DNA of 64,000 nucleotides, from NCBI GenBank assembly GCA_942493075.1, contig OW818681.1, positions 5,622,779-5,686,778 of the forward strand, read 5' to 3'. Origin of the DNA: an uncultured Verrucomicrobiota bacterium. GTDB taxonomy: Bacteria; Verrucomicrobiota; Verrucomicrobiia; Limisphaerales; UBA8199. This document shows positions 1 through 64,000 of this stretch, in pieces. The position numbers and the translations under genes are program-made. The stretch's first letter is position 1. Each line of letters begins with the position of its first letter. The notes beneath the pieces were generated by a model. That model was not told the origin of the DNA. It saw nothing but the letters and a program-made list of their open reading frames with translations, and made no database searches.

Positions 1-1451
1 TCAATGGCCCAACTATATACGGTGCTCGCCCTGGAAACCCGTTCCTATATCGCATCCCCGCGCAAGGCGCGCGGCCGATGCGTTTTTCCGCCAAAGGCCT
101 GCCCGACGGTCTAACACTGGAGAAGAGCACCGGCATCATCTCAGGCACCACTCCGGCCAGCGGCGAATATCGTGTCACGCTACACGCATCAAACAGGCAC
201 GGTAAGGATTCCCGCCTTTTCCGCATTCGCTCGGGTGACACACTAGCCCTGACTCCGCCTATGGGATGGAACCATTGGTACGCGCATTACAACCGCGTCA
301 CTGATGAGATGATGCGCCAAGCGGCTGATTTAATGATCTCCAGCGGGATGGCAGATGTGGGTTACCAGTACGTCAACATTGACGATTGCTGGATGAATGC
401 GCCCAAGCATGAGGACCCAAAACGCGTAGGGCCCGCGCGTGACGCACAGGGGCGCATTCTGCCCAACTCCTATTTTCCAGATATGCGCGGCCTGGCTGAT
501 TACATTCACTCCAAGGGATTGAAGGCCGGCCTCTACACATCCCCGGGGCCGTTGACCTGCGCCGGGTTCACCGGGGCATTCGGCTACGAAGAGATGGATG
601 CACAAACGTTCGCCGATTGGGGTTACGATTTCCTTAAGCACGATTGGTGCACCTATGAACGCGTTGCCTCCGGTCGGATGCCTTCCACGAATATTCCAAC
701 CTGGGGCGAGGGAAAAACACGCGATCTCTCCGTGTATCAGTATCCATACCAGGTGATGGGGGAACTCCTCAAGCGGCAACCCCGTGACATCGTTTATAAC
801 CTTTGCCAATACGGCATGGGAAACGTCTGGGAATGGGGAGAAACGGTGGGCGCGCATTGCTGGCGCACTGCGGGTGATCTCGGTTTCGAACTGGATCGGA
901 TCTTTGATGTGGCATTGAAGAATGCCGAGCATCGTGCGTGGTCGCGTCCGGGTGCATGGAATGACCCTGATTACATCCAGATTGGCTGGATCGGAAGCGC
1001 CCATCGCGGTGGTTTGCCTGAGCCGTGTCCGATCACCGGCAACGAACAGTATGCCTACATGTCGCTCTGGGCCTTGATGGCATCGCCCATCTTCTTCAGC
1101 GGCGACATGACGCGCCTGGACGAATTCACACTGAACGTGCTCTCCAACCCGGAGGTGATAGACGTGAATCAGGATGCGCTTGGGCAATCGGGTGCCGTAT
1201 CATTCCTCAATGAAGATACGTTCCTCATGGTAAAGGACCTGGAGGACGGCAGCAAAGCGGTGGGGCTTTTCAACAGAGGTGAGTTCAAACAAAAGGTGAC
1301 TGCGCCCTGGACTGTGCTGGGAGTTCCTGGTCCCCAAAAGGCGCGCGATCTTTGGCGGCAAGAGGATCTGGGCATCTTTCAACGGGAGTTTTCGGCTGAG
1401 GTGCCGCGGCACGGCGTCGTGCTCGTTAAGCTAAAAGCCGCCCACAAATAA
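1..1451 (+). CDS. alpha-galactosidase (GH27 family) with N-terminal putative Ig (He_PIG-like) domain; 5' end outside window
   Basis: The frame of ORF 78..1451 stays open back to nt 3 (NGPTIYGARPGNPFLYRIPAQGARP...), so the gene is 5'-truncated. 'LTPPMGWNHWY...GYQYVNIDDCW' and 'FLKHDWC' match the GH27 catalytic core. 'GLPDGLTLEKSTGIISGT' resembles a putative-Ig repeat. Confidence 0.85.
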   Translation, partial: NGPTIYGARPGNPFLYRIPAQGARPMRFSAKGLPDGLTLEKSTGIISGTTPASGEYRVTLHASNRHGKDSRLFRIRSGDTLALTPPMGWNHWYAHYNRVTDEMMRQAADLMISSGMADVGYQYVNIDDCWMNAPKHEDPKRVGPARDAQGRILPNSYFPDMRGLADYIHSKGLKAGLYTSPGPLTCAGFTGAFGYEEMDAQTFADWGYDFLKHDWCTYERVASGRMPSTNIPTWGEGKTRDLSVYQYPYQVMGELLKRQPRDIVYNLCQYGMGNVWEWGETVGAHCWRTAGDLGFELDRIFDVALKNAEHRAWSRPGAWNDPDYIQIGWIGSAHRGGLPEPCPITGNEQYAYMSLWALMASPIFFSGDMTRLDEFTLNVLSNPEVIDVNQDALGQSGAVSFLNEDTFLMVKDLEDGSKAVGLFNRGEFKQKVTAPWTVLGVPGPQKARDLWRQEDLGIFQREFSAEVPRHGVVLVKLKAAHK

Positions 1452-1460
1452 CCGTTTGCT

Positions 1461-2108
1461 TTAACCTATGGGCAAACCAACCAACCGTCCCATCGCAAAG
1501 TAAGTTACCCCGGTAGCGACACCGATGATCATGCGAATCTGGGGTATTTGCAGGGCGACGATCAGGATAAAGAAACCGTATTGAGCGACGCGGTGATAGG
1601 TCTCATAGCTGATGTTGAAGGCAGCGCGGGCAACCTGTGAACCGTCCAGCGGCGGGATAGGCAGCAGGTTGAAAAAACAGAGTAGGAGGCTCAACCGAGC
1701 GATGTCGGCAAACAAATTAACGGCTGGCTCAGAGCCCGCCAGCATGCCAATCCGAGCTAAAACCAGCAGCCCGAATCCCAGGATAAGGTTCATGCCAGGA
1801 CCAGCTAATGTTACCAGGATGTCATCACGGGTTTTGTGACGGAGATTAAGCGGATTGACCGGCACGGGCTTGGCCCAACCCACCAGAAACTGACCCACCG
1901 GCGAGAAGAAAATCATCACCAGCGGCAGAATTATTGTCCCGAGCAGGTCAATGTGGACCAGTGGATTCAAACTCACACGCCCCTGAAGACGAGCGGTGTC
2001 ATCACCGCACCTGGATGCCATCCACGCGTGGCCGAACTCGTGAAAAGTGAGCAGCACGACCAGGCCCAGGAATAGAATCAAGCCATCAACAATCTGGTTT
2101 TGGTCCAT
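1461..2108 (-). CDS. site-2 protease family (peptidase M50) integral membrane metalloprotease
   Basis: 215 aa. HExxH zinc motif 'HEFGHAW' sits in a hydrophobic segment. Downstream 'NLLPIPPLDG' motif and several TM helices are present. Confidence 0.85.
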   Translation of the reverse strand: MDQNQIVDGLILFLGLVVLLTFHEFGHAWMASRCGDDTARLQGRVSLNPLVHIDLLGTIILPLVMIFFSPVGQFLVGWAKPVPVNPLNLRHKTRDDILVTLAGPGMNLILGFGLLVLARIGMLAGSEPAVNLFADIARLSLLLCFFNLLPIPPLDGSQVARAAFNISYETYHRVAQYGFFILIVALQIPQIRMIIGVATGVTYFAMGRLVGLPIG

Positions 2109-2181
2109 GTGCGTTTAACAATGTAAAAAACGAGCAATCGGCAAAAAACGTTTGCCCCATCTCAGCATCCGCGGTGTACTG

Positions 2182-3972
2182 TTAATGATACTCCTGCAGC
2201 GTCTTTACGGCATAGCCGTTTTGGCGCAATGCAGCGATGCCTAATGCCATTGCACGGGCGCCGCTCATTGTGGTCATGATAGGGGTGCCGGTGTAAACGG
2301 CGGTGGTGCGGATCTTCACTTCATCCGCCCGCGGTGTTTGACCTGTGGGCGTGTTGATCACGAGCTGGATCTCGCGGTTCTTGAGCAGGTCGATTGGATT
2401 GGGACGGCCTTCCGAAAGCTTGCACACGCGACGCACCTTTAGCCCGGCTTTTTCGAGGGCAGCCGCCGTTCCGGAGGTCGCCACTAACTCGAAACCGAGA
2501 TCGTTGAACAGCGTGCCAATCTCCGGCAGCTCATCCTTATGTGCATCGCTCACACTGATGAAGACTCTGCCGCTCAAGGGGGGCGGAGAACCGGCCGCCA
2601 TTTGCGATTTGGAATAGGCGATGCCCAAATCGGCATCCAGCCCCATCACTTCTCCGGTCGAACGCATCTCCGGGGAGAGCAGGATATCCTGTCCATGAAA
2701 TCGGTTGAACGGAAACACCGACTCTTTCACGGCCCAATACTTGGGCCAGATTTCCTGAGTAAACCCGAGTTCCTTGAGGGTCTTGCCGGCCATGACCTTC
2801 GCGGCCAATTTGGCCAGAGGCACGCCGATGGCCTTGCTCACAAACGGAACCGTGCGCGAAGCACGCGGATTGACTTCCAATACATACACCGTGCTGCCTT
2901 TGACGGCATACTGCACGTTCATCAAGCCGATCACCCTGAGTTCCCGGGCCATCGCGTGGGTGTACTCCCGGATGACCTGGATGATTTCCTTGGAAAGAGT
3001 GTGCGCCGGCAAAACCATCGCGGCGTCGCCGGAATGGACCCCCGCAAATTCCACGTGCTCCAGCATCCCGCCAATCACATTGGTGCCTTGAGACGGGTCA
3101 TCAAAATGTCCGACATCGGAGATGCAATCCACGTCCACTTCGGTGGCGTCTTCAAGGAACTTATCCACCAGCACAGGGCGCTCGGGCGAAGCCTCAACGG
3201 CGAACCGCATGTAATGCTGCAGTTCGGCGTCTGAATAAACAATTTGCATGGCCCGCCCACCCAGAACGAAGCTCGGGCGAACGAGCACCGGGTAGGTGAG
3301 CTTGTGAGCTGCCTCCAGAGCCTCGGCCTCATTTGTCGCAATGCCGTTTGGCGGTTGCGGGATATCGAGCTTCCGCAGCATCGCGGCAAACAGCTTGCGA
3401 TCTTCGGCTACCTCGATGCTTTGCGGTGAGGTTCCGATGATATTAACGCCGTTCTTCTGAAGACCAAGCGCCAGGTTAAGCGGGGTCTGCCCGCCAAACT
3501 GAGCGATCGCCCCCCAGCACTTCTCACGCTCATAGATATGGAGCACATCTTCGAGTGTGAGTGGTTCGAAAAACAGTTTGTCGCTGGTATCGTAGTCGGT
3601 AGAAACAGTCTCCGGGTTGGAGTTGACCATCAGCGTCTCAAAGCCGTCCTCCTTGAGGGCGAAAGCGGCATGCACGCAACAATAGTCGAACTCGATGCCC
3701 TGCCCGATTCGGTTGGGCCCGCCACCCAGGATCATCACCTTCTTGGTATCCGTGACACGCACTTCGTCATCCCCACGGTCGTAAGTGGAGTAGAAGTAAG
3801 GGGTATATGCCTCAAACTCAGCCGCACAGGTATCAACCAGGCGATAGCTGGGCACGAGACCGAGGCGCTTCCGCTCGGCACGGATCTGGTCTTCCGTCTG
3901 GCCGGTCAGATGTGCGATCTGGCGGTCGGAGAAACCCAGGGATTTGGCTTTGGCTAACTTTTCAGCGTTCAT
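2182..3972 (-). CDS. carB: carbamoyl-phosphate synthase large subunit, C-terminal half only (split carB)
   Basis: 'VDTCAAEF', 'GGGPNRIGQGIEFDYCCVHA' and 'MVNSNPETVSTDYDTSDKLFFEPLT' align, from memory, with E. coli CarB from about residue 490 to the end (second ATP-grasp plus MGS-like allosteric domain). Start set at ATG 3972 (MNAEKLAKAK). The ORF-track start at 4116 adds 48 non-homologous residues. Confidence 0.85.
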   Translation of the reverse strand: MNAEKLAKAKSLGFSDRQIAHLTGQTEDQIRAERKRLGLVPSYRLVDTCAAEFEAYTPYFYSTYDRGDDEVRVTDTKKVMILGGGPNRIGQGIEFDYCCVHAAFALKEDGFETLMVNSNPETVSTDYDTSDKLFFEPLTLEDVLHIYEREKCWGAIAQFGGQTPLNLALGLQKNGVNIIGTSPQSIEVAEDRKLFAAMLRKLDIPQPPNGIATNEAEALEAAHKLTYPVLVRPSFVLGGRAMQIVYSDAELQHYMRFAVEASPERPVLVDKFLEDATEVDVDCISDVGHFDDPSQGTNVIGGMLEHVEFAGVHSGDAAMVLPAHTLSKEIIQVIREYTHAMARELRVIGLMNVQYAVKGSTVYVLEVNPRASRTVPFVSKAIGVPLAKLAAKVMAGKTLKELGFTQEIWPKYWAVKESVFPFNRFHGQDILLSPEMRSTGEVMGLDADLGIAYSKSQMAAGSPPPLSGRVFISVSDAHKDELPEIGTLFNDLGFELVATSGTAAALEKAGLKVRRVCKLSEGRPNPIDLLKNREIQLVINTPTGQTPRADEVKIRTTAVYTGTPIMTTMSGARAMALGIAALRQNGYAVKTLQEYH

Positions 3973-4099
3973 TCGGGTCGCAACAAAACGGGGCAAAGTA
4001 AGCCTGAAAAAACGTCTGGTGTCGAGGTTTGAGTGGCGAAGCTCCGTTCGATGGTTTGATCCCTGGTAGAGGGACCTTCGGGCGGTTTGGCGGTTCGCG

Positions 4100-4402
4100 C
4101 TACCGCTTCTTGGCAACTTTCAGCTTGGTCTTGGCCAGTTTTGGCGTTTTGGCCTTCCCATTCGAGGCCAGTTTGTTGTTTGAAGCCGCTTTGCTTTTTC
4201 CTTTGGCAACCCGGGAGCTGACTTTGCCCACCTGGCTGGCCAGGGTTTTCTCTGTGTGCTCACGCCAAATGGCGCGGCATTCACAGTTTTTGTTGGGGCA
4301 AGCGGCCAGCCGGGCGAGGGTTTGCCGGCGGGCACGAACCAGGGAATTGAGTTTTAAAAGCTCTGCTTCGAGTTCGAAAATCTTACGCTCTTTACTTTTC
4401 AT
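4100..4402 (-). CDS. hypothetical small protein: N-terminal coiled coil, CxxxxCxC motif, lysine-rich basic tail
   Basis: Start placed at MKSKERKIFELEAELLKL. Contains 'CPNKNCEC' and a C-terminal K/A-rich tail (KGKSKAASNNK...KTKLKVAKKR). I recognise no family; the coding call rests on ORF length and amino-acid composition only. Confidence 0.4.
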   Translation of the reverse strand: MKSKERKIFELEAELLKLNSLVRARRQTLARLAACPNKNCECRAIWREHTEKTLASQVGKVSSRVAKGKSKAASNNKLASNGKAKTPKLAKTKLKVAKKR

Positions 4403-4534
4403 CGTGTGTCGATCACCCCAAAGATAGCGCGTAAACATCGATTTGTCATTCGGCAGTTTTACGGGGTGGAAAGTGGGCAAGTGGGTCTTTTACCCGGGAT
4501 GCCGGTTTGACGATTACTCAACTCTGGTTTAGGT

Positions 4535-5203
4535 GTGAGCAAATTGGACAACACAAGTCATCATGCGCCCTGGGTGGCCAAGCTGCCGAAAATGAGCCCT
4601 GTTCGGGCTTTTGCGACCGTGTTCATGGCTGTGTTTCTTCTAATTCTTCTCATAAGCGCTGTGATCACCTTTACACAGCCGCAGACCTTCATGGCATCCG
4701 CACGGGTGCTGCTTCCAACCAGCGACTCCTCCGCAGCCGACTACTTTATTTCGACGGAAGTGCTGAAACATGTCTCTCAGGATCTGGATCTGCCTAATCG
4801 TTTAGCCCAGGATTACGGTGAGGAAACCCAAATAAATGAAGAACGGGTGCTGAATTTGCTGCGCCGGACCGTTCAACTGCGTCCGCCCAGCCGCGGAGCT
4901 GTGCTGGAAATCCGAGCGTATGGCCGGACACCGAAAGATTGTGCGGAATTGGCAAACGCGGTAGCAGAACGGGCGCCTGGACTAAAAAGCCCGTCAGGTT
5001 TCGCGCGCCTTATAGAAAGAGCGTTACCTCCGACAAAACCAGCGCGTCCAAACGTGGCTCTCAATTTGGTTTTGGGAGCCGTCGTCGGCGCTTTTTTGGG
5101 CACGATGGCTGGCGGCGTCGGAGCAAAGCTTGCGGTGGGTTTTGATGGCAAAGCGCCAGGAGGCGACGGCGGTGGTCGAAATTTACCGGTCGAGCAGCTT
5201 TAA
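4535..5203 (+). CDS. Wzz/GumC-like polysaccharide chain-length determinant N-terminal domain protein (short)
   Basis: TM helix near the N terminus (FATVFMAVFLLILLISAV) followed by 'QPQTFMASARVLL'. A second C-terminal TM follows a Pro-rich motif (LPPTKPARPNVALNLVLGAVVGAFLG), which is the Wzz-type topology. GTG start in the track; the true start is uncertain. Confidence 0.5.
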   Translation: MSKLDNTSHHAPWVAKLPKMSPVRAFATVFMAVFLLILLISAVITFTQPQTFMASARVLLPTSDSSAADYFISTEVLKHVSQDLDLPNRLAQDYGEETQINEERVLNLLRRTVQLRPPSRGAVLEIRAYGRTPKDCAELANAVAERAPGLKSPSGFARLIERALPPTKPARPNVALNLVLGAVVGAFLGTMAGGVGAKLAVGFDGKAPGGDGGGRNLPVEQL

Positions 5204-6091
5204 TCCGCGCAGCCACTTCTCCGCCAGTTCGGGCCAGCCAGTGATTGGATCCGCCGTGCGGCGCAACCCGTAACCGTGCCCTCCTTCGGCGTACACATGC
5301 AGTTCCGCTGACACTTTGGCCTGTTGCAAGGCCAGGTAATAATTGACTGTGCCAGCGACGGGAATTGGGTCGTTTCCGGCATGCACCAGAAAAGCGGGTG
5401 GCGATTCTGGCCCGACCATTACTTCAGGGGCGAGCACAGGGAAATCTGTCTTAACAAGATACGCCGGGTAAATGAGCATTAGGAAATCGGGGCGGCAGCT
5501 CGTTTCGTCTGCTGCGTCGATCTTCTCATAAGTGCGCTTCGATCCGGCGGCGCATGCCACGGCGCTCAGGTGTCCGCCTGCGGAGAATCCCATAATCCCG
5601 ATGCGTTTGGCATTGAGCTTGAGATCGCCCGCACGGCTGCGCAACAATCCGAGCGCGCGTTGTGCATCTTGCAGGGGCGCGTCGTAACGTTCACGATCGG
5701 GCCGCTTTGGCACGCGATACTTGAGCAACCCGGCGGTCACACCGATGGAGTTGAGCCATTGTGCGACTTCCTCACCTTCCAGGTCGTATGCCAGGATATT
5801 GTAGCCGCCACCCGGACAGATTATCACCGCAGCGCCAGTGGCCTTTTCCGCAGCGGCCGGGTAAATGGTAAGTGTGGGTTTTGAGACATTCCCCAGACGC
5901 ACAACTGATTTTCCGCCGACTGCCCGGCCATCAGCACCTGTTGTGTCTTGTTCAGGTGGGAGCTCGGCTTTATCTCCAGGAGGTTGTCCCGGCCATAGGT
6001 TGATGGGAGCAAGCGGAGCGGCATTCGAAACGAAGGCGATGAACAAAATGCCCAGGCAAACGGAAGTGCTAACCCGAATAGCAGCGCGCAT
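5183..6091 (-). CDS. secreted alpha/beta hydrolase (esterase/lipase-type, GxSxG)
   Basis: Signal peptide begins at ATG 6091 (MRAAIRVSTSVCLGILFIAFVSNA). 'CPGGGY' oxyanion-type motif, nucleophile elbow 'GFSAGGH', and a C-terminal 'GGHGY' His region. The track start at 6112 is TTG. Confidence 0.75.
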   Translation of the reverse strand: MRAAIRVSTSVCLGILFIAFVSNAAPLAPINLWPGQPPGDKAELPPEQDTTGADGRAVGGKSVVRLGNVSKPTLTIYPAAAEKATGAAVIICPGGGYNILAYDLEGEEVAQWLNSIGVTAGLLKYRVPKRPDRERYDAPLQDAQRALGLLRSRAGDLKLNAKRIGIMGFSAGGHLSAVACAAGSKRTYEKIDAADETSCRPDFLMLIYPAYLVKTDFPVLAPEVMVGPESPPAFLVHAGNDPIPVAGTVNYYLALQQAKVSAELHVYAEGGHGYGLRRTADPITGWPELAEKWLRGLKLLDR

Positions 6092-6388
6092 AATGAAGCC
6101 ATTATGCGGCAAACACCCCGTACGGCAAGGCGGCTGAAGGGCTGTCTCTGGTCTTTTGAAAGTCCTTCGCTGACAACTTGGATGAAAGGCGCGTGATGAC
6201 AGGAAAGGTGCAAATCGCGCTCCACACTCTGATCCACTCCTCGAAATGGCCCTTGAACATCTCGTTGAATTCAGGACAGACCGGGATGGTAATGCATGAC
6301 TCAGGATTGTTGTTGGAAGCAGGATTTACCCATGCCGGCACGTATCGAAATCCGCACTGTCGGAAGCCTCCACGCCCCTTTAATTTCA

Positions 6389-6438
6389 TCCTGGTTCATC
6401 GGGTTGGCGCTCTCTGGCGCCAACCCGATGAACCAGGA
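6389..6438. repeat. perfect 22-bp-stem palindrome (hairpin), 6-nt loop
   Basis: tCCTGGTTCATCGGGTTGGCGC-tctctg-GCGCCAACCCGATGAACCAGGa. It lies 90 nt downstream of the stop of the sigma54 activator gene, in a 415-bp non-coding gap. No clear U-tract on either strand. Confidence 0.9.
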
Positions 6439-6528
6439 GTAGTTCTTGTTTCGGATCCTTTCCAACAGTACTGATCTAAAGTGCCACCCCCCCACGATTC
6501 AAACATCCCGTAAGCACCACACCGTTAG

Positions 6529-8031
6529 CTAGGCTGCCGGAGGCGCTGCCGATTCTTCCGGCTCTGTCTCGGCAGGCTCCTCAGTGGCGCTTCCTCCTGC
6601 GTACTCATTCAACTTGTTACGCAAAGTGCGGACACTGATTTCCAGAACCCGCGCTGCCTGGGTGCGGTTATTGTTGCAGCGGGCTAGCGCGGAAATGATG
6701 TGCTGCTTTTCAAGCTCCGCCAAGGTTAGGAAGTTCTGCGCGGGTGCGGGAGCCGCCGAGGGCTCGGGTGCAGCAGGTGCTGCTGCAGGAGCGCTGGTTT
6801 GCGGAACCGCGGACGCAGGCTGAGGTGTCAGAGGCTGTACCTCGCGGGGAATGACAGGCGCAAGAATAGTGGTCAGACCGAGATGCTCTCCTTCCACCAC
6901 GTGCCCATCGCCGCACAGAATCACGGCGCGTTCAATGACGTTCTGCAACTCACGCACATTGCCCGGCCATGAATGATTGCGCAAGGTGGCCAGGCAGGTA
7001 TCCGAGATTGCGCGCGCACCGACACCGTGTTTACGAGAGAAGCGCTGGAGGAAGCGGCTGGCCAAAACGGGGATATCCTCACGGCGCTCGCGTAAAGGCG
7101 GCACCTGAATCGGAACCACGTTTAGCCGGAAAAACAAGTCCTGCCGGAATTCCTTGCGCTCGACGCTCTGCTCAAGATGCCGGTTCGTCGTAGCCAGCAC
7201 GCGGACATCCACCTTGATGGTGCGATTGCCGCCCACGCGTTCGAACTCGCGTTCCTGCAGGACGCGCAGCAACTTGGCCTGCACCTGCGGGGAAATCTCG
7301 CTGATTTCGTCCAGCAGGATGGTACCTCCATGAGCGAGCTCAAACCGGCCCTCACGTTTGTTCAAGGCACCCGTGAAAGCGCCGCGCTCGTGACCGAAGA
7401 ATTCACTTTCGATCAGGTTTTCAGGGATGGCCGCGCAGTTAATCTTAATGAAAGGAGCATTGGCGCGCGGGCTCTCATTATACAGGGCGCGGGCGACTAA
7501 TTCTTTGCCGGTTCCGCTTTCGCCCTGGATCAAAGCAGTGGCTTGTGTGCGGCCGACTTTGCGAATGAGCTGCCGCAACTGTTCCATAGCGGGGCTATCC
7601 CCGAGCAACTCATAACCAGAGTCTTCGTCTTCGCGACTCAGGTATTGGTTCACCCGCAGGATTTGGGTGAAGTTCTCGGCTTTCTTCAGAACGATATCGA
7701 GCTGATCGATTGAGAACGGCTTGATCAGGTAGTCGAACGCACCATTGCGCATGCATTCCACGGCTGATTCAACCGAGCCGAAACCTGTGGTAATGACGGC
7801 GAGTGGGCGTTGCGGTCGACTTTGCAGCGCTTTGAGGAGATCGGTTCCTTCGCCATCGGGCAGGCGCACGTCGAGAAAGACAAGGTCGAAGTTGTCTTTA
7901 GCGAGGTATTCCTCGGCAGCAGCAAGGGTACTGACCGCCGCGACGTCATAGCGGCGAGCCCGGAGGTGTTGCTCCAAGCTTTTTCGGGCGATCAGTTCAT
8001 CTTCCAGGACGATAATTTTTTCAATGGGCAT
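6529..8031 (-). CDS. sigma54-dependent response regulator (NtrC family: REC + AAA+ + Fis-type HTH)
   Basis: REC domain from MPIEKIIVLEDE with acceptor in 'VFLDVRLPDG'. Walker A 'GESGTGKE', sigma54-contact 'GAFTGA', 'ESEFFGHERGAFTGA', and a C-terminal HTH 'NNRTQAARVLEISVRTLRNKL'. Start set at ATG 8031, since the track start at 8256 adds 75 non-homologous aa. Confidence 0.9.
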   Translation of the reverse strand: MPIEKIIVLEDELIARKSLEQHLRARRYDVAAVSTLAAAEEYLAKDNFDLVFLDVRLPDGEGTDLLKALQSRPQRPLAVITTGFGSVESAVECMRNGAFDYLIKPFSIDQLDIVLKKAENFTQILRVNQYLSREDEDSGYELLGDSPAMEQLRQLIRKVGRTQATALIQGESGTGKELVARALYNESPRANAPFIKINCAAIPENLIESEFFGHERGAFTGALNKREGRFELAHGGTILLDEISEISPQVQAKLLRVLQEREFERVGGNRTIKVDVRVLATTNRHLEQSVERKEFRQDLFFRLNVVPIQVPPLRERREDIPVLASRFLQRFSRKHGVGARAISDTCLATLRNHSWPGNVRELQNVIERAVILCGDGHVVEGEHLGLTTILAPVIPREVQPLTPQPASAVPQTSAPAAAPAAPEPSAAPAPAQNFLTLAELEKQHIISALARCNNNRTQAARVLEISVRTLRNKLNEYAGGSATEEPAETEPEESAAPPAA

Positions 8032-8036
8032 CGGAG

Positions 8037-8468
8037 CTAACCGGTCGCATGCCGGAGGTACAGACCGCTCACGAAATGGGGCTGCTGCGCCTGCGGGGGC
8101 GATAGGTGCCGAACCGGCAGAAAGCCACGGCGCGCCAGCAACTGTTCGTTGTCGCGATCCAACATGATGACTTTCATTGTGAGGTTCAGCAGGCTCTGGA
8201 TCAAATCTGAAATTCCACTTTCGGCAGATCGTTGGGCAGGCGTCATTTGCTGCCAAGCCGCCCGGTGGGGGGCGATGACCTTCAAAAACTCGTTTAAATT
8301 GGTCAGAAATCTCCGCCGGGACTCCTGCACTTCCTTCGGCGAGATCTCCGCTTCACTCTGCAGCCGCTCATTTTCCTGGGTCACAGTCTGCAACATGCCT
8401 TCGCAAGCACGATAATGTTGCAGCAGGACGTGGCGCAACGCGTCGGATGTAGAGGTGGGAGGATTCAT
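8037..8468 (-). CDS. hypothetical helical protein (weak FlgN-like resemblance)
   Basis: 143 aa from MNPPTSTSD. Its start overlaps the stop of the upstream TPR gene in ATGA (8465-8468), and its stop is 5 nt before the EBP start. Helical, Q/L/E-rich. The family assignment is not secure. Confidence 0.5.
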   Translation of the reverse strand: MNPPTSTSDALRHVLLQHYRACEGMLQTVTQENERLQSEAEISPKEVQESRRRFLTNLNEFLKVIAPHRAAWQQMTPAQRSAESGISDLIQSLLNLTMKVIMLDRDNEQLLARRGFLPVRHLSPPQAQQPHFVSGLYLRHATG

Positions 8469-9796
8469 TGTTGAACGGATGTTAACTCGGGCGCATGAGT
8501 CCGGTTCAGGCTGGCGCGACGCAACTCGGTGCTGGCAGCTTCCAAGCCGACTTTCCATTGGAGGTGTTCTTTACGCCATTTCGCCATCTCCAAGACCGCT
8601 TTTAGGCTGGGGGTGGCCGGGTTTGGCACCTCATTGCTGCGTTCCAGAACCTTTTTATAGTAGTCGGCTGCGTTAACAGGCTGATCCAGATGCTCATAGA
8701 TCAGGCCAACCTGATAAAGCACAGGGATTTGCCACGTCACACTCTTATCGAGGGCGGCGAGTGTTTGAAACACATCCAGGGCCTTAAGGAAATCACCTTC
8801 GCGATACAACTGGTTACCAATATCATTACCCGTTTTCTGCTGCCAATAGACCAAAGTGGCCCGGTCGCTGGTCTGTTGTTGCTTCAGGAGCAGCAATACC
8901 TGCTCAAGCGATTCGTCGTTGCGTCCCAACTGTTTATAAGCTGAGGCGGTTAGGAACCGCAATTCCGGCAACTCGGGCGCTTCGGGATACAGGTTGAAGA
9001 ACTCCTGGGCACGAGCGGTCACGTCTTGATAGCGCCCTTGGGCGGCAAGGGCTTGCACCAGCTTCATCAAAACCCGGGGCCGGTTAAGCGATTTGGAGTC
9101 GGACTTAAGCAGCTTGGCGAGGGACTGCTCGGCCTCACCTGTTTTCCCTTGAATGATCTGAGTATCAGCGATTTCCGTTTGTGCTTGGAGCACCAGTCTT
9201 TGGTAAAAATCGAATCGATCGTTTTTGATGACCAGGGAAGTGGTCATCACCGCGTAGAATTTGGTGAGAGCCATCTGGAAGAGGCCCATCTCCCGATAGA
9301 GCATACCCTGGCGAAAAAGAATCTCCGGAACGTCCGCATCCTGGGGCCACTTGGCTACGTACTGGGCGTAAATCTGCTGGCATCGGGGAAAATCTTTCTC
9401 GTCCAGAGCAATAAGCGCCAACTCAAGCAGGGCGGTTTTCTGCATGGCTTCAGGAACTCCCATCTCCAGGAGCCCAATGAAACCGCGTTTCGCTTCCTTA
9501 TTCTGCTTATCCAGACGCTGTTTACGGGCCAGATCCAACTGGATCTGGGCCATTTCCTCTGGGCTGCGCTGAGCACTCGGAACTTCTGGTGCCAAGAGGT
9601 TGGAGGAATTGAAAGACGAAGAGGACGCCTCCAACGTTGGATGGCGGGAGGCGACGGGTGTCTTCACACCCAGAGCAGGAGTAGCGAATGCCACAGCCTC
9701 ACCGGCCACGGCAGCACTAACCGCCGTAGCGAGTAAAGCAATGAGCAAAAGCAACTTAGCTTTGCCCAGGTTTTCACCTGGATGGTACATCATCAT
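8465..9796 (-). CDS. secreted tetratricopeptide-repeat (TPR) protein
   Basis: 443 aa. Signal peptide (KAKLLLLIALLATAVSAAVA). Repeated 34-aa A/Y/L-patterned helices (e.g. 'YQVGLIYEHLDQPVNAADYYKKVLE'). ATGA overlaps at both ends imply an operon. Confidence 0.7.
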   Translation of the reverse strand: MMMYHPGENLGKAKLLLLIALLATAVSAAVAGEAVAFATPALGVKTPVASRHPTLEASSSSFNSSNLLAPEVPSAQRSPEEMAQIQLDLARKQRLDKQNKEAKRGFIGLLEMGVPEAMQKTALLELALIALDEKDFPRCQQIYAQYVAKWPQDADVPEILFRQGMLYREMGLFQMALTKFYAVMTTSLVIKNDRFDFYQRLVLQAQTEIADTQIIQGKTGEAEQSLAKLLKSDSKSLNRPRVLMKLVQALAAQGRYQDVTARAQEFFNLYPEAPELPELRFLTASAYKQLGRNDESLEQVLLLLKQQQTSDRATLVYWQQKTGNDIGNQLYREGDFLKALDVFQTLAALDKSVTWQIPVLYQVGLIYEHLDQPVNAADYYKKVLERSNEVPNPATPSLKAVLEMAKWRKEHLQWKVGLEAASTELRRASLNRTHAPELTSVQQ

Positions 9797-10332
9797 GGAT
9801 CGATTAAACGATAGGTTGCCCGACTACCCGACCGGACCGGGGGCAACGGCGGCATAAAGGCAGGAGCTCCCAGGCTATTAGTAGCTTTAGGGCCTGCGCT
9901 CGAACCGTTTCTGAGTAAATCGAGGAGCATTTGCGCCGTTATTGTCGGTTGACTAACCTGAGCAGCAGTGTTGGTGCCAAAAAGTGCTGAATCCCAATTC
10001 TGTCCATCCAAATCCAACGGCTGGGTCTCTGTGGGGTTCGGCCCAATTTGACCCGGGGAAGGGTCTGCTGGAGCGCTGGCCAATTCCTGGACAGACGACT
10101 GGGTATTGGCGTTGTCTATGACTGCGGACGCAGTAAGCGCCGGAGAAGGCAGAGTTAGCGCGGCAAGCAGGGCTGGGGAGGCCGATTGCAGAGGCGCACG
10201 GAAACGCAATGAAGCCGGTTCACCTACAGTGAGATATGGCCTGGAGCCTGCCTGGCAATCCAGGGTAGCCACCACGAGCAGAGCAACGCACGTAAGTCTC
10301 TCAATTTCAAGCTGGTGCCAAGTTTTTGCCAT
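9793..10332 (-). CDS. hypothetical secreted Pro/Ala/Ser-rich protein
   Basis: 179 aa. N-terminal hydrophobic signal (LTCVALLVVATLDCQA) followed by low-complexity sequence. It overlaps the upstream gene by 26 nt and the downstream gene by 4 nt. No family recognised. Confidence 0.5.
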   Translation of the reverse strand: MAKTWHQLEIERLTCVALLVVATLDCQAGSRPYLTVGEPASLRFRAPLQSASPALLAALTLPSPALTASAVIDNANTQSSVQELASAPADPSPGQIGPNPTETQPLDLDGQNWDSALFGTNTAAQVSQPTITAQMLLDLLRNGSSAGPKATNSLGAPAFMPPLPPVRSGSRATYRLIDP

Positions 10333-11452
10333 TTAAATTGTCCAAGGCATCCGCGATCGTGCTAACGAACTGCCAATCCTTGGTCTCTTCGTAGTTTTTG
10401 CACTCGCGACAGACGGCCTCTGAGCCGATCATGGCGCAGCGAATGTCCAATTCTTGGCACAACTGTATCGTACTGAGACCCAGTTTGATCAAGGTGACAT
10501 CCGCAGATTTTAGCTGGCTTAAATCCAGCACTAACTTGGACAGCCCGGAATCGACTGCCTCGCACACCTTCGCCCGCAGGTTGATCGATACATCGTTGGC
10601 AACCGTCGGACCGAAGTTGGCAGGCAACCGCATAACCAGGCAGTTTTCCTGGCGCTGGAAGTACTTATAAGAAGTGTCCAGATTCAGGGCACGGGTGATC
10701 TTAAGCTTAAGATCCTCCATATCGATGGGCTTAGTGACAATTCCCGTGAAACCGAGCTGCTGAGCCCGCGCCTGTTCATCCGTGGCTGTTTTCACGCTCA
10801 TTGCCAAAATGGGTATGCTCTTGGTCTTCACGCTCGCGCGGAACATCTGGTAGAGCATAAAACCAGCGCTCTCCGGCAGAGATAGACTGACGAGAATGAC
10901 GTCCGGCAAGCGCTGGCTGCAATGATCCACGGCTTGGCCAGCCTGGGAGAGACCATGAACACTCCAGGGCGTCTCAGCAAATCCTGAAGAGATTTGATCG
11001 AGAATCACCGGCTTATCATCCACCACCAGGATGTGGAGAGGATCGTCAAAACGGCGTGCCTTAACCACAGCCTCGTTCTTCGCCTTGAGATCAATAATGC
11101 GGCCAACCCGCTCGATGATAATCTCCTCCTTGAAAGGCTTGATGAGATAGTCGCGCACACCGAGTTTGGCGATGCGCAGCACATTCTCGCGGCCGGATTC
11201 AGCCGTGAGCATGACGACAGGGATGCTGCGGAAATCTGGCTCACTCTTGAGCTTGGTCAGCATCTCCGCGCCATCCATTACAGGCATCGTGTAGTCGAGA
11301 ATGATAATGTCCGGCTTTTCCCGTTTAACAATCGCGAGGCCTTCGACGCCGTCGGCGGCTTCCAGGATCTCACAAGCAAACGGCTTGAAAGCGCGGGCGA
11401 CGATCATTCGGATCGTCTTGCTGTCATCAACGGTAAGAATCTTAGGTCCCAT
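10307..11452 (-). CDS. response regulator: canonical REC + degenerate REC (Asp->Ser) + C-terminal STAS (anti-sigma-antagonist-like) domain
   Basis: REC1 has DD (VDDS), acceptor D53 in 'IIILDYTMP', T in 'MLTAE' and K in 'LIKPF'. REC2 (aa ~139-255) keeps DD and K but has 'VILVSLSLP', with Ser189 (codon 10886-10888) at the acceptor position. Residues ~262-372 ('LVLDLSQLKSADVTLIKLGLS') look like a STAS/SpoIIAA fold. Confidence 0.85.
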   Translation of the reverse strand: MGPKILTVDDSKTIRMIVARAFKPFACEILEAADGVEGLAIVKREKPDIIILDYTMPVMDGAEMLTKLKSEPDFRSIPVVMLTAESGRENVLRIAKLGVRDYLIKPFKEEIIIERVGRIIDLKAKNEAVVKARRFDDPLHILVVDDKPVILDQISSGFAETPWSVHGLSQAGQAVDHCSQRLPDVILVSLSLPESAGFMLYQMFRASVKTKSIPILAMSVKTATDEQARAQQLGFTGIVTKPIDMEDLKLKITRALNLDTSYKYFQRQENCLVMRLPANFGPTVANDVSINLRAKVCEAVDSGLSKLVLDLSQLKSADVTLIKLGLSTIQLCQELDIRCAMIGSEAVCRECKNYEETKDWQFVSTIADALDNLNGKNLAPA

Positions 11453-11475
11453 AGAAACAAAGGGAATACTGGGTG

Positions 11476-12018
11476 TTAATGGGTGGAATTGCTTTTGACG
11501 AGCAGTTCCACAATGAGCCGCCGGTTCTGGAATTGATAGGCATACAGCCGACTTTCTGTTGAGCTGACCGCCTCAATAGAGAAATTACAGCCGCGCACCA
11601 CTGAAGGAATGGTGAGCACACAGGGAACGCCGCGATCAGAAAAGCGCGATTTCATATGGCCAACAATCATGTTCGCCATTTCGCCCATGGCATCGTTGAC
11701 CATTTCGTGGCCTTCGATCTCGCTCTCAGGCAAGCCGAGCAACTGGGCAGTGATATGTTTAGCAAAAGGCTCCGGCACATGGATATAAACGACACCGGCG
11801 ATCTGGCCGATAAAGCCAACGGCGCCAGCCACGTGGGTTTCTCCGTTGCGGTGATCTCCATCCGCCACAGAACCACAGCTCAAGTTCATATTGAGCATCG
11901 TGCCGAACACTTCTGTTACGGCTGAATTCACCAAAGCATCTATGTCCTGGAACATTGCGCATGGTTCATCGGCTGGAACTTTGGCTGACTTAAGCAAAAA
12001 AACGGGCTGGGCAAACAT
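11476..12018 (-). CDS. cheX: CheX-family CheY-P phosphatase
   Basis: 'AVTEVFGTMLNM', 'AGAVGFIGQIAGVVYI' and 'NDAMGEMANMIVG' match the CheX/CheC-like pattern (E-x2-N type motif 'GEMANM'). The true start may be ATG 11955 (MFQDIDALV). Confidence 0.75.
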   Translation of the reverse strand: MFAQPVFLLKSAKVPADEPCAMFQDIDALVNSAVTEVFGTMLNMNLSCGSVADGDHRNGETHVAGAVGFIGQIAGVVYIHVPEPFAKHITAQLLGLPESEIEGHEMVNDAMGEMANMIVGHMKSRFSDRGVPCVLTIPSVVRGCNFSIEAVSSTESRLYAYQFQNRRLIVELLVKSNSTH

Positions 12019-12092
12019 TTCTCCCTTAACAGACCTCGCGGTGGCAAAAAAAAGTTAAGCCGGGTGCCATTCTGTCGATATCCAAGCAACCT

Positions 12093-13004
12093 ATGGACAT
12101 TTTGGTCAAAACTTGGCAATGCAAACCGTTAGAGCACGGGATCATTGCCGATCGTTTGCAGGGTTGTGCCAGGCTCCCCTCACTGGGGAGCATCGACCGT
12201 GTTTTACGCGAGTTGGTTAACGCCGAGCAATGCTTCACCTCCCAGGTAGCCGACGTTATCCGTCGTGATCCGAGTATGACCACCCGGCTGCTCCGCCTGG
12301 TCAACTCTGTTTACTTTGGACTGGCTGTGCCGGTTAGCAGCATTGAAGATGCGGTTTTCTATCTCGGCGTCCGGCAGGTCCGGCAGCTCGCGATGGTGAC
12401 CCCAGTCATCGAAGATCTTCAAAAACTGGGATGTGGGCCTCAATTCACATGGCATGCCTTCTGGCAGCACTGTGTCGGGGTAGCGATTCTGACCCCCGAA
12501 ATCCTCGGGGATGTGCAAAGCTCAACTGACGAGACGGATTATGTCTCAGGCCTGCTACACGACGTGGGTAAGATCGTCATGGGCGCCATTTTTCCACAGC
12601 ACTTCGGCGAAATCCGGGAAGCGGTCGAATCCAGCCGCCGCTGCCTGCTGGAGATCGAGTCAGATGTCCTGGGAATGAATCATTGCGATTTGGGTGCGAT
12701 GTACCTGCGCAACCACCATCTGCCCACCGTGACCATAAAAGTCGCGCAGTATCATCATCAGCCGGAATTGGCCGGTGAACAGCGTCGCTACGTGGCAGCG
12801 GTGCAGATTGCAGACCTGCTGGTCCGCCAGGCCGGAATTGGCGACAGTGGCAACCCCATTTGTGAGGGTGAAGAAAACTCCAGCGCTGCGAGCGGCTGGA
12901 AAATACTATTTCCCCAGAATACCGAGCAGGAGCGTGCCATGGCACAGGCGAACCTGGATCGGAGTCTGGAGCGGCTGCCAGCCATACTTGAAGGGCTGGT
13001 ATAA
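12093..13004 (+). CDS. HDOD domain protein
   Basis: 'LPSLGSIDRVLRELVNAEQCFTSQVADVIRRDPSMTTRLLRLVNSVYFG' followed by 'GLLHDVGKIVM' and 'HCDLGAMYL' is the HDOD signature (HD-related output domain). Confidence 0.8.
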   Translation: MDILVKTWQCKPLEHGIIADRLQGCARLPSLGSIDRVLRELVNAEQCFTSQVADVIRRDPSMTTRLLRLVNSVYFGLAVPVSSIEDAVFYLGVRQVRQLAMVTPVIEDLQKLGCGPQFTWHAFWQHCVGVAILTPEILGDVQSSTDETDYVSGLLHDVGKIVMGAIFPQHFGEIREAVESSRRCLLEIESDVLGMNHCDLGAMYLRNHHLPTVTIKVAQYHHQPELAGEQRRYVAAVQIADLLVRQAGIGDSGNPICEGEENSSAASGWKILFPQNTEQERAMAQANLDRSLERLPAILEGLV

Positions 13005-13040
13005 GCGCCGCGGGTTTAGTGAAGTTTAAATTGAGGCAAC

Positions 13041-13862
13041 ATGCGTACCGTCAGTGATGATCAATCAGCAATACAGTATATTATTGATCTAATATACGAA
13101 CGTTCACGCATCCGACTCCACGAGGGGAAGGAGCCTTTAATCAGGGCACGTCTGGGCAAACGCATGCGCTTGCATGGCTATGCGAGTCTGGGAGAATACT
13201 GCGCTTTCCTGCAACACGGCGCCGATGAAGACGAAATCGGCCACGTCGTGGACGCTCTCACCACGAATTTCACACACTTCCTGCGAGAAGAGGATCAGCT
13301 CCGGTTTCTGGTTGAGAAAGCACTGCCGAGCCGCCCGGGGGCTGCGTCGCGAAAATTCAGCATCTGGAGCGCCGGGTGCGCCACCGGGGAAGAGCCTTAC
13401 AGCATGACTTTTTTCCTGGATGAGTTCTTTCCTCTCAGCCAGGGCTGGAATTGGAACATCCTGGCCACTGACATCTCCACGCGGGCTTTAAAAACAGCGG
13501 AAAGCGGCGTGTACGCCGCCGAAAAACTGAAAAGCCTGTCGGACTCGTGGGTGCGTAAATACTTTCAAAAGGGGCACGGCGCCTCTGAGGGCCTGTTCCG
13601 GGTGAAACCCTATCTGCGCGAGCGCATCCATTTCCGCCAGGAAAACCTGACAGGCGAGCATCCGGGCAGCGACCAGTTTGATGTGATTTTCTGCCGTAAC
13701 GTGATGATCTACTTTGATCGTCAAACTCAGCATAAGCTGGTGAACCATTTGTGCCGGTACCTAGCTCCTGAGGGATACCTGCTGATAGGCCATTCGGAGA
13801 GCCTGACAGGTGTGACCGCGCCCTTGCGCTGTCTGCGGCCCAGTTTCTTTCAGAAGACGTAA
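13041..13862 (+). CDS. cheR: chemotaxis protein methyltransferase CheR
   Basis: 'LTTNFTHFLRE', the SAM-binding motif 'IWSAGCATGEEPYS', and 'FDVIFCRNVMIYFD'. Confidence 0.9.
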   Translation: MRTVSDDQSAIQYIIDLIYERSRIRLHEGKEPLIRARLGKRMRLHGYASLGEYCAFLQHGADEDEIGHVVDALTTNFTHFLREEDQLRFLVEKALPSRPGAASRKFSIWSAGCATGEEPYSMTFFLDEFFPLSQGWNWNILATDISTRALKTAESGVYAAEKLKSLSDSWVRKYFQKGHGASEGLFRVKPYLRERIHFRQENLTGEHPGSDQFDVIFCRNVMIYFDRQTQHKLVNHLCRYLAPEGYLLIGHSESLTGVTAPLRCLRPSFFQKT

Positions 13863-13865
13863 ACC

Positions 13866-14378
13866 ATGCCAGCCCCTAGTTTAACCGGGTTCGAACATAA
13901 AGTGGTGGTAGGTGTGGGGGATATGGCGGTGTCCAATAACCCGGACCTGACATTAGTGACGTATTCCCTGGGGTCCTGCCTGGGGATAGTGATTTTTGAC
14001 CCAGTGGCGCGGGTGGGTGGTCTGCTGCATGTTATGCTGCCGGATTCAACCATCGATACGGCGAAAGCCGAAGCGCGACCGGGAATGTTTGTCGACACGG
14101 GGGTGCCGGCGCTATTTCGCGCGGCCTACCAGCTTCGAGCCGACAAACGGCGGGTGCGCATTTATGTAATCGGCGGGGCGCAGATTATGGATAACAGCGG
14201 TTTCTTTAACATTGGGAAGCGCAATTGCGAAGCGCTGGACGCTTTGCTTGCGCAGCACCAGTTGGCTGTCACCGCCAAGGAGATCGGCGGTTTGCAAAAC
14301 CGCACCGTTTTTTTCCGTCTCAACACAGGCCAGGTAACCTTGAAAATGTCCGGTCAGCAAACTGAAGTTCCGTTATGA
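13866..14378 (+). CDS. cheD: chemoreceptor glutamine deamidase CheD
   Basis: 'LVTYSLGSCLGIVIFDPVARVGGLLHVMLP' contains the catalytic Cys and His context of CheD. The gene starts 3 nt after the cheR stop. Confidence 0.85.
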   Translation: MPAPSLTGFEHKVVVGVGDMAVSNNPDLTLVTYSLGSCLGIVIFDPVARVGGLLHVMLPDSTIDTAKAEARPGMFVDTGVPALFRAAYQLRADKRRVRIYVIGGAQIMDNSGFFNIGKRNCEALDALLAQHQLAVTAKEIGGLQNRTVFFRLNTGQVTLKMSGQQTEVPL

Positions 14379-15220
14379 ATCTTTTGGACGAAATCATCGA
14401 CAAGGCTACCTATCTGCCCGCGTTTCCAAGAAATGTTCCCCAACTCCTGGATTTGCTCAACAAAGAGGAAGTGGATGCGGACGAGGTGGTGAACCTGATT
14501 GCCTTTGACCCTTCCCTCACCGCCAACGTGATGCGGCTGTGCAATAGCGCGATGATGGGTGGCTCGCCGGCAACTGATTTGCACGAAGCCGTTCTGCGCC
14601 TGGGGTTCTCCGAGGTTTACCAACTCGTGGTGGCCTTGAGCAGCGCCAAAGTGCTCATGCCCGCTCAAAAGGGTTATGGCCTGGATGCCACAGAGCTTTG
14701 GCAGCACTCGGTAGCCACCGCGCTCGCGGCCAAATCGCTTGCGGAACAAACCGGGGAGGATGCCAGCCTGCTCTTCACAGCCGGCCTCTTGCACGACATC
14801 GGCAAGGTGGTTCTCGCACATACCCTGGAATCCAAATACACAGCTTTGCTGGCGGAAATCACCGAACATCAGCATTCGCTGCTTGAAGCCGAGAAAAACC
14901 TCCTGGGGGTTCAGCACGCCGAACTCGGCGGCAGGGTCCTGGCCCGCTGGCATTTCTCAGCCGTCACAGTCGCGGCCGTCTGGTTTCATCATGATCCCGC
15001 GCTGGCTAAACCTCACGCGCGCATCGCGTCTCACGTGTACCTGGCCAACATGATCGCACATTTCATGGGACACGGTTACGGTCACATGCCCTTTGCGATG
15101 CGTGGACGGGAGGAAGCCCTTGAACTGGCCGGCATCACGACACATGACTTGCCGCGTCACATGTTAAACACTTTCGAGTCCCTCGAGAAGCTCAACGGGC
15201 TTGTCTATTTGGGAAGTTGA
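14375..15220 (+). CDS. HDOD domain protein (second copy, inside che operon)
   Basis: 'LPAFPRNVPQLLDLLNKEEVDADEVVNLIAFDPSLTANVMRLCNSAMMG', 'GLLHDIGKVVL' and 'HAELGGRVL'. The start overlaps the cheD stop in ATGA (14375-14378). Confidence 0.8.
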   Translation: MNLLDEIIDKATYLPAFPRNVPQLLDLLNKEEVDADEVVNLIAFDPSLTANVMRLCNSAMMGGSPATDLHEAVLRLGFSEVYQLVVALSSAKVLMPAQKGYGLDATELWQHSVATALAAKSLAEQTGEDASLLFTAGLLHDIGKVVLAHTLESKYTALLAEITEHQHSLLEAEKNLLGVQHAELGGRVLARWHFSAVTVAAVWFHHDPALAKPHARIASHVYLANMIAHFMGHGYGHMPFAMRGREEALELAGITTHDLPRHMLNTFESLEKLNGLVYLGS

Positions 15221-15223
15221 CTT

Positions 15224-16333
15224 ATGTCGAAGCCCATTCGCGTATTGATCGTTGACGACTCGGCTCTGGTCCGCCAGGTGCTCTCTCGCTCGCTCTCGCA
15301 CTTCGCGGATATCGAGGTCATCGGCACCGCCATGGACCCTTACGTGGCCCGAGACAAAATTCTGCAACTTGAGCCGGACGTTATCACGCTGGACATCGAG
15401 ATGCCACGAATGGATGGGATCACCTTCCTGCGCTTGCTCATGAAGCATCGACCGATGCCGGTAATCATCATGAGTTCCCTGACTGCCGCCGGGTCGAGCA
15501 AGGCCTTGGAAGCGCTGCGCTCAGGAGCCATCGAGGTTTTGGAGAAGCCCCGCGGCTCAATGTCTGTCTTCGAAGACAACGAAAGGCTTGCGGAGGTTAT
15601 TCGCGCAGCAGCCCGATCCCGTCCGCCGGTTCCTGAACCTGAGCCGGAGTCCGCAGTGGCCATTCAGCATCGACCGCTTTCCGAATCGGCACGGCGGAAC
15701 TATAATCCGCGCCAACTCATTCTGATGGGTGCCTCAACCGGTGGCACGGAAGCCTTGCGCAAGGTGCTGACGCAATTGCCAGGCGATTTGCCGGGCATCT
15801 GTATTGTGCAACACATCCCAGCCCAGTTCTCGGCTGCGTTTGCGCAACGTTTGAACGAGGTATGCCAGATGGAAGTGCGCGAGGCGCGCTCGGGCGATAC
15901 GGTGGAACCAGGCTTGGCTCTGGTAGCTCCCGGTGGGAGTCATCTTCTCCTTCAACGGAAAGGCGCCGGTTACGGGGTCATCCTTAACGAAGGTCCGCGC
16001 GTGCATTACCAGCGTCCTGCTGTGGATGTTCTCTATAACTCAGCCGAAAAACTCGGTGCCGCGCCCCACTGCCTGGCTGTCCTCCTGACGGGCATGGGAG
16101 CCGATGGCGCCGCCGGCATGCTCGGCTTGCGCAAAGCCGGGGCCGTTACCCTCGCGCAGGACGAGGCCAGTTGCGTTGTTTACGGGATGCCCAAAGAAGC
16201 AGCCCGAATGGGGGCGGTGCAACAAGTCGTGTCGCTGACCGACATGCCAAAGGCAATTGAGCATCATTGCCGCGCCATACAAACCCGCGTTCCCGGTCAA
16301 TTTCAAGCTCAGCAAACCCAATCCGCGATATGA
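15224..16333 (+). CDS. cheB: protein-glutamate methylesterase CheB (REC + methylesterase)
   Basis: REC domain 'IRVLIVDDS...VITLDIEMPRMDG'. Catalytic domain 'LILMGASTGGTEAL', 'IVQHIP' and 'GADGAAGMLGLRKAGAVTLAQDEASCVVYGMP'. Confidence 0.9.
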   Translation: MSKPIRVLIVDDSALVRQVLSRSLSHFADIEVIGTAMDPYVARDKILQLEPDVITLDIEMPRMDGITFLRLLMKHRPMPVIIMSSLTAAGSSKALEALRSGAIEVLEKPRGSMSVFEDNERLAEVIRAAARSRPPVPEPEPESAVAIQHRPLSESARRNYNPRQLILMGASTGGTEALRKVLTQLPGDLPGICIVQHIPAQFSAAFAQRLNEVCQMEVREARSGDTVEPGLALVAPGGSHLLLQRKGAGYGVILNEGPRVHYQRPAVDVLYNSAEKLGAAPHCLAVLLTGMGADGAAGMLGLRKAGAVTLAQDEASCVVYGMPKEAARMGAVQQVVSLTDMPKAIEHHCRAIQTRVPGQFQAQQTQSAI

Positions 16334-18438
16334 ACTATTCCAACGCTCTCCAACTCGCCGAAAAGATCGCTTTGGAGCTGGTCTTTGCCCAACCCGGGCG
16401 CGACGAAGGACTCCTGCCCGTCAACAGCCTGCTCAGCGACCTCAGTGAACTGGTCGCATCGGAACCAGCGGTGCCAGACCCCATCCGGCAGGGGTTGACG
16501 ATCGCACGCGAATGCGTGGACGATGCACTGGTCGCCGGCGGCTTTACTCCCCATCTGCTGGAGCGGCTCTCCGCCCTGGTGTCATGGCTCCCGGTTGCTT
16601 TGCGGGCCTGGGAACAAAGTGGTTCAATCCCGGAAGTGCCGCGAGGTTCCGGAGTGAGCGCTGGAGCCAGCCCGGCTACTGTCTCCGCAGGACCCACGGC
16701 AGCCGCCACGATAGTCGAGGAAATGGTCCTTAATCTCAAGGAAAACGAAGACTTGCTACGGGAGTTCATTGAGGAATCAAAAGAACACCTGCAGGAAATC
16801 GAACTCGGCGTCCTCGCGCTCGAAGAGAACCCGGAAGACGAAGAATCGCTGAATGCGATTTTCCGTGCGTTTCATACTTTAAAAGGTGGTTCAGGATTCC
16901 TGAACCTTGGCCCGATCAATCGCCTGGCTCACGAGCTGGAATCCCTGCTCGAACTCGCGCGGCAGCATCAACTCCGTCTCGAAGGCAACAGCATCAACCT
17001 GGTGCTCGGAGGGGCCGATATACTCAAAGCCATGGTGGAAGCCGTGCAACGCCAGGTCACTGGCGCTGATCCCCAGCAACCGATCCCCACTTCGATCCAG
17101 CCTTGGATTGAGCGGGTTCAGGCAGCCGTCAAGGCCTGCCTGAACGGCGAGACTGAGAGTGCAGATCGAGAAGAGCCCGCCGCGTTTACTCCCACCATTG
17201 TAGCCAACCCGAAGGCAGAGGAATCCGCATCGGCCAAAGCTGAAGCCCAATCCAAATCCAACAGCGGCATCGTCAAAGTGGACACGAGCAAGCTCGATGG
17301 TTTGATGGATCTGGTCGGCGAAATGGTAGTGGCCCAATCGCAAGTCGCCCAGAATGTGGATTCGGTGGCGATGCAAAACCAACAACTCATGCGAAACCTG
17401 GCCCAACTGCGCCGGATTACGAATGAATTGCAGCGCACAGCCATGTCTCTGCGCATGGTGCCCATCCGAGGAACGTTCCAGAAGATGACTCGCCTGGTGC
17501 GCGATCTCTCGGCGAAGGCCGGCAAGATGGTCGAGCTCCAAATCACCGGTGCGGATACCGAACTGGACCGCAATATCATCGAGGAAATCAACAGTCCCCT
17601 GGTCCATATGATCCGCAACGCCGTGGATCACGGCTTGGAAACCCCGGAAGCGCGCACCGCCAAGGGCAAGCATCCCAAGGGCACCATCTGGTTGCGCGCG
17701 TTTCACCAGGGAGGCAGCGTGGTTATCGAAATAGCCGATGACGGCGCGGGCCTGGACCGCGAGCGGATCTTGAGCAAAGGAATCGAACGCGGCCTGGTGC
17801 AGGAAGGCCAGCAGCTTGCCGAGCGTGACATCTTCGGCCTAATCTTCCAGCCCGGTTTCTCCACGGCCCAGCAAGTCACCGAAATATCCGGACGCGGCGT
17901 TGGCATGGACGTTGTGCGGCGGAATATCAACCGTTTGCATGGCAAGATCGAGATTGAATCGGAGCACGGCAAAGGCTCCACGTTCTCCATCTTCCTGCCT
18001 TTGACTTTGGCGATCATAGACGGCCTGGCCGTGAGCGTTGGCCAGGAGCGGTTCCTGCTCCCGACCTTGTCGGTGCGCGAATCCTTCCGACCGACGGCCG
18101 ACATGCTCAACAGTATTCATGAGCGGGCTGAGACAGTGAACGTGCGCGGACAAATCCTGCCGCTGTTGCGTTTGCATGAGCATTTCAACATCGAGCCTGA
18201 ATCGCGCGACCCCCTCAAGTCCATCATCGTTGTGGTGGAAGCCGAAGGGCGTGATCACTGCCTCATGGTCGATCGGCTTCTGGGGAAACAGGAGATCGTG
18301 ATCAAAGGCCTGGGACCCACTTTCCAGGACAACCGCTACCTGGCTGGGGCCGCCATCCTGGGCGATGGCCGTGTGAGCCTCATCCTGGATGTCATTTCGC
18401 TGGTCAGCAGCACGCCTTTACAGGCATTGGCGGGTTAA
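16330..18438 (+). CDS. cheA: chemotaxis histidine kinase CheA with ~130-aa N-terminal extension before the Hpt domain
   Basis: Hpt 'FRAFHTLKGGSGFLNL', dimerisation 'VKVDTSKLDGLMDLVGEMVV', HATPase 'HMIRNAVDHGLE ... DDGAGLD ... GRGVGMDVV', and a C-terminal CheW-like P5 domain. Start set at ATG 16330, which overlaps the cheB stop (ATGA). Confidence 0.9.
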   Translation: MNYSNALQLAEKIALELVFAQPGRDEGLLPVNSLLSDLSELVASEPAVPDPIRQGLTIARECVDDALVAGGFTPHLLERLSALVSWLPVALRAWEQSGSIPEVPRGSGVSAGASPATVSAGPTAAATIVEEMVLNLKENEDLLREFIEESKEHLQEIELGVLALEENPEDEESLNAIFRAFHTLKGGSGFLNLGPINRLAHELESLLELARQHQLRLEGNSINLVLGGADILKAMVEAVQRQVTGADPQQPIPTSIQPWIERVQAAVKACLNGETESADREEPAAFTPTIVANPKAEESASAKAEAQSKSNSGIVKVDTSKLDGLMDLVGEMVVAQSQVAQNVDSVAMQNQQLMRNLAQLRRITNELQRTAMSLRMVPIRGTFQKMTRLVRDLSAKAGKMVELQITGADTELDRNIIEEINSPLVHMIRNAVDHGLETPEARTAKGKHPKGTIWLRAFHQGGSVVIEIADDGAGLDRERILSKGIERGLVQEGQQLAERDIFGLIFQPGFSTAQQVTEISGRGVGMDVVRRNINRLHGKIEIESEHGKGSTFSIFLPLTLAIIDGLAVSVGQERFLLPTLSVRESFRPTADMLNSIHERAETVNVRGQILPLLRLHEHFNIEPESRDPLKSIIVVVEAEGRDHCLMVDRLLGKQEIVIKGLGPTFQDNRYLAGAAILGDGRVSLILDVISLVSSTPLQALAG

Positions 18439-18520
18439 AATCTCTAAAGTAACCGTCCCGATCAGCCGATAAAAAACTACAAGCCTCCCTCGGTGGAGGT
18501 TTGAACTTAAGCGCAAAATT

Positions 18521-19051
18521 ATGGCAGCCAATCTCATTCAATCGAATCCTGCTAGGACCCAGACCCACTCGGGCGCAGGCAAGTATTTGACCTTCATTCT
18601 GGGCAGGGAAACCTATGGCATCGAGGTGCTAAAGATCCGCGAGATCATCCGCATGGTGGATATCACGCTGGTTCCGCAAATGCCTAATTATATCCGCGGC
18701 GTGATCAATTTGCGTGGCAAGATCATCCCCGTGGTGGATCTGCGCGTCAAGTTCGGCCTGAGCTGTGCCGAGACCGCCGAACGCACCTGCATCATAGTGG
18801 TCCAGGTGGACACGGCTGATAAATCCAGCATGCTCATGGGCCTGGTCGTGGATCAAGTAGAGGAAGTGCTCAACATCGCTAACGAAGAGATCGAGGAAAC
18901 CCCGGATTTCGGCGCCAAGCTCGATACCAGCTATCTGCTGGGCATGGCCAAAGTGAAGGGCAAAGTGGCCTCCCTGCTTGATATCGATCGAGTGCTCGCG
19001 GCCGCTGCGCTTGAAAAGCTCACGGAAGCCGCCTGCATCGCGGAAGCATAA
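18521..19051 (+). CDS. cheW: coupling protein CheW
   Basis: 176 aa. '[22 protein letters not shown]' and '[18 protein letters not shown]' form the typical CheW-like domain. Confidence 0.9.
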
Positions 19052-19106
19052 TCTTCAAAAGGGTCGGCGGGGCTTTCGGTGGGGGTTGCCTTCCAGCAAA
19101 GTCCTT

Positions 19107-21020
19107 ATGACACTTGGAAAACGAATCGGTTGGGGTCTAGGCTCAATCCTGACCCTCATGGGGCTGATCGGTGGCTTGGCCGTGGTGAACATGGACCGCT
19201 CCAGCCGGGCCGCGCGAACTCTCGCAGGAGCCTACGTTCCGCAAGCTACCCTGGGCGGCGAACTCGGAGAAGCTGCTTCCGAAGCCCAGCTCGCAGCGAC
19301 CAGCTTCGGCTACACTGCCGAAACTAATTTTCATCTCAATGCTTCCCAACAACTGGCCGCCTTGCGTGCCGCGTTGAATTCAGCGAAGAACCTGGCTCAA
19401 ACCCAAACCTGCCTCATTCAACTCGGCGGGCAGGTCGCGAGCCTGGAACCCTTGCTGGCCAGTGCCCAATCGGATCTGGAAGCCACCGCTGCCCAGAACC
19501 GCCGCATGGTCGAACTCCGTAATCAGCTTGAGGAGAAAGCAGAGGTTTTCATCTACAACATCGAAATGTACGTGGGTGATCTTGAGGATACGCTAACACG
19601 AGACATCCAGGCGGGCGCATCCGTCGAGGTGCTCAAGAAGCACGCAACCCGCATCAGCCTGGCTTCCGAAATTCGCGTAGCCGGTAACGCCGCACGTGTG
19701 GCGATTTTCAAATCACTGGCACTGCGTCAACCCGACCTCCTGAACGCTGGCGTCACTCAGTTCGAAAAACTCCAGGCCCACCTGAACGAACTGTTCCCTC
19801 TGGAAACCGACCCGGAGCACTTGCGCGAGCTAAAGGATGTGGCAGATGCCGCTGGGGAGTATGGCCTGGCGATGACCCAGATCCAGGTGGCTCAGCAGGA
19901 ATTGGGCAAGCTCGCATCCAAACGGACTCAGACGGCAGACGCCATGGAAACCCTGGTGGACCAAGCCGTCACCCAAAGCCTCTCCCAGACATTGCTGGCC
20001 GCTGATGAAACAAGCAACCGGCTCACACGCGGTTCTAGATTGCTGACCGGTGGTTTGACTGTCGCCTTTTTAGCGGGTGTGGTCATGGCCTGGTGGCTCA
20101 CACGCAACACGAAGGGACATCTCGCCGCTGTAACTCAACGCCTGGAGGAAGGCGCCCAACAGGTAGCTGTGGCTTCCACCCAACTCTCCGAATCCAGCAA
20201 CTCCCTGGCACAGAGCGCCAGCCAGGAAGCGGCTTCCCTTCAAGAAACCAGCTCCTGCCTGGAAGAAATGGCGTCCATGATCCGCCAGAGCTCCGAACAT
20301 GCGCAAGCCGCCAGGGAACAATCGTCCGCTGCAAACGCGGCAGCCCTGGAAGGAGCCAATGGCATGCGAAAAATGTCCGAGGCCATGTCGGCGATCGGTG
20401 GATCGAGTGAGAACGTCAGCCGGATTGTAAAAACCATCGATGAGATTGCATTCCAGACCAACCTGCTGGCCTTAAACGCCTCTGTCGAAGCTGCTCGTGC
20501 CGGCGAGGCTGGCCGGGGATTTGCCGTCGTAGCTAACGAGGTGCGGGCGCTGGCCCAACGTAGCGCTCAAGCCGCAAGGGAGACAGCCGAGAAGATCGAG
20601 GATTCTGTCGCGAAAAGCGCTTACGGCATCCAGATCAGTCTCGAAGTGGATGAGCACCTTAAAACCATCGCTTCGAAAACCAGCGATGTGGATGGCCTAA
20701 TCAACCGCGTAGCCCAGGCGCTTAAAGAACAGGCCCAGGGGGTTAACCAATTGAACACGACGGTGGCCCAAATGGAACAGGCGACCCAGTCCAACGCAGC
20801 CAATGCGGAAGAAACAGCCAGCGCTGCGGAGGAACTCAATGCTCAGACCTTGATGTTCACCGAGGCTGTCCAGGAGCTCTCGGACCTTGCAGGTTCCGAA
20901 TGCAAGACGAAGCAACAAGCTCTGCCGTGCCCACAGGTCACAGATCACTCCATCTCTGCCAATCGTTTCCGAAACGCCCCAACTTCCCCAGCATCCCGCC
21001 TACGCGCTGTGAGGGCTTGA
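19107..21020 (+). CDS. methyl-accepting chemotaxis protein (two TM helices, ~300-aa periplasmic helical sensor)
   Basis: Start set at ATG 19107 ([23 protein letters not shown]). Second TM '[18 protein letters not shown]'. The signalling hairpin is highly conserved: '[43 protein letters not shown]'. Confidence 0.9.
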
Positions 21021-21034
21021 ACCGCCAGGCTGGA

Positions 21035-22063
21035 TCAGGCCGGGGCAGGAATCTTGGAAGCCGTGATTCCTGCTGCACTCGCGATTCTTACGGCCAGGTG
21101 TTCAAAATCCTGGCGGCATTCCTTCACGGCGTAGGTATGCGCACCGATGGCGCCATCAGCAGGCTTCAACATAAAAATCGGCTTCCTCGCTTCCATGGCC
21201 ATTGGCATGAGGCTTCTGTAATGCTTCATCCTGGCAAGGCAGTTTGGATCTGAGTCGAGCCCCTCATCGGAACCAGGTGCTTGTCCGAGCACCGAACCTC
21301 GATACTCACCAGGCATGCGTTGCATCCATTTATCAAATGCCTTAACGGGTCGTCCATCCCTGGAAAAATGCTGCATGAACACGTACCCTGCCGGTTTCAT
21401 ATCCCCTGGAGGCAGCAGCAGCTCTGGCTCTGGGTTTTTAAGAAGCCGCTCATGCCATTCTATTCGCCAGCGCCGGAGCGTGGGGCCTAGATTTCTCAGG
21501 CCTTGCATAGAAAACAAATCGGGGGCTAAAGGGATAACCACAGCATCCGCCGCGATCAGAACCGCTCGGTTTATTGCCCCAAGGTTGGGACCAACATCCA
21601 CCAGGACAACATCCGCTTCGCATCGATCAGCCGCGTTTAGAATGATCCGATAGAAGGCAGATATGATCCTGAATGCACTCTCATCGCGATCATTACACAA
21701 CGGCCAGCTTGAGCTTAGCTTGTCCTCGAATGATGACAGGCCCAGGTCTCCTACGAGGAGGTGGATGCGGGAGGACATGAAAAGGTCCGTCTCGTCGAGA
21801 GGAACAAGATGTGGCTCTGCAAAATCGCCAATGCCGCGAATAATCGGACGAAGACTGCCAAGAAGAGTTTTGGGATGCTCGCCCTCAGGCCAAAGCTCTT
21901 CCAAAGCGTCCTCGTTTAAGAACATCGAACTCAGATTCGCCTGAGGGTCCAAATCGACGGCAAGCACTTTATAATTCAAGTGGGCGTACATCCACGATAG
22001 GTGATACACAAGGGAAGTCTTGCCTACACCGCCCTTATTGTTGAACAGAGTAAGGATTTTCAT
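21035..22063 (-). CDS. ParA/MinD-superfamily ATPase (orphan, 342 aa, long C-terminal extension)
   Basis: Deviant Walker A 'NNKGGVGKTS', 'LAVDLDPQANLS' and Walker B-like 'VVLVDVGPNLG'. The start overlaps the stop of the upstream gene (ATGA at 22060-22063). Confidence 0.8.
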   Translation of the reverse strand: MKILTLFNNKGGVGKTSLVYHLSWMYAHLNYKVLAVDLDPQANLSSMFLNEDALEELWPEGEHPKTLLGSLRPIIRGIGDFAEPHLVPLDETDLFMSSRIHLLVGDLGLSSFEDKLSSSWPLCNDRDESAFRIISAFYRIILNAADRCEADVVLVDVGPNLGAINRAVLIAADAVVIPLAPDLFSMQGLRNLGPTLRRWRIEWHERLLKNPEPELLLPPGDMKPAGYVFMQHFSRDGRPVKAFDKWMQRMPGEYRGSVLGQAPGSDEGLDSDPNCLARMKHYRSLMPMAMEARKPIFMLKPADGAIGAHTYAVKECRQDFEHLAVRIASAAGITASKIPAPA

Positions 22064-23253
22064 GTGCGTGCTTTGAGCGTCACCAGGAAGTAACCCGCAT
22101 CGAATGCGAATTCCGCAGGAGGGTTCCCATTCTCCAAAAGGGCGTGCTGGGCCCGCTCGACCCCGGAACCATAGCGGTTTACGAAGCCAAGTGTTTTCAT
22201 CGCCTCGGCGAGCACGGGGTTGCGATAAGCGTTCTGCCTGGGGAAATTCTCGGGGGAAGCCTCACCATACAGAGAGCCTGGATTCTGAATCTCGATGCGA
22301 TCTGAAAACCAGTAGAAACGGATGGGGCCTGTCGCCTCGTAGTCACGATGCATAACCGAGTTCATCAAGAACTCGCGGAGCGCGTAACGAGGGTAGTCGA
22401 GCACCGCTTGCTCCCGTAGAGTCGTCTGCGGAACGGGTCGTGCCGCCAGTTGTGTATCAATCACCATTTCAAGCTCTCGCAGCACGGTTAACAAATCGCC
22501 CTGAAGTTCCTTTTCCATTAAGACCTCCTCCGGACGCAGGAGTTCGCCCGAGAGGCGAAGGAATTGCAGATAACAACCTGGGAGCCATCCCCGGGGGTCC
22601 TTTGCAAATAGGAGAATTCCAGCATTTGTTGGGCAATCGTTCTTTGGATCATAGAAGCGAAGGGCTGCCAACTGCTGAGTGATTCCGCGATTGTTCGCCT
22701 CTATCACGTCCTGAGAAATGGCATGCTGCCGGTAGGTGTTTAGAAAAAGGTCCGCAGCCAAATCTGCAACTGTGCTACCCAGGCAAGGGCGAAGGTCGAA
22801 TGTTTTGGCATGGGATATCCTGCGTTCAGTAAGCCTTCGTTCCTCCGTCTCCGTCGCAATAGCCCTTCGGGGCCCCACCCTGATCCATACCTGGCCCTTG
22901 TAGCGTACGGGCGGCAGGTCCGAGGGCAACACTTCCACAATCGCGACCTCGCCGGAACCATCTGAAAGTGCGATCTTGTAAATATTGAGCGCAGGGATTG
23001 GGAGAACATTGCCGTTCGCTCGAATCTCACCAAGCCTCAGCAAAAGTCGATCTGTAGCCTTCAGTCCTTTGGGATTGCCCTTGTTGTCCACCCCTATTAG
23101 CAAATACCCAGGTAGTCTATGACCAGGGAAATCGTTCGAAAAGGCGCATGTAGCGATGCAATACTTCTCCAGATCGTCAATCGACTCGGTGCGCTCCACC
23201 CGATCAGATTCCAAATCCGTCATCAGATGTATCAACTCTATTTCTGTTAGCAT
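22060..23253 (-). CDS. AlbA_2 (Schlafen-like, 'divergent AAA') N-terminal domain + HATPase_c_4-type C-terminal domain protein (often annotated as a putative transcriptional regulator or RecG-like)
   Basis: The N-terminal 'LESDRVERTES' follows the E-x3-E-x-K style opening of AlbA_2 domains. The C-terminal 'REFLMNSVMHRDYEATGPIRFYWFSDRIEIQNPG' carries the HRDY...IxNPG hallmark I associate with HATPase_c_4. Assignment is from memory. Confidence 0.7.
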   Translation of the reverse strand: MLTEIELIHLMTDLESDRVERTESIDDLEKYCIATCAFSNDFPGHRLPGYLLIGVDNKGNPKGLKATDRLLLRLGEIRANGNVLPIPALNIYKIALSDGSGEVAIVEVLPSDLPPVRYKGQVWIRVGPRRAIATETEERRLTERRISHAKTFDLRPCLGSTVADLAADLFLNTYRQHAISQDVIEANNRGITQQLAALRFYDPKNDCPTNAGILLFAKDPRGWLPGCYLQFLRLSGELLRPEEVLMEKELQGDLLTVLRELEMVIDTQLAARPVPQTTLREQAVLDYPRYALREFLMNSVMHRDYEATGPIRFYWFSDRIEIQNPGSLYGEASPENFPRQNAYRNPVLAEAMKTLGFVNRYGSGVERAQHALLENGNPPAEFAFDAGYFLVTLKART

Positions 23254-23481
23254 AGGGGTTGTTTGCTACATCAGCATGTTACCCGATTCGGGCGCTGCTC
23301 GCAGCAAATCCTTTGTGAGATATGTGAGGTCGGACACCCTTTGTCTGACGAATGGTGCTAGAGTCACGGGCGTGGGTGAAACCGGGAGTCTGGCGCAAGC
23401 GGCGGAAAGCCACCAAACAAAGCTTTTTTGCCATTGTCAAAACTGTTAGCTTGCCGATGTCCTACGGAACCCTGAACCTGT

Positions 23482-24609
23482 TTGGAGCAATCTAAAATGG
23501 CACCGAAAAGCGAAAAAACTGAGAAGCCGGCCGAGAAAGCCGCGCCGGAGAAGGTTGTTGATAAAAACGTCGAAGCCAAGAACGCAGAGGCGGCAAAAGT
23601 GGCCGCCACACGTGCGCGCGAGCTTGAATCAGCCATCTCGACCATCACCAAAACCTACGGTGAAGGCAGCATCATGCGTCTTGGGGATGCCCACGCACTC
23701 CGCAAGATCGAGGTCATTCCCACAGGCGCCCTGGCCGTGGATCTGGCGCTTGGGGTCGGCGGCGTGCCCCGCGGCCGCGTGATCGAGATTTTCGGCCCGG
23801 AAAGTTCCGGCAAAACCACGCTGATGCTCCACGTAATCGCCAACGCGCAAAAGGCTGGCGGTTTGGCTGCCTTTATCGATGCCGAGCATGCGCTCGATCC
23901 TGCCTATGCCAAACGCCTGGGCGTGAACCTGCAGGATCTGCTTGTTTCTCAGCCGGATAGCGGTGAAGAAGCACTATCCATCTGCGAAATGCTTGCTCGC
24001 TCGAATGCTTTGGACGTCATTGTCGTCGATTCCGTGGCGGCGCTGGTCCCTAAAGCCGAACTTGAAGGTGAGATGGGCATGGCAACGATGGGCATGCAGG
24101 CCCGGCTGATGAGCCAGGCCCTACGTAAGCTCACAGCCATCCTGGCTAAAGCCCGCACCACCTGCATTTTCACCAACCAAATGCGCGAAAAGGTCGGCGT
24201 CATGTTCGGCAATCCCGAAACCACGCCTGGAGGCAAGGCGCTGAAGTTCTACGCCAGCGTGCGCATAGATATTCGCCGCAAGGAAACACTGAAAGACGCG
24301 GCCGGTAACGCTATTGGCAACCACGTTAAGGTTAAAATTGTTAAAAACAAGGTCGCACCGCCCTTCTGTGAGGCCGAATTCGACATTCTTTATAACCACG
24401 GCATCAACAAAGAGGGAAGCATTTTGGAAGTTGCGGTCGATTCGGGCGTCGTGGACAAAAAGGGAGCGTGGCTCCAGTTCAACGGCGAGCTGATTGGCCA
24501 AGGTAAGGATGCGGCCCAAAAGGCTCTGACGGAGACGCCTGAGCTGGCCCAGAAAATCGTTGCCGCCATCATGGCGAAACGCGAAGCCGCCGCTGCCGCC
24601 GCCGCCTGA
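23482..24609 (+). CDS. recA: recombinase RecA (with ~38-aa K/E/A-rich N-terminal extension)
   Basis: '[10 protein letters not shown]', Walker A 'GPESSGKTT', '[10 protein letters not shown]', 'VVDSVAAL' and '[37 protein letters not shown]'. Confidence 0.95.
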
Positions 24610-24882
24610 GTGGGAACCATTGGCAACGAGCGCGGGATGCTTGGCAGTTCAACCGGAACATCCGGCTGGGTTTTACCCATCCGGAGTGGGTTCTGCCCCC
24701 CATTTCACCTCGTGAATCGTTGTAATAATTTGCTTGCAACCGGCGGGGTAATGGCTCATGTTCCGGGAACAAATACGTTTTAGGCACCGTGTGCCTGTAT
24801 GCTTGATCGATTACTGCATGAATAAGCTTCAACCGGTGAGGGCGTCTTGAGTCGCCCCTATCCTCCACGTTCGGCTTCTCCG

Positions 24883-25605
24883 ATGTCCTTCGTCCGGGTT
24901 AATGGGAAAATACGCGCCCGGGAGGTCCGAGTAATCGGCCCGGAGAGTAAACAGCTTGGGATCATGTCGCTAGGTGACGCGCTCACAATGGGGCGGAACT
25001 TGGGAGTAGACTTGGTCGAGATCGCCCCAAATGCGACTCCGCCAGTTTGCCGACTGGTCGATTTTGGCAAGTTCCGCTACGAACAGGCCAAGAAAGACAA
25101 GGAATCCAAGAAACACCAGCATTCGACCCGAGTCAAAGAGGTGCAGCTCAGTCCCAAGATTGATCCGCACGATCTCTCCGTTAAAATCCAACACGGAATC
25201 GGCTTCCTCTGCGAGGACATGAAGGTGAAAATCGCCCTCAAGTTCCGCGGACGCGAAATGGCCCACACGGAGTTTGGGTTCCAGGTGATTCGCAAATATC
25301 TCCAGGAAATCGCCCCTTATGGGCACGAAGATTTTCCGCCCAAACTGATCGGGCGCGGAATCACTGTCATGATCAGTCCACTGCCACGCAATAAGCGGGC
25401 GAAGAATCCTTACGAGAACGAGATTCTTCCGGAAATGGTCGATAATGAGGACCCGGGTGATGACGACGATGACGATGAATCCCAGGACGAGTCTTCCGCC
25501 GATTCAAATAAACCCGTAGCCATCAATCGTGGTGGCGAGGATGAGAAGCAGCCTTCCGAGGGCGGTTTCACTAACAATCCTTTCTCCCAGATCGACCCCA
25601 AGTAA
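24883..25605 (+). CDS. infC: translation initiation factor IF-3 with ~65-aa acidic C-terminal tail
   Basis: 'VNGKIRAREVRVIGPESKQLGIMSL', 'GVDLVEIAPNATPPVCRLVDFGKFRYE' and 'KFRGREMAH'. Start set at ATG 24883 (the track uses TTG 24847). The start codon is uncertain because IF-3 genes often use non-canonical starts. Confidence 0.9.
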   Translation: MSFVRVNGKIRAREVRVIGPESKQLGIMSLGDALTMGRNLGVDLVEIAPNATPPVCRLVDFGKFRYEQAKKDKESKKHQHSTRVKEVQLSPKIDPHDLSVKIQHGIGFLCEDMKVKIALKFRGREMAHTEFGFQVIRKYLQEIAPYGHEDFPPKLIGRGITVMISPLPRNKRAKNPYENEILPEMVDNEDPGDDDDDDESQDESSADSNKPVAINRGGEDEKQPSEGGFTNNPFSQIDPK

Positions 25606-25622
25606 AAGGTTATCGCTTTACG

Positions 25623-25649
25623 CCGGCGCGGTATCCCCGCGCCGGTTTT
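25623..25649. terminator. rho-independent terminator downstream of infC (between convergent infC and hypE)
   Basis: CCGGCGCGG-tatcc-CCGCGCCGG followed by TTTTCTCTTT, beginning 18 nt after the infC stop. Confidence 0.7.
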
Positions 25650-25653
25650 CTCT

Positions 25654-26709
25654 TTAGCAAATGCGCGGAAGCTGCTCCCCGGATGGCATGCTCAAAATTC
25701 GGTCCACCCCTATAGTGCTGCGTAACAAGACCTGACCGGGTGCTCGATCTGTAACTTTGCCAACGACGCTTACGCCAGGGCACTCCGGTCGTAACCGTAA
25801 TGCGGCCAATGCTGCTTCCACGTCCCTCGCGGGCAGGATGATGACGAACCGCCCCTCGCAGGCAACCTGCATGGGATCGAAACCCAGGATCTCACAAGCG
25901 GCCCGCACGTCCTCCCGGACAGGCACCTGGCTTTCGTCCAGGCGCAGCGTCAACCCGCGCGCCTCCGCGATCTCATTCAGCACACTGGTCAGACCTCCCC
26001 GGGTGATGTCTCGCAAACAGTGTAGTTCCACCCCGGATGCGATCAGCGCAGCCACCGCTCCGGCCAGGGGCGCGGAATCGCTGCTAATCTGGCTTTCAAA
26101 TTCGAGTCCCTCTCGGACCGCCATGATCGCCATGCCGTGTCTCCCCACATCGCCGCTAACCAGAATCACATCCCCGGGTTGCACGCTCCCGGGGCCAAGC
26201 TTCAACTTGTGTTCTATCACCCCGATCCCGGCGGTGTTAATGAACAAACCGTCCCCCTTCCCTTTATCAACGACCTTCGTGTCACCGGTGATGATCCGCA
26301 CACCGGCAGCCTCAGCCGCAGCTTGCATTGAGGCCGTCATCTCGCAAAGGGTCGCCATAGGCAATCCCTCCTCAATGATGAATGCCACGCTGAGATAAAG
26401 CGGGCGGGCTCCAGCCATCGCCAGATCATTGACAGTGCCATGAACCGCAAGCGAACCGATGTCACCGCCGGGGAACTTCAAAGGACGCACGACGAAAGAA
26501 TCCGTGGTGAAAGCGATTCGCTGAGCCCCTATTTCCATGACAGCGGCATCGTGCTGGCCATCGAGGAGTGGATTAGCGAACGTCGGCACGATGAGCTTGC
26601 TGATCAGGTCGTGCATGAGTCTGCCCCCGCCCCCGTGCGCCAGCAAAACGCGTGGGTAATCCTGGATTGGAAACGAGCAGGACGGGGTGAATCGAGTCGT
26701 GTCACTCAT
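25654..26709 (-). CDS. hypE: [NiFe]-hydrogenase maturation protein HypE
   Basis: AIR-synthase-like fold ('LLAHGGGG', 'TDSFVV') and the diagnostic C-terminal 'PRIC'. Confidence 0.9.
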
Positions 26710-26715
26710 GAATGA

Positions 26716-27807
26716 TCAGGAGGGTTGTCGGCGATAATTATAATAAGCGGCACAAGCTCCCTCAGCGGAAACCATAGGTGCACCGAGCGGATGGTCGGGA
26801 GTGCAGCGGGCTCCGAACTCGGTACATTGGTTTGGGCGTAGCTTGCCTTGCAGAACCAAGCCGCTCCGACATGCGGTGGGTTCTTCAACCACCATATCCG
26901 TTAAACCAAACTTCCGTTCTGCATCGTATGCCTGGTAGGGAGCGCTAAGTCCCAGACCGCTGCCTGGGATCTCTCCGATGCCGCGCCATTTGCGGGACAC
27001 AATTTGGAAAACCTCACGCATCATGCGTTGCGCCGTGGGGTTGCCCAGGCGCCGCACGGAACGTTGATACTGGTTCTCGACCTCGGCACGACCGCTCTCT
27101 AATTGACGAACGCACATCAGGATGCCCTGCAGGATGTCCACAGGCTCAAATCCCGTAACGACTATGGGCACGCGGTACTTGATGCTTATAGGTATATACT
27201 CTTCATATCCCATGATGGCGCAGACATGGCCTGCTGCCAGAAACGCCTGCACCCGTGTTTCAGGCGCGCTGAGGATTGCCTCGATCGCCGGGGGCACCAG
27301 CACATGAGAAACGAGAAGCGAAAGATTCTTCACTCCTCGCTGAGCCGCTTGGTAAGCCAGCATCGCTGTGGCGGGTGCCGTCGTCTCGAAACCAACGGCA
27401 AAGAACACCACCTCGCGCCCAGGGTTCTGAATCGCAATCTTCAGTGCATCCAGAGGTGAATAGAGTATTCGCACATCCCCGCCAGCGGCGTTAACAGATA
27501 GAAGGTCCTGGGCGCTGCCGGGCACCCGCAGCATGTCGCCGAATGAGCAGAAAATGACCTCTTTGCGCCGTGCGATCTCCAGCGCCTTATCGATGAGTTC
27601 CACCGGTGTAACGCAAACCGGACAGCCGGGACCGTGAATGAGGGTGATATCGGGAGGAAGCAGAGTATCGAGACCAAATTTGACGATGGCATGCGTTTGC
27701 CCCCCGCACACTTCCATGAGAGTCCACGGTTTCGTCGTGATCCGTGCCAGTTCGCCTGCCAATTGGCGGGTGAGTCCGGCGTGACGATATTCATCCACGA
27801 ACCTCAT
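26716..27807 (-). CDS. hypD: [NiFe]-hydrogenase maturation protein HypD
   Basis: 'MRFVDEYR', 'EVCGGQTH', 'GPGCPVCV', 'FAVGFETT' and 'CxxHxxP'-type motifs. Confidence 0.9.
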
Positions 27808-28094
27808 AACGGCCGTTGGGTCGCGGGGGGTGTCGGCGTCGAAGAATCACCTGGGTTCAGGTCATCGAGTTCCTGCATCTTCCTGAGGTACTCGAATACC
27901 TCCTGTGCCTCAGCTTCGTCAACCCGGCTCAGGGCAAACCCAGCATGAACGATGACGTAATCTCCAAGATTGGCTTCGGGCACGTAAGCCAGGCTGACCT
28001 CTTTGAGCACCCCGCCGAAGTCGATCTTGCCGGTGCGAGTGATGGGGTCCTCACCAGTGAGGCTGGCGATTCTGCCTGGAACTGCCAAACACAT
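27804..28094 (-). CDS. hypC: hydrogenase assembly chaperone HypC/HupF family
   Basis: N-terminal 'MCLAVPGRI' with the essential Cys2. The stop overlaps the hypD start by 4 nt. A short Pro-rich C-terminal tail is present. Confidence 0.8.
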
Positions 28095-28166
28095 GCCTTG
28101 AGGTTACACCTCCGCACCTCGCGGAGAAAGAGGATTAAGGTTTCCTTGCGCTATCGGCAGGAATGA

Positions 28167-30362
28167 ATGAAAGTCGCTCACATGTTCCCCGGTCACGACA
28201 TCGGCGCTCAGAAAATCCGCATTCGGAAAGTTAAACACCTGTCCCTGATAGGCGTGCTGATAGCCGTAGCGTGCCTGTGCGAGCATGCGGTCGCCTCGAC
28301 CGAACCTCATCATTCGCCTGCCCTCCCGGCGGTTCAGGCGAGTACCAATACATTTCCCGGGGCGCACTGGGGTAAAGTTGCCCAACCGGAGGACGCGGGC
28401 TGGTCGTCTACAAAACTCGCCCTTGCGCAAAACTACGGGAACGAAATCGGGTCGGTCGCAGTGGTTATTGTAAACCACGGACAAATCGTTTCAGAGTGGG
28501 GGGAAACAGCAGAACGGTTCAACGTGCATTCCATCCGCAAAAGCTTCATCAGCGCGTTGTACGGAATTTTCGTGAGCGAGGGAAAGATCGACCTGAACGC
28601 CACAATGGCCGAGCTGGAAATCGATGATAACGAACCCCGTCTGACCGTCGTGGAGAAGCAGGCCACTGTGCTGGACCTGCTCAAAGCGCGCTCGGGAGTT
28701 TATCACCCGGCACTTTACGAAACGGAGGGGATGAAGAAGACCCGGCCGCTCCGCGGCAGCCACCCTCCTCGCACCTTCTGGTATTACAATAACTGGGACT
28801 TCAATGTGCTGGGCACCGCACTTGAAAAACGCACGGGCCAGAGCGTGTTCAAGGCGTTCCAACAGCGGATTGCATTGCCGATTGGCATGGAGGATTTCCG
28901 GCTTGAAGACACCGGGTATGTGCGCGGTGAAGATTCGATTCACCCGGCCTACCCCTTTCGGATGACGGCCCGTGACATGGCGCGGTTCGGGTTGCTCGTC
29001 GCGCGCGAGGGGCAGTGGCGCGGAAAGCAGATCATTCCCTCCGACTGGGTCGCCGCGAGCACCACCACTTACTCCCCTGCCCCTGCAGGAACCACCGGCT
29101 ACGGTTATCTATGGTGGACTGAAGTTTACGGACGGCATCTTGAGAATGTGGACCTTCCAAAAGGCAGCTTTTCCGGGCGTGGCGCCGGAGGGCACTTCAT
29201 CCTGGTGGTGCCGTCGCGGGACCTTGTCATCGTGCATCGCGTCGATACCGACAAGAGGAACGGCCCCAGGGTGGACAATAGGCAGTTTGGAACCTTGGTA
29301 AAACTCATCCTCGAAGCGATGCCGACCGGGGCAAAGCCGGATCAAGCCCACTCTCGAGCTCTTTCCCTGCCGCAAAGTCTCGATACGCTCGTCCCCTCCC
29401 TGATGAAGAAACACCACGTTCCGGGGGTATCGATCGTGGGACTGGAAAATCGTCGCATCGCATGGGAACGCCAGTATGGCGTTTGCCGGGCGGGCGCGCC
29501 GCAGCGCGTGAACACCCGGACAATCTTTGAGGCCGCCTCCATGAGCAAGCTGCCCGCGAGCTACCTGGCATTGAAGCTGGTTGAACAAGGGAAACTCGAT
29601 CTGGACCGTCCCTTGTATCAATACCTCGATGAGCCCTACCTGACCAACGAACCCTTGCACCTCAGGATCACCGCGCGCATGGTTCTGTCCCACACCACGG
29701 GATTTCCCAACTGGCGAAAGGACGGTTGGCTCAAAGGCGGTCCGCTGACTGTGCTGGCGGAGCCCGGCACGAAATTCAGCTACTCCGGCGAGGGCTTCAC
29801 TTACTTGCAGCGGGTCATTGAACATATCACCGGCGAGTCCTTTGAGCGCTACGTAAGACGAACCCTTTTCGAACCGCTGGGAATTACCGCCGGCAGCTAC
29901 ACCTGGCAAAACGATTTCGAGAAAATGGCCGCCTTTGGACATGACGCCAGCGGCAAGCTCGTTGAAAATCGGAGCCTCTACACCAGAGCCAACACAGCGT
30001 ATTCCTTATATTGCTCCCCTATGGAATACGCACTGTTTCTGGAAGAGATGCTCCGATCGGACCGCTCCGCTCCGCAGTCACTGTCGGCAACGTCCATTGA
30101 GGCCATGCTCAGGCGCACGACAGAGGCGGTGGGCCGCAAGCCCATCTCTCGTGGTGGCCAACTACCCACCGGGCCGACCTATTACGGGCTGGGTTGGGCG
30201 CTCGACTCGACGGCTTCAGGCGACAAGATTTTCCACAGCGGCTCGAACAGAGGTTTCCGCTGCTACTGTGAGTTTGACCCGCAACGTGGCTCTGGAATCG
30301 TCATCATGACAAACGGCGAAGCGGGCGCCGAACTCTGGCAGGAGTTGATCGCATCTCTTTAG
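28167..30362 (+). CDS. secreted protein with two tandem serine-hydrolase (beta-lactamase/PBP-like, SxxK) domains
   Basis: Signal peptide (LSLIGVLIAVACLC). First SxxK in 'HSIRKSF', second in 'ASMSKLP'. Both halves carry 'YSN/YSG' and 'GxGG/HSGS'-type downstream motifs. Confidence 0.8.
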   Translation: MKVAHMFPGHDIGAQKIRIRKVKHLSLIGVLIAVACLCEHAVASTEPHHSPALPAVQASTNTFPGAHWGKVAQPEDAGWSSTKLALAQNYGNEIGSVAVVIVNHGQIVSEWGETAERFNVHSIRKSFISALYGIFVSEGKIDLNATMAELEIDDNEPRLTVVEKQATVLDLLKARSGVYHPALYETEGMKKTRPLRGSHPPRTFWYYNNWDFNVLGTALEKRTGQSVFKAFQQRIALPIGMEDFRLEDTGYVRGEDSIHPAYPFRMTARDMARFGLLVAREGQWRGKQIIPSDWVAASTTTYSPAPAGTTGYGYLWWTEVYGRHLENVDLPKGSFSGRGAGGHFILVVPSRDLVIVHRVDTDKRNGPRVDNRQFGTLVKLILEAMPTGAKPDQAHSRALSLPQSLDTLVPSLMKKHHVPGVSIVGLENRRIAWERQYGVCRAGAPQRVNTRTIFEAASMSKLPASYLALKLVEQGKLDLDRPLYQYLDEPYLTNEPLHLRITARMVLSHTTGFPNWRKDGWLKGGPLTVLAEPGTKFSYSGEGFTYLQRVIEHITGESFERYVRRTLFEPLGITAGSYTWQNDFEKMAAFGHDASGKLVENRSLYTRANTAYSLYCSPMEYALFLEEMLRSDRSAPQSLSATSIEAMLRRTTEAVGRKPISRGGQLPTGPTYYGLGWALDSTASGDKIFHSGSNRGFRCYCEFDPQRGSGIVIMTNGEAGAELWQELIASL

Positions 30363-30403
30363 CTGCGGGAGATCGCGCAACCAGAATGGTTGCCAAATAG
30401 TAG

Positions 30404-30447
30404 CCGGAGGTCGGAACAAAGTGGAGACCTCCGGTCAGGTCCGGAGG
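30404..30447. repeat. three-part mutually exclusive hairpin (A:B or B:C)
   Basis: A is CCGGAGGTC (30404-12), B is GACCTCCGG (30426-34) and C is CCGGAGG (30441-47). B can pair with either A or C. A fourth copy, CCGACCTCCGG, lies at 30812-30822. Confidence 0.7.
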
Positions 30448-30619
30448 AAATAGCACCCCAACGAGGGGTGCCAGAAACTTCGTTGCCTTCGCGCCCTTGG
30501 GGGACGACGGCCAATTCTGCGGAACATCCTATTCCCGAGCTCTGAAGGAGCGGCAACCCATAAGCCCAGGGACAGGCCGCAAGGCCGCCGCCCTGGGTAG
30601 AGAAGACGTAGAGGAAGAA

Positions 30620-30676
30620 CCTCATTCTCCTCTTGGTTTGGCGCTTCAGAGGCGCCAAACCAAGAGGAGAATGAGG
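30620..30676. repeat. perfect 25-bp-stem palindrome (hairpin), 7-nt loop
   Basis: CCTCATTCTCCTCTTGGTTTGGCGC-ttcagag-GCGCCAAACCAAGAGGAGAATGAGG, located in a 704-bp non-coding gap. Confidence 0.9.
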
Positions 30677-30695
30677 AGGAATTATTTGGTGCGCC

Positions 30696-30726
30696 CCCCG
30701 GGTAGCGACTGCGTCGCAACCCGGGG
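30696..30726. repeat. 14-bp-stem hairpin (one mismatch), 3-nt loop
   Basis: CCCCGGGTAGCGAC-tgc-GTCGCAACCCGGGG, located 20 nt after the 25-bp palindrome. Confidence 0.8.
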
Positions 30727-31066
30727 CTTTGGGGCACAATCCCGTTGGGATTGAGGAATGAGGAACACCTAGACTCGCGGTCCTCGAACCTCCGCGTGAC
30801 TTCCTGGGACGCCGACCTCCGGTCTCCGGCCCCATCCTTCAACCTTCAACACGAAACCTTCAACTCTTTCCGGCTCATCGCTGTTTCAGCGCTTGGGATG
30901 ACAAAATGGGACGCGCCCGGTGGGGACACCGGGCCTACAACACCGAGGCCATGGTATCGTGCTCGTAGTGCCGCATGAGCCTGGCATGGAGAGCTTGGTA
31001 AATTATCCGTTGGTTCCGTGCCCGGCCTGAATTGACTTAGCTCCGTGGCGGCTTCATATTTCGCGC

Positions 31067-31828
31067 ATGGATAACGACATTTCGAAGTTACTGGACGACT
31101 GGGAATACCAGCCGGGGCAGGTCGTTGTCCGGAAGTTCATGGGCAAAGATGGCCAGGAAAAGCTGCAGTTGCGCGTGGATCTAGGTCTGCTGCAAATGAA
31201 TGTGGAAGGCCGCCCGGACGGAAAGCGGCCATTTGGTCATGAATCGCTGTTTGATTATTATCAGGGCCGGCTCCTGCGCTATATCACCGAGCACGGCGGC
31301 AGCGATGAAGGTTTTAAACTGACGGGTGAGGACTGCGCCAAGTTGCAGATCGAAGCGCTGCAGTTTCACCACCGTTATATTTGCCTGCTCCAATTGGAGG
31401 ATTACCCGCTGGTTGTACGCGATGCTGAGCGCAACCTGGCGGTGTTCAATTTTGTGGCGAAATACGCGGAGTCCGAGGAAGTCGCTTGGGCGCTCCGGCA
31501 ATTTGAGCCGCAGTTGCTCATGATTTTGGTCCGCGCGCGAGCCTCCGAGGCCTTGGAGCGGTCAGATTATTCCCTGGCCATTCAACTGGTCGAGGATGGC
31601 GTGGATCGCATTCGCCAGTTCTTCCGTGAGAGCCCGCGTCCCGAGGCAGCCGAGCAAAGCGGTGAGATTCAGTCCCTGGAAACCTGGCTGGTAGAAATCC
31701 GCGATCAACGCCCGCTTTCCAAGCGTGAGCAGCTTGAGCGTGCCTTGCAGGAAGCGGTAAAAAGCGAGGACTACGAGAAAGCCGCGCGCGTGCGTGACCA
31801 ACTCAAGGCATTGCCCTCAGGAGACTGA
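31067..31828 (+). CDS. conserved hypothetical protein with C-terminal UVR (UvrB/UvrC-type) motif
   Basis: 253 aa. The C-terminal 'SEDYEKAARVRDQLKAL' is the UVR helical-hairpin motif. The rest is helical with no recognised family. Confidence 0.6.
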   Translation: MDNDISKLLDDWEYQPGQVVVRKFMGKDGQEKLQLRVDLGLLQMNVEGRPDGKRPFGHESLFDYYQGRLLRYITEHGGSDEGFKLTGEDCAKLQIEALQFHHRYICLLQLEDYPLVVRDAERNLAVFNFVAKYAESEEVAWALRQFEPQLLMILVRARASEALERSDYSLAIQLVEDGVDRIRQFFRESPRPEAAEQSGEIQSLETWLVEIRDQRPLSKREQLERALQEAVKSEDYEKAARVRDQLKALPSGD

Positions 31829-31838
31829 ATACCCGGGT

Positions 31839-32282
31839 TTATTTTTGGGGATAAATCTGGTAGAGCAGCAGGTAGATCAACACACCGGTGATCGACACAT
31901 AAATCCACAGGGGCCAGGTCCAGCGTGCGATTTTGCGATGGGATTCCCACCGGCCTTTGATAGCGCGCCAGATTGTCATGAGCACCAGGGGAACAATGGC
32001 TGCCGCCAGGACGGTGTGGGACAGGAGAAGGGCCAGATAATACGGCCGGAACGATGCTGGCTCTCGAAACACCGTAGGCCCTTGTTTGAGCACATAGCCC
32101 ACATAGGTGTGGTAAGTGAGGTAGCAGACCAGGAACAGAGCCGAAGTGCAGAAAGCGGCAACCATGCAGCGCCGGTGAGCTTCTGTGTTCTTTCTTTTGA
32201 TGAAATAATAGCCCGCCAGCAGGAACAATGTGCATAGCCCGTTCAGCGAGGCATTGACCGCTGGCAAATCCATCACGCTCAT
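31839..32282 (-). CDS. DUF420 family membrane protein (cytochrome oxidase-associated)
   Basis: 147 aa with four TM helices. 'LPAVNASLNGLCTLFLLAGYYFIKRKNTEAHRRCMVAAF...FLVCYLTYH' matches my recollection of DUF420. A 4-nt overlap with the SCO1 gene suggests co-transcription. Confidence 0.6.
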   Translation of the reverse strand: MSVMDLPAVNASLNGLCTLFLLAGYYFIKRKNTEAHRRCMVAAFCTSALFLVCYLTYHTYVGYVLKQGPTVFREPASFRPYYLALLLSHTVLAAAIVPLVLMTIWRAIKGRWESHRKIARWTWPLWIYVSITGVLIYLLLYQIYPQK

Positions 32283-32929
32283 CGCTCACGCTCCAGTTTT
32301 CTGGCGCTGGCCAGTAGTTTCCGCATCACATCCGGCGTGCTGACATTATCACCGGTGGTTTCGAACACTCCCCGAATGCGCGCCTGCTTATCCACCAGAA
32401 TGAATATCGTGCTGTGAATGAACAGATCTTCGGGCGCTGTCCGTTCGCCAGCTTTCTTCTCGATGGCGGTGAACTTCAGGGAATCCACAGCTAGAGCCGC
32501 GATTTGCCGCTTGCTGCCAGTTAGGAACACCCAGCGTGCGGGGTCGGCTTTAAAACGCTCGGCATAACGCGCCAGCACCTCCGGCGTGTCAAACTCTGGA
32601 TCGGTTGTCAGGGTCACCAGCTTGATGTCCGTACCGGCCAACTGGTCCTGCAAAGACTTCATGTTCCGCGTCATGAAAGGGCAAGGTCCGGCGCATCGGG
32701 TAAAAATGATGTCCGCAATCCAAACGTTGCCTTTTAGATCACCCAAACCGGAGGGCTTCCCGAACTGGTTGGTCAGGGTGAAGCCCGCTACGGTTCCATA
32801 AACGGGGAGCCGGCCTGCCGCCGGGTTGCGCTGCAAACCGACGAGCAGGAAGGCCATTACCAGCAAAAGCACAGTGATGCCCAGGCCCAGCCAGATCATC
32901 CATTGAATACGGCGTCCAGGCTGATTCAT
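32279..32929 (-). CDS. SCO1/SenC family copper chaperone (thioredoxin fold)
   Basis: N-terminal TM anchor, the CxxxC motif in 'FTRCAGPCP', and a downstream conserved His ('IHSTIF'). Confidence 0.8.
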   Translation of the reverse strand: MNQPGRRIQWMIWLGLGITVLLLVMAFLLVGLQRNPAAGRLPVYGTVAGFTLTNQFGKPSGLGDLKGNVWIADIIFTRCAGPCPFMTRNMKSLQDQLAGTDIKLVTLTTDPEFDTPEVLARYAERFKADPARWVFLTGSKRQIAALAVDSLKFTAIEKKAGERTAPEDLFIHSTIFILVDKQARIRGVFETTGDNVSTPDVMRKLLASARKLERER

Positions 32930-33050
32930 AGAAACATGTTACGTGTGTGCCCGCGGCTAATGATCATCGCGCGCTATACTAAGCTGGCTACGAGGTGATT
33001 TCAACCGGCAAGGATTGCTGTCGTCGAACTGTCTGCTAACTTTGCGTGGG

Positions 33051-34349
33051 ATGAATGCCGTACTCCTGGAGATTTTCATTATCACCGTGCTGCTTCTGGG
33101 CAACGGCGTTTTCGCGATGACTGAAATCGCAGTAGTTACAGCTCGCAAAGGGCGGCTGCGCAGCCTGGCTGACGCCGGAGATCGCCGCGCGCAAGCGGCT
33201 CTGGAATTGCTGGAGTCGCCCAACCGGTTCTTCTCGACCGTGCAGGTAGGAATCACGCTGGTCGGTGTGCTGGCGGGTGCCTTTGGCGGTGCAACGGTTG
33301 CCCGAGTGGTCAGCGGCGGACTCAAGCAGTTCCCGCTGCTGGCGCCGTATGCCGATTTCCTGGCAATCGGTTTGGTAGTGGTGATGATCACGTACTTCTC
33401 CCTGATCATTGGTGAGCTGGTTCCCAAACGTTTGGCGATGACCAATCCCGAAGCCATTGCGCGCTTCATGGCGCGCCCCATGCTCCGGCTTTCACAGTTG
33501 GCCAGCCCCGTGGTGCGGCTGTTGAGCTTCTCCACAGAGACGGTGTTGCGAATCCTGCGTGTCCGGCCAAACCAGGGAGCAACGGTCTCGGAAGAGGAAA
33601 TCAAAGGGCTGGTGCAAGAAGGAGTCAAAGCCGGGGTGCTGAATAATGTCGAGTCGCGCATGGTTGAAAGCGTGCTGGCGCTGGATCACCTGCCCGTGCG
33701 AGACATCATGACTCCACGTGCGAAGATCATGCTGTTGCGCAAGGATGATGCGCATGAGTATGTCTGGCATAAGATCGTGGTCAGCGGCCATTCCGAATTC
33801 CCATTGTGCGATGCCAATCGCGATCACATTTTGGGCATCGTATCGGTCAAGGCGATCTATGCGCACCTGGCAGCGGGCATCCCGGTGCGGCTGACGGATC
33901 TGGCCGAGACCCCGCTCGTGGTCCCAAGCGTTCAACCAGTCCTGCGCCTGTTGGAAAGCTTCCGCCAATCCCGCAAGACCATCGCTCTGGTTGCTGACGA
34001 ATTCGGCGCAATCGTGGGCCTGGTTACTATGCACGATGTGCTGGAAGCGATCACTGGCGAAATACCCTCGCGCGAAGAGCGCAGCAAACCGCGCGTGCGC
34101 CACAGGGAGGATGGCTCCTGGCTGGTCGATGGTTTGATGGAAATCGAAGCACTGGAGCGGAAGATACCCGGCTTGCGGTTCCCCCGGGCAGAAGCAGCGC
34201 AATATCAGACTCTCGGCGGCTTCCTGCTGGCACAATTCTCCCGTGTCCCGGCTGAAAACGAAGCGCTGGACTGGAATGGGTTCCGCTTTGAGGTCATCGA
34301 CATGGACCAACTGCGGATCGACAAGGTCCTGATCACAAAGAAGCCCTAG
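33051..34349 (+). CDS. CNNM/TlyC-type hemolysin-family protein (DUF21 + CBS pair + CorC_HlyC)
   Basis: DUF21 opening 'LLGNGVFAMTEIAVVTARK', 'IGELVPKRLA', CBS region 'VRDIMTPR', and C-terminal 'DEFGAIVGLVTMHDVLEAITGEI'. Start set at ATG 33051. Confidence 0.85.
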   Translation: MNAVLLEIFIITVLLLGNGVFAMTEIAVVTARKGRLRSLADAGDRRAQAALELLESPNRFFSTVQVGITLVGVLAGAFGGATVARVVSGGLKQFPLLAPYADFLAIGLVVVMITYFSLIIGELVPKRLAMTNPEAIARFMARPMLRLSQLASPVVRLLSFSTETVLRILRVRPNQGATVSEEEIKGLVQEGVKAGVLNNVESRMVESVLALDHLPVRDIMTPRAKIMLLRKDDAHEYVWHKIVVSGHSEFPLCDANRDHILGIVSVKAIYAHLAAGIPVRLTDLAETPLVVPSVQPVLRLLESFRQSRKTIALVADEFGAIVGLVTMHDVLEAITGEIPSREERSKPRVRHREDGSWLVDGLMEIEALERKIPGLRFPRAEAAQYQTLGGFLLAQFSRVPAENEALDWNGFRFEVIDMDQLRIDKVLITKKP

Positions 34350-34364
34350 GACGCCAGCCAGCTA

Positions 34365-35249
34365 CTATTTCAACCGCAATTCGGCAATTACGGGATTGTG
34401 ATCCGAGGCGATTGAGGCATCACGCAGGACTTGCGCCGATACAACCTCAAACTCAGAAGAGACGAAGATGTAATCAATCGCAATGCGCGGATTAGGACCA
34501 CCCGGGAAACTCTTGCGCATCTCGGGGCTCGTTCCAACCACATCGAGCGTGTCCTGGAATTGCTTCCGCAACTGGCCCACGGCAGCTTCGCTCGGTTCCG
34601 CGTTGAAATCGCCCATCAGGATCTTAGGACCCTGATAACCGGCGGTAATTTCGGCGATCTGGGCGATCTGTCGTTCCCTCTGGTCTTCCGTTAATCCCAG
34701 GTGCGTGACAAAAACATGAACAGCACGGCCTTGGATGAACACAGGCGCGTATAGCAGCACACGTTGTTCGCTGTAGTAATCGGGGTATTCGGGATGGCTT
34801 TGGCGATAGTCAGGCTTGTACAACGGAAACCGCCTCATCGCGAGCACCGAGTGTCGGCTCAGCAGGGCGACACCATATTCCTCTGCGGGCGCTCCTTCCA
34901 CAGGCACCGTATAAGCCGGTGCAAAAGCCGCATTCATTTTTAACTTCTCCTTGAGCAACTCAGGCTGATCCATCTTCGCCGAACGTGGACGAAACCGATC
35001 CACCTCCTGCAAGCCGGCCAGGTCAGGCTGCCGGGACGCGATCACCACCGCAGCCGGTTCCAGGCTAAACACCTTCGGGTCGGACGGCCAGTCGCCCCCG
35101 CCTGCACCGATGCGGATGTTATAGGACATGACTTTGATGGTCGGCGCGGCCTGACGGTCCGGTGTCCGGCAGCCGATGGCCAAAAGCGCCAGTGCGCCTG
35201 TCAAACCAAGCAATGTCGTCCACCCTGAGGTTCGCTGTGAAATGCGCAT
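34365..35249 (-). CDS. endonuclease/exonuclease/phosphatase (EEP) family lipoprotein
   Basis: Lipobox 'LLAIGC'. 'IKVMSYNIR', 'GLQEV', 'GDFN' and a C-terminal 'SDHNPV' are the EEP catalytic motifs. Confidence 0.8.
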   Translation of the reverse strand: MRISQRTSGWTTLLGLTGALALLAIGCRTPDRQAAPTIKVMSYNIRIGAGGGDWPSDPKVFSLEPAAVVIASRQPDLAGLQEVDRFRPRSAKMDQPELLKEKLKMNAAFAPAYTVPVEGAPAEEYGVALLSRHSVLAMRRFPLYKPDYRQSHPEYPDYYSEQRVLLYAPVFIQGRAVHVFVTHLGLTEDQRERQIAQIAEITAGYQGPKILMGDFNAEPSEAAVGQLRKQFQDTLDVVGTSPEMRKSFPGGPNPRIAIDYIFVSSEFEVVSAQVLRDASIASDHNPVIAELRLK

Positions 35250-35597
35250 AAAATACAGAAATCTGCGAGGCCTTATTTAAAGACAGCGACCCCAGGCGTC
35301 AATGTTTGTTCGTGTAGGGAAAAGTCCACCTCCACCGGTCTTTGTCGTGCTTTGGATGAGAAGGCCGGAGGCACTTTGGCCCTGAGGAGAGATTGTGAGG
35401 TCTGCCTGCATTGTTGTCGCAAGCCAAATGGCATCGCGAAACCCAACGAGAATGGATGGACAGGGCTAAAATAGGTGAGGACACCGCGAAACACAACCTA
35501 TACTTATTTTTCGTATGAAAATGGCTCGACTTTCTCGCGCGGAACCCAATTATTATGACGATTGCCGTCGTGCCGTTCCGGATGGCGGAGTTATACC

Positions 35598-37700
35598 ATG
35601 AGAAACATTTTGAAGGCTCTTTTGAGCGTTTGTGTGACTGCGCTGGCCGTCTGCGCTTCGGCCGAGGTTAACATCTCGGGGTTTACTCCCCAGTTTGGCG
35701 TCGCCGGGGATTACGTGCGCATCCAAGGCAGCGGGTTCCCGTTAGATCAAACGACCCTCCTGGTCGTTAAATTCAACGGGACGAAGGCTCTAGCACCCTA
35801 CGTCACTGTTCCTTTCACCGAGATTGAAGTGGCTGTTCCAGCGGGGGCGACGACGGGACCGATCACCGTCGAATACGGGACGTCGGCTTCCAGCTTGCAA
35901 GACTTCACGGTGATTGGCCCCGGGCCGTACGTAAACTCGTTTAGTCGCGTCGGTGGCTATGTTCTGCTGAAAGGAAAACGATTCCTCGATCCGGACCCGG
36001 TGACTAAAGTGACCTTTAACGGAAAGAACGCCAAGTCGTTCTTTATCGCGAATGATCTCGAGTTGCAGGCCACGCCACCGGACGACGTGACGACCGGTCC
36101 CATCAGCGTTACGACCTCCATGGGCACCTTCACAACCAGTTCGAATTTTTTCGCCACGCCATCTTTGTCCTCTGCAACACCCATGTCAGGACGGGCTGGG
36201 ACGAATGTCATTATTAAAGGCAATAACCTGCTTGGCGCGCTCAGTGTCCAATTCGGCGGGCTCAACGCAACGGATTTCAACGTTCTCAGCAATCAAGGCA
36301 TCAGGGTCACCGTGCCGTCGGACACGACTAATGGGAAGATCCGGGTGAACACCCCCGGGGGATCGGCTGAAACGGCGACGCAATTTACCGTGCCGCCTAC
36401 CATCTTTGGATTCACTCCAGGGTTCGGCCCGGAAAATTCCAGCATCGTCATCACCGGAGCCAACTTTCTGGCCGGCACGCCAAAGGTTTACTTCAATGGG
36501 GTTCAGGCAGCGACTCCCACCGATGTAACCTTCGGCAAGCTCACAGCAAAGGTTCCGGTCGGGGCCACGACCGGCCCGCTGACAATCACGACGACCAACG
36601 GCTCGCACGAAAGCGCTATGCTTTTCTATCTTCCCCCAACCATCACTGGCGTTACGCCGACACGAGGTGAGCCGGGCACCGTCGTGCTGATCACAGGGAA
36701 GAACCTTACCAACGCGACAGCAGTAAGCTTCGGTGGCCAACCCGCCCAGGCTTTCACTGTCAGTAACAACGTTGCCATTTACGCGGTCGCCTCGGCAGAA
36801 GTCAGCAGCGGCAAGATCACTGTGACCACCCCAGGCGGAACAGCGAGCAGCCCTGGTAATTTCCATGCACCGCCTTCGATTAGCCTGTTCAGTCCGACCC
36901 ACGGGTTGCCTGGAACGAGTGTGGCCATCTACGGAAAGAACTTTTTGGATGCCACTTATGTAGGCTTCAATGGCACCAGTGCGACTTTCGTCGTATCCAG
37001 TAACGAGTTCCTTACCGCGATCGTTCCAGCCGGAGCCCAAACCGGGCCGATTACCATCGGGGCCCCGGGCGGCACCAATACCAGCAGCGCGGTTTTCGTG
37101 CTCGATTATGCCAGTGATCTTTCAATCAGAGCCACCGACAACCCAGATCCCGTTTGGTTCGGAAGCAACCTGATCTACACGGTATCAGTGACAAATTACG
37201 GTCCCCACGAGGCCCGCAATACCATGATTGCAAATCGGTTTCCGACAAACGCCCTGCTCAAAGCCGCCTATTCAAGCCGGCAAGGAACGATTTGGACAAC
37301 AAATGACGGTGTGCTGACAGCATCTGTGGGCACACTGCAGAATTCTCAGTGGGTGAACCTGGTGTTTACCGTGGTGCCAGCCGAGCCCGGGATTGCGACG
37401 TTTGAAGCGTGGGTGACCAGCGATTACACTGATCCCTACTCAACAAACGACTCCGTTAGAATCGAGACCTTCGTTCAACCCGTGGCTCTACTTGACATTC
37501 GCATGGCTACGAATCGAGTCAGGGTCGCCTGGCCGCTGCTGCTAACAAACTACACGCTCCAATGGCGTCCAGACCTCAACGCGGGAACGTTTTGGTCAAA
37601 TACGACAACCGTACCAGTGACTAACGAAGGGCAGCGGGTGGTATTTGAACGACTGACGAATAACGTCCGATTTTATCGCCTGGAGAACTCTGGAAAATAG
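35598..37700 (+). CDS. secreted protein with about six IPT/TIG repeats, a DUF11/CARDB-like domain and a C-terminal F-Y-R-L module
   Basis: Signal peptide (MRNILKALLSVCVTALAVCASA). A recurrent '[IL]xxFxPxxGxxGxxVxIxGxNF/L' unit appears six times. 'DLSIRATDNPDPVWFGSNLIYTVSVTNYGPHEARN' looks DUF11-like. The protein ends in 'VRFYRLENSGK'. Confidence 0.75.
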   Translation: MRNILKALLSVCVTALAVCASAEVNISGFTPQFGVAGDYVRIQGSGFPLDQTTLLVVKFNGTKALAPYVTVPFTEIEVAVPAGATTGPITVEYGTSASSLQDFTVIGPGPYVNSFSRVGGYVLLKGKRFLDPDPVTKVTFNGKNAKSFFIANDLELQATPPDDVTTGPISVTTSMGTFTTSSNFFATPSLSSATPMSGRAGTNVIIKGNNLLGALSVQFGGLNATDFNVLSNQGIRVTVPSDTTNGKIRVNTPGGSAETATQFTVPPTIFGFTPGFGPENSSIVITGANFLAGTPKVYFNGVQAATPTDVTFGKLTAKVPVGATTGPLTITTTNGSHESAMLFYLPPTITGVTPTRGEPGTVVLITGKNLTNATAVSFGGQPAQAFTVSNNVAIYAVASAEVSSGKITVTTPGGTASSPGNFHAPPSISLFSPTHGLPGTSVAIYGKNFLDATYVGFNGTSATFVVSSNEFLTAIVPAGAQTGPITIGAPGGTNTSSAVFVLDYASDLSIRATDNPDPVWFGSNLIYTVSVTNYGPHEARNTMIANRFPTNALLKAAYSSRQGTIWTTNDGVLTASVGTLQNSQWVNLVFTVVPAEPGIATFEAWVTSDYTDPYSTNDSVRIETFVQPVALLDIRMATNRVRVAWPLLLTNYTLQWRPDLNAGTFWSNTTTVPVTNEGQRVVFERLTNNVRFYRLENSGK

Positions 37701-37748
37701 GCGCGGCCTGGCTGCTGGAGGCCAGACTTTGTTCGGATTGGAAGAGCC

Positions 37749-38402
37749 CTAAAGAGAGACCAAGCCCTCTTTGATGGCGTAGCGTGTCAACTCGGCCGCA
37801 CTGCCACAGTTCAGCTTGCGCATCAAACGAGCCCGGTAGGTTTCGACCGATTTCACACCGATCTGCATGACCTGTGCGATCTCTTTGTTGCGCTTGCCAT
37901 GCGCCACCATCTTGAGGAGCGCGCGCTCGCGCTCGCTGATCGAGGGTTTATTCGACTTCCCTTCAATCACAACCTTCATGTAATCCTGCACAACTACGGA
38001 AGCGACCTCCCGACAGAGGTGCACGCGGTTGTCCATGGACTCGCGTATGGCTTGAACAATCTCGGAGGGAGATGAGTTCTTGGTGACGTATCCTGAAACG
38101 CCTATTTGCAGCGCATTGCGAACGGTCGTGAGTTCGGCATCCGCAGATAGCATGATGATTTTCACCTGTGGGAATTCCCCTAGAAGGCTGGCGGCGATTT
38201 CGATGCCACTTTTCTCGGGCATGTGAACATCCATAATGATCACCTGTGGCAGGGTTTGCTTAACCTGCCCGGCCACTTCAGAACCTCCAGCCATTTCACC
38301 AACGATCTTAAAATCGGGTTGCTCGGCGAGCACGCGGCGCAAACCGGCCCGCATCATCTGATGATCGTCCACCAAAAGGATTTTTATTACACCACTGCTC
38401 AT
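37749..38402 (-). CDS. NarL/FixJ (LuxR-type HTH) response regulator
   Basis: REC domain 'IKILLVDDHQ...VIIMDVHMPEKSG'. C-terminal 'SERERALLKMVAHGKRNKEIAQVMQIGVKSVETYRARLMRKL'. Start set at ATG 38402, 2 nt after the upstream kinase stop. Confidence 0.9.
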   Translation of the reverse strand: MSSGVIKILLVDDHQMMRAGLRRVLAEQPDFKIVGEMAGGSEVAGQVKQTLPQVIIMDVHMPEKSGIEIAASLLGEFPQVKIIMLSADAELTTVRNALQIGVSGYVTKNSSPSEIVQAIRESMDNRVHLCREVASVVVQDYMKVVIEGKSNKPSISERERALLKMVAHGKRNKEIAQVMQIGVKSVETYRARLMRKLNCGSAAELTRYAIKEGLVSL

Positions 38403-38404
38403 TG

Positions 38405-41080
38405 CTATTCCTGGGCTTTTGCATCCAAACATTGTCTCACCACTTTTGCAAGCGTTCGGGTCTCATAGGGCTTAGGCAAATAGACAAGGTCTAGTCTGCC
38501 TGGCACACCGGCTTCCACGATGTCGGTACTGTAACCGCTGGATATGATGGATTTTAGTCCGGGCCTTTGCGTTTGCAAACGCTCGATCAACTCCAGGCCA
38601 GTCATTCCTTCGGGCATAACCATATCTGTTAGCACCAGGTCGATCTGTTCGTGGTGCGTTTGCCAGAACTTCATTGCCACCTGTCCATTGGCAGCCTCGT
38701 GCACACGGTAGCCCAGCACGCGCAGAGCCTGCGCCACAGACACGCGAACTCGCGCATCATCCTCAACCAGCAGGATCGTCTCCCGTCCACCTCGCACGGT
38801 ATCGGACACCATCGCGGCGGACGCAACCGAGGCGCCCTCCTCCGCAGCCGGCAGTAGAACCCTGAATGTGGTCCCCTGCCCCAACGCACTTTCAAGCTCA
38901 ATCCAGCCCCGGTGTTGGGCAGTGATTCCGTGCACGATGGACAAACCCAGACCTGTGCCTTTTCCGACTTCCTTCGTGGTGAAAAACGGTTCAAAGACAT
39001 GTCGTTGTGTTTCTGCATCCATGCCGCAACCGGTATCTGCTACAGAAAGGCAAACAAATCGTCCAGGCCTCCGCTCCGGGTAAACAAATGTCTCGCCGGC
39101 CTCAAAATCAACGATGGAGGTGCTGATGGTAATGCGACCGCCATGGGGCATGGCATCACGGGCGTTCACTACCAGGTTCATGAGAACCTGCTCCAGCATT
39201 CCCGGGTCAGCGGCAAGGCTCGGCAACCCTGTTCGTGGATGAAACCGCAGATCGATCTGCTCACCAATGAGGCGGCCAAGCATCTTAAGGAGGTTTGCAA
39301 CCACATCGTTCACGTCCACTGGTTTAATTTCCAGGACAGACCGCCGGCTGAACATGAGCAACTGCCGGGTGAGAGTGGCGGCTCGCCGCGCCTCCGCATC
39401 GAGATCCTGCAACGATGCTCGCATATCCTCACCGAGCATGGGGTGCATCTGCAGCAAACCCAGGTGCATCATGATGGCGGCCAGGATATTGTTGAAATCG
39501 TGGGCGACGCCTCCGGCAAGCTGACCAATGGCCTCGAGCTTTTGTGACTGGCGCAGACGGCTTTCGAGGCGCTTGCGCTCGGTAACATCCTGGAAGAACA
39601 CCAACCCTCCGCGCTTGCCTTTATAAGTGAATGGCACCGCAGTGAATTCGGCCTCGAAACAGGATCCATCCTGTCGAAGACAGTGTTCCTCCGCCAGCGC
39701 CACGTGGCGGCCCTCCTTGAGGATTCGTATCCTGTTCTCGACCTGCTCTCGAAAATCCGGATGAAAGCGCTCAAGCACTGATTGCCCGATCAACGCATCA
39801 GAAGTGGAATAGCCGAAAGCCTGGGCAGCGGTTTGGTTGACATAGGTAAACCGGCTTTCCTGCTGCACGAAAATCCCTGCGGGAGCGTTCTCAACAAGCG
39901 TGCGAAAACCTTCTTCGCTCTCCCGCAAAGCGGCCTCCACACGTTTATGCTCGGTGATATCCTCCTTCACACCGAGATAGTGGGTAATTCGTCCAGAGTC
40001 ATCGGTTATCGGAGAAATGGCGGCGTGTTCCCAGAAGAGCTCGCCATTTTTTCTCCGATTGTGGAAGACGCCCCGCCACTCTTTGCCGCGAGTGATGGTT
40101 TGCCAGAGCTGCTTATAATCTGCGATGGATGTCTCGCCGGATTTCAAGATACGCGAAGTGTGCCCCCGCAGTTCCTCCAGGGTGTATCCACTTGCGTGCG
40201 TGAACTTCGGGTTCACGTATTCTATCAAGCCCTTGATATCGGTGATGACGATGCTGGCTGGGCTTTGTTCTACTGCTCGGGAGAGCTGGCGCAACTGCTG
40301 TTGAGCCTGCTCCCGCGCTGTCACATCGCGGCAGATGCTCATGGCCGCTGGTTGAGTTGCCCAGGTAATCCGCCGGGCGTTTACTTCAACGGAGATAATG
40401 CGTCCATCCTTGCAACGATGCCGTGTGGCAAACTGAAAAGTACCCTCATCAGGCACGCATGCCAATTCTCGCAAAAAAGAACTCGCAGGGCCTGAAGTGC
40501 TCACACCGAGAATATTCATCCCTGCGAACTCCGAAGCGGTATATCCGTACAACTCACCCGCGGCGGCGTTCGCAGCCAGTATCTTCCCCTCCATGTCGTG
40601 CACGAAAATCGCATCTGCGATGTTCTGGAACAACTTGCGATAGCGATCCTCGCTCGCCTCAAGAGCCTCGCGGGTATGGCGGCGTTCGAGTAGAACCCGC
40701 CACGCTCGCAGAGCACGCTCCACGATATGCGGCATCTCCGCAAAAGTTCCAGGCGACTTAACAATGTAATCGAGGGCACCGCGCCGCATCGCGTCAGCCG
40801 CCACCTGCTCATCGCCGTGGCTTGTCATGACCAGCATGGGAAACGGTCCGGCCTCGGGAGGGCTGGTCAGGAGGGAGTCCGATTTTCCATCCTCCACCAT
40901 AAGATCCAGCAAAGCGATGTCTGGCAACCAGCCTGGCACCAGCACGTGATATGCGCGCAGGCTCGACACCGCACGGATCTCACATTGACCTCCAGATCCC
41001 GCTAAGGCCCGTCGTATTGCTTCCGCATGTGCCGGTTCATCCTCAAGAATGAGGATCTTGGTGGGTTGGGTGCTCAGCAT
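38405..41080 (-). CDS. hybrid sensor histidine kinase: REC + 3 PAS + HisKA + HATPase_c + REC
   Basis: N-terminal REC ('ILILEDEP...ALLDLMVEDG'). Three PAS blocks ('YRKLFQNIADAIF', 'AVEQSPASIVITD', 'FRTLVENAPAGIF'). H-box 'GGVAHDFNNILAAI', G-boxes 'DTGCGMD' and 'GTGLGLS', and a C-terminal REC ('ILLVEDD...LVLTDMVMPEGMTG'). Confidence 0.9.
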   Translation of the reverse strand: MLSTQPTKILILEDEPAHAEAIRRALAGSGGQCEIRAVSSLRAYHVLVPGWLPDIALLDLMVEDGKSDSLLTSPPEAGPFPMLVMTSHGDEQVAADAMRRGALDYIVKSPGTFAEMPHIVERALRAWRVLLERRHTREALEASEDRYRKLFQNIADAIFVHDMEGKILAANAAAGELYGYTASEFAGMNILGVSTSGPASSFLRELACVPDEGTFQFATRHRCKDGRIISVEVNARRITWATQPAAMSICRDVTAREQAQQQLRQLSRAVEQSPASIVITDIKGLIEYVNPKFTHASGYTLEELRGHTSRILKSGETSIADYKQLWQTITRGKEWRGVFHNRRKNGELFWEHAAISPITDDSGRITHYLGVKEDITEHKRVEAALRESEEGFRTLVENAPAGIFVQQESRFTYVNQTAAQAFGYSTSDALIGQSVLERFHPDFREQVENRIRILKEGRHVALAEEHCLRQDGSCFEAEFTAVPFTYKGKRGGLVFFQDVTERKRLESRLRQSQKLEAIGQLAGGVAHDFNNILAAIMMHLGLLQMHPMLGEDMRASLQDLDAEARRAATLTRQLLMFSRRSVLEIKPVDVNDVVANLLKMLGRLIGEQIDLRFHPRTGLPSLAADPGMLEQVLMNLVVNARDAMPHGGRITISTSIVDFEAGETFVYPERRPGRFVCLSVADTGCGMDAETQRHVFEPFFTTKEVGKGTGLGLSIVHGITAQHRGWIELESALGQGTTFRVLLPAAEEGASVASAAMVSDTVRGGRETILLVEDDARVRVSVAQALRVLGYRVHEAANGQVAMKFWQTHHEQIDLVLTDMVMPEGMTGLELIERLQTQRPGLKSIISSGYSTDIVEAGVPGRLDLVYLPKPYETRTLAKVVRQCLDAKAQE

Positions 41081-41108
41081 AAAGAGGGGAGATCAACTGC
41101 GATCCAAC

Positions 41109-41588
41109 TCAGGAACTGCGATGGGGCTGGTCAACGAAGCTGTGCGAGTCAGGGTATCGATTCCACGTCAGCCAATAGAATCCAAAGGCTTCCATGAGCG
41201 TCTTGAACTTATCGAAATCGACGGGTTTGACCAAGTAACTGCTGGCACCTTTTGCATAGGCTTTGACCATGTCGGCTTCGGCTGAGGAGGTGCTGAGGAT
41301 GATAGCGGGAATGTCGCGTAATTCAGGATTGGCTTTGAGGTGAGCCAGCACTTCCAGCCCATCTACTTTAGGCAAACGCAGATCGAGGAGGATCAGGTCG
41401 GGACGCGGTTGCTCCGGATTGCCCCCTTGTTCCACTCTCACATCAAGATAATCGAGTGCTGCCTGGCCATCAGTCACATGAATCAGCCGGTTGGGAACTT
41501 GGAAGTCGGCCAGGTTCCGTTTGACGATCTCGGCATGGGCAGGATCATCCTCCACCAGCAGGAGATTCACAGGATGGCGGGTTTTCAT
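41109..41588 (-). CDS. single-domain response regulator (receiver only)
   Basis: 'NLLLVEDDPAH', the acceptor in 'LILLDLRLPKVDG', and 'YLVKPVDF'. No output domain. Confidence 0.9.
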   Translation of the reverse strand: MKTRHPVNLLLVEDDPAHAEIVKRNLADFQVPNRLIHVTDGQAALDYLDVRVEQGGNPEQPRPDLILLDLRLPKVDGLEVLAHLKANPELRDIPAIILSTSSAEADMVKAYAKGASSYLVKPVDFDKFKTLMEAFGFYWLTWNRYPDSHSFVDQPHRSS

Positions 41589-41606
41589 AAGTCCATTTTT
41601 TTAAAG

Positions 41607-43655
41607 TCACAAGAGACGTGTGCCGGTCAGGGTAAACCGAAAGGTTGCTCCGCTTCCCGGGCCGGCGGATTCGGCCCAGATTCGCCCGCCATGAACCTCA
41701 ACGATCCGTTTGACAAGTGCGAGTCCGATGCCAGAGCCAGGGGTTCCGGGATGCAGCTTCTCAAATAGTCCGAACAACTTTCCCTGGTGCCGCGGGTCGA
41801 TCCCGGAGCCGTTGTCCTTTACGAACAGGACGATTTGCATCTCGTCCTGTTCCACTCCGATCTCGATTAACGGCGAAGCCTGGTCACCCATGAACTTGAC
41901 TGCGTTATCGAGGAGGTTCTGAAACAGCTCCATGAGGCGCTGCCGATCTCCGTGGAGCATGACGGGAACCTCGGTTACCCGCACCTTAACCTGACGCTCG
42001 GCAACTTGGCCGGCCACTTGTTCCTGGGCCGCCTGAGCGATCTGCTGCAATGTTACATCCTCCGAGGTGTTCACCTTGCGTCCAATACGAGAAAGTTCTA
42101 AAAGCTCATCCAATAGTTGAAGCATCCGGGAAGCCGCCAGCCGGATGTACTCCATATCTGATTTTATGCGAGTGGCGTCTCCAGTCTGCATATCCTTCTC
42201 CAGATATCCGAGGAAAGTCTGGATGGTCACAAGAGGGCTTTTCAGATCGTGCGAAACGGTATAGACGAAACGCACTAACTCCTCATTCCTCTCTTGCAAG
42301 GCTCGTTCAGCCAGCTTCCTGTCCGTGTCGTCCAGAATAATGCCGTGCCACAAGGTGCTGCCGTCTTCCAGTCGCTCGGGCTGTGCATTTGAAAGCCGCC
42401 AGCGCAGCCCCTGGCGGGGAAGGATGACGCGGAACTCAGAATGGAAGGGCTTAAGAGTGCGGGCGGATTCGAGAATGTCCTGCGTGACGCGGTCACGGTC
42501 TTCCGGATGCAATCGTCCAAACACAGGGGTGGCATCCTCGCGCACAGCCTCCGGGGTTACTTCATAAATGGTATTCATCCCCGGGGTGGAGAACGGAAAA
42601 CTAGAGCGCCCATCAGGGAACCAGCGGTATTGATAAACCACACCAGGGACCTGTGCGGTGAGTTTCAACACCATGTCGTGGCTTTCTTTGAGAGCCTGCT
42701 CGGCTCGCTTGCGATCCGTGATGTCGTGGATGATAGAATGGAGCAAGTGCTTGCCGCCCATGTTAATCGGACCGCTGAAGACCTCCACGTTCCTGATTGA
42801 TCCGTCCGCGCGGCGGTGAGCGAATTCAAAATACAAATGCTGGGTCGCTGCACTCGCCTGGCCCATCTCCGCCATGAGCCGCTCCCGGGGAAGCGTGTTG
42901 ATCTCATGCAGGTGCATCCCCCGGAGCTGTTCCCGAGGCCACCCGTAGAAACGGCAGGCCGCAGGATTGGCATCCACAATCCTGCCATCACTTGGATCGA
43001 CGACAAGCATCGTGGCATGGTTATTTTCAAACAGGTTTCGGTATCGTTCCTCACTCTCAGCCAAAGCAGCATTCACATTCTCACGCCGAATGCGGTTGGC
43101 CATAAGGAGCCCCATGGCCATCGTGGCCAGGGGATACACGAGCATCACTGGGGCCGCGACGACTGTCATAACCTGACGTGCGACATCCCACGGCAGCGTG
43201 AACATCAATGCGAGCATCACCATGTGGGTGGCGACGCCAAACACCAGCAACTCCGTTGCCGATATCGATTCGATGGCTCCGCGGCGATACCGCCGCCAGA
43301 GGATTCCCATTGTGCCCGTTGCCACAATTACAAGTGTCCCCGTCAACGCGGCGCCCCCTTGGGATATACGAAAAAGAGCGGTGATGGCCATGGCCACCAC
43401 CGTCGGGATTGTTCCCAGGAATAGGCCTGAAATGCTCAGTAAAACGGATCGGGTATCGAATACCACGTGGGAATCTAAGCGGAAGCAGCTCAGGATAAGC
43501 GCGACACCCAACCCGCCGATCACGGTTCCGATCAGGAGCTGCCGCAGCAATTGGTTGTCTAAACGCACACGGCTAGTCGTGAGATCAAACACCAGAATCA
43601 TTGCCAGCAACAGGGAGGCGTTGTGAAGCAAGCTGAGAAGGGTGTTTTCTATCAT
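41607..43655 (-). CDS. sensor histidine kinase: N-terminal multi-TM 5TMR-LYT-like domain + 2 PAS + HisKA + HATPase_c
   Basis: About 190 aa of TM helices with 'VFDTRSVLLSISGLFLG' (LytS/YhcK-type). PAS blocks ('YRNLFENNHATMLVVD', 'VPGVVYQY'). H-box 'SHDLKSPL', 'DNGSGID' and 'GSGIGLA'. Confidence 0.85.
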   Translation of the reverse strand: MIENTLLSLLHNASLLLAMILVFDLTTSRVRLDNQLLRQLLIGTVIGGLGVALILSCFRLDSHVVFDTRSVLLSISGLFLGTIPTVVAMAITALFRISQGGAALTGTLVIVATGTMGILWRRYRRGAIESISATELLVFGVATHMVMLALMFTLPWDVARQVMTVVAAPVMLVYPLATMAMGLLMANRIRRENVNAALAESEERYRNLFENNHATMLVVDPSDGRIVDANPAACRFYGWPREQLRGMHLHEINTLPRERLMAEMGQASAATQHLYFEFAHRRADGSIRNVEVFSGPINMGGKHLLHSIIHDITDRKRAEQALKESHDMVLKLTAQVPGVVYQYRWFPDGRSSFPFSTPGMNTIYEVTPEAVREDATPVFGRLHPEDRDRVTQDILESARTLKPFHSEFRVILPRQGLRWRLSNAQPERLEDGSTLWHGIILDDTDRKLAERALQERNEELVRFVYTVSHDLKSPLVTIQTFLGYLEKDMQTGDATRIKSDMEYIRLAASRMLQLLDELLELSRIGRKVNTSEDVTLQQIAQAAQEQVAGQVAERQVKVRVTEVPVMLHGDRQRLMELFQNLLDNAVKFMGDQASPLIEIGVEQDEMQIVLFVKDNGSGIDPRHQGKLFGLFEKLHPGTPGSGIGLALVKRIVEVHGGRIWAESAGPGSGATFRFTLTGTRLL

Positions 43656-44017
43656 AAGGCACCCCCATTTGCGCTGCCCAGACTCACCTCGATAGGAAAG
43701 CAGGCGCGCACCCTATGCCCCTGTAACAAAATGGTCAGGTTCCTAGCCACTGGTGCCCAACTCACCTCAAGCCACCTCCGTGGTTCCCCTGCAAAAGTGC
43801 GCTTCTGCTCAAAGACACAATCCAACCCAAGGCTTGAGGCGGCCAAACTTTCTCAGAACGTCAAAATAATGTCACGCCCGAAAAACCGAAAAACGAGAGA
43901 TCCGGCGTTGTAGTTTGGAGATGAGAAAGTAACAGCTTGTGGGACGCACCGTGCAGTATGGCCTAAGCACCCGGAGCTGATGTAAAATTCAGATCAAGTT
44001 CCCAAGGGCTCACCAGC

Positions 44018-44466
44018 CTAATCGAACTGAATTTGTAGATACTCCTGATCCAACACTCTCCGCTGAATGGGCGACAAACCGGACTGTCGCCGAATTTCCA
44101 GCGCCTGTGTTTTAAGGTGCATAAACGCTTGTTCAGCCTGGCCAACCATCCTCTCAACAGAGTTGTGAGGGGGGGGGTAGGACACCCATTCTGGTTTAGC
44201 TTCAACAGTGCTAAGAGCATTTGCCGGTGCCAATAGACCGTAACCAGGAGTGCTTGCTGCCAGCGAGGAAGTTCCGGAAACAGAAACGCGGTGCGCAAGA
44301 CGATCCGCTGCTGCTCAGGAGGCTCATTCAACGCCCATGCTGCGTGTTGCAGAGTCTTGGGGGAGCCGGAAGCCAACGCCTCCAGCGCAAACTCATCGGC
44401 GTCGTTTAACAACCTTGTGACGGTGGTTTCATCGACCAGAGGCAGGCTTTGAGATGCAGTTGTCAT
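44018..44466 (-). pseudogene. hypothetical protein gene interrupted by a frameshift at a C9 (G9 on + strand) homopolymer
   Basis: ORF 43963..44466 reads sensibly up to '...LKLNQNGCPTPP', then turns W/R/C-rich. ORF 44018..44233 in the neighbouring frame reads sensibly only after the tract ('PPPHNSVERMVGQAEQAFMHLKTQALEIRRQSGLSPIQRRVLDQEYLQIQFD'). One extra C would fuse them into about 150 aa. The start is 12 nt after the mcp stop. Confidence 0.45.
44169..44177. repeat. G9/C9 homopolymer inside coding sequence
   Basis: Nine consecutive G on the + strand, counted directly. This coincides with the frame switch described for 44018..44466. Confidence 0.95.
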
Positions 44467-44478
44467 GGTGCCTGACTC

Positions 44479-46476
44479 TTACATTTCTGTAAAACTGTCC
44501 TCAAGCGCGGTGTCTACGCGCCTATTGCTTGTGATCAAGGTGGGTTTCGAAACGCCAGCCCGGGCTTTAACGGAATGCCCGTTGCCTTGGAATGGGGAGC
44601 CTGAGTTAACCGGACGTGTGGCACGGCTCGGAAGGGATCGATCGATGCTGGATGACTTAGTCTTGGCCGTCTGGCCGTCCACCAGTTGAAGCAGATCAAC
44701 GACAGCCTCTTTCATGGACTGGGCCTGGGCATTCAGTTCCTCAGCAGCCGCAGCGCTTTCCTCTGCATTAGCGGCGTTGGCTTGAGTAACCTTGTCCATC
44801 TGGCTTACCGCGGTATTGATTTGGCTGATTCCCTGGCTCTGCTCCCTCGAAGCACCCGCCACCTCTGAGGCGATTGCGTCAACCTGCCGTACCTTGGCGA
44901 CGATATCATTGAGTGCTGAAGCGACGCGCGCACTGATTTCGACTCCCAGAGCGCTCTTCTGGATGGCTCCTTCGATCTTCTGAGAAGTCTCCTTCGCGGC
45001 GACCGCGCTGCGTTGAGCGAGGTTTCGAACCTCCTCAGCAACGACGGCAAACCCCATCCCCGCTTCCCCCGCCCTTGCCGCCTCTACTGCTGCATTGAGC
45101 GCCAGCAGGTTCGTCTGAAAGGCAATCTCATCGATCGTTCTAATGATTTTGGCGATTTCATCACTGCTGGCTTTGATCGCATCCATGGCAGTGCTCATGG
45201 TTTGCATATCGCTGACTCCACGCTCGGCGGCCAACCGCGCTTCTTTCGCGAGGTCGTTGGAGCGCTGGGTGTTCTCTCCGTTCCGTTGCGTCATCGACGC
45301 CATCTCTTCGAGTGATGAACTGGTTTCCTCCAACGAAGCGGCTTGCTCACTCGCGCCTTCTGCCAGGGACTGACTGGAGGAAGATACCTGTTCGGCGGCA
45401 CTCACGGTCTGTTCCGCCCCGCTTGAAAGTTGCTCAGCAACGCGGCGAACCGGACGAGTGATCGAGCGGGTGATAACCAAGGCAAGGCCCGCACCAACCA
45501 GGAGAGCAATAACTAATCCAATAATGACCACACGCGATGCGCTGGCGAGCAAACCGGCCGCATCTGAAGACACCTTGGCAGAGGATTCCATACTGTTGCT
45601 TGCCGCTTGCTGGGCCTGCTGCAATCCGGCATCGCCGACCGCCACGCGCCTCTGGTTTATCTGGTCCCGCTCCTGCCAATGAGCAAGCAGGCTCGCCATC
45701 GCATTGGAATAGCGTTGACCAGCAGCTCGGCACTCCTCGATTTGCTTCAAATTGGTTTCCTGACGTGTGATCGCCTTAAGCTCATTGAGCTTTTGATAGA
45801 CTTGCGCGAACTTCTGCTGGGCTTCCTGTAAGTGATTCAAATTCCGTGTGGATTGCGCCTTGAAGTTCCCGATCCGAATCTCCTGTCCGAGCATCAGAAC
45901 GTCGTAAACCAGGTTAATCTTGAGCACGCGGTCTTCCAGAACCGATACGCTTGCGCTTTGATTGGTACGCAGATGTTCCTTGAGGGTTTCATTCTGGATG
46001 CCCAGGAAATCGCTGGCCTGTTTCATGTACGCCTGGGCCGCTTCATCCATTAACTGGCGGTCTCTGTTTAATCCCTCAATAATGCCCAAGGTATCCTGGG
46101 AAAGCTTTTCATACTCCGCCGCTTTTGCAGCCGCAAGGTCAGCCGCTTCCTTTAGAGAACCCAGAGTTTTAACCCCTGGTTTGGAAGCCATGTCTCGCGC
46201 CGACTCAAGAGACTTGGCGAGTTGTGCCATGCTCGTGCGGGCTCGCGTCAGGTAGTTCGTTTCCTCGCTATAGGAATACCCACGCATTTCATACATCGTG
46301 CGGGCAAACTCGCGCTCCACTTTGTTTGCAATCGCAGCGGCAGGCATGCTCTCCTGGGCCAGGACTGAGGTGTCTTTCTTTACATCGGACATTCGCCAAA
46401 CGGCTGTTGATCCCAGCAGCACGCAAATACCAATCAAACACCCAAAGCCCAGCAGAATCTTAGTTCCCAGTTTCAT
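44479..46476 (-). CDS. methyl-accepting chemotaxis protein (paralog of 19107..21020)
   Basis: TM1 '[20 protein letters not shown]', a ~290-aa periplasmic helical region, and TM2 '[20 protein letters not shown]'. Signalling hairpin '[43 protein letters not shown]'. Confidence 0.9.
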
Positions 46477-46747
46477 AGTTCTAGTCTAATGCTGAGTATC
46501 GGCTGTCATCAGGTTCAGTTAAGAAAAGAGAACCTTACAACCCGTCGGGAAAACCTGACATGAGATGTAGGGTTTTCCGTACAGACCGAGGCATAACTCC
46601 GTTTGGATGCGCCCCTTGCTCCAAGCACTCCCGGCCCATCCGTAAAAAAACTGATTGTGTTAGGGGCGGGGGCAGATCATGATGACATCGCTGAACAGCC
46701 ATCCGGGAGCTGTTGAGCTGCAAAACTTTCTGTTATACTAACCCTGG

Positions 46748-46778
46748 AACCAGCGGCTTGTAGAGCGCTGGTTTTTTT
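46748..46778 (+). terminator. hairpin + T7 tract, oriented as a plus-strand intrinsic terminator in a region whose flanking genes are both on the minus strand
   Basis: AACCAGCG-gcttgtagag-CGCTGGTT followed by TTTTT; with the TT that closes the stem this makes a T7 run at 46772-46778. The run abuts the stop codon (46781-83) of the minus-strand gene. Confidence 0.45.
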
Positions 46779-46780
46779 GT

Positions 46781-48841
46781 TTAGGGGGCCAGCGGCGACT
46801 GGCGATGGACTCGGAAGAAACCACCAGGACTGCTTTGATTTGTTGCCAACATTGTCCAGTACCCTGTAGCCAAGTTGCTCGCTGACAACACTGCCCAATC
46901 CTTCAGATCGTAGGAATGTTCGACTCGGTACACATTGCCAGGTACCGCTTCCCACCGGATGGCAATGGCCTCTTGGTTGCGGTCCAAGCTCAACAACCTA
47001 AAGGGCTTGGCGTAGGGGTTTGCAAAAGTAACCAGCACAGGAAGATGGTCCGATGCTGTCGCGGAATCTCCCGAAAGCAGCGGCGGAGGGGGATTGGGCA
47101 AAAGATCCGAACGAAACACCTGACTACCGATCACGTTTGACCACAGCAGTGCGCACGGAAGCACGTAATCAAAACGGACAGTCATTTTCGTTTGGATAGA
47201 CAAGGTCAGGTCGCTGCCGGAGTATGGGTTGGCAGGGGTGGTCAGGCGCAGGCCGGTAGGCAAACTTGTCAGGGTTTGGATCGGAAACCGGGTGGTGTAT
47301 CGATTCGTGTCTGGCCGATTGATATCTTCATTCAGGTCACCGCACAACACGTAGCCTTGAAGGTGATTGGTGGGCAGCCATGCCGTGGTCAAAAAGTTGG
47401 AGATGGCGGCAGCCTCGGCCCCGCGTCGCAACGCATCATTCTCCGGGCTGTCGGTGGTCGCCTTTAGGTGGGTCAAGAACACGTTAAACGGCTGCGGAAA
47501 AAAAGGCACGGCCACCTGCGCATGAAACAAGTCGCGAGCGAAGTGGTTCGTGGAGCCAAAAGGTTGGAGAGAGATTCCGTCCAGCCAACTGCGTGAAAAG
47601 AGAATAGGCCAGCGGCTCAGAATCACGCTGCGGGTGTAGCCGTCCGTACCCGAATTTCCTGCTAGATGATACCCCGGCAACCAGACATGGATGAAATTGG
47701 TCATCTGCCACCATTGGTTGTAAGGCAACTCGTTGAAGGCCAGCAGGTCGGGCTTCAGGAAAGCCATGGTACGGCCGATAGCCTGAACCTGCGCTGAGTT
47801 CGTGCTCCAGTCCGTCGCGCCATTTCCCTTCAGATTGTACGAAACAATTGTCAGGGTTTCGTCGGGACGCGGCGCAGCGTTGACAGTGATCAAGGCCGGT
47901 TGACTTGCAACAACTCCTGCGCGATTGCTCGCTATCATTACATACTGGCCACCTTGATAACGGGTGATGCTCTCCCAGTTTAATGTCGATGTGCTTGCCC
48001 CCAGAAGGTTGGTTCCGTTCTGTTGCCACTGGTAATACAAAGGTAGTGAGCCTAACGCACTTGCCTGCAGATGTACGGGGTCCCCTTCAGAAACGATCCG
48101 GCTTTGGGGCTGCTCAACAATCCTGGGCGAATCAAGCCGGGCACTCCCCGGCAAGACATCGCTGAAATTGGTGCCAACCCGCAGCAGATCGATCTCGTAA
48201 GCGCCCATGGAGGCGGACTCGCGCAGTGCAAAACATAGGACGGTTCCAGGCGTTCCGAAGTCAGCGGCGCTGATACTTGGGCTACCCTCGCTCGCTGGTT
48301 CAATCCAAAGCGTAGTATTCGCGTTGTTGAGTGCGTAACGCAGCACGACCAGGTAGTCGGCATTGATGCTGAGTTGGTTGGTTGCGTAGGTGCCAGTATT
48401 TGACGTCTCCGCGATGCCCAAGCGAAAAAAGCCCGGTGCCGCTCCGTTCGTAGAGGCAAACAGTTTCCCCGCGTAACCCGATGTTCCTGCGCCTTTGAAA
48501 TGGGCCAGGTATTCTCCTGTCCCAGTTGGGAGCCGCTTTGCGTGGAGAATGAGCCCGGTGTAGAGATCGATGTTGGTGGCCGCCAGGTAGGGGCCGCCAG
48601 GCAGGTTCAGAGAGATGTCTTCTGTGCTGCTCTGGGAGATGAAAGCCCGACCGCCAACGATTTGAACCTGGCCGGTCGTGCCGCTATGAGTCCACCATTC
48701 CGAGGCGGGCGCACCCACGAGTGGGCCGTCCGAGTAATCGAAGTTCTCAACAACCAATGGGGCAGCCAGGAGTTGGACGCTCCCGCACACCATCGCCAGG
48801 CCGGCTAAATAGGATCTCACAACAAAGCCTGAGCGTGACAC
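46781..48841 (-). CDS. secreted multidomain protein: N-terminal jelly-roll-like region + Ig (I-set-like) + EEP nuclease/phosphatase domain + C-terminal F-F-R-V module
   Basis: GTG start with signal peptide (MSRSGFVVRSYLAGLAMVCGSVQLLA). Ig domain 'PRIVEQPQSRIVSEGDPVHLQASALGSLPLYYQWQQNG...YVMIASNRAGVVAS'. EEP motifs 'LTIVSYNLKGNG', 'LAFNELP', 'CGDLNE' and 'ASDHLPV'. The protein ends '...GGFFRVHRQSPLAP'. Confidence 0.75.
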   Translation of the reverse strand: MSRSGFVVRSYLAGLAMVCGSVQLLAAPLVVENFDYSDGPLVGAPASEWWTHSGTTGQVQIVGGRAFISQSSTEDISLNLPGGPYLAATNIDLYTGLILHAKRLPTGTGEYLAHFKGAGTSGYAGKLFASTNGAAPGFFRLGIAETSNTGTYATNQLSINADYLVVLRYALNNANTTLWIEPASEGSPSISAADFGTPGTVLCFALRESASMGAYEIDLLRVGTNFSDVLPGSARLDSPRIVEQPQSRIVSEGDPVHLQASALGSLPLYYQWQQNGTNLLGASTSTLNWESITRYQGGQYVMIASNRAGVVASQPALITVNAAPRPDETLTIVSYNLKGNGATDWSTNSAQVQAIGRTMAFLKPDLLAFNELPYNQWWQMTNFIHVWLPGYHLAGNSGTDGYTRSVILSRWPILFSRSWLDGISLQPFGSTNHFARDLFHAQVAVPFFPQPFNVFLTHLKATTDSPENDALRRGAEAAAISNFLTTAWLPTNHLQGYVLCGDLNEDINRPDTNRYTTRFPIQTLTSLPTGLRLTTPANPYSGSDLTLSIQTKMTVRFDYVLPCALLWSNVIGSQVFRSDLLPNPPPPLLSGDSATASDHLPVLVTFANPYAKPFRLLSLDRNQEAIAIRWEAVPGNVYRVEHSYDLKDWAVLSASNLATGYWTMLATNQSSPGGFFRVHRQSPLAP

Positions 48842-48845
48842 CGCC

Positions 48846-49742
48846 CTAGCTTACGATCCAGCTCAGGATGGACTTCTGCACGTGCAACCGGTTCTCCGCC
48901 TGATCAAAGATGGTCTGCGCATGGGCTTCGAACGTTGCCTCATCGATCTCTTTTCCCCGGTAAGCCGGCAGGCAATGCATCACCAGGGCGCCGGGATTCG
49001 CGCGCTTCACCATATCCCCATTCACCTGGTAGCCCTTGAGCTTGCTCAACCGTTCGGCCGATTCTGCTTCCTTGCCCATGGATACCCACACGTCTGTGTA
49101 GAGAACATCTGATCCACTGACGGCCTCGGACACATCGCGGAGGCAGCGCACGTGACCCCCTGCCCGCTTTAATAGGCTGGCGTCCGGGTGAAACCCATCT
49201 GGAGCGGCGATGCGCAATTCAAATCCAAGCTTTGCGGCGGCGAACACCCAGGAGTTGGCCACGTTACACGCGCCATCTCCAATGAATGTGATCACCTTGT
49301 CTTCCACCCTTCCCAGCTTCTCCTGGATGGTGAACAGATCCGCGAGGATCTGGCATGGATGCTCCTCATCCGTCAGGGCGTTAATGGTCGGTATTTTGCC
49401 AAACCGGGCAAACTCTTCGACTTCAGCCTGACCAAACGTGCGAAACACAACACCATGGACCATCCGACCGAGAACCCGGGCGGTGTCCTTGATCGGTTCG
49501 CCGCGGCCTAATTGAATCTCCGAGGCAGGCAGGAACAAAGATTCGCCTCCCAACTCCCGAATACCGACTTCAAATGACACCCGTGTGCGTGTGGAAGCTT
49601 TGGAGAACACCATGGCCCAGGTCTGACCGGTCAGCGGCTTAACGGGATGATGCCCGCGTTGAGCCTTGATCTGTTTGCTGTCCCGAAGGATAGCTTTGAT
49701 GTCCTCGATCCCCAATGCTTCGATACTTAGCAGGTGTTTCAT
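48846..49742 (-). CDS. argF: ornithine carbamoyltransferase
   Basis: 'SKASTRTRVSFE', 'HPCQILADL', 'DVWVSMG' and 'HCLPA'. Confidence 0.9.
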   Translation of the reverse strand: MKHLLSIEALGIEDIKAILRDSKQIKAQRGHHPVKPLTGQTWAMVFSKASTRTRVSFEVGIRELGGESLFLPASEIQLGRGEPIKDTARVLGRMVHGVVFRTFGQAEVEEFARFGKIPTINALTDEEHPCQILADLFTIQEKLGRVEDKVITFIGDGACNVANSWVFAAAKLGFELRIAAPDGFHPDASLLKRAGGHVRCLRDVSEAVSGSDVLYTDVWVSMGKEAESAERLSKLKGYQVNGDMVKRANPGALVMHCLPAYRGKEIDEATFEAHAQTIFDQAENRLHVQKSILSWIVS

Positions 49743-49773
49743 GGTAGTTATTCAGGCAGGGCCGGTAAAAGCG

Positions 49774-51069
49774 TTAGTGCGCGCTGGCCAGAGGACCCAG
49801 CACCTTATCGAATATGTCCAAGGCCTCCTGGGCTTGTGTGGGCTGCAGATTCAGCGGCGGCAGGAAGCGGATCACCTGGGCGCCCGAAGGCACTGTGAGC
49901 ATTCCGGCGTGCTGGAGTTGCACAGTCATCCGTATAGCCTGCATCTTGGCAGGATCACCAGGCAGGTTCTTGATCTCCGGCTGGAGTTCAACACCCAGCA
50001 TCAAGCCAAGCCCCCGCACGTCTTTAATGAGTGTCGGGTACTTCTCTCTTAGCTTAAGAAAACCTTGCTTGAGTGACTCGCCCAGTTTCCGGGCGTTGTC
50101 CTGCAACTTTTCCTGCTCGATCACTTCCAGAACCTTCAGTGCGACAGTGCATGCCAGGGGCGTGCCGCCGAATGTCGTTCCGTGAGTGCCGGCGCCGAGC
50201 AGATCCCCATAAGGCTTCCGTATCCAAAAAGCGCCCATGGGAAAACCGCCCCCAAGCGATTTCGCCATCGAAATGCCGTCCGGCAGAAAATCGGCTGCAC
50301 CTGGAACGCCCTCCAGAATCCGCTGGAACGCTTGAAAACGGCCGGTCCGGAAGTGACCGTCCTGAACGGCGTCCATCAGCAGGAGCATTTTCCGTTCATT
50401 GCACAGCTTGCGGAGCCCGAGCAAATATTCAACCTCGGCGGGGGTCACCCCACCCTCACCCTGGATACCCTCGATCAAAATCGCGGCAGTTGCCGGCGAA
50501 ATGGCTTGTTCCACGGCCGCCAAGTCGTTATACGGAACTTGGCGAAAGCCCGGTACCAGCGGCTCAAACCCTTTCCGCACTTTTTCCTGACCCGTGGCAG
50601 CGATGCCTGCCAACGTCCGGCCATGAAACGAATTGAAAGCAGTGAGCACTTCGAACCTGCCCTCGTCATGTCCAAACTTCCTGGCCAGTTTATACAAGCC
50701 CTCATTGGCTTCCGCACCGCTGTTGCAGAAGAACACTTTTCCTGGGGCGATCAATGAGACCAGTCGCTGAGCCAGGCGGCCTTGCGGTTCGTTATAATAG
50801 AGATTGGAGACGTGCACCAGCTTGCGGGATTGCTCAATCATCGCCTCGGTGATCGCAGCGGGGGAATGTCCCAAAGCACAAACGGCGATTCCGCCACCCA
50901 TGTCCAGGTAGCGTTTCCCGGCCATATCCCATACGTAACTTCCGGAACCATGGCTTAACACCAAGTCAAACCGGCCGTAGCTGGGCACCACGTTCTCGGC
51001 AAACAAAGCCTGCACGGACGCGGTGTCATTCCGCACCAAAGGCGGAGGCGCTGGCACTATTTCTTTCAT
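49774..51069 (-). CDS. argD: acetylornithine aminotransferase (class III PLP aminotransferase)
   Basis: 'FFCNSGAEANE', 'LLLMDAVQDGHFRTG' and the PLP-Lys context 'ISMAKSLGGGFPMGA'. The arg-cluster context supports the call. Confidence 0.85.
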   Translation of the reverse strand: MKEIVPAPPPLVRNDTASVQALFAENVVPSYGRFDLVLSHGSGSYVWDMAGKRYLDMGGGIAVCALGHSPAAITEAMIEQSRKLVHVSNLYYNEPQGRLAQRLVSLIAPGKVFFCNSGAEANEGLYKLARKFGHDEGRFEVLTAFNSFHGRTLAGIAATGQEKVRKGFEPLVPGFRQVPYNDLAAVEQAISPATAAILIEGIQGEGGVTPAEVEYLLGLRKLCNERKMLLLMDAVQDGHFRTGRFQAFQRILEGVPGAADFLPDGISMAKSLGGGFPMGAFWIRKPYGDLLGAGTHGTTFGGTPLACTVALKVLEVIEQEKLQDNARKLGESLKQGFLKLREKYPTLIKDVRGLGLMLGVELQPEIKNLPGDPAKMQAIRMTVQLQHAGMLTVPSGAQVIRFLPPLNLQPTQAQEALDIFDKVLGPLASAH

Positions 51070-51129
51070 CTTGTTGTCGTAAAGAAAAATCTAATCCTTA
51101 TCCAATCGCAACGCTGTGTGAAGTGTTTT

Positions 51130-52005
51130 TTATAGCACTACTTCAGTACCGACCCCTTCGTCGGTGAAAATTTCCAGAAGCAATGAGTGGGAAACCCGTC
51201 CGTCAATGAACGCGACCTTCTCCACCCCGCTCTTGATGGCAGCCACTGCGCTGTCCACTTTCGGGATCATGCCCTTATCCACCACCCCGGTTTGTTTGAG
51301 CTTCTCGACCTCGCTGACTGCCAGGTTCGAAATAACCGAATCCGGGTTCTGTGGGTTCTGGAGCAGGCCGGGCACATCGCTCATGAAGAACAGGCGCCGT
51401 GCTGTCAAAGCGATCGCAACTTGCGCGGCTGCCACGTCGGCGTTGCAATTGTAGATTAGGCCGTCCTCGCCTTTTGCGGTGGGGCTAATCACCGGGGTGA
51501 TGCCCTTCTGAATGCATTCGATTAGGGGCGCAGTATTCACCGAGATCACCTCGCCCACAAAACCAAGATCGATTACCTGGCCATCCGGCCCCTTCGGCTG
51601 CGCCTTGCGGCACGTAAAGATGTCCGGACCAGCAAAGCCTTTGGCCACGCCGCCAAATGCGTTGATGGCCGCGACCACTTCCGGGTTGATCTCCCGCGAA
51701 AGCACGTTATCCACGATCTCGACCGTGGCGGCATCTGTCACGCGCTGGCCCTGGATGAAATTGGCCTTAAGTCCCGCTTTTTCCATGGCGCGTGTGATGG
51801 CTTTTCCACCGCCGTGCACCACGATGGGATTGATCTCGACCGCTTCTAAAAACACGATGTCGCGGGCCACCCCTTTGCGCACCGTGGGGTCGGGCGAATC
51901 CATGAAACTACCGCCATACTTAACGACAAAGGTTGCCCCGCTGAACTTCTGGATGTACGGGAGGGCCTCCAGCAGGGTGTTCGTTTTAGCAATTAGGTTT
52001 TGCAT
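51130..52005 (-). CDS. argB: acetylglutamate kinase
   Basis: 'FVVKYGGS', 'VVHGGG' and 'YNCNADVAA' are amino-acid kinase family motifs. Located in the arg cluster. Confidence 0.9.
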   Translation of the reverse strand: MQNLIAKTNTLLEALPYIQKFSGATFVVKYGGSFMDSPDPTVRKGVARDIVFLEAVEINPIVVHGGGKAITRAMEKAGLKANFIQGQRVTDAATVEIVDNVLSREINPEVVAAINAFGGVAKGFAGPDIFTCRKAQPKGPDGQVIDLGFVGEVISVNTAPLIECIQKGITPVISPTAKGEDGLIYNCNADVAAAQVAIALTARRLFFMSDVPGLLQNPQNPDSVISNLAVSEVEKLKQTGVVDKGMIPKVDSAVAAIKSGVEKVAFIDGRVSHSLLLEIFTDEGVGTEVVL

Positions 52006-52017
52006 GTTGAAAATGAA

Positions 52018-53352
52018 CTAGCCGCCGAGCGAGCCCGGATCGGTCACATTGCCTTTATTAAAATCCACATACTCTTCGGTCAGATCCGCCGCGTACATGA
52101 GCGCAGATGCATCGCCGAGGTTCAGGTTGATATGCAGGTCAAACTCCCGCGGAGCGACCGCCGCGCATAGCTCCTTGAAGGTGGCCTTCGTCGGCTGCCC
52201 TTTCTTCAAACTCCAGAGCACCTTGCTGACGCCGGGAGCGCTATACCCGATATCTACCTTCTCTTCCACGACCTTTGCTGCACTATATCCGACCGCGTCA
52301 ATAATCCGGCCCCAGTTCGGGTCGCCGCCATGCCAGCTTGTTTTAACCAGGGCGCTGTTCGCCACCGCGCGGGCCGCGGCATCGGCATCCTTGAAATTGC
52401 GAGCGCCTGAAACGCGCACCGTGACGAACCGGGAAACCCCTTCCCCGTCACGCACGATCATTTTGGCCAATTCCAGGCAAACATGATTCAAAGCACCTTG
52501 GAAAACGGCGGCATCGGATGACCCGGCTTTCCCAACGGCGGCCATATTATTCCCGGCCAACCCGTTCGCCAGCACCAGCACGGTATCATTGGTGCTCATA
52601 TCTCCGTCCACCGTGATCCGGTTGAAACTTTGCGCCACGGCCTCCTTGAGCGCCTTCTGCAGAGCGCCAGGAGCGACGGCAGCATCCGTCGTGATGAAGC
52701 AAAGCATCGTGGCGTGTAATGGCATAGCCGCCGGGCGCTTCCCAGTCGCGCTCATCCCGGGTTGAATCATTCCTGCGCCCTTGCACATGCCACCGAGCCG
52801 CACTTTCTTGCCGCCCAGCTTGAACTCCACCGACACTTGTTTTGGGCGCGTGTCGCTGGTCATGATCGCTTCGACTGCCTGGTTCGCGTGCTCAGGGGTG
52901 TTCCCCAGCAACGCGGCAGCCTCCACGATTCCAGCCCGCACGTTATCCATCGGCATGGTGACACCGATTCGCCCGGTGCTGCCCACAAAACCGAGACCAT
53001 GTGTAAGATCCAGGGCCGCCTCTGTGAAATTAACCATTTCGAGGGCATCAGCCATGCCCTGCTTGCCGGTGCAGGCATTAGCATTCCCGCTGTTGATCAC
53101 CACGGCTTGTGCCCAGCCCTTTTTCACACGGCTGACGCACACTTTCACCGGCGCTGCGCACGTTTGGTTTGTGGTGAACATTCCAGCGACAGCCGCAGGC
53201 ACCTGGGAAACCAGCAGCGCCAGATCGCGCTTCTTCCCTTTATCCGAGCCCTTGCCTGTCCCCAGGCGCTTGATATCACAAAATACACCAGCCGCCTGGA
53301 AGCCTTGCGCGGCCAAGATCGCCCCCGGCACGTCACGAAACAGTTTCTTCAT
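52018..53352 (-). CDS. argJ: bifunctional glutamate N-acetyltransferase/amino-acid acetyltransferase ArgJ
   Basis: 'GFQAAGV', 'NSGNANACTG', and the autoproteolytic site context 'HATMLCFITTDA'. Confidence 0.9.
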   Translation of the reverse strand: MKKLFRDVPGAILAAQGFQAAGVFCDIKRLGTGKGSDKGKKRDLALLVSQVPAAVAGMFTTNQTCAAPVKVCVSRVKKGWAQAVVINSGNANACTGKQGMADALEMVNFTEAALDLTHGLGFVGSTGRIGVTMPMDNVRAGIVEAAALLGNTPEHANQAVEAIMTSDTRPKQVSVEFKLGGKKVRLGGMCKGAGMIQPGMSATGKRPAAMPLHATMLCFITTDAAVAPGALQKALKEAVAQSFNRITVDGDMSTNDTVLVLANGLAGNNMAAVGKAGSSDAAVFQGALNHVCLELAKMIVRDGEGVSRFVTVRVSGARNFKDADAAARAVANSALVKTSWHGGDPNWGRIIDAVGYSAAKVVEEKVDIGYSAPGVSKVLWSLKKGQPTKATFKELCAAVAPREFDLHINLNLGDASALMYAADLTEEYVDFNKGNVTDPGSLGG

Positions 53353-53362
53353 AGTTTTAGGA

Positions 53363-54424
53363 TTAAATCAGCCCAGCCGTTTCCGGAAAGCCGCACATCA
53401 GGTTGAGGCTTTGCACCGCCTGGCCGCTGGCGCCTTTAACGAGATTATCTTCAGCAGACATCACGATGAGGCGTCCGGTGCGTGGATCAAGCCGCCAGGC
53501 AAGTTCCAGTACGTTGGTACCAACCACGTTCTTTGTGTCGGGGAGCGCTTTTCCCTCTAACAACCGCACAAAAGGCTCCTCGGCGTAGGCCGCCTTGTAA
53601 CACGCTGCCAGTTTTTCACCGTAGCTGGCGAGCGCGCCCGGTTGGCGAATATCTGTCGCAGGTTGCAGGTAAAGCGTCGTGAGAATTCCCCGATTCACCG
53701 GAATAAGGTGAGGAGTGAATTGTAGTGTCACCGGTTGCCCGGCCGCCACGGACAATTCCTGCTCAATCTCCGAGAGGTGCCGATGTTTCGGCAGCCCGTA
53801 AGGCCGGACACTTTCGTTGCATTCGACAAACAAGTAGTCCAGTTCAGCCTTGCGGCCCGCACCACTGACACCGCTTAAGGAGTCGGCAATGATTCCTTCC
53901 GGCTTCACCAGGCCTGCGCGCAATAAGGGAAGAGTTGGCAGCAAAATGCTCGTGGGATAACACCCAGGCGAGGCCACTAGTGCAGCCTTCCTGATTTGAT
54001 CCCGGTAAACTTCCGGCAAACCATAGACGGCCTGCGTTAGCAATTGAGGCGCGGGATGCTCATGGGCATAGAATTCCTTGTAAACCTCTGGGTTGCGCAC
54101 CCTGAAATCCGCGCTGAGATCGATAACGGAACAGCCGGCTGCCACGAGCGGTTGAGCATATTCCGCAGCCACACCATGAGGCAGGGCCAGGAAGACAACA
54201 TCAGCCTGTTTGGCCAGGAGTTCGGCGTTGGGCTCACTGAAACGAAGAGCCTTGGCGCCCGGGTGATGCGCGAACTTAGGGAAGATCTGGGCCAGTGACT
54301 GCCCGGCGTATTGGCGGGAAGTGACCGCTGTGAGTTCCGCGCACGGGTGGGAGAGCAACAGGCGGACCAGCTCCTCACCGGAATAACCGGAGGCGCCGAC
54401 AACACCAACTCGTTTCTTATTCAT
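53363..54424 (-). CDS. argC: N-acetyl-gamma-glutamyl-phosphate reductase
   Basis: 'VGVVGASGYSGEEL' and the catalytic Cys in 'VASPGCYPTS'. First gene of the arg cluster. Confidence 0.9.
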   Translation of the reverse strand: MNKKRVGVVGASGYSGEELVRLLLSHPCAELTAVTSRQYAGQSLAQIFPKFAHHPGAKALRFSEPNAELLAKQADVVFLALPHGVAAEYAQPLVAAGCSVIDLSADFRVRNPEVYKEFYAHEHPAPQLLTQAVYGLPEVYRDQIRKAALVASPGCYPTSILLPTLPLLRAGLVKPEGIIADSLSGVSGAGRKAELDYLFVECNESVRPYGLPKHRHLSEIEQELSVAAGQPVTLQFTPHLIPVNRGILTTLYLQPATDIRQPGALASYGEKLAACYKAAYAEEPFVRLLEGKALPDTKNVVGTNVLELAWRLDPRTGRLIVMSAEDNLVKGASGQAVQSLNLMCGFPETAGLI

Positions 54425-54493
54425 AGTAAAGCCACAAATTCATTCCGACCAATAGCAAAGGGAAAGTAGAACCACATCGAACGGTGTAAAAGC

Positions 54494-54524
54494 AAAAAAC
54501 CCCGCCGGGACTTTGCCAGCGGGG
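54494..54524 (-). terminator. rho-independent terminator downstream of rpsI
   Basis: Minus strand reads CCCCGCUGG-caaaguc-CCGGCGGGG (one G.U pair) followed by UUUUUU. It lies 20 nt after the rpsI stop and about 70 nt upstream of the argC start. Confidence 0.7.
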
Positions 54525-54544
54525 CTTGGAAACTTTGCGAGCGA

Positions 54545-54961
54545 TTAACGTTTGCTGAATTGGAACCGCTTGCGTGCGCCCGGCTGGCCGTACTTCTTGC
54601 GTTCACGCATACGGGGATCGCGGGTGAGCAATCCCTCGGCTTTGAGGACCGGACGGAAATTGGCGTCCACAGTGAGCAGGGCCCGAGCAATGCCGTGCCG
54701 GACGGCATCGGCTTGGCCGAATGGACCGCCACCACGCACATTGACCAGTGCGTCATACTTATCGCCCATGCCAGTGACGGTCAGGGGCGCCATCGCGGTG
54801 GCGCGTTGGGACTCAACCGGGAAATACTTTTCAAAAGCGCGGCCATTCACCACGATCTTGCCAGTGCCAACCGAAAGGCGAACACGGGCGACAGCGGTTT
54901 TGCGGCGCCCAGTGCCCAGGTTGGCCGCGGTCTTGTTCTCGGGAATTTTAATGTCAGACAT
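54545..54961 (-). CDS. rpsI: 30S ribosomal protein S9
   Basis: '[12 protein letters not shown]', '[19 protein letters not shown]' and the C-terminal '[18 protein letters not shown]'. Confidence 0.95.
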
Positions 54962-54977
54962 ACCAGAAAAGATTCAG

Positions 54978-55412
54978 TTATTTCGCTGGGGCGAGGACAT
55001 CCGGCGTTTGTGCCTCGTGCGGATGCTTGTCACCTTTGTAAACTTTGAGCTTGGTCAGGAGCACCCGGCCAAGGCGGTTCTTGGGAATCATTCCCTTCAC
55101 CGCGTGGGTGATCAACCGCTCCGGAGCTTTGGCCCGCATTTGCTCAACGGTGGTGAACTTTTCGCCACCCTTCCAACCGGAGTAGGTCATGAACTCTTTG
55201 TCGGTTTCTTTCTTGCCAGTGAGCTTCACCTTTTCGGCGTTGATCACGACAACAAAGTCACCTGCATCGAGGTGGGGAGTATAAACAGGCTTGTCCTTCC
55301 CGCGTAAAATGTCAGCCACCTGGACCGCCAAACGGCCCAGTACCGCGCCGTTGGCATCAATCACATGCCACTTGCGCTGATCTAAATTCACTTTCGGCAA
55401 ATGCGTTTTCAT
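54978..55412 (-). CDS. rplM: 50S ribosomal protein L13
   Basis: Start set at ATG 55412 (MKTHLPKVNLDQRKWHVIDA). 'GRLAVQVADILRGKDKPVYTPH' and 'GDFVVVINAEKV'. Confidence 0.95.
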   Translation of the reverse strand: MKTHLPKVNLDQRKWHVIDANGAVLGRLAVQVADILRGKDKPVYTPHLDAGDFVVVINAEKVKLTGKKETDKEFMTYSGWKGGEKFTTVEQMRAKAPERLITHAVKGMIPKNRLGRVLLTKLKVYKGDKHPHEAQTPDVLAPAK

Positions 55413-55666
55413 CTCAAAATCCCGATAAAAGGAGATGGGAAAGTAGCAAACCAAGGCCCCAAGTCAACAGCCTTTTTGGATAAAATCGCATTCCTTTGCC
55501 ACGCAACCTTCATTATTCAGCGATTATGCTGCTGTTTGAGTCATTTTGCTCTTCGTAGATCTTTTCGTCCCCACACCCTCGTCAACCCCTGCTCAGGCCC
55601 GCTCAGCCCCAGCCATCGGGATTTTTCCCCCTTTCCGGATGGGGCCATTTCGGCAACCTTAAGCTC

Positions 55667-58600
55667 ATGGCCAACGACCAGATTCGGCACAACTTTAGAG
55701 CGGTTCTCCTCTGCACCTGCGCGATTTTGCTTGGTAATGGCTCCGCAGCCCTATCCCAAAGCACTAACGATACAACCGCGCCAGCCAACCCCGCGACCGT
55801 TGCCCAAACCAATGACAACGTCCCCACTCCGATTGCCGCCAAAACCACGCCTGCGGATTCACAAGATGAGGGACAAACCAACACACCTCCGCAATCGAAG
55901 CTGACCTCAACAAACTCGCCAGACAGCGGCACGAACGGCTCAATCTCCAAGCTCACCGACACCCAACCCGAGCCTGCCCTTGCCTCGTTTCGCCTTAAAC
56001 GTGGGTTCACTCTCAAAACCGTAGCCTCCGATCCCCTCGTCGCCTCTCCAGCCGCAATGGCCTTCGATGACCAGGGACGCCTTTATGTGGCTGAGATGCG
56101 GGATTACCCGGATCGAACCAGTGTCCGACCGCACCTGGGACGCATTCGATTGCTGGAGGACCCTGATGACACAGGGGTGTTCACTACGAATTACCTCTTT
56201 GCTCAAGACCTGGCGCTTCCTGCGGGAATTGTCTGTTACGACGGCGGCATATTCGTGGCTGCCACGCCGGAAATCCTGTATTTGAAGGACACGGATGGCG
56301 ATCATCGTGCGGACCTTCGCCGGGTAGTCTTCAGCGGGTTTGTGCGCCCTCCCCAGGCGACTGATGACCAGTACATTAACAACCTGGCCTGGGGCCCCGA
56401 CAATCGCATCCATGGCGTTGCTGCCGGGCTGGAAGGAAACATCACCGGCGGGACGCTTCCTCAACCGCTGTCTTTGGCGGGCGCGGATTTCTCATTCAAC
56501 CCGCGCACCCTGGATCTGCGCCGTGAAACAGGCAATGGCAGGTCCGGACTGACCTTTGATAATTTCGGGCGCAAGTTTGTCTCCGACTCTTCGCGACCAG
56601 TGCGCCAGCCGGTATTACCGCGGCATTACCTGGATAGAAATCCGTTCCTGGACTACGGCACCACTGTGCACGACGTGGCTTTGCCGGCTACCGCTATTTA
56701 TCGCGCAGCCGAAAAGACGAACGCCGCAACGGCCGGGTGGATGCGCCGAGCGAATGGATTGACCATCTACCGTGGAACCGCCTTTGCTACCAATTACGTT
56801 GGAAACGTGTTCGTGCCCGACCGGGAGGCAGGAGTGATTCACCGTGAACTGATGAGGGATTACGGGCTCGAGTTTTATTCTGAGCGTCCCGCCGATGAGA
56901 CCACTTCGGAATTCCTATCGTCCACTGATCCACAATTCCACCCCACGCAGGTGATCAACGGTCCCGATGGCTGCCTTTACATCGCCGATTTCCGGGAGGG
57001 CAGTGATGCCGGGCGCATTTACCGTTTAGCGCCCGCTGGATTTAAGCGGCCAAAGCGGATTAACTTTCAAAACCTTGGTGATTTCGAACTGGCCGGCCTC
57101 CTCGGGCATGCTAACGGCTGGCACCGGGATACCGCTGCGCGCCTGTTGATGGAGCGTAAATCCCCCGCGGCGGTCAACTTGCTCTCCGGCATGCTCAGCA
57201 GATCTCGCTCCGAACTCACACGTTTCCATATCCTTTCAGCATTGGCGGGTCTGGGGCCGATTGCATCAAGCAACCTCCTTACGGGGTTGCGGGATGCTTC
57301 TCCTGTCATCCGGGAACAAAGCCTGCGTCTGACTGAAACCACCATCACCAATGGGGTGATGCCGGACGCGATTTGGACCCAGGTGCGGGCCCTGGCTTCT
57401 GATAATTCGTTGCGCGTCCGCTTTCAACTGGCCCTTACAGCAGGACAAGTCAAACGCGCGGACCGCATTGGAGTGCTTGCAACTATTGCACGTCGCGATC
57501 CTGCTGGCTGGATCGCAACGGCGGCGCTCTCCTCAGTCCATCAGGGCGCCTCGCTTCTCTTCGCCAGCCTGGCCAATGACCCGGCCTTTCGCAACAGCCT
57601 TGCGGGCCAGGTGCTCCTTTCCCGCCTCGCCGCGCAGGTTGGAGTAAGTGGCCAGGCGGACGAAGTCAATCAGCTCATCGACGTCCTCGTCTCAGGCCGG
57701 TTGAGCGACGTAGGTTCTTACGCCTGCCTGCGCAGCTTGGGAGATGGTCTGAATCGCACGCGAAGCTCCCTGGCACTGGTGGATGAAAGGAACCGCCTCA
57801 AGCCGGTGTTTGAGCGGGCTCTCACCGTTCTTCTCGACGATAGGCTGGCGCAGGGGCTCCGGTGGGAGGCCATTCAAGTTATTGGCGTTGGAACCCTCAC
57901 CTACCAGGAGGTCGGGGACCTGCTCCTGCTTCAAATCGGCACCGGTCAACCTTACGGTATTCAGGCAGCGTCGGTCGCGTCTCTGGGCAGGTTCAATGAT
58001 CCGCGGGTAACCACCAACCTGTTTTCGCGATGGGATACGCTCAGCGCCGACATTCGCACACTGGCCACCAGCGCTCTATTGTCACGTGCCGAACGCGTCC
58101 CGATCGTGATGGGTGCTTTGCAGGATCGGATAATCTCCGCCTCGGATTTCTCACCACTCCGCATCCATTTTCTACGAACTCACCGCGACACAGCGGTCTC
58201 CCAGCAGGCACTCAGGATTTTTGGCAGTTATAATCCGAAGCTTGAGAACATTCAGCGCCACAGCACGGCGTTGAAGCTCACACCAAACCCCGGGCGGGGG
58301 CGCGACGTGTTCCGGGATCGTTGTGCCGACTGTCACCGGCTCAACGGGGAAGGTCGTGATGTGGGGCCGGACCTGGCTGGATTGAAAGTCCTGGGCAAGG
58401 AGGCGCTGCTGCAGGCGATCGCTGAGCCGAACATGACGATCCGTCCTGGCTACGCGGCGGTTGTGGTGGAAAACGGTGTGGGAGAAAATGCAATAGGCAT
58501 CCTGGAGCACGAGACGCCGGAATCCGTGAGCATTGCGCAACCGGGAGGCGGACGGCTTGTCTGGGGCCGGCCGAATGTGCAACTCGTACAGCCGCAGCCA

Positions 58601-58690
58601 TGGTCGATCATGCCGGAAGGCCTGTTGAACGGATTAAACGATCAACAAATAGCAGATCTGCTGGGGGCGATTATGAGTTCGCCGAGGTAG
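55667..58690 (+). CDS. PVC-type 'putative membrane-bound dehydrogenase' domain + HEAT-like repeats + C-terminal CxxCH heme-binding domain protein
   Basis: Signal sequence. The N-terminal 'FTLKTVASDPLVASPAAMAFDDQGRLYVAEMRDYP' resembles the TIGR02604-type domain. The helical-repeat middle is followed by 'CADCHRLNGEG', a TIGR02603 Pirellula/Verrucomicrobium-type cytochrome c module. Family names are from memory. Confidence 0.8.
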   Translation: MANDQIRHNFRAVLLCTCAILLGNGSAALSQSTNDTTAPANPATVAQTNDNVPTPIAAKTTPADSQDEGQTNTPPQSKLTSTNSPDSGTNGSISKLTDTQPEPALASFRLKRGFTLKTVASDPLVASPAAMAFDDQGRLYVAEMRDYPDRTSVRPHLGRIRLLEDPDDTGVFTTNYLFAQDLALPAGIVCYDGGIFVAATPEILYLKDTDGDHRADLRRVVFSGFVRPPQATDDQYINNLAWGPDNRIHGVAAGLEGNITGGTLPQPLSLAGADFSFNPRTLDLRRETGNGRSGLTFDNFGRKFVSDSSRPVRQPVLPRHYLDRNPFLDYGTTVHDVALPATAIYRAAEKTNAATAGWMRRANGLTIYRGTAFATNYVGNVFVPDREAGVIHRELMRDYGLEFYSERPADETTSEFLSSTDPQFHPTQVINGPDGCLYIADFREGSDAGRIYRLAPAGFKRPKRINFQNLGDFELAGLLGHANGWHRDTAARLLMERKSPAAVNLLSGMLSRSRSELTRFHILSALAGLGPIASSNLLTGLRDASPVIREQSLRLTETTITNGVMPDAIWTQVRALASDNSLRVRFQLALTAGQVKRADRIGVLATIARRDPAGWIATAALSSVHQGASLLFASLANDPAFRNSLAGQVLLSRLAAQVGVSGQADEVNQLIDVLVSGRLSDVGSYACLRSLGDGLNRTRSSLALVDERNRLKPVFERALTVLLDDRLAQGLRWEAIQVIGVGTLTYQEVGDLLLLQIGTGQPYGIQAASVASLGRFNDPRVTTNLFSRWDTLSADIRTLATSALLSRAERVPIVMGALQDRIISASDFSPLRIHFLRTHRDTAVSQQALRIFGSYNPKLENIQRHSTALKLTPNPGRGRDVFRDRCADCHRLNGEGRDVGPDLAGLKVLGKEALLQAIAEPNMTIRPGYAAVVVENGVGENAIGILEHETPESVSIAQPGGGRLVWGRPNVQLVQPQPWSIMPEGLLNGLNDQQIADLLGAIMSSPR

Positions 58691-58823
58691 GGCGGGCGGA
58701 ATCAGATCAAGCCACGTTGGCGGTGGATGGGGGATCTATGGGGTTGAGGCATTTGGGGCAAAAAGAATGAAGGCCGTATTTTAACTTGACCCCTGCACGG
58801 CTTCGCCTATTCCTGTCTAACGC

Positions 58824-60164
58824 ATGCAGTCCAAAACGCATTTTTCACGAAGGTCTTTCATCAAGGCCCTGGCAGGCGCAAGCCTCGCCGCTCCTTTCAT
58901 CAGCACCGGTTGGGCCGCCCGCCCACCCTCAACAGTCCTGCGCCACGCCAGCATTGGCGCTTCAGGCATGGCTTGGTCTGATATTCAATCTCTCTCCAAG
59001 CATCCTAAATTTGAACTCACCGCCGTCGCGGATGTGGATCTCACCAAGACAGCCAGCGTGCGCAAGCAATTCCCTGGCGCCCGCATTTACCAGGATTGGC
59101 GCGAACTGCTTGAAAAAGAGAGTGGTAACATTGATTCAGTTAATGTTTCCACGCCCGACCATATGCATGCGGCCATCGCGATGAGCGCGCTGCAACTGGG
59201 TAAACACGTTTACTGCCAAAAGCCGCTGGCACATGATCTGTTTGAGGTGCGCCAACTCGCTAAAGCCGCAGCATTGAGGCCCTCGCAGGTCACCCAGATG
59301 GGTATTCAGATTCATTCCACGGCGGTTTACCGCCTCGGGGTGCTGCTCATCCAGGCCGGAACCATCGGCAAGATTAAGGAAGTCCATTCCTGGTGCCCGA
59401 AATCCTGGGGTGGCGACGCCACTCCTCCACCCACTGGCAGCGATCCCATCCCCAGCGGCCTGGATTGGGACCTTTGGCTTGGCGTTGCCGACGAGCGGCC
59501 CTACATCGGTAACAGCTATTATCATCCGAACAACTGGCGGAAACGCCTGGACTTCGGCACCGGCACCTTCGGGGATATGGGCTGCCATATTTTCGATCCC
59601 GTGTTCAGTGCACTTGAATTGAAAGCTCCGATCGCCATCCGCTCCGAAGGCTCCCCGCCGAGCAAATGGAACTGGGCTCTGGATTCGAGGATCAACTACA
59701 CCTTTGCCGGAACCCCGTTCACGGCCGAGAAAACCATCCAGGTCCACTGGTATGATGGCGAGCAGAAGCTCCCAGACACGGTGATCAGCGCCCTTGAAGG
59801 TGACGAACCCGCCAACACGGGCTCAGTCTTCATCGGCACTCACGGCTCCATGCTGCTCCCGCACGTATCCCGGCCAATCCTGTATCCGGACAAGAAGTTT
59901 GCCACGTTCCAGATGCCCGAGGTTGAAGCGGGAGACCACTGGCTCACGTTTGTCGATGCGTGCCTCGGGAAGGCCCGCACAACCGCTGGGTTCAGCTATT
60001 CCGGCCCGCTCACAGAAGCGGTCCTTCTGGGTGGCGTAGCCTCCCGGTTCCCGCGCACCACCCTGCATTGGGACAGCAGCGCTCTCAAGTTTGAGGAAGC
60101 CGAGCCCAATAAATTCATTAAGCGCCAATACCGGGCGGGCTGGGAAGTCAACGGTCTGATCTGA
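58824..60164 (+). CDS. Gfo/Idh/MocA-family oxidoreductase with twin-arginine signal
   Basis: Tat motif 'SRRSFIKALAGASLAAP'. 'LRHASIGASGMAWSD' fits a Rossmann fold. 'VSTPDHMHA' and 'GKHVYCQKP' are the family EKP-type motif. Confidence 0.8.
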   Translation: MQSKTHFSRRSFIKALAGASLAAPFISTGWAARPPSTVLRHASIGASGMAWSDIQSLSKHPKFELTAVADVDLTKTASVRKQFPGARIYQDWRELLEKESGNIDSVNVSTPDHMHAAIAMSALQLGKHVYCQKPLAHDLFEVRQLAKAAALRPSQVTQMGIQIHSTAVYRLGVLLIQAGTIGKIKEVHSWCPKSWGGDATPPPTGSDPIPSGLDWDLWLGVADERPYIGNSYYHPNNWRKRLDFGTGTFGDMGCHIFDPVFSALELKAPIAIRSEGSPPSKWNWALDSRINYTFAGTPFTAEKTIQVHWYDGEQKLPDTVISALEGDEPANTGSVFIGTHGSMLLPHVSRPILYPDKKFATFQMPEVEAGDHWLTFVDACLGKARTTAGFSYSGPLTEAVLLGGVASRFPRTTLHWDSSALKFEEAEPNKFIKRQYRAGWEVNGLI

Positions 60165-60198
60165 GCGAAAAACCAGGCCATCACTTTTCAAGAAACAC

Positions 60199-60231
60199 AA
60201 ACCCCTTTCCGGGAAACCGGAAAGGGGTTTT
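60199..60231. terminator. bidirectional intrinsic terminator between convergent oxidoreductase gene and pilT
   Basis: Perfect 14-bp stem AAACCCCTTTCCGG-gaaa-CCGGAAAGGGGTTT with a GAAA tetraloop. A/T runs are built into both stem ends and a T follows. Confidence 0.75.
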
Positions 60232-60277
60232 GAATTTGCAAGCCGCCAGTGAGGACCAAAAAGATCCTGTCCTTGGC

Positions 60278-61375
60278 TTACTGCAGGATGCGTTTGCCTT
60301 CGTCGAGGAAAATGCCTTTGAAGTTCATCTCCAGAGCTTGCGGGTTGGTGGCCTTGGACAACGCTTCCTTCTCTGACACCTTGCCGGCTTTGACCAGGTT
60401 GAACAATGCCTGGTTGAAGTTGATCATGCCATCATCGCTGCCGGTTTCGATTGCAGCCGGGAGTTTGTCGAGCCGGTTCTCCTCGATCAGTTTGCGCACC
60501 GTAGGAGTGTTGATCATGATCTCCAGCGCGGGCGTCATTCCCGCCGCTACGGTTCCAACCATGCGCTGACAGACCACAGCCTGCAACGTGCCGGCCAACT
60601 GACGGCGAACCTGCTCGCGTTCATCCGCTTTGAAGAAATCCAGAATACGGTTAACCGATTGTGCGGCATTTGTCGTATGCAGCGTGGATAACACCAGGTG
60701 CCCGGTGTCCGCAGCACTCATGGCTGCCGTGAAGCTCGTTGAATCACGCATTTCACCGATCATGATGATGTCAGGGTCCTGCCGCAGCACGTGCTTCAAG
60801 GCGTGATGGAAGGAGAGGGTATCCAAGCCGACTTCTCGTTGCTCGATAACACATTGGTTATCCTCAAATACGAACTCAATCGGGTCCTCCATTGTGATCA
60901 GATGCTTTTTGAAGTTCGCGTTGATGTGCTCGATCATCGCAGCCAGGGTCGTCGATTTGCCGGAACCGGTTGATCCTGCTACCAGCACGATCCCGCGCGG
61001 TGACTCGGCGATCCGCTTGATCTGCTCGAGCAACCCCAACTCCTCGAAGCTGGGCACCACGGTTTTCACATAACGCATGGCCAGACACCAATGACCGCGC
61101 TGCTGGAAAAGATTCGTACGGAAGCGTCCTATGCCCGGCAAATAGTAGGAAAAATCGATCTCGCGCTCCTGTTCAAGCCGTTTCTTGAGGTGAACCGGGG
61201 TGACGGTCTCTACCACCGCATTCATCCATTGCTCAGTCGGATAAGGGCATTCGATCGCGATGAGCTGGCGGTTGATGCGGAAAACAACCGCGGTGCCGAT
61301 CTTGACATGAACGTCCGAAGCTCCACCTTCCACGGCCGTCTTCAGAATCCGATGAAAAATTTCCATGACTGGCAA
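60278..61375 (-). CDS. pilT: type IV pilus retraction ATPase PilT family
   Basis: 'GGASDVHV', Walker A 'GSTGSGKSTT', Asp box 'ITMEDPIEF', 'LRQDPDIIMIGEMRD' and His box 'GHLVLSTLHT'. The size (365 aa) fits PilT/PilU. Confidence 0.85.
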   Translation of the reverse strand: MPVMEIFHRILKTAVEGGASDVHVKIGTAVVFRINRQLIAIECPYPTEQWMNAVVETVTPVHLKKRLEQEREIDFSYYLPGIGRFRTNLFQQRGHWCLAMRYVKTVVPSFEELGLLEQIKRIAESPRGIVLVAGSTGSGKSTTLAAMIEHINANFKKHLITMEDPIEFVFEDNQCVIEQREVGLDTLSFHHALKHVLRQDPDIIMIGEMRDSTSFTAAMSAADTGHLVLSTLHTTNAAQSVNRILDFFKADEREQVRRQLAGTLQAVVCQRMVGTVAAGMTPALEIMINTPTVRKLIEENRLDKLPAAIETGSDDGMINFNQALFNLVKAGKVSEKEALSKATNPQALEMNFKGIFLDEGKRILQ

Positions 61376-61507
61376 CCTATCAAAATCTTGAATCCTGAAC
61401 CAAGGCGAAAATCACTCCTAATAACTCCATCGCAGTAAGGCCAGCCATGCGTCCATTGTGCAAGATCTCTTTGCCTCAATACTCATCCGCACCTATTGTA
61501 TGCGCGC

Positions 61508-62191
61508 ATGGTGCGTCTGGTTTTATTCGACATAGACGGCACGCTCATTCATACGGGCGGGGCCGGGGTCAAAGCTTTTGCAAAGGTTTTCGCGACGGCA
61601 TTCGGAGCGACGGACGGTTTTGAAAAGCTGAAATTTGCCGGGCGCACCGATGTGAGCCTCGTGCGCGAGTTCTTCAGCCTGCACCAGGTACCCGCCACAC
61701 CGGACAACTTCGAGAAGTTCTTCGAACAATACGTGTTCTGGCTGGATCACATTCTCCATTACGAGAACACGGCGAAGACGCTCTGCCCGGGAGTCGTGGA
61801 ATTTCTGGATGCGCTCGCCGCCCTTCCGCAGCCACCAGTTATCGGCCTTCTTACCGGCAACATCCAGCTTGGAGCCGAGATCAAACTGCGCTACTTCGGG
61901 CTGTGGGAACGCTTTACGCTGGGAGGGTTTGCCGATGACCAGGAGGACCGCAACCTAATCGCTGTAAAGGCGAAGGATCGGGGGTCCCGATATTTCGGCA
62001 GAGAACTAGCCGGTTCGGAGGTCCTGGTTATTGGGGATACCCCTTTTGACATCCGCTGTGGCCGAGCCATCGAGGCAAAGACACTCGCGGTGGCTACAGG
62101 CGGAGCGACGCTGGAGGCACTGCAATTGCATCAACCCACCTGGGCCGTGCCCAGCCTGCAAGAGATTTCGGCAACCGAAGCCTGTGCGTAA
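61508..62191 (+). CDS. HAD-superfamily hydrolase (phosphoglycolate phosphatase-like)
   Basis: Motif I 'LVLFDIDGTLI' and motif IV-like 'VLVIGDTPFDI'. Start set at ATG 61508 (the track uses TTG 61496). Confidence 0.75.
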   Translation: MVRLVLFDIDGTLIHTGGAGVKAFAKVFATAFGATDGFEKLKFAGRTDVSLVREFFSLHQVPATPDNFEKFFEQYVFWLDHILHYENTAKTLCPGVVEFLDALAALPQPPVIGLLTGNIQLGAEIKLRYFGLWERFTLGGFADDQEDRNLIAVKAKDRGSRYFGRELAGSEVLVIGDTPFDIRCGRAIEAKTLAVATGGATLEALQLHQPTWAVPSLQEISATEACA

Positions 62192-62365
62192 GTTCGGGTT
62201 CGGGATGTGCCCAGGACACACCTTCACCCTTTCACGCCCGCCGTCCCTCAGGTTTCTGCCGCGCCGCCTGCGCGAAACGCAACACTTGCTGCATCGTCCA
62301 AATTCTTGTTAGGCAGATTCACCGGATATGGCTATAATCCCCCCGAAGTCTATTAACTTTTGACA

Positions 62366-63517
62366 ATGCAGCCCTCCAAACTCATTTACTATGTAGATGA
62401 CGACGCAGCGATCCTTGAGATCTTTTCGTCATTTCTGAAGGAAGTGGACCCGGGGCTTGGCTTGCAGACCTTCCTGCGGGCGGACCAGGCGTTGGAGGCT
62501 GTGCGGCGGTGCCCGCCGGACGTGATCATTTCCGATCACCAAATGCCGGAGATGAACGGCACTCAGTTGCTGGAGCAGATCCGCCAGATATCACCGGCCA
62601 CCATCCGGATTCTGCTTTCGGGCTACATTCAAGGTCTCGACAATATTGGTGCGGCCCAGCAATGCCTGGCCAAACCAGTCAGCTATTTCGATTTGGTTCA
62701 AACCATTCGGCAGGCAATCACCGCCCGCGATTCGTTAAGCCTGGACATCAGCAAGGCTATTGGGTCCATGCGCTCTTTCCCGGTGCTGCCTGGGCTCTAC
62801 AACCAGATGGTTAAGCATCTCGATTCAGATGATTGGACAGTTGATAGCCTGGCTAGTCTGCTCTCAAAGGACGGTGGCTGCACCACCCGCATCATTCAGT
62901 TGGCCAACACTCCACTGTTTCGCGGGGAAGAAGTCATCACCACCGCCGAGGACGCCGTTGTCCGCTTAGGCACGGAGAATCTCAGGCCCATCGTCCTCTC
63001 GCTTGAGGTTTTGAAGGTGTTTGGCAAAGCTCGCACTTCCAAACTTCTCCAGACCGTCTGGGGACACAGCACGGAAGTGGCAGCCTGGGCGGGACGGATC
63101 TGTTCCCTAGCCAGTTCCGATGAGAGTTATCAGGCGTTCTTCTCCGGCATGGTCCATGACCTGGGCAAGCTCATGTTCCTGGAGCATGATCCCAAAGGTT
63201 ACCAGAGAATGAGCGAGGATCAGGCTATCCCCCTGCACCAGGCCGAGAGGCAATACTACGGCATCACCCATGCCGAGACCGCTGCCTTCCTGCTTCGGCT
63301 TTGGAATGTGGATGACGCCATCGCCGATGCGGTGGGCTGGCATCATATGACTCCCTCAGAGGAACCCCGTTTGCTCACTTCGAAAGTGGCGCTCGCACTG
63401 CAGATCGCTAATCGCATCAACGGTCTAAAACCCGCCGATAGCGTGATTGAACCCGAATTGCTGGCTGCACTCGGGGTGACGCGCGAACAGTTGTTCGCCG
63501 CCCTCAGCCGAGATTAG
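62366..63517 (+). CDS. response regulator with HDOD output domain
   Basis: REC domain 'LIYYVDDDAAILE...VIISDHQMPEMNG...CLAKPV'. The HDOD part carries 'FPVLPGLYNQMVKHLDSDDWTVDSLASLLSKDGGCTTRIIQLANTPLF', 'GMVHDLGKLMF' and 'HAETAAFLL'. Confidence 0.8.
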   Translation: MQPSKLIYYVDDDAAILEIFSSFLKEVDPGLGLQTFLRADQALEAVRRCPPDVIISDHQMPEMNGTQLLEQIRQISPATIRILLSGYIQGLDNIGAAQQCLAKPVSYFDLVQTIRQAITARDSLSLDISKAIGSMRSFPVLPGLYNQMVKHLDSDDWTVDSLASLLSKDGGCTTRIIQLANTPLFRGEEVITTAEDAVVRLGTENLRPIVLSLEVLKVFGKARTSKLLQTVWGHSTEVAAWAGRICSLASSDESYQAFFSGMVHDLGKLMFLEHDPKGYQRMSEDQAIPLHQAERQYYGITHAETAAFLLRLWNVDDAIADAVGWHHMTPSEEPRLLTSKVALALQIANRINGLKPADSVIEPELLAALGVTREQLFAALSRD

Positions 63518-63524
63518 AATCGGC

Positions 63525-64000
63525 TCATGCAGGGCACGCCAATGGCACCCCGTTGCATTCCCGCACCTCGATGTTGAGGTGGACAAGTTCTTCATGTTCA
63601 CTGAGTAACGCTCGATACTCTTCTATGCTCTTAGGTGCGTGAGCCACAATCGAAACGATTGCTGCGTATTTGCCCGAAGCCACCTGCCAGACATGCAAAT
63701 CGCAGATGCAGGCGTCTCCATCAGCCTCAATGGCTCGTTTGATCTCATCTGGCAGATCACATTCCTCAGGTGTTCGATCCAGCAAGATGCCTCCAGTATC
63801 GCGCACCAACCCATAGGCCCACACGCCAACCACCACACTGCCGACGATTCCCATCACCGGGTCGAGCCAGTGCCAGCCAAAATACTTGCCCGACACCAGT
63901 GCCACGATGGCAGTCACGGACGTCAGAGCATCGGCCACCACATGTATGTAAGCAGAGCGCAAGTTCAGGTCGCCGGCCTTATGTCCATCCTCGCCATGCC
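63525..64000 (-). CDS. cation diffusion facilitator (CDF) family transporter; 5' part outside window
   Basis: 'SAYIHVVADALTSVTAIVAL' and 'LDPVMGIVGSVVV' are TM5/TM6 motifs with metal-site H/D. A C-terminal cytoplasmic domain follows ('HVWQV...'). The frame stays open to the window edge. Confidence 0.8.
   Translation of the reverse strand, partial: HGEDGHKAGDLNLRSAYIHVVADALTSVTAIVALVSGKYFGWHWLDPVMGIVGSVVVGVWAYGLVRDTGGILLDRTPEECDLPDEIKRAIEADGDACICDLHVWQVASGKYAAIVSIVAHAPKSIEEYRALLSEHEELVHLNIEVRECNGVPLACPA

Follow-up and report, generated by a model that had tools for sequence, protein, structure and literature searches.

The 14 genes at positions 6529 to 21020 of a 64,000-nucleotide stretch of DNA (the window), which probably derives from a Limisphaerales bacterium, quite probably constitute a flagellum-linked cluster of the Verrucomicrobiota for chemotaxis and flagellar regulation, with CheY hidden in a fusion protein of a receiver, a degenerate receiver and a STAS domain (REC-REC*-STAS, in the following RRS). 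The chemotaxis class is F-type and apparently F7-like, as judged by receptor length, crude best matches and genomic context.

Gene Content and Layout

The initial annotation described two divergent operons, and this layout is correct; all 14 genes, their domains and junctions were confirmed by open reading frames, Pfam searches and reading of the sequence (Table 1). The left arm encodes CheX, the REC-REC protein RRS, a 179-aa protein (s179), a TPR protein, a 143-aa protein (h143) and a sigma54 enhancer-binding protein (EBP), the right arm HDOD, CheR, CheD, HDOD, CheB, CheA, CheW and an MCP. ATGA overlaps (cheD/HDOD2, cheB/cheA, TPR/h143 at 8465-8468 and s179/TPR at 9793-9796), 3-nt gaps (cheR/cheD and HDOD2/cheB), a 26-nt overlap of RRS and s179 (10307-10332) and a 5-nt gap between h143 and EBP (8032-8036) were all found as described. 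The divergent region likewise exists, whereas its size of 74 bp (12019-12092) has to be revised. According to the length of the orthologues (158-160 aa) and a conserved sigma28-type promoter inside the longer reading frame, the start of CheX is most likely Met22 (11955), and the region therefore covers about 137 bp (11956-12092). The MCP probably starts at 19107 and not at the TTG at 18978. About 90 nt beyond the stop codon of EBP, a hairpin with a perfect 20-bp stem likely marks the end of the leftward transcription unit. For the combination of genes seen here, no description was found in the searchable literature.

Table 1. Coordinates of genes and sequence elements of the cluster.
Feature	Position	Strand	Basis
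Hairpin	6390..6437	.	Terminator-like scan
EBP, NtrC-type sigma54 enhancer-binding response regulator, 500 aa	6529..8031	-	Pfam REC, Sigma54_activat, AAA_lid_14, HTH_8
h143, cytoplasmic, 143 aa	8037..8468	-	Orthologues in all Limisphaerales-type loci
TPR protein, 443 aa	8465..9796	-	Pfam TPR families
s179, predicted exported, 179 aa	9793..10332	-	Alignment of 14 positional orthologues
Sigma54-like -24/-12 element TGGCACCAACACTGCT (low confidence)	9964..9979	-	Motif scan, inside s179
RRS, 381 aa (REC1, degenerate REC*, STAS)	10307..11452	-	Pfam, two REC
CheX, 159 aa, CheC/CheX/FliY family	11476..11955	-	Pfam CheX; ORF reaches 12018
Sigma28 (FliA)-type promoter TTAAGT-N14-GCCGATGA	11966..11993	-	Motif scan
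Sigma28-type promoter TTAAG-N15-TCGATAT	12055..12081	+	Read from sequence
HDOD1, stand-alone, 303 aa	12093..13004	+	Pfam HDOD, E 5e-47
CheR methyltransferase	13041..13862	+	Pfam CheR_N, CheR
CheD deamidase	13866..14378	+	Pfam CheD
HDOD2, stand-alone	14375..15220	+	Pfam HDOD, E 1e-51
CheB methylesterase, N-terminal receiver	15224..16333	+	Pfam REC, CheB_methylest
CheA, 702 aa	16330..18438	+	Pfam Hpt, dimerisation, HATPase, CheW domains
Consensus sigma28 promoter TAAAGT-N14-GCCGATAA	18445..18472	+	Motif scan, cheA-cheW gap
Short hairpin after cheW promoter	18484-18499		Terminator-like scan
CheW	18521..19051	+	Pfam CheW
Transmembrane MCP	19107..21020	+	Pfam MCPsignal; ORF from 18978

The functional motifs of CheX, CheA, CheB, CheD and EBP are intact on reading of the sequence. 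CheX features the active-site string DAMGEMAN-x21-P and by family is a predicted CheY-P phosphatase, and CheD possesses the catalytic pair of Cys and His (GSC...H). In CheA, an N-terminal portion of about 140 aa without domain assignment precedes the Hpt motif HTLKG, and no receiver is fused to the protein, unlike in WspE and ChpA. The MCP spans the membrane twice, with about 290 aa in the periplasm, and lacks a HAMP domain; its signalling domain is of 36H length and aligns without gaps to Tsr 257-513, and its top NCBIfam match is Vibrio Aer2. Besides this 36H receptor, the similarity to the enteric F7 systems includes CheA, CheW and CheR, which are closer to E. coli and Salmonella than to Thermotoga, Bacillus or Pseudomonas F6 (top PDB matches: E. 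coli CheA, E. coli CheW and Salmonella CheR). In all Limisphaerales-type loci extending to that side, HDOD1 and cheX-RRS are transcribed divergently, and HDOD2 is found near cheD and cheB in L001, L003, L014, L017, L021, L025, L081, and L082.

RRS Contains the Probable CheY of the Cluster

RRS matches PleD and CheY in the PDB, and its predicted fold combines a PleD-like REC-REC stem with a STAS fold (AlphaFold, Foldseek). REC1 carries the key residues Asp53, Thr83, Tyr102 and Lys105, REC2 (REC*) has a Ser in place of the phospho-acceptor Asp, and in the STAS domain the phospho-serine is missing, with Val319 at its site. The STAS fusion named in the initial annotation stays below the Pfam cut-off (15.9 vs 22.6 bits), yet structure prediction confirmed it. 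For the C-terminal 124 aa, AlphaFold gave a model with a pLDDT of 89.7, which resembles known STAS structures such as RsbS and SpoIIAA (Foldseek E 5.7e-6, TM 0.65-0.78), and the homologues P0241 and P0379 carry a STAS domain above the Pfam cut-off. The relatives of RRS comprise more than 120 clusters at 65-98% identity, almost all of about 381 aa, and most likely represent a conserved, uncharacterised family of fusion proteins. In addition, several different N-terminal modules are found ahead of a REC*-STAS pair.

REC1 shares 62-69% identity with the single-domain CheYs adjoining cheX in the sister clusters L025, L026, L028, and L030, compared to 29-33% with the remaining intact receivers of the window and 19% with its own degenerate REC2. 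By this comparison, REC1 is a CheY orthologue. The term "CheY-less" thus applies with regard to a single-domain CheY, but not to CheY as such. Moreover, cheX directly precedes RRS in 23 of the 27 orthologous loci. The fusion itself takes the cheY slot next to cheA in two loci, with the gene orders cheA-cheX-RRS-cheW (L021) and cheW-mcp-cheX-(CheY-STAS)-cheA (L084). RRS, initially regarded as one possible acceptor of phosphate from CheA, is accordingly a strong candidate target of this kinase.

These arrangements also bear on the question of whether the two arms belong together. The right arm might be an ordinary chemotaxis operon and the left arm a separate flagellar or envelope module, with the kinases for RRS and EBP encoded elsewhere and an adjacency due to shared sigma28 regulation only. 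Such independence would fit the loci which feature the left arm and HDOD1 without adjacent che core genes (L006-L012 and L083) as well as Myxococcus, where the EBP beside che3 has its own kinase (PMC3147164). It is rendered improbable by the position of cheX, a member of a CheY-P-specific phosphatase family, before RRS in most loci, by the fusion adjoining cheA within che operons and by the orthology of REC1 to CheY. The synteny of the left arm with the che genes, on which the initial annotation relied, is present in several related genomes (L001, L003, L081, and L082). Loci L007-L010 keep HDOD1-RRS-s179-TPR-h143, with cheX, EBP and visible flagellar genes being absent, so that the RRS module is not confined to this context.

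Flagellar Neighbors and Promoters

As stated in the initial annotation, the cluster and its immediate flanks contain no single-domain REC, flagellar or pilus genes. Likewise, neither flagellar or pilus genes nor a single-domain REC were detected among the large open reading frames scanned to about 53 kb of the window, a scan which omits four large ones beyond 53.4 kb, and the close relatives L001 and L082 with the same layout have no flagellar genes in flanks of up to 10 kb. The orthologous module is nevertheless situated among flagellar genes in at least 12 of 28 Verrucomicrobiota loci, so that a motor cluster does occur as its neighbor in relatives. In L012 and L083, EBP is followed by flgB, flgC, fliE, fliF, and fliG, continuing to fliI/fliJ in L083. 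Two flagellin genes are located upstream of EBP-cheX-RRS in L013-L016 and L023, the latter adding fliS, and fliD was confirmed in L014. In L014 and L017, cheR adjoins flgB-flgC-fliE, while L005, L024, L081, and the P0099 contig feature flagellar genes nearby. Immediately upstream of flgB, a sigma54 promoter (-24/-12, TGGCAC-N5-yTGCT) was found in L012, L014, L017, and L083. RRS and EBP are neighbors in two different gene orders within the Verrucomicrobiota.

Both arms of the window are preceded by sigma28-type promoters, at a distance of 10 nt from CheX Met22 and 11 nt from the HDOD1 start codon, cheW has a consensus copy of its own, and such promoters recur before cheX or HDOD1 in at least eight orthologous loci. 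The element before cheX is conserved in position in L002, L003, L006, L011, L081, L082, and L083, to which L001 and L012 can be added by eye; TCAAC/TCAAG-N-CCGATAA is present at the HDOD1 site in L002, L003, L012, L081, and L082. In total, eight sigma28 motifs were counted in the window, whereas shuffled sequence gives about two. In L016 this motif is found ahead of a flagellin gene, and in L081 among flagellar genes (flagellin, fliS), which supports the reading as FliA promoters. A putative sigma54-like element about 170 nt ahead of the TPR start codon has the counterpart TGGCACTAATGTTGCT in the close relative L001. As ten matches in the window are equally good, this may be a chance match.

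The initial annotation had proposed a pathway of alternative cellular function, in which transcription via the sigma54 EBP and/or STAS partner switching is the output and the flagellar motor has no role. It could invoke the lack of a single-domain CheY in the cluster and of flagellar genes in the scanned part of the window, the intact EBP receiver without an adjacent kinase and the non-motor type of the RRS output domain. Ancestral F7 clusters, which share CheD and STAS with the present one, carry STAS as separate genes, not fused as in RRS, and are not responsible for motor control in Vibrio or Pseudomonas (PMC7184735). This reading fails, and is very unlikely, on account of the flagellar neighbors in relatives, the sigma54 promoter at flgB, the conserved sigma28-type promoters on both arms and the CheY identity of REC1. 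Myxococcus Che3, formerly named as the closest precedent, is a poor analogue, since CheA3 combines CheA with a REC domain, the EBP CrdA is served by an NtrB-like kinase of its own, CrdS, and CrdB is an OmpA-domain lipoprotein (PMC3147164), none of which is present here; the missing fused receiver of CheA further argues against the alternative function.

Left-Arm Proteins and Proposed Signaling

EBP has Asp54 in its receiver and GAFTGA in its AAA+ domain, reached no NCBIfam equivalog cut-off and is a probable activator of flagellar genes, with its orthologues located directly upstream of sigma54-promoted flgB operons. No kinase for EBP is encoded nearby. The h143 family is lineage-restricted (1,283 homologues, mostly "hypothetical"). 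One of these carries PF05130 FlgN, FlgN matches to the family are weak (two of eight members, best E 0.007) and no PDB entry was detected by profile search; h143 is possibly FlgN-like. The TPR protein, whose gene position is conserved in orthologous loci, shows an N-terminal hydrophobic signal-like segment and YbgF/BamD-like repeats, the respective NCBIfam matches being under their cut-offs. The predicted exported protein s179 has no match in Pfam or NCBIfam. It features the conserved motifs YLPxxGPxxLRF near the N-terminus and FxPPxPP...SSATY at the C-terminus, connected by a variable low-complexity linker, and its HMM recognized 15 loci plus a weak, contig-truncated match in L004, all of the Limisphaerales type.

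In the flagellum-linked cluster, MCP, CheW and CheA would form the sensor, with CheR, CheB and CheD providing adaptation. CheA would phosphorylate Asp53 of REC1 and CheX would remove the phosphate, making RRS the presumed CheY of this lineage, extended by a degenerate receiver and STAS. Phosphorylation may rearrange or dimerise the REC-REC* stem, as in PleD, and would thereby alter STAS binding. As the usual phospho-serine is missing, the control exerted by kinase and phosphatase in classical partner switches would here be taken over by phospho-Asp. The STAS domain might have as its partner the flagellar switch, h143, EBP or a protein acting as anti-sigma or anti-activator. CheY binds FliM by its alpha4-beta5-alpha5 face; PleD-like packing of REC1 on REC* may occupy this face, which makes direct motor binding uncertain. 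EBP would act on flgB-type operons as a sigma54 activator of flagellar genes comparable to FlgR, FlrC and FleR, and the cluster itself would be a member of the flagellar regulon.

Within the flagellar regulon, RRS might also act mainly on gene expression or assembly instead of the motor. In this case, the STAS domain of phosphorylated RRS would bind and release a regulator (h143, an anti-sigma28 such as FlgM, or EBP), flagellar genes dependent on sigma54 or sigma28 would receive feedback from the activity of chemoreceptors and CheA, and motor control, if present, would involve a different CheY encoded elsewhere in the genome. Partner switching is a classical role of STAS domains, and HsbA-FlgM and CrsA-CrsR are precedents. 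This possibility is in line with the RRS-EBP adjacency in both gene orders, the recurrence of REC*-STAS behind several N-terminal modules, the h143 gene directly before EBP and the order HDOD, CheY-STAS, EBP, EBP, flgB...fliI in L027 (a Desulfobacteraceae MAG). It is considered rather unlikely: h143 is absent in Opitutaceae-type loci and EBP in L007-L010, therefore no single partner co-occurs with RRS everywhere, and the cheY-slot position and cheX pairing equally fit an ordinary fast chemotaxis regulator.

An activator of early rod genes would not usually be encoded downstream of a sigma28 (late) promoter, as the EBP gene is here.

Overall reading of the cluster

The genes form a genuine, compact cluster, and its orthologous loci contradict the initial annotation as a chemosensory pathway of alternative cellular function (ACF). 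It is probably a flagellar-regulon chemotaxis cluster with an unusual, conserved CheY-REC*-STAS regulator (termed RRS here, for REC-REC*-STAS) paired with CheX.

Gene content and organization

The ORF map agreed with the gene map given initially, and all ATGA overlaps, 3-nt gaps, the 26-nt overlap and the 5-nt gap were confirmed in the sequence. By Pfam, the left arm encodes an NtrC-type sigma54 enhancer-binding protein (EBP), a 143-aa protein without family (h143), a TPR protein, a 179-aa protein without family (s179), a 381-aa protein with two receivers (RRS) and CheX. The right arm encodes HDOD, CheR, CheD, HDOD, CheB, CheA, CheW and MCP, with the complete core of MCP, CheW, CheA, CheR and CheB present (Pfam domains and catalytic motifs). 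CheA features Hpt, dimerisation, HATPase and CheW domains and no fused receiver. Its ~140 aa ahead of Hpt match no family; at locus L082, the counterpart of this region (4644-5066) was called as a 140-aa gene of its own. Rfam and tRNA scans of the window gave no match.

CheX was recognised by Pfam with E 4.8e-22. The active-site string of the CheX family reads D/S-x3-E-x2-N-x22-P, and the window protein carries DAMGEMAN followed by x21-P, one residue short of the textbook spacing. Because CheX orthologues measure 158-160 aa and a conserved promoter-like element lies within the first 63 nt of the ORF as initially annotated, CheX likely starts at Met22 (11955), which would make the divergent region ~137 bp long. 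The MCP start is probably 19107.

Positions of genes, gene groups and sequence elements in the window
Feature	Position	Strand	Remark
alpha/beta-hydrolase gene	5183-6112		directly downstream of EBP gene
sigma54-like TGGAGC-N5-TTGCA	6209-6224	-	~97 nt upstream of alpha/beta-hydrolase gene
Left arm, cheX-RRS-s179-TPR-h143-EBP	6529-12018	-	
RRS gene	10307-11452	-	
sigma28-type motif	11966-11993	-	10 nt before CheX Met22
sigma28 variant TTAAG-N15-TCGATAT	12055-12081		11 nt before HDOD1
Right arm, HDOD1-cheR-cheD-HDOD2-cheB-cheA-cheW-mcp	12093-21020	+	
cheA, region ahead of Hpt	16330-16750		
sigma28 motif, near-perfect, TAAAGT-N14-GCCGATAA	18445-18472		cheA-cheW gap
Short GC-rich hairpin CCTCCCTCGGTGGAGG	18484-18499		between sigma28 motif and cheW start codon
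ParA-like ATPase and AlbA_2/HATPase_c_4 genes	21035-23253	-	convergent on MCP gene
recA, infC	23482-25605		
HypD and AIR-synthase-related (HypE-like) genes	25654-27807	-	
Two-component cluster	37749-43655	-	
Single-domain REC	41109-41588		159 aa
Second MCP gene	44479-46476	-	665 aa, MCPsignal; 23 kb from cluster
sigma28-like motif	46382-46410		near start of second MCP, just inside its longest ORF
Arginine biosynthesis run	48846-53352	-	

The CheY-like receiver of RRS

The cluster had been regarded as CheY-less. In RRS, the acceptor Asp of REC2 is replaced by Ser, and REC1, a CheY-type receiver and putative target of CheA, holds the full Asp/Thr/Tyr/Lys signature. REC1 is 62-69% identical to single-domain CheYs (126-134 aa) encoded beside cheX in four other Verrucomicrobiota-type che clusters (L025, L026, L028, L030). 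Against other receivers in the window, those of CheB and the EBP and an unrelated single-domain REC, its identity is only 29-33%. Moreover, cheX directly precedes RRS in 23 of 27 loci, and the gene lies within che operons in the order cheR-cheD-HDOD-cheB-cheA-cheX-RRS-cheW (L021) and, as a 249-aa CheY-STAS form, cheW-mcp-cheX-(CheY-STAS)-cheA (metagenome contig L084). Because of the identity to CheY proteins, these che-operon positions and the intact CheX active-site string, the cluster is not CheY-less; its CheY bears a C-terminal REC*-STAS extension. RRS is accordingly regarded as the CheY of the cluster, with putative phosphotransfer from CheA.

The CheX-CheD combination resembles the chemotaxis systems of Borrelia and Treponema, in which CheX acts as CheY-P phosphatase together with CheD. 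These spirochaete-type systems use single-domain CheYs and are not known to comprise HDOD or STAS components.

In the first 258 residues of RRS, the REC-REC* stem, PleD is the best match in sequence and structure. Like PleD of Caulobacter (REC-REC*-GGDEF), RRS combines a phosphorylatable REC1 with a following degenerate adaptor REC, and phosphorylation-driven dimerisation is the likely logic common to both. RRS differs from PleD in its STAS instead of GGDEF output, a REC1 of CheY lineage, CheX as partner phosphatase and a che/flagellar genomic context.

The STAS domain and its family

The STAS domain scored below the Pfam cut-off in the window protein (15.9 vs 22.6 bits), yet its initial assignment was settled by structure prediction and by homologues above the cut-off. 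In Foldseek searches with a full-length model, the receivers swamped the result and left the C-terminus uninformative; a separate AlphaFold model was made of the last 124 residues (13 homologues, pLDDT 89.7). The top 24 PDB matches of this model were all STAS proteins, including RsbS, SpoIIAA, RsfB and TM1442 (E down to 5.7e-6, TM 0.65-0.78), with RsbS as the best (E 5.7e-6, TM 0.73/0.78). Likewise, the modelled domain has the beta-beta-alpha-beta-alpha-beta-alpha-(beta)-alpha fold and is superposable on known STAS structures. The homologues P0241 and P0379 exceed the Pfam STAS threshold, and P0110 has a precomputed PF01740 match. The STAS profile alone gave weak matches to PDB sequences (E 0.5-2), six of seven being STAS proteins.

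With its fold, RRS resembles the partner-switching STAS antagonists (SpoIIAA/AB, RsbV/W, HsbA-FlgM, CrsA-CrsR). HsbA-FlgM of Pseudomonas aeruginosa and CrsA-CrsR of Shewanella are examples of STAS proteins in flagellar or che-cluster contexts. In RRS, unlike in these antagonists, the phospho-serine position (Ser58 of SpoIIAA) is occupied by Val319, with Ser in none of 20 aligned relatives, and neither a serine kinase nor a PP2C phosphatase is encoded in the cluster. Because the phospho-serine is not conserved and the cluster encodes no such enzymes, the simplest reading is that the STAS domain would be controlled by the fused receiver, which would replace serine phosphorylation.

More than 120 sequence clusters (65-98% identity) make up the RRS family; almost all of them have 381 aa, and the members with an organism label are labelled Verrucomicrobiota. 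An exact-sequence look-up of the window protein returned no record. An exhaustive search of 1.84 billion proteins with the STAS-domain profile yielded only 211 representative clusters; matches of whole-protein length carry the domain at the C-terminal end, and many shorter ones look like metagenome fragments. Architectures among the members examined were REC-STAS, REC-REC*-STAS, REC-REC*-STAS-STAS, REC-x-REC*-STAS, REC-HD_5-REC*-STAS and REC-STASx3; a VWA domain is added in one further architecture. A Desulfobacteraceae MAG (247 aa, L027) and an unclassified metagenome contig encode shorter CheY-STAS forms. In the literature searched, nothing relevant was found on REC-STAS or CheY-STAS fusions or on HDOD in che operons.

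An HD_5 (HD-GYP-like) protein is encoded between cheD and cheB in an Opitutaceae-type cluster (L014, 16075-16983, - strand), and the homologue P0277 fuses REC-HD_5-REC*-STAS; both hint that HD/HDOD domains and the REC*-STAS module are functionally linked. In a Chthoniobacterales MAG (L033, 10028-11392), a CheY-like receiver (MHPKILTVDDSKTIR...) is followed by a ~330-aa C-terminal region which appears glutaminase-like by eye.

Orthologous loci and flagellar neighbours

One genome per species was scanned; the full-length orthologous loci numbered 24 and came from Limisphaerales, Verrucomicrobiales, Opitutaceae and related groups, and all window genes were placed on them by tblastn. Two layouts were found. 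The Limisphaerales type, to which the window belongs, has HDOD1 divergent from cheX-RRS-s179-TPR-h143-EBP, with the che core beyond HDOD1 present in L001, L003, L081 and L082 and absent in L006-L012 and L083. The Opitutaceae type is arranged as EBP-cheX-RRS, then cheW, cheA, HDOD, cheD, cheB and cheR. HMMs detected s179 and h143 in Limisphaerales-type loci only.

The ACF proposal was based on the lack of adjacent flagellar genes, a basis that does not hold since in relatives such genes adjoin the orthologous module. In two Limisphaerales-type loci (L083, L012), flgB, flgC, fliE, fliF and fliG follow the EBP gene on the same strand, and L083 adds fliH, fliI and fliJ. The EBP gene is followed by fliD and two flagellins on the P0099 contig, and in L081 the cheB side borders on fliS and a flagellin fragment. 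Two flagellins lie ahead of the EBP gene in five further loci (L013-L016, L023), with fliS added in L023 and fliD in L014. In L014 and L017, cheR stands back to back with flgB-flgC-fliE; on the complete chromosome of L014, 21 kb form one flagellar-chemotaxis supercluster. The Desulfobacteraceae locus L027 shows flagellin, HDOD, the CheY-STAS gene, two EBP genes and then flgB through fliI.

The main observation that the flagellar model leaves unexplained is that L007-L010 keep HDOD1-RRS-s179-TPR-h143 without cheX, EBP or visible flagellar genes. In L009, VWA/DUF58 and TPR proteins are encoded alongside. L008 and L004 both bear the label 'Akkermansia muciniphila', probably through an error in binning or labelling.

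Promoter motifs and RNA elements

The sigma28 and sigma54 promoters described here are predicted from motif matches. A scan with the sigma28 (FliA) consensus gave eight matches in the window vs ~2 in shuffled sequence, including a back-to-back pair in the divergent region. Four matches are suitably placed for promoters: those before CheX Met22, before HDOD1, in the cheA-cheW gap and near the start of the second MCP. The back-to-back pair occurs at the same positions in eight loci (L002, L003, L006, L011, L012, L081, L082, L083), and coincidence hardly accounts for motif matches so fixed in position between diverged loci. The motif was also found before a flagellin gene (L016) and among flagellin/fliS genes (L081), as would be the case for FliA promoters. 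In a sigma70 scan of 6000-21500, matches were fewer than in shuffled sequence, and the divergent region had none.

A sigma54 -24/-12 motif, TGGCAC-N5-yTGCT, lies directly upstream of flgB in all four scanned loci with flgB (L083, L012, L014, L017), which fits the neighbouring EBP as a flagellar activator. In the divergent region of the window, a sigma54 motif is absent; the che operons are therefore not obvious EBP targets.

For the sigma54-like element ahead of the alpha/beta-hydrolase gene, either a local target of the EBP or a match by chance is conceivable; the window has 10 matches this good. The hairpin ahead of cheW could be an attenuator or mRNA-stability element.

The sigma54 activator and accessory proteins

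With its REC, Sigma54_activat, AAA_lid_14 and HTH_8 domains (Pfam), acceptor Asp54, GAFTGA motif and Fis-type HTH, the EBP shares the NtrC-type REC-AAA+-HTH build of FlgR, FlrC, FleR and FlbD, although it does not reach their equivalog cut-offs (NCBIfam FlbD 383 bits, FlgR 333 bits; cut-offs 750). The genes of its orthologues in other loci, not the window gene itself, stand directly upstream of flgB-flgC-fliE-fliF operons with sigma54 promoter motifs. In contrast to FlgR, FlrC, FleR and FlbD, the EBP appears to share a sigma28-driven transcript with cheX-RRS, and no kinase gene of the FlgS/FlrB/FleS kind or any other lies beside it.

The precedent offered initially, Che3-CrdA of Myxococcus xanthus, shares an NtrC-like activator beside a che cluster without stand-alone cheY. 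In that system, CheA3 is a CheA-REC hybrid acting as phosphatase, CrdA has the dedicated NtrB-like kinase CrdS, CrdB is an OmpA-domain lipoprotein, and the organism, which is non-flagellated, uses the pathway to control development (PMC3147164). Che3 is a poor precedent, since the window CheA is without REC and the cluster without a HisKA kinase or an OmpA domain. Moreover, because of the CrdS case (PMC3147164), the missing EBP-adjacent kinase does not make CheA the kinase of the EBP.

Neither s179 nor h143 has a significant family in Pfam and NCBIfam. The h143 family comprises ~1,280 proteins, almost all annotated as hypothetical, and its profile had no match among PDB sequences. Against FlgN (PF05130), the window protein reached E 0.086, two of eight orthologues match weakly and one distant family member bears PF05130, which gives only a hint of a FlgN-like nature. 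In s179, a variable linker separates two short conserved motifs, and the N-terminus resembles a signal sequence. The TPR protein resembles YbgF/BamD and is apparently exported. For these three proteins, a role as periplasmic accessories of the flagellum, or as chaperone or anti-activator, would be a guess.

Chemosensory class and ancestry

Class definitions follow general usage and PMC7184735. The proposed ACF class is contradicted by the flagellar genes flanking orthologous modules and the sigma28-type promoters preceding both arms in the window; within the window itself, these promoter motifs are the sole evidence of flagellar linkage. The cytoplasmic domain of the MCP aligned without gaps over 257 residues to Tsr 257-513, its best NCBIfam matches were Vibrio Aer2 and enteric MCPs, and a predicted 36H length is thereby indicated. 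In a crude ranking of proteins with solved structures, CheA, CheW and CheR of E. coli or Salmonella outscored Thermotoga, Bacillus or Pseudomonas CheR1 proteins.

Ancestral (stage 1/2) F7 clusters are known as V. cholerae cluster III, P. aeruginosa Che2 and from Shewanella (PMC7184735). Their receptors are of the 36H class, they carry cheD together with a serine phosphatase and one or two genes for anti-sigma-factor antagonists, and their function was stated to be unknown (Ortega et al. 2020, PMC7184735). A 36H-length receptor, cheD between cheR and cheB, and STAS in the che cluster are common to them and the window. The shared receptor, CheD and STAS point to a putative F7-like ancestry; as proxies, they do not amount to a class assignment. 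In ancestral F7 clusters, STAS proteins are separate genes, CheY is single-domain, the key receptor is of the soluble Aer2 type, CheX, HDOD and EBP are lacking, and the system does not control the motor. In the window, by contrast, a degenerate REC joins CheY to a STAS domain that has no phospho-serine, the receptor spans the membrane, and the cluster has ties to flagellar genes and sigma28 promoters.

Possible output and relevance

Chemotaxis outside model phyla is poorly described, and here the sole CheY-like receiver encoded in the cluster bears a STAS output, in a fusion family conserved across Verrucomicrobiota. If RRS simply binds the motor, the cluster would be an ordinary chemotaxis operon with an unusual CheY. 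That RRS signals to a regulator, instead of or besides the motor, is considered less likely than not. The corresponding mechanism is put forward tentatively: RRS would act as a phospho-aspartate-gated partner switch, in which CheA and CheX set the state and the STAS domain binds or releases a regulator. Candidate partners would be h143, the sigma54 EBP encoded nearby, or a protein of the anti-sigma28 or anti-activator kind. By this route, the activity of the chemoreceptors would adjust the expression of flagellar genes or flagellar assembly, in place of motor switching or alongside it.

If STAS is the functional output, a new signalling route for the Che pathway would result, which might account for the recurrence of STAS genes in ancestral F7 clusters. 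The RRS fusion would, if this is true, serve as a 'Rosetta stone', suggesting that the STAS proteins of V. cholerae cluster III and P. aeruginosa Che2 work directly with F7 CheY. Besides, the two HDOD genes inside the che operon offer a handle on what HDOD domains do, and the orphan sigma54 activator in an apparently sigma28-driven operon one on the wiring of the flagellar hierarchy in PVC bacteria.

Further genes in the window

Because of the sigma28-like motif inside its longest ORF, the second MCP probably has its true start further downstream; it may belong to the same regulon as the cluster. The two-component cluster encodes two histidine kinases, an 891-aa PAS hybrid with two receivers and a 5TM-LYT PAS kinase, besides a LuxR-type response regulator and a single-domain REC that is only 29% identical to REC1 of RRS.

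The genes of the ParA-like ATPase (AAA_31) and an AlbA_2/HATPase_c_4 (Schlafen-like) protein share a 4-nt overlap, and neither was found in any of the orthologous loci. A ParC-type array-positioning role of the ATPase was considered and rejected because of its convergent orientation and its absence from these loci. The two genes look like an insertion, possibly related to defence or mobile elements. The remaining genes noted include recA, infC, the HypD and HypE-like genes and an arginine biosynthesis run of OTCase, class-III aminotransferase, amino-acid kinase and ArgJ.
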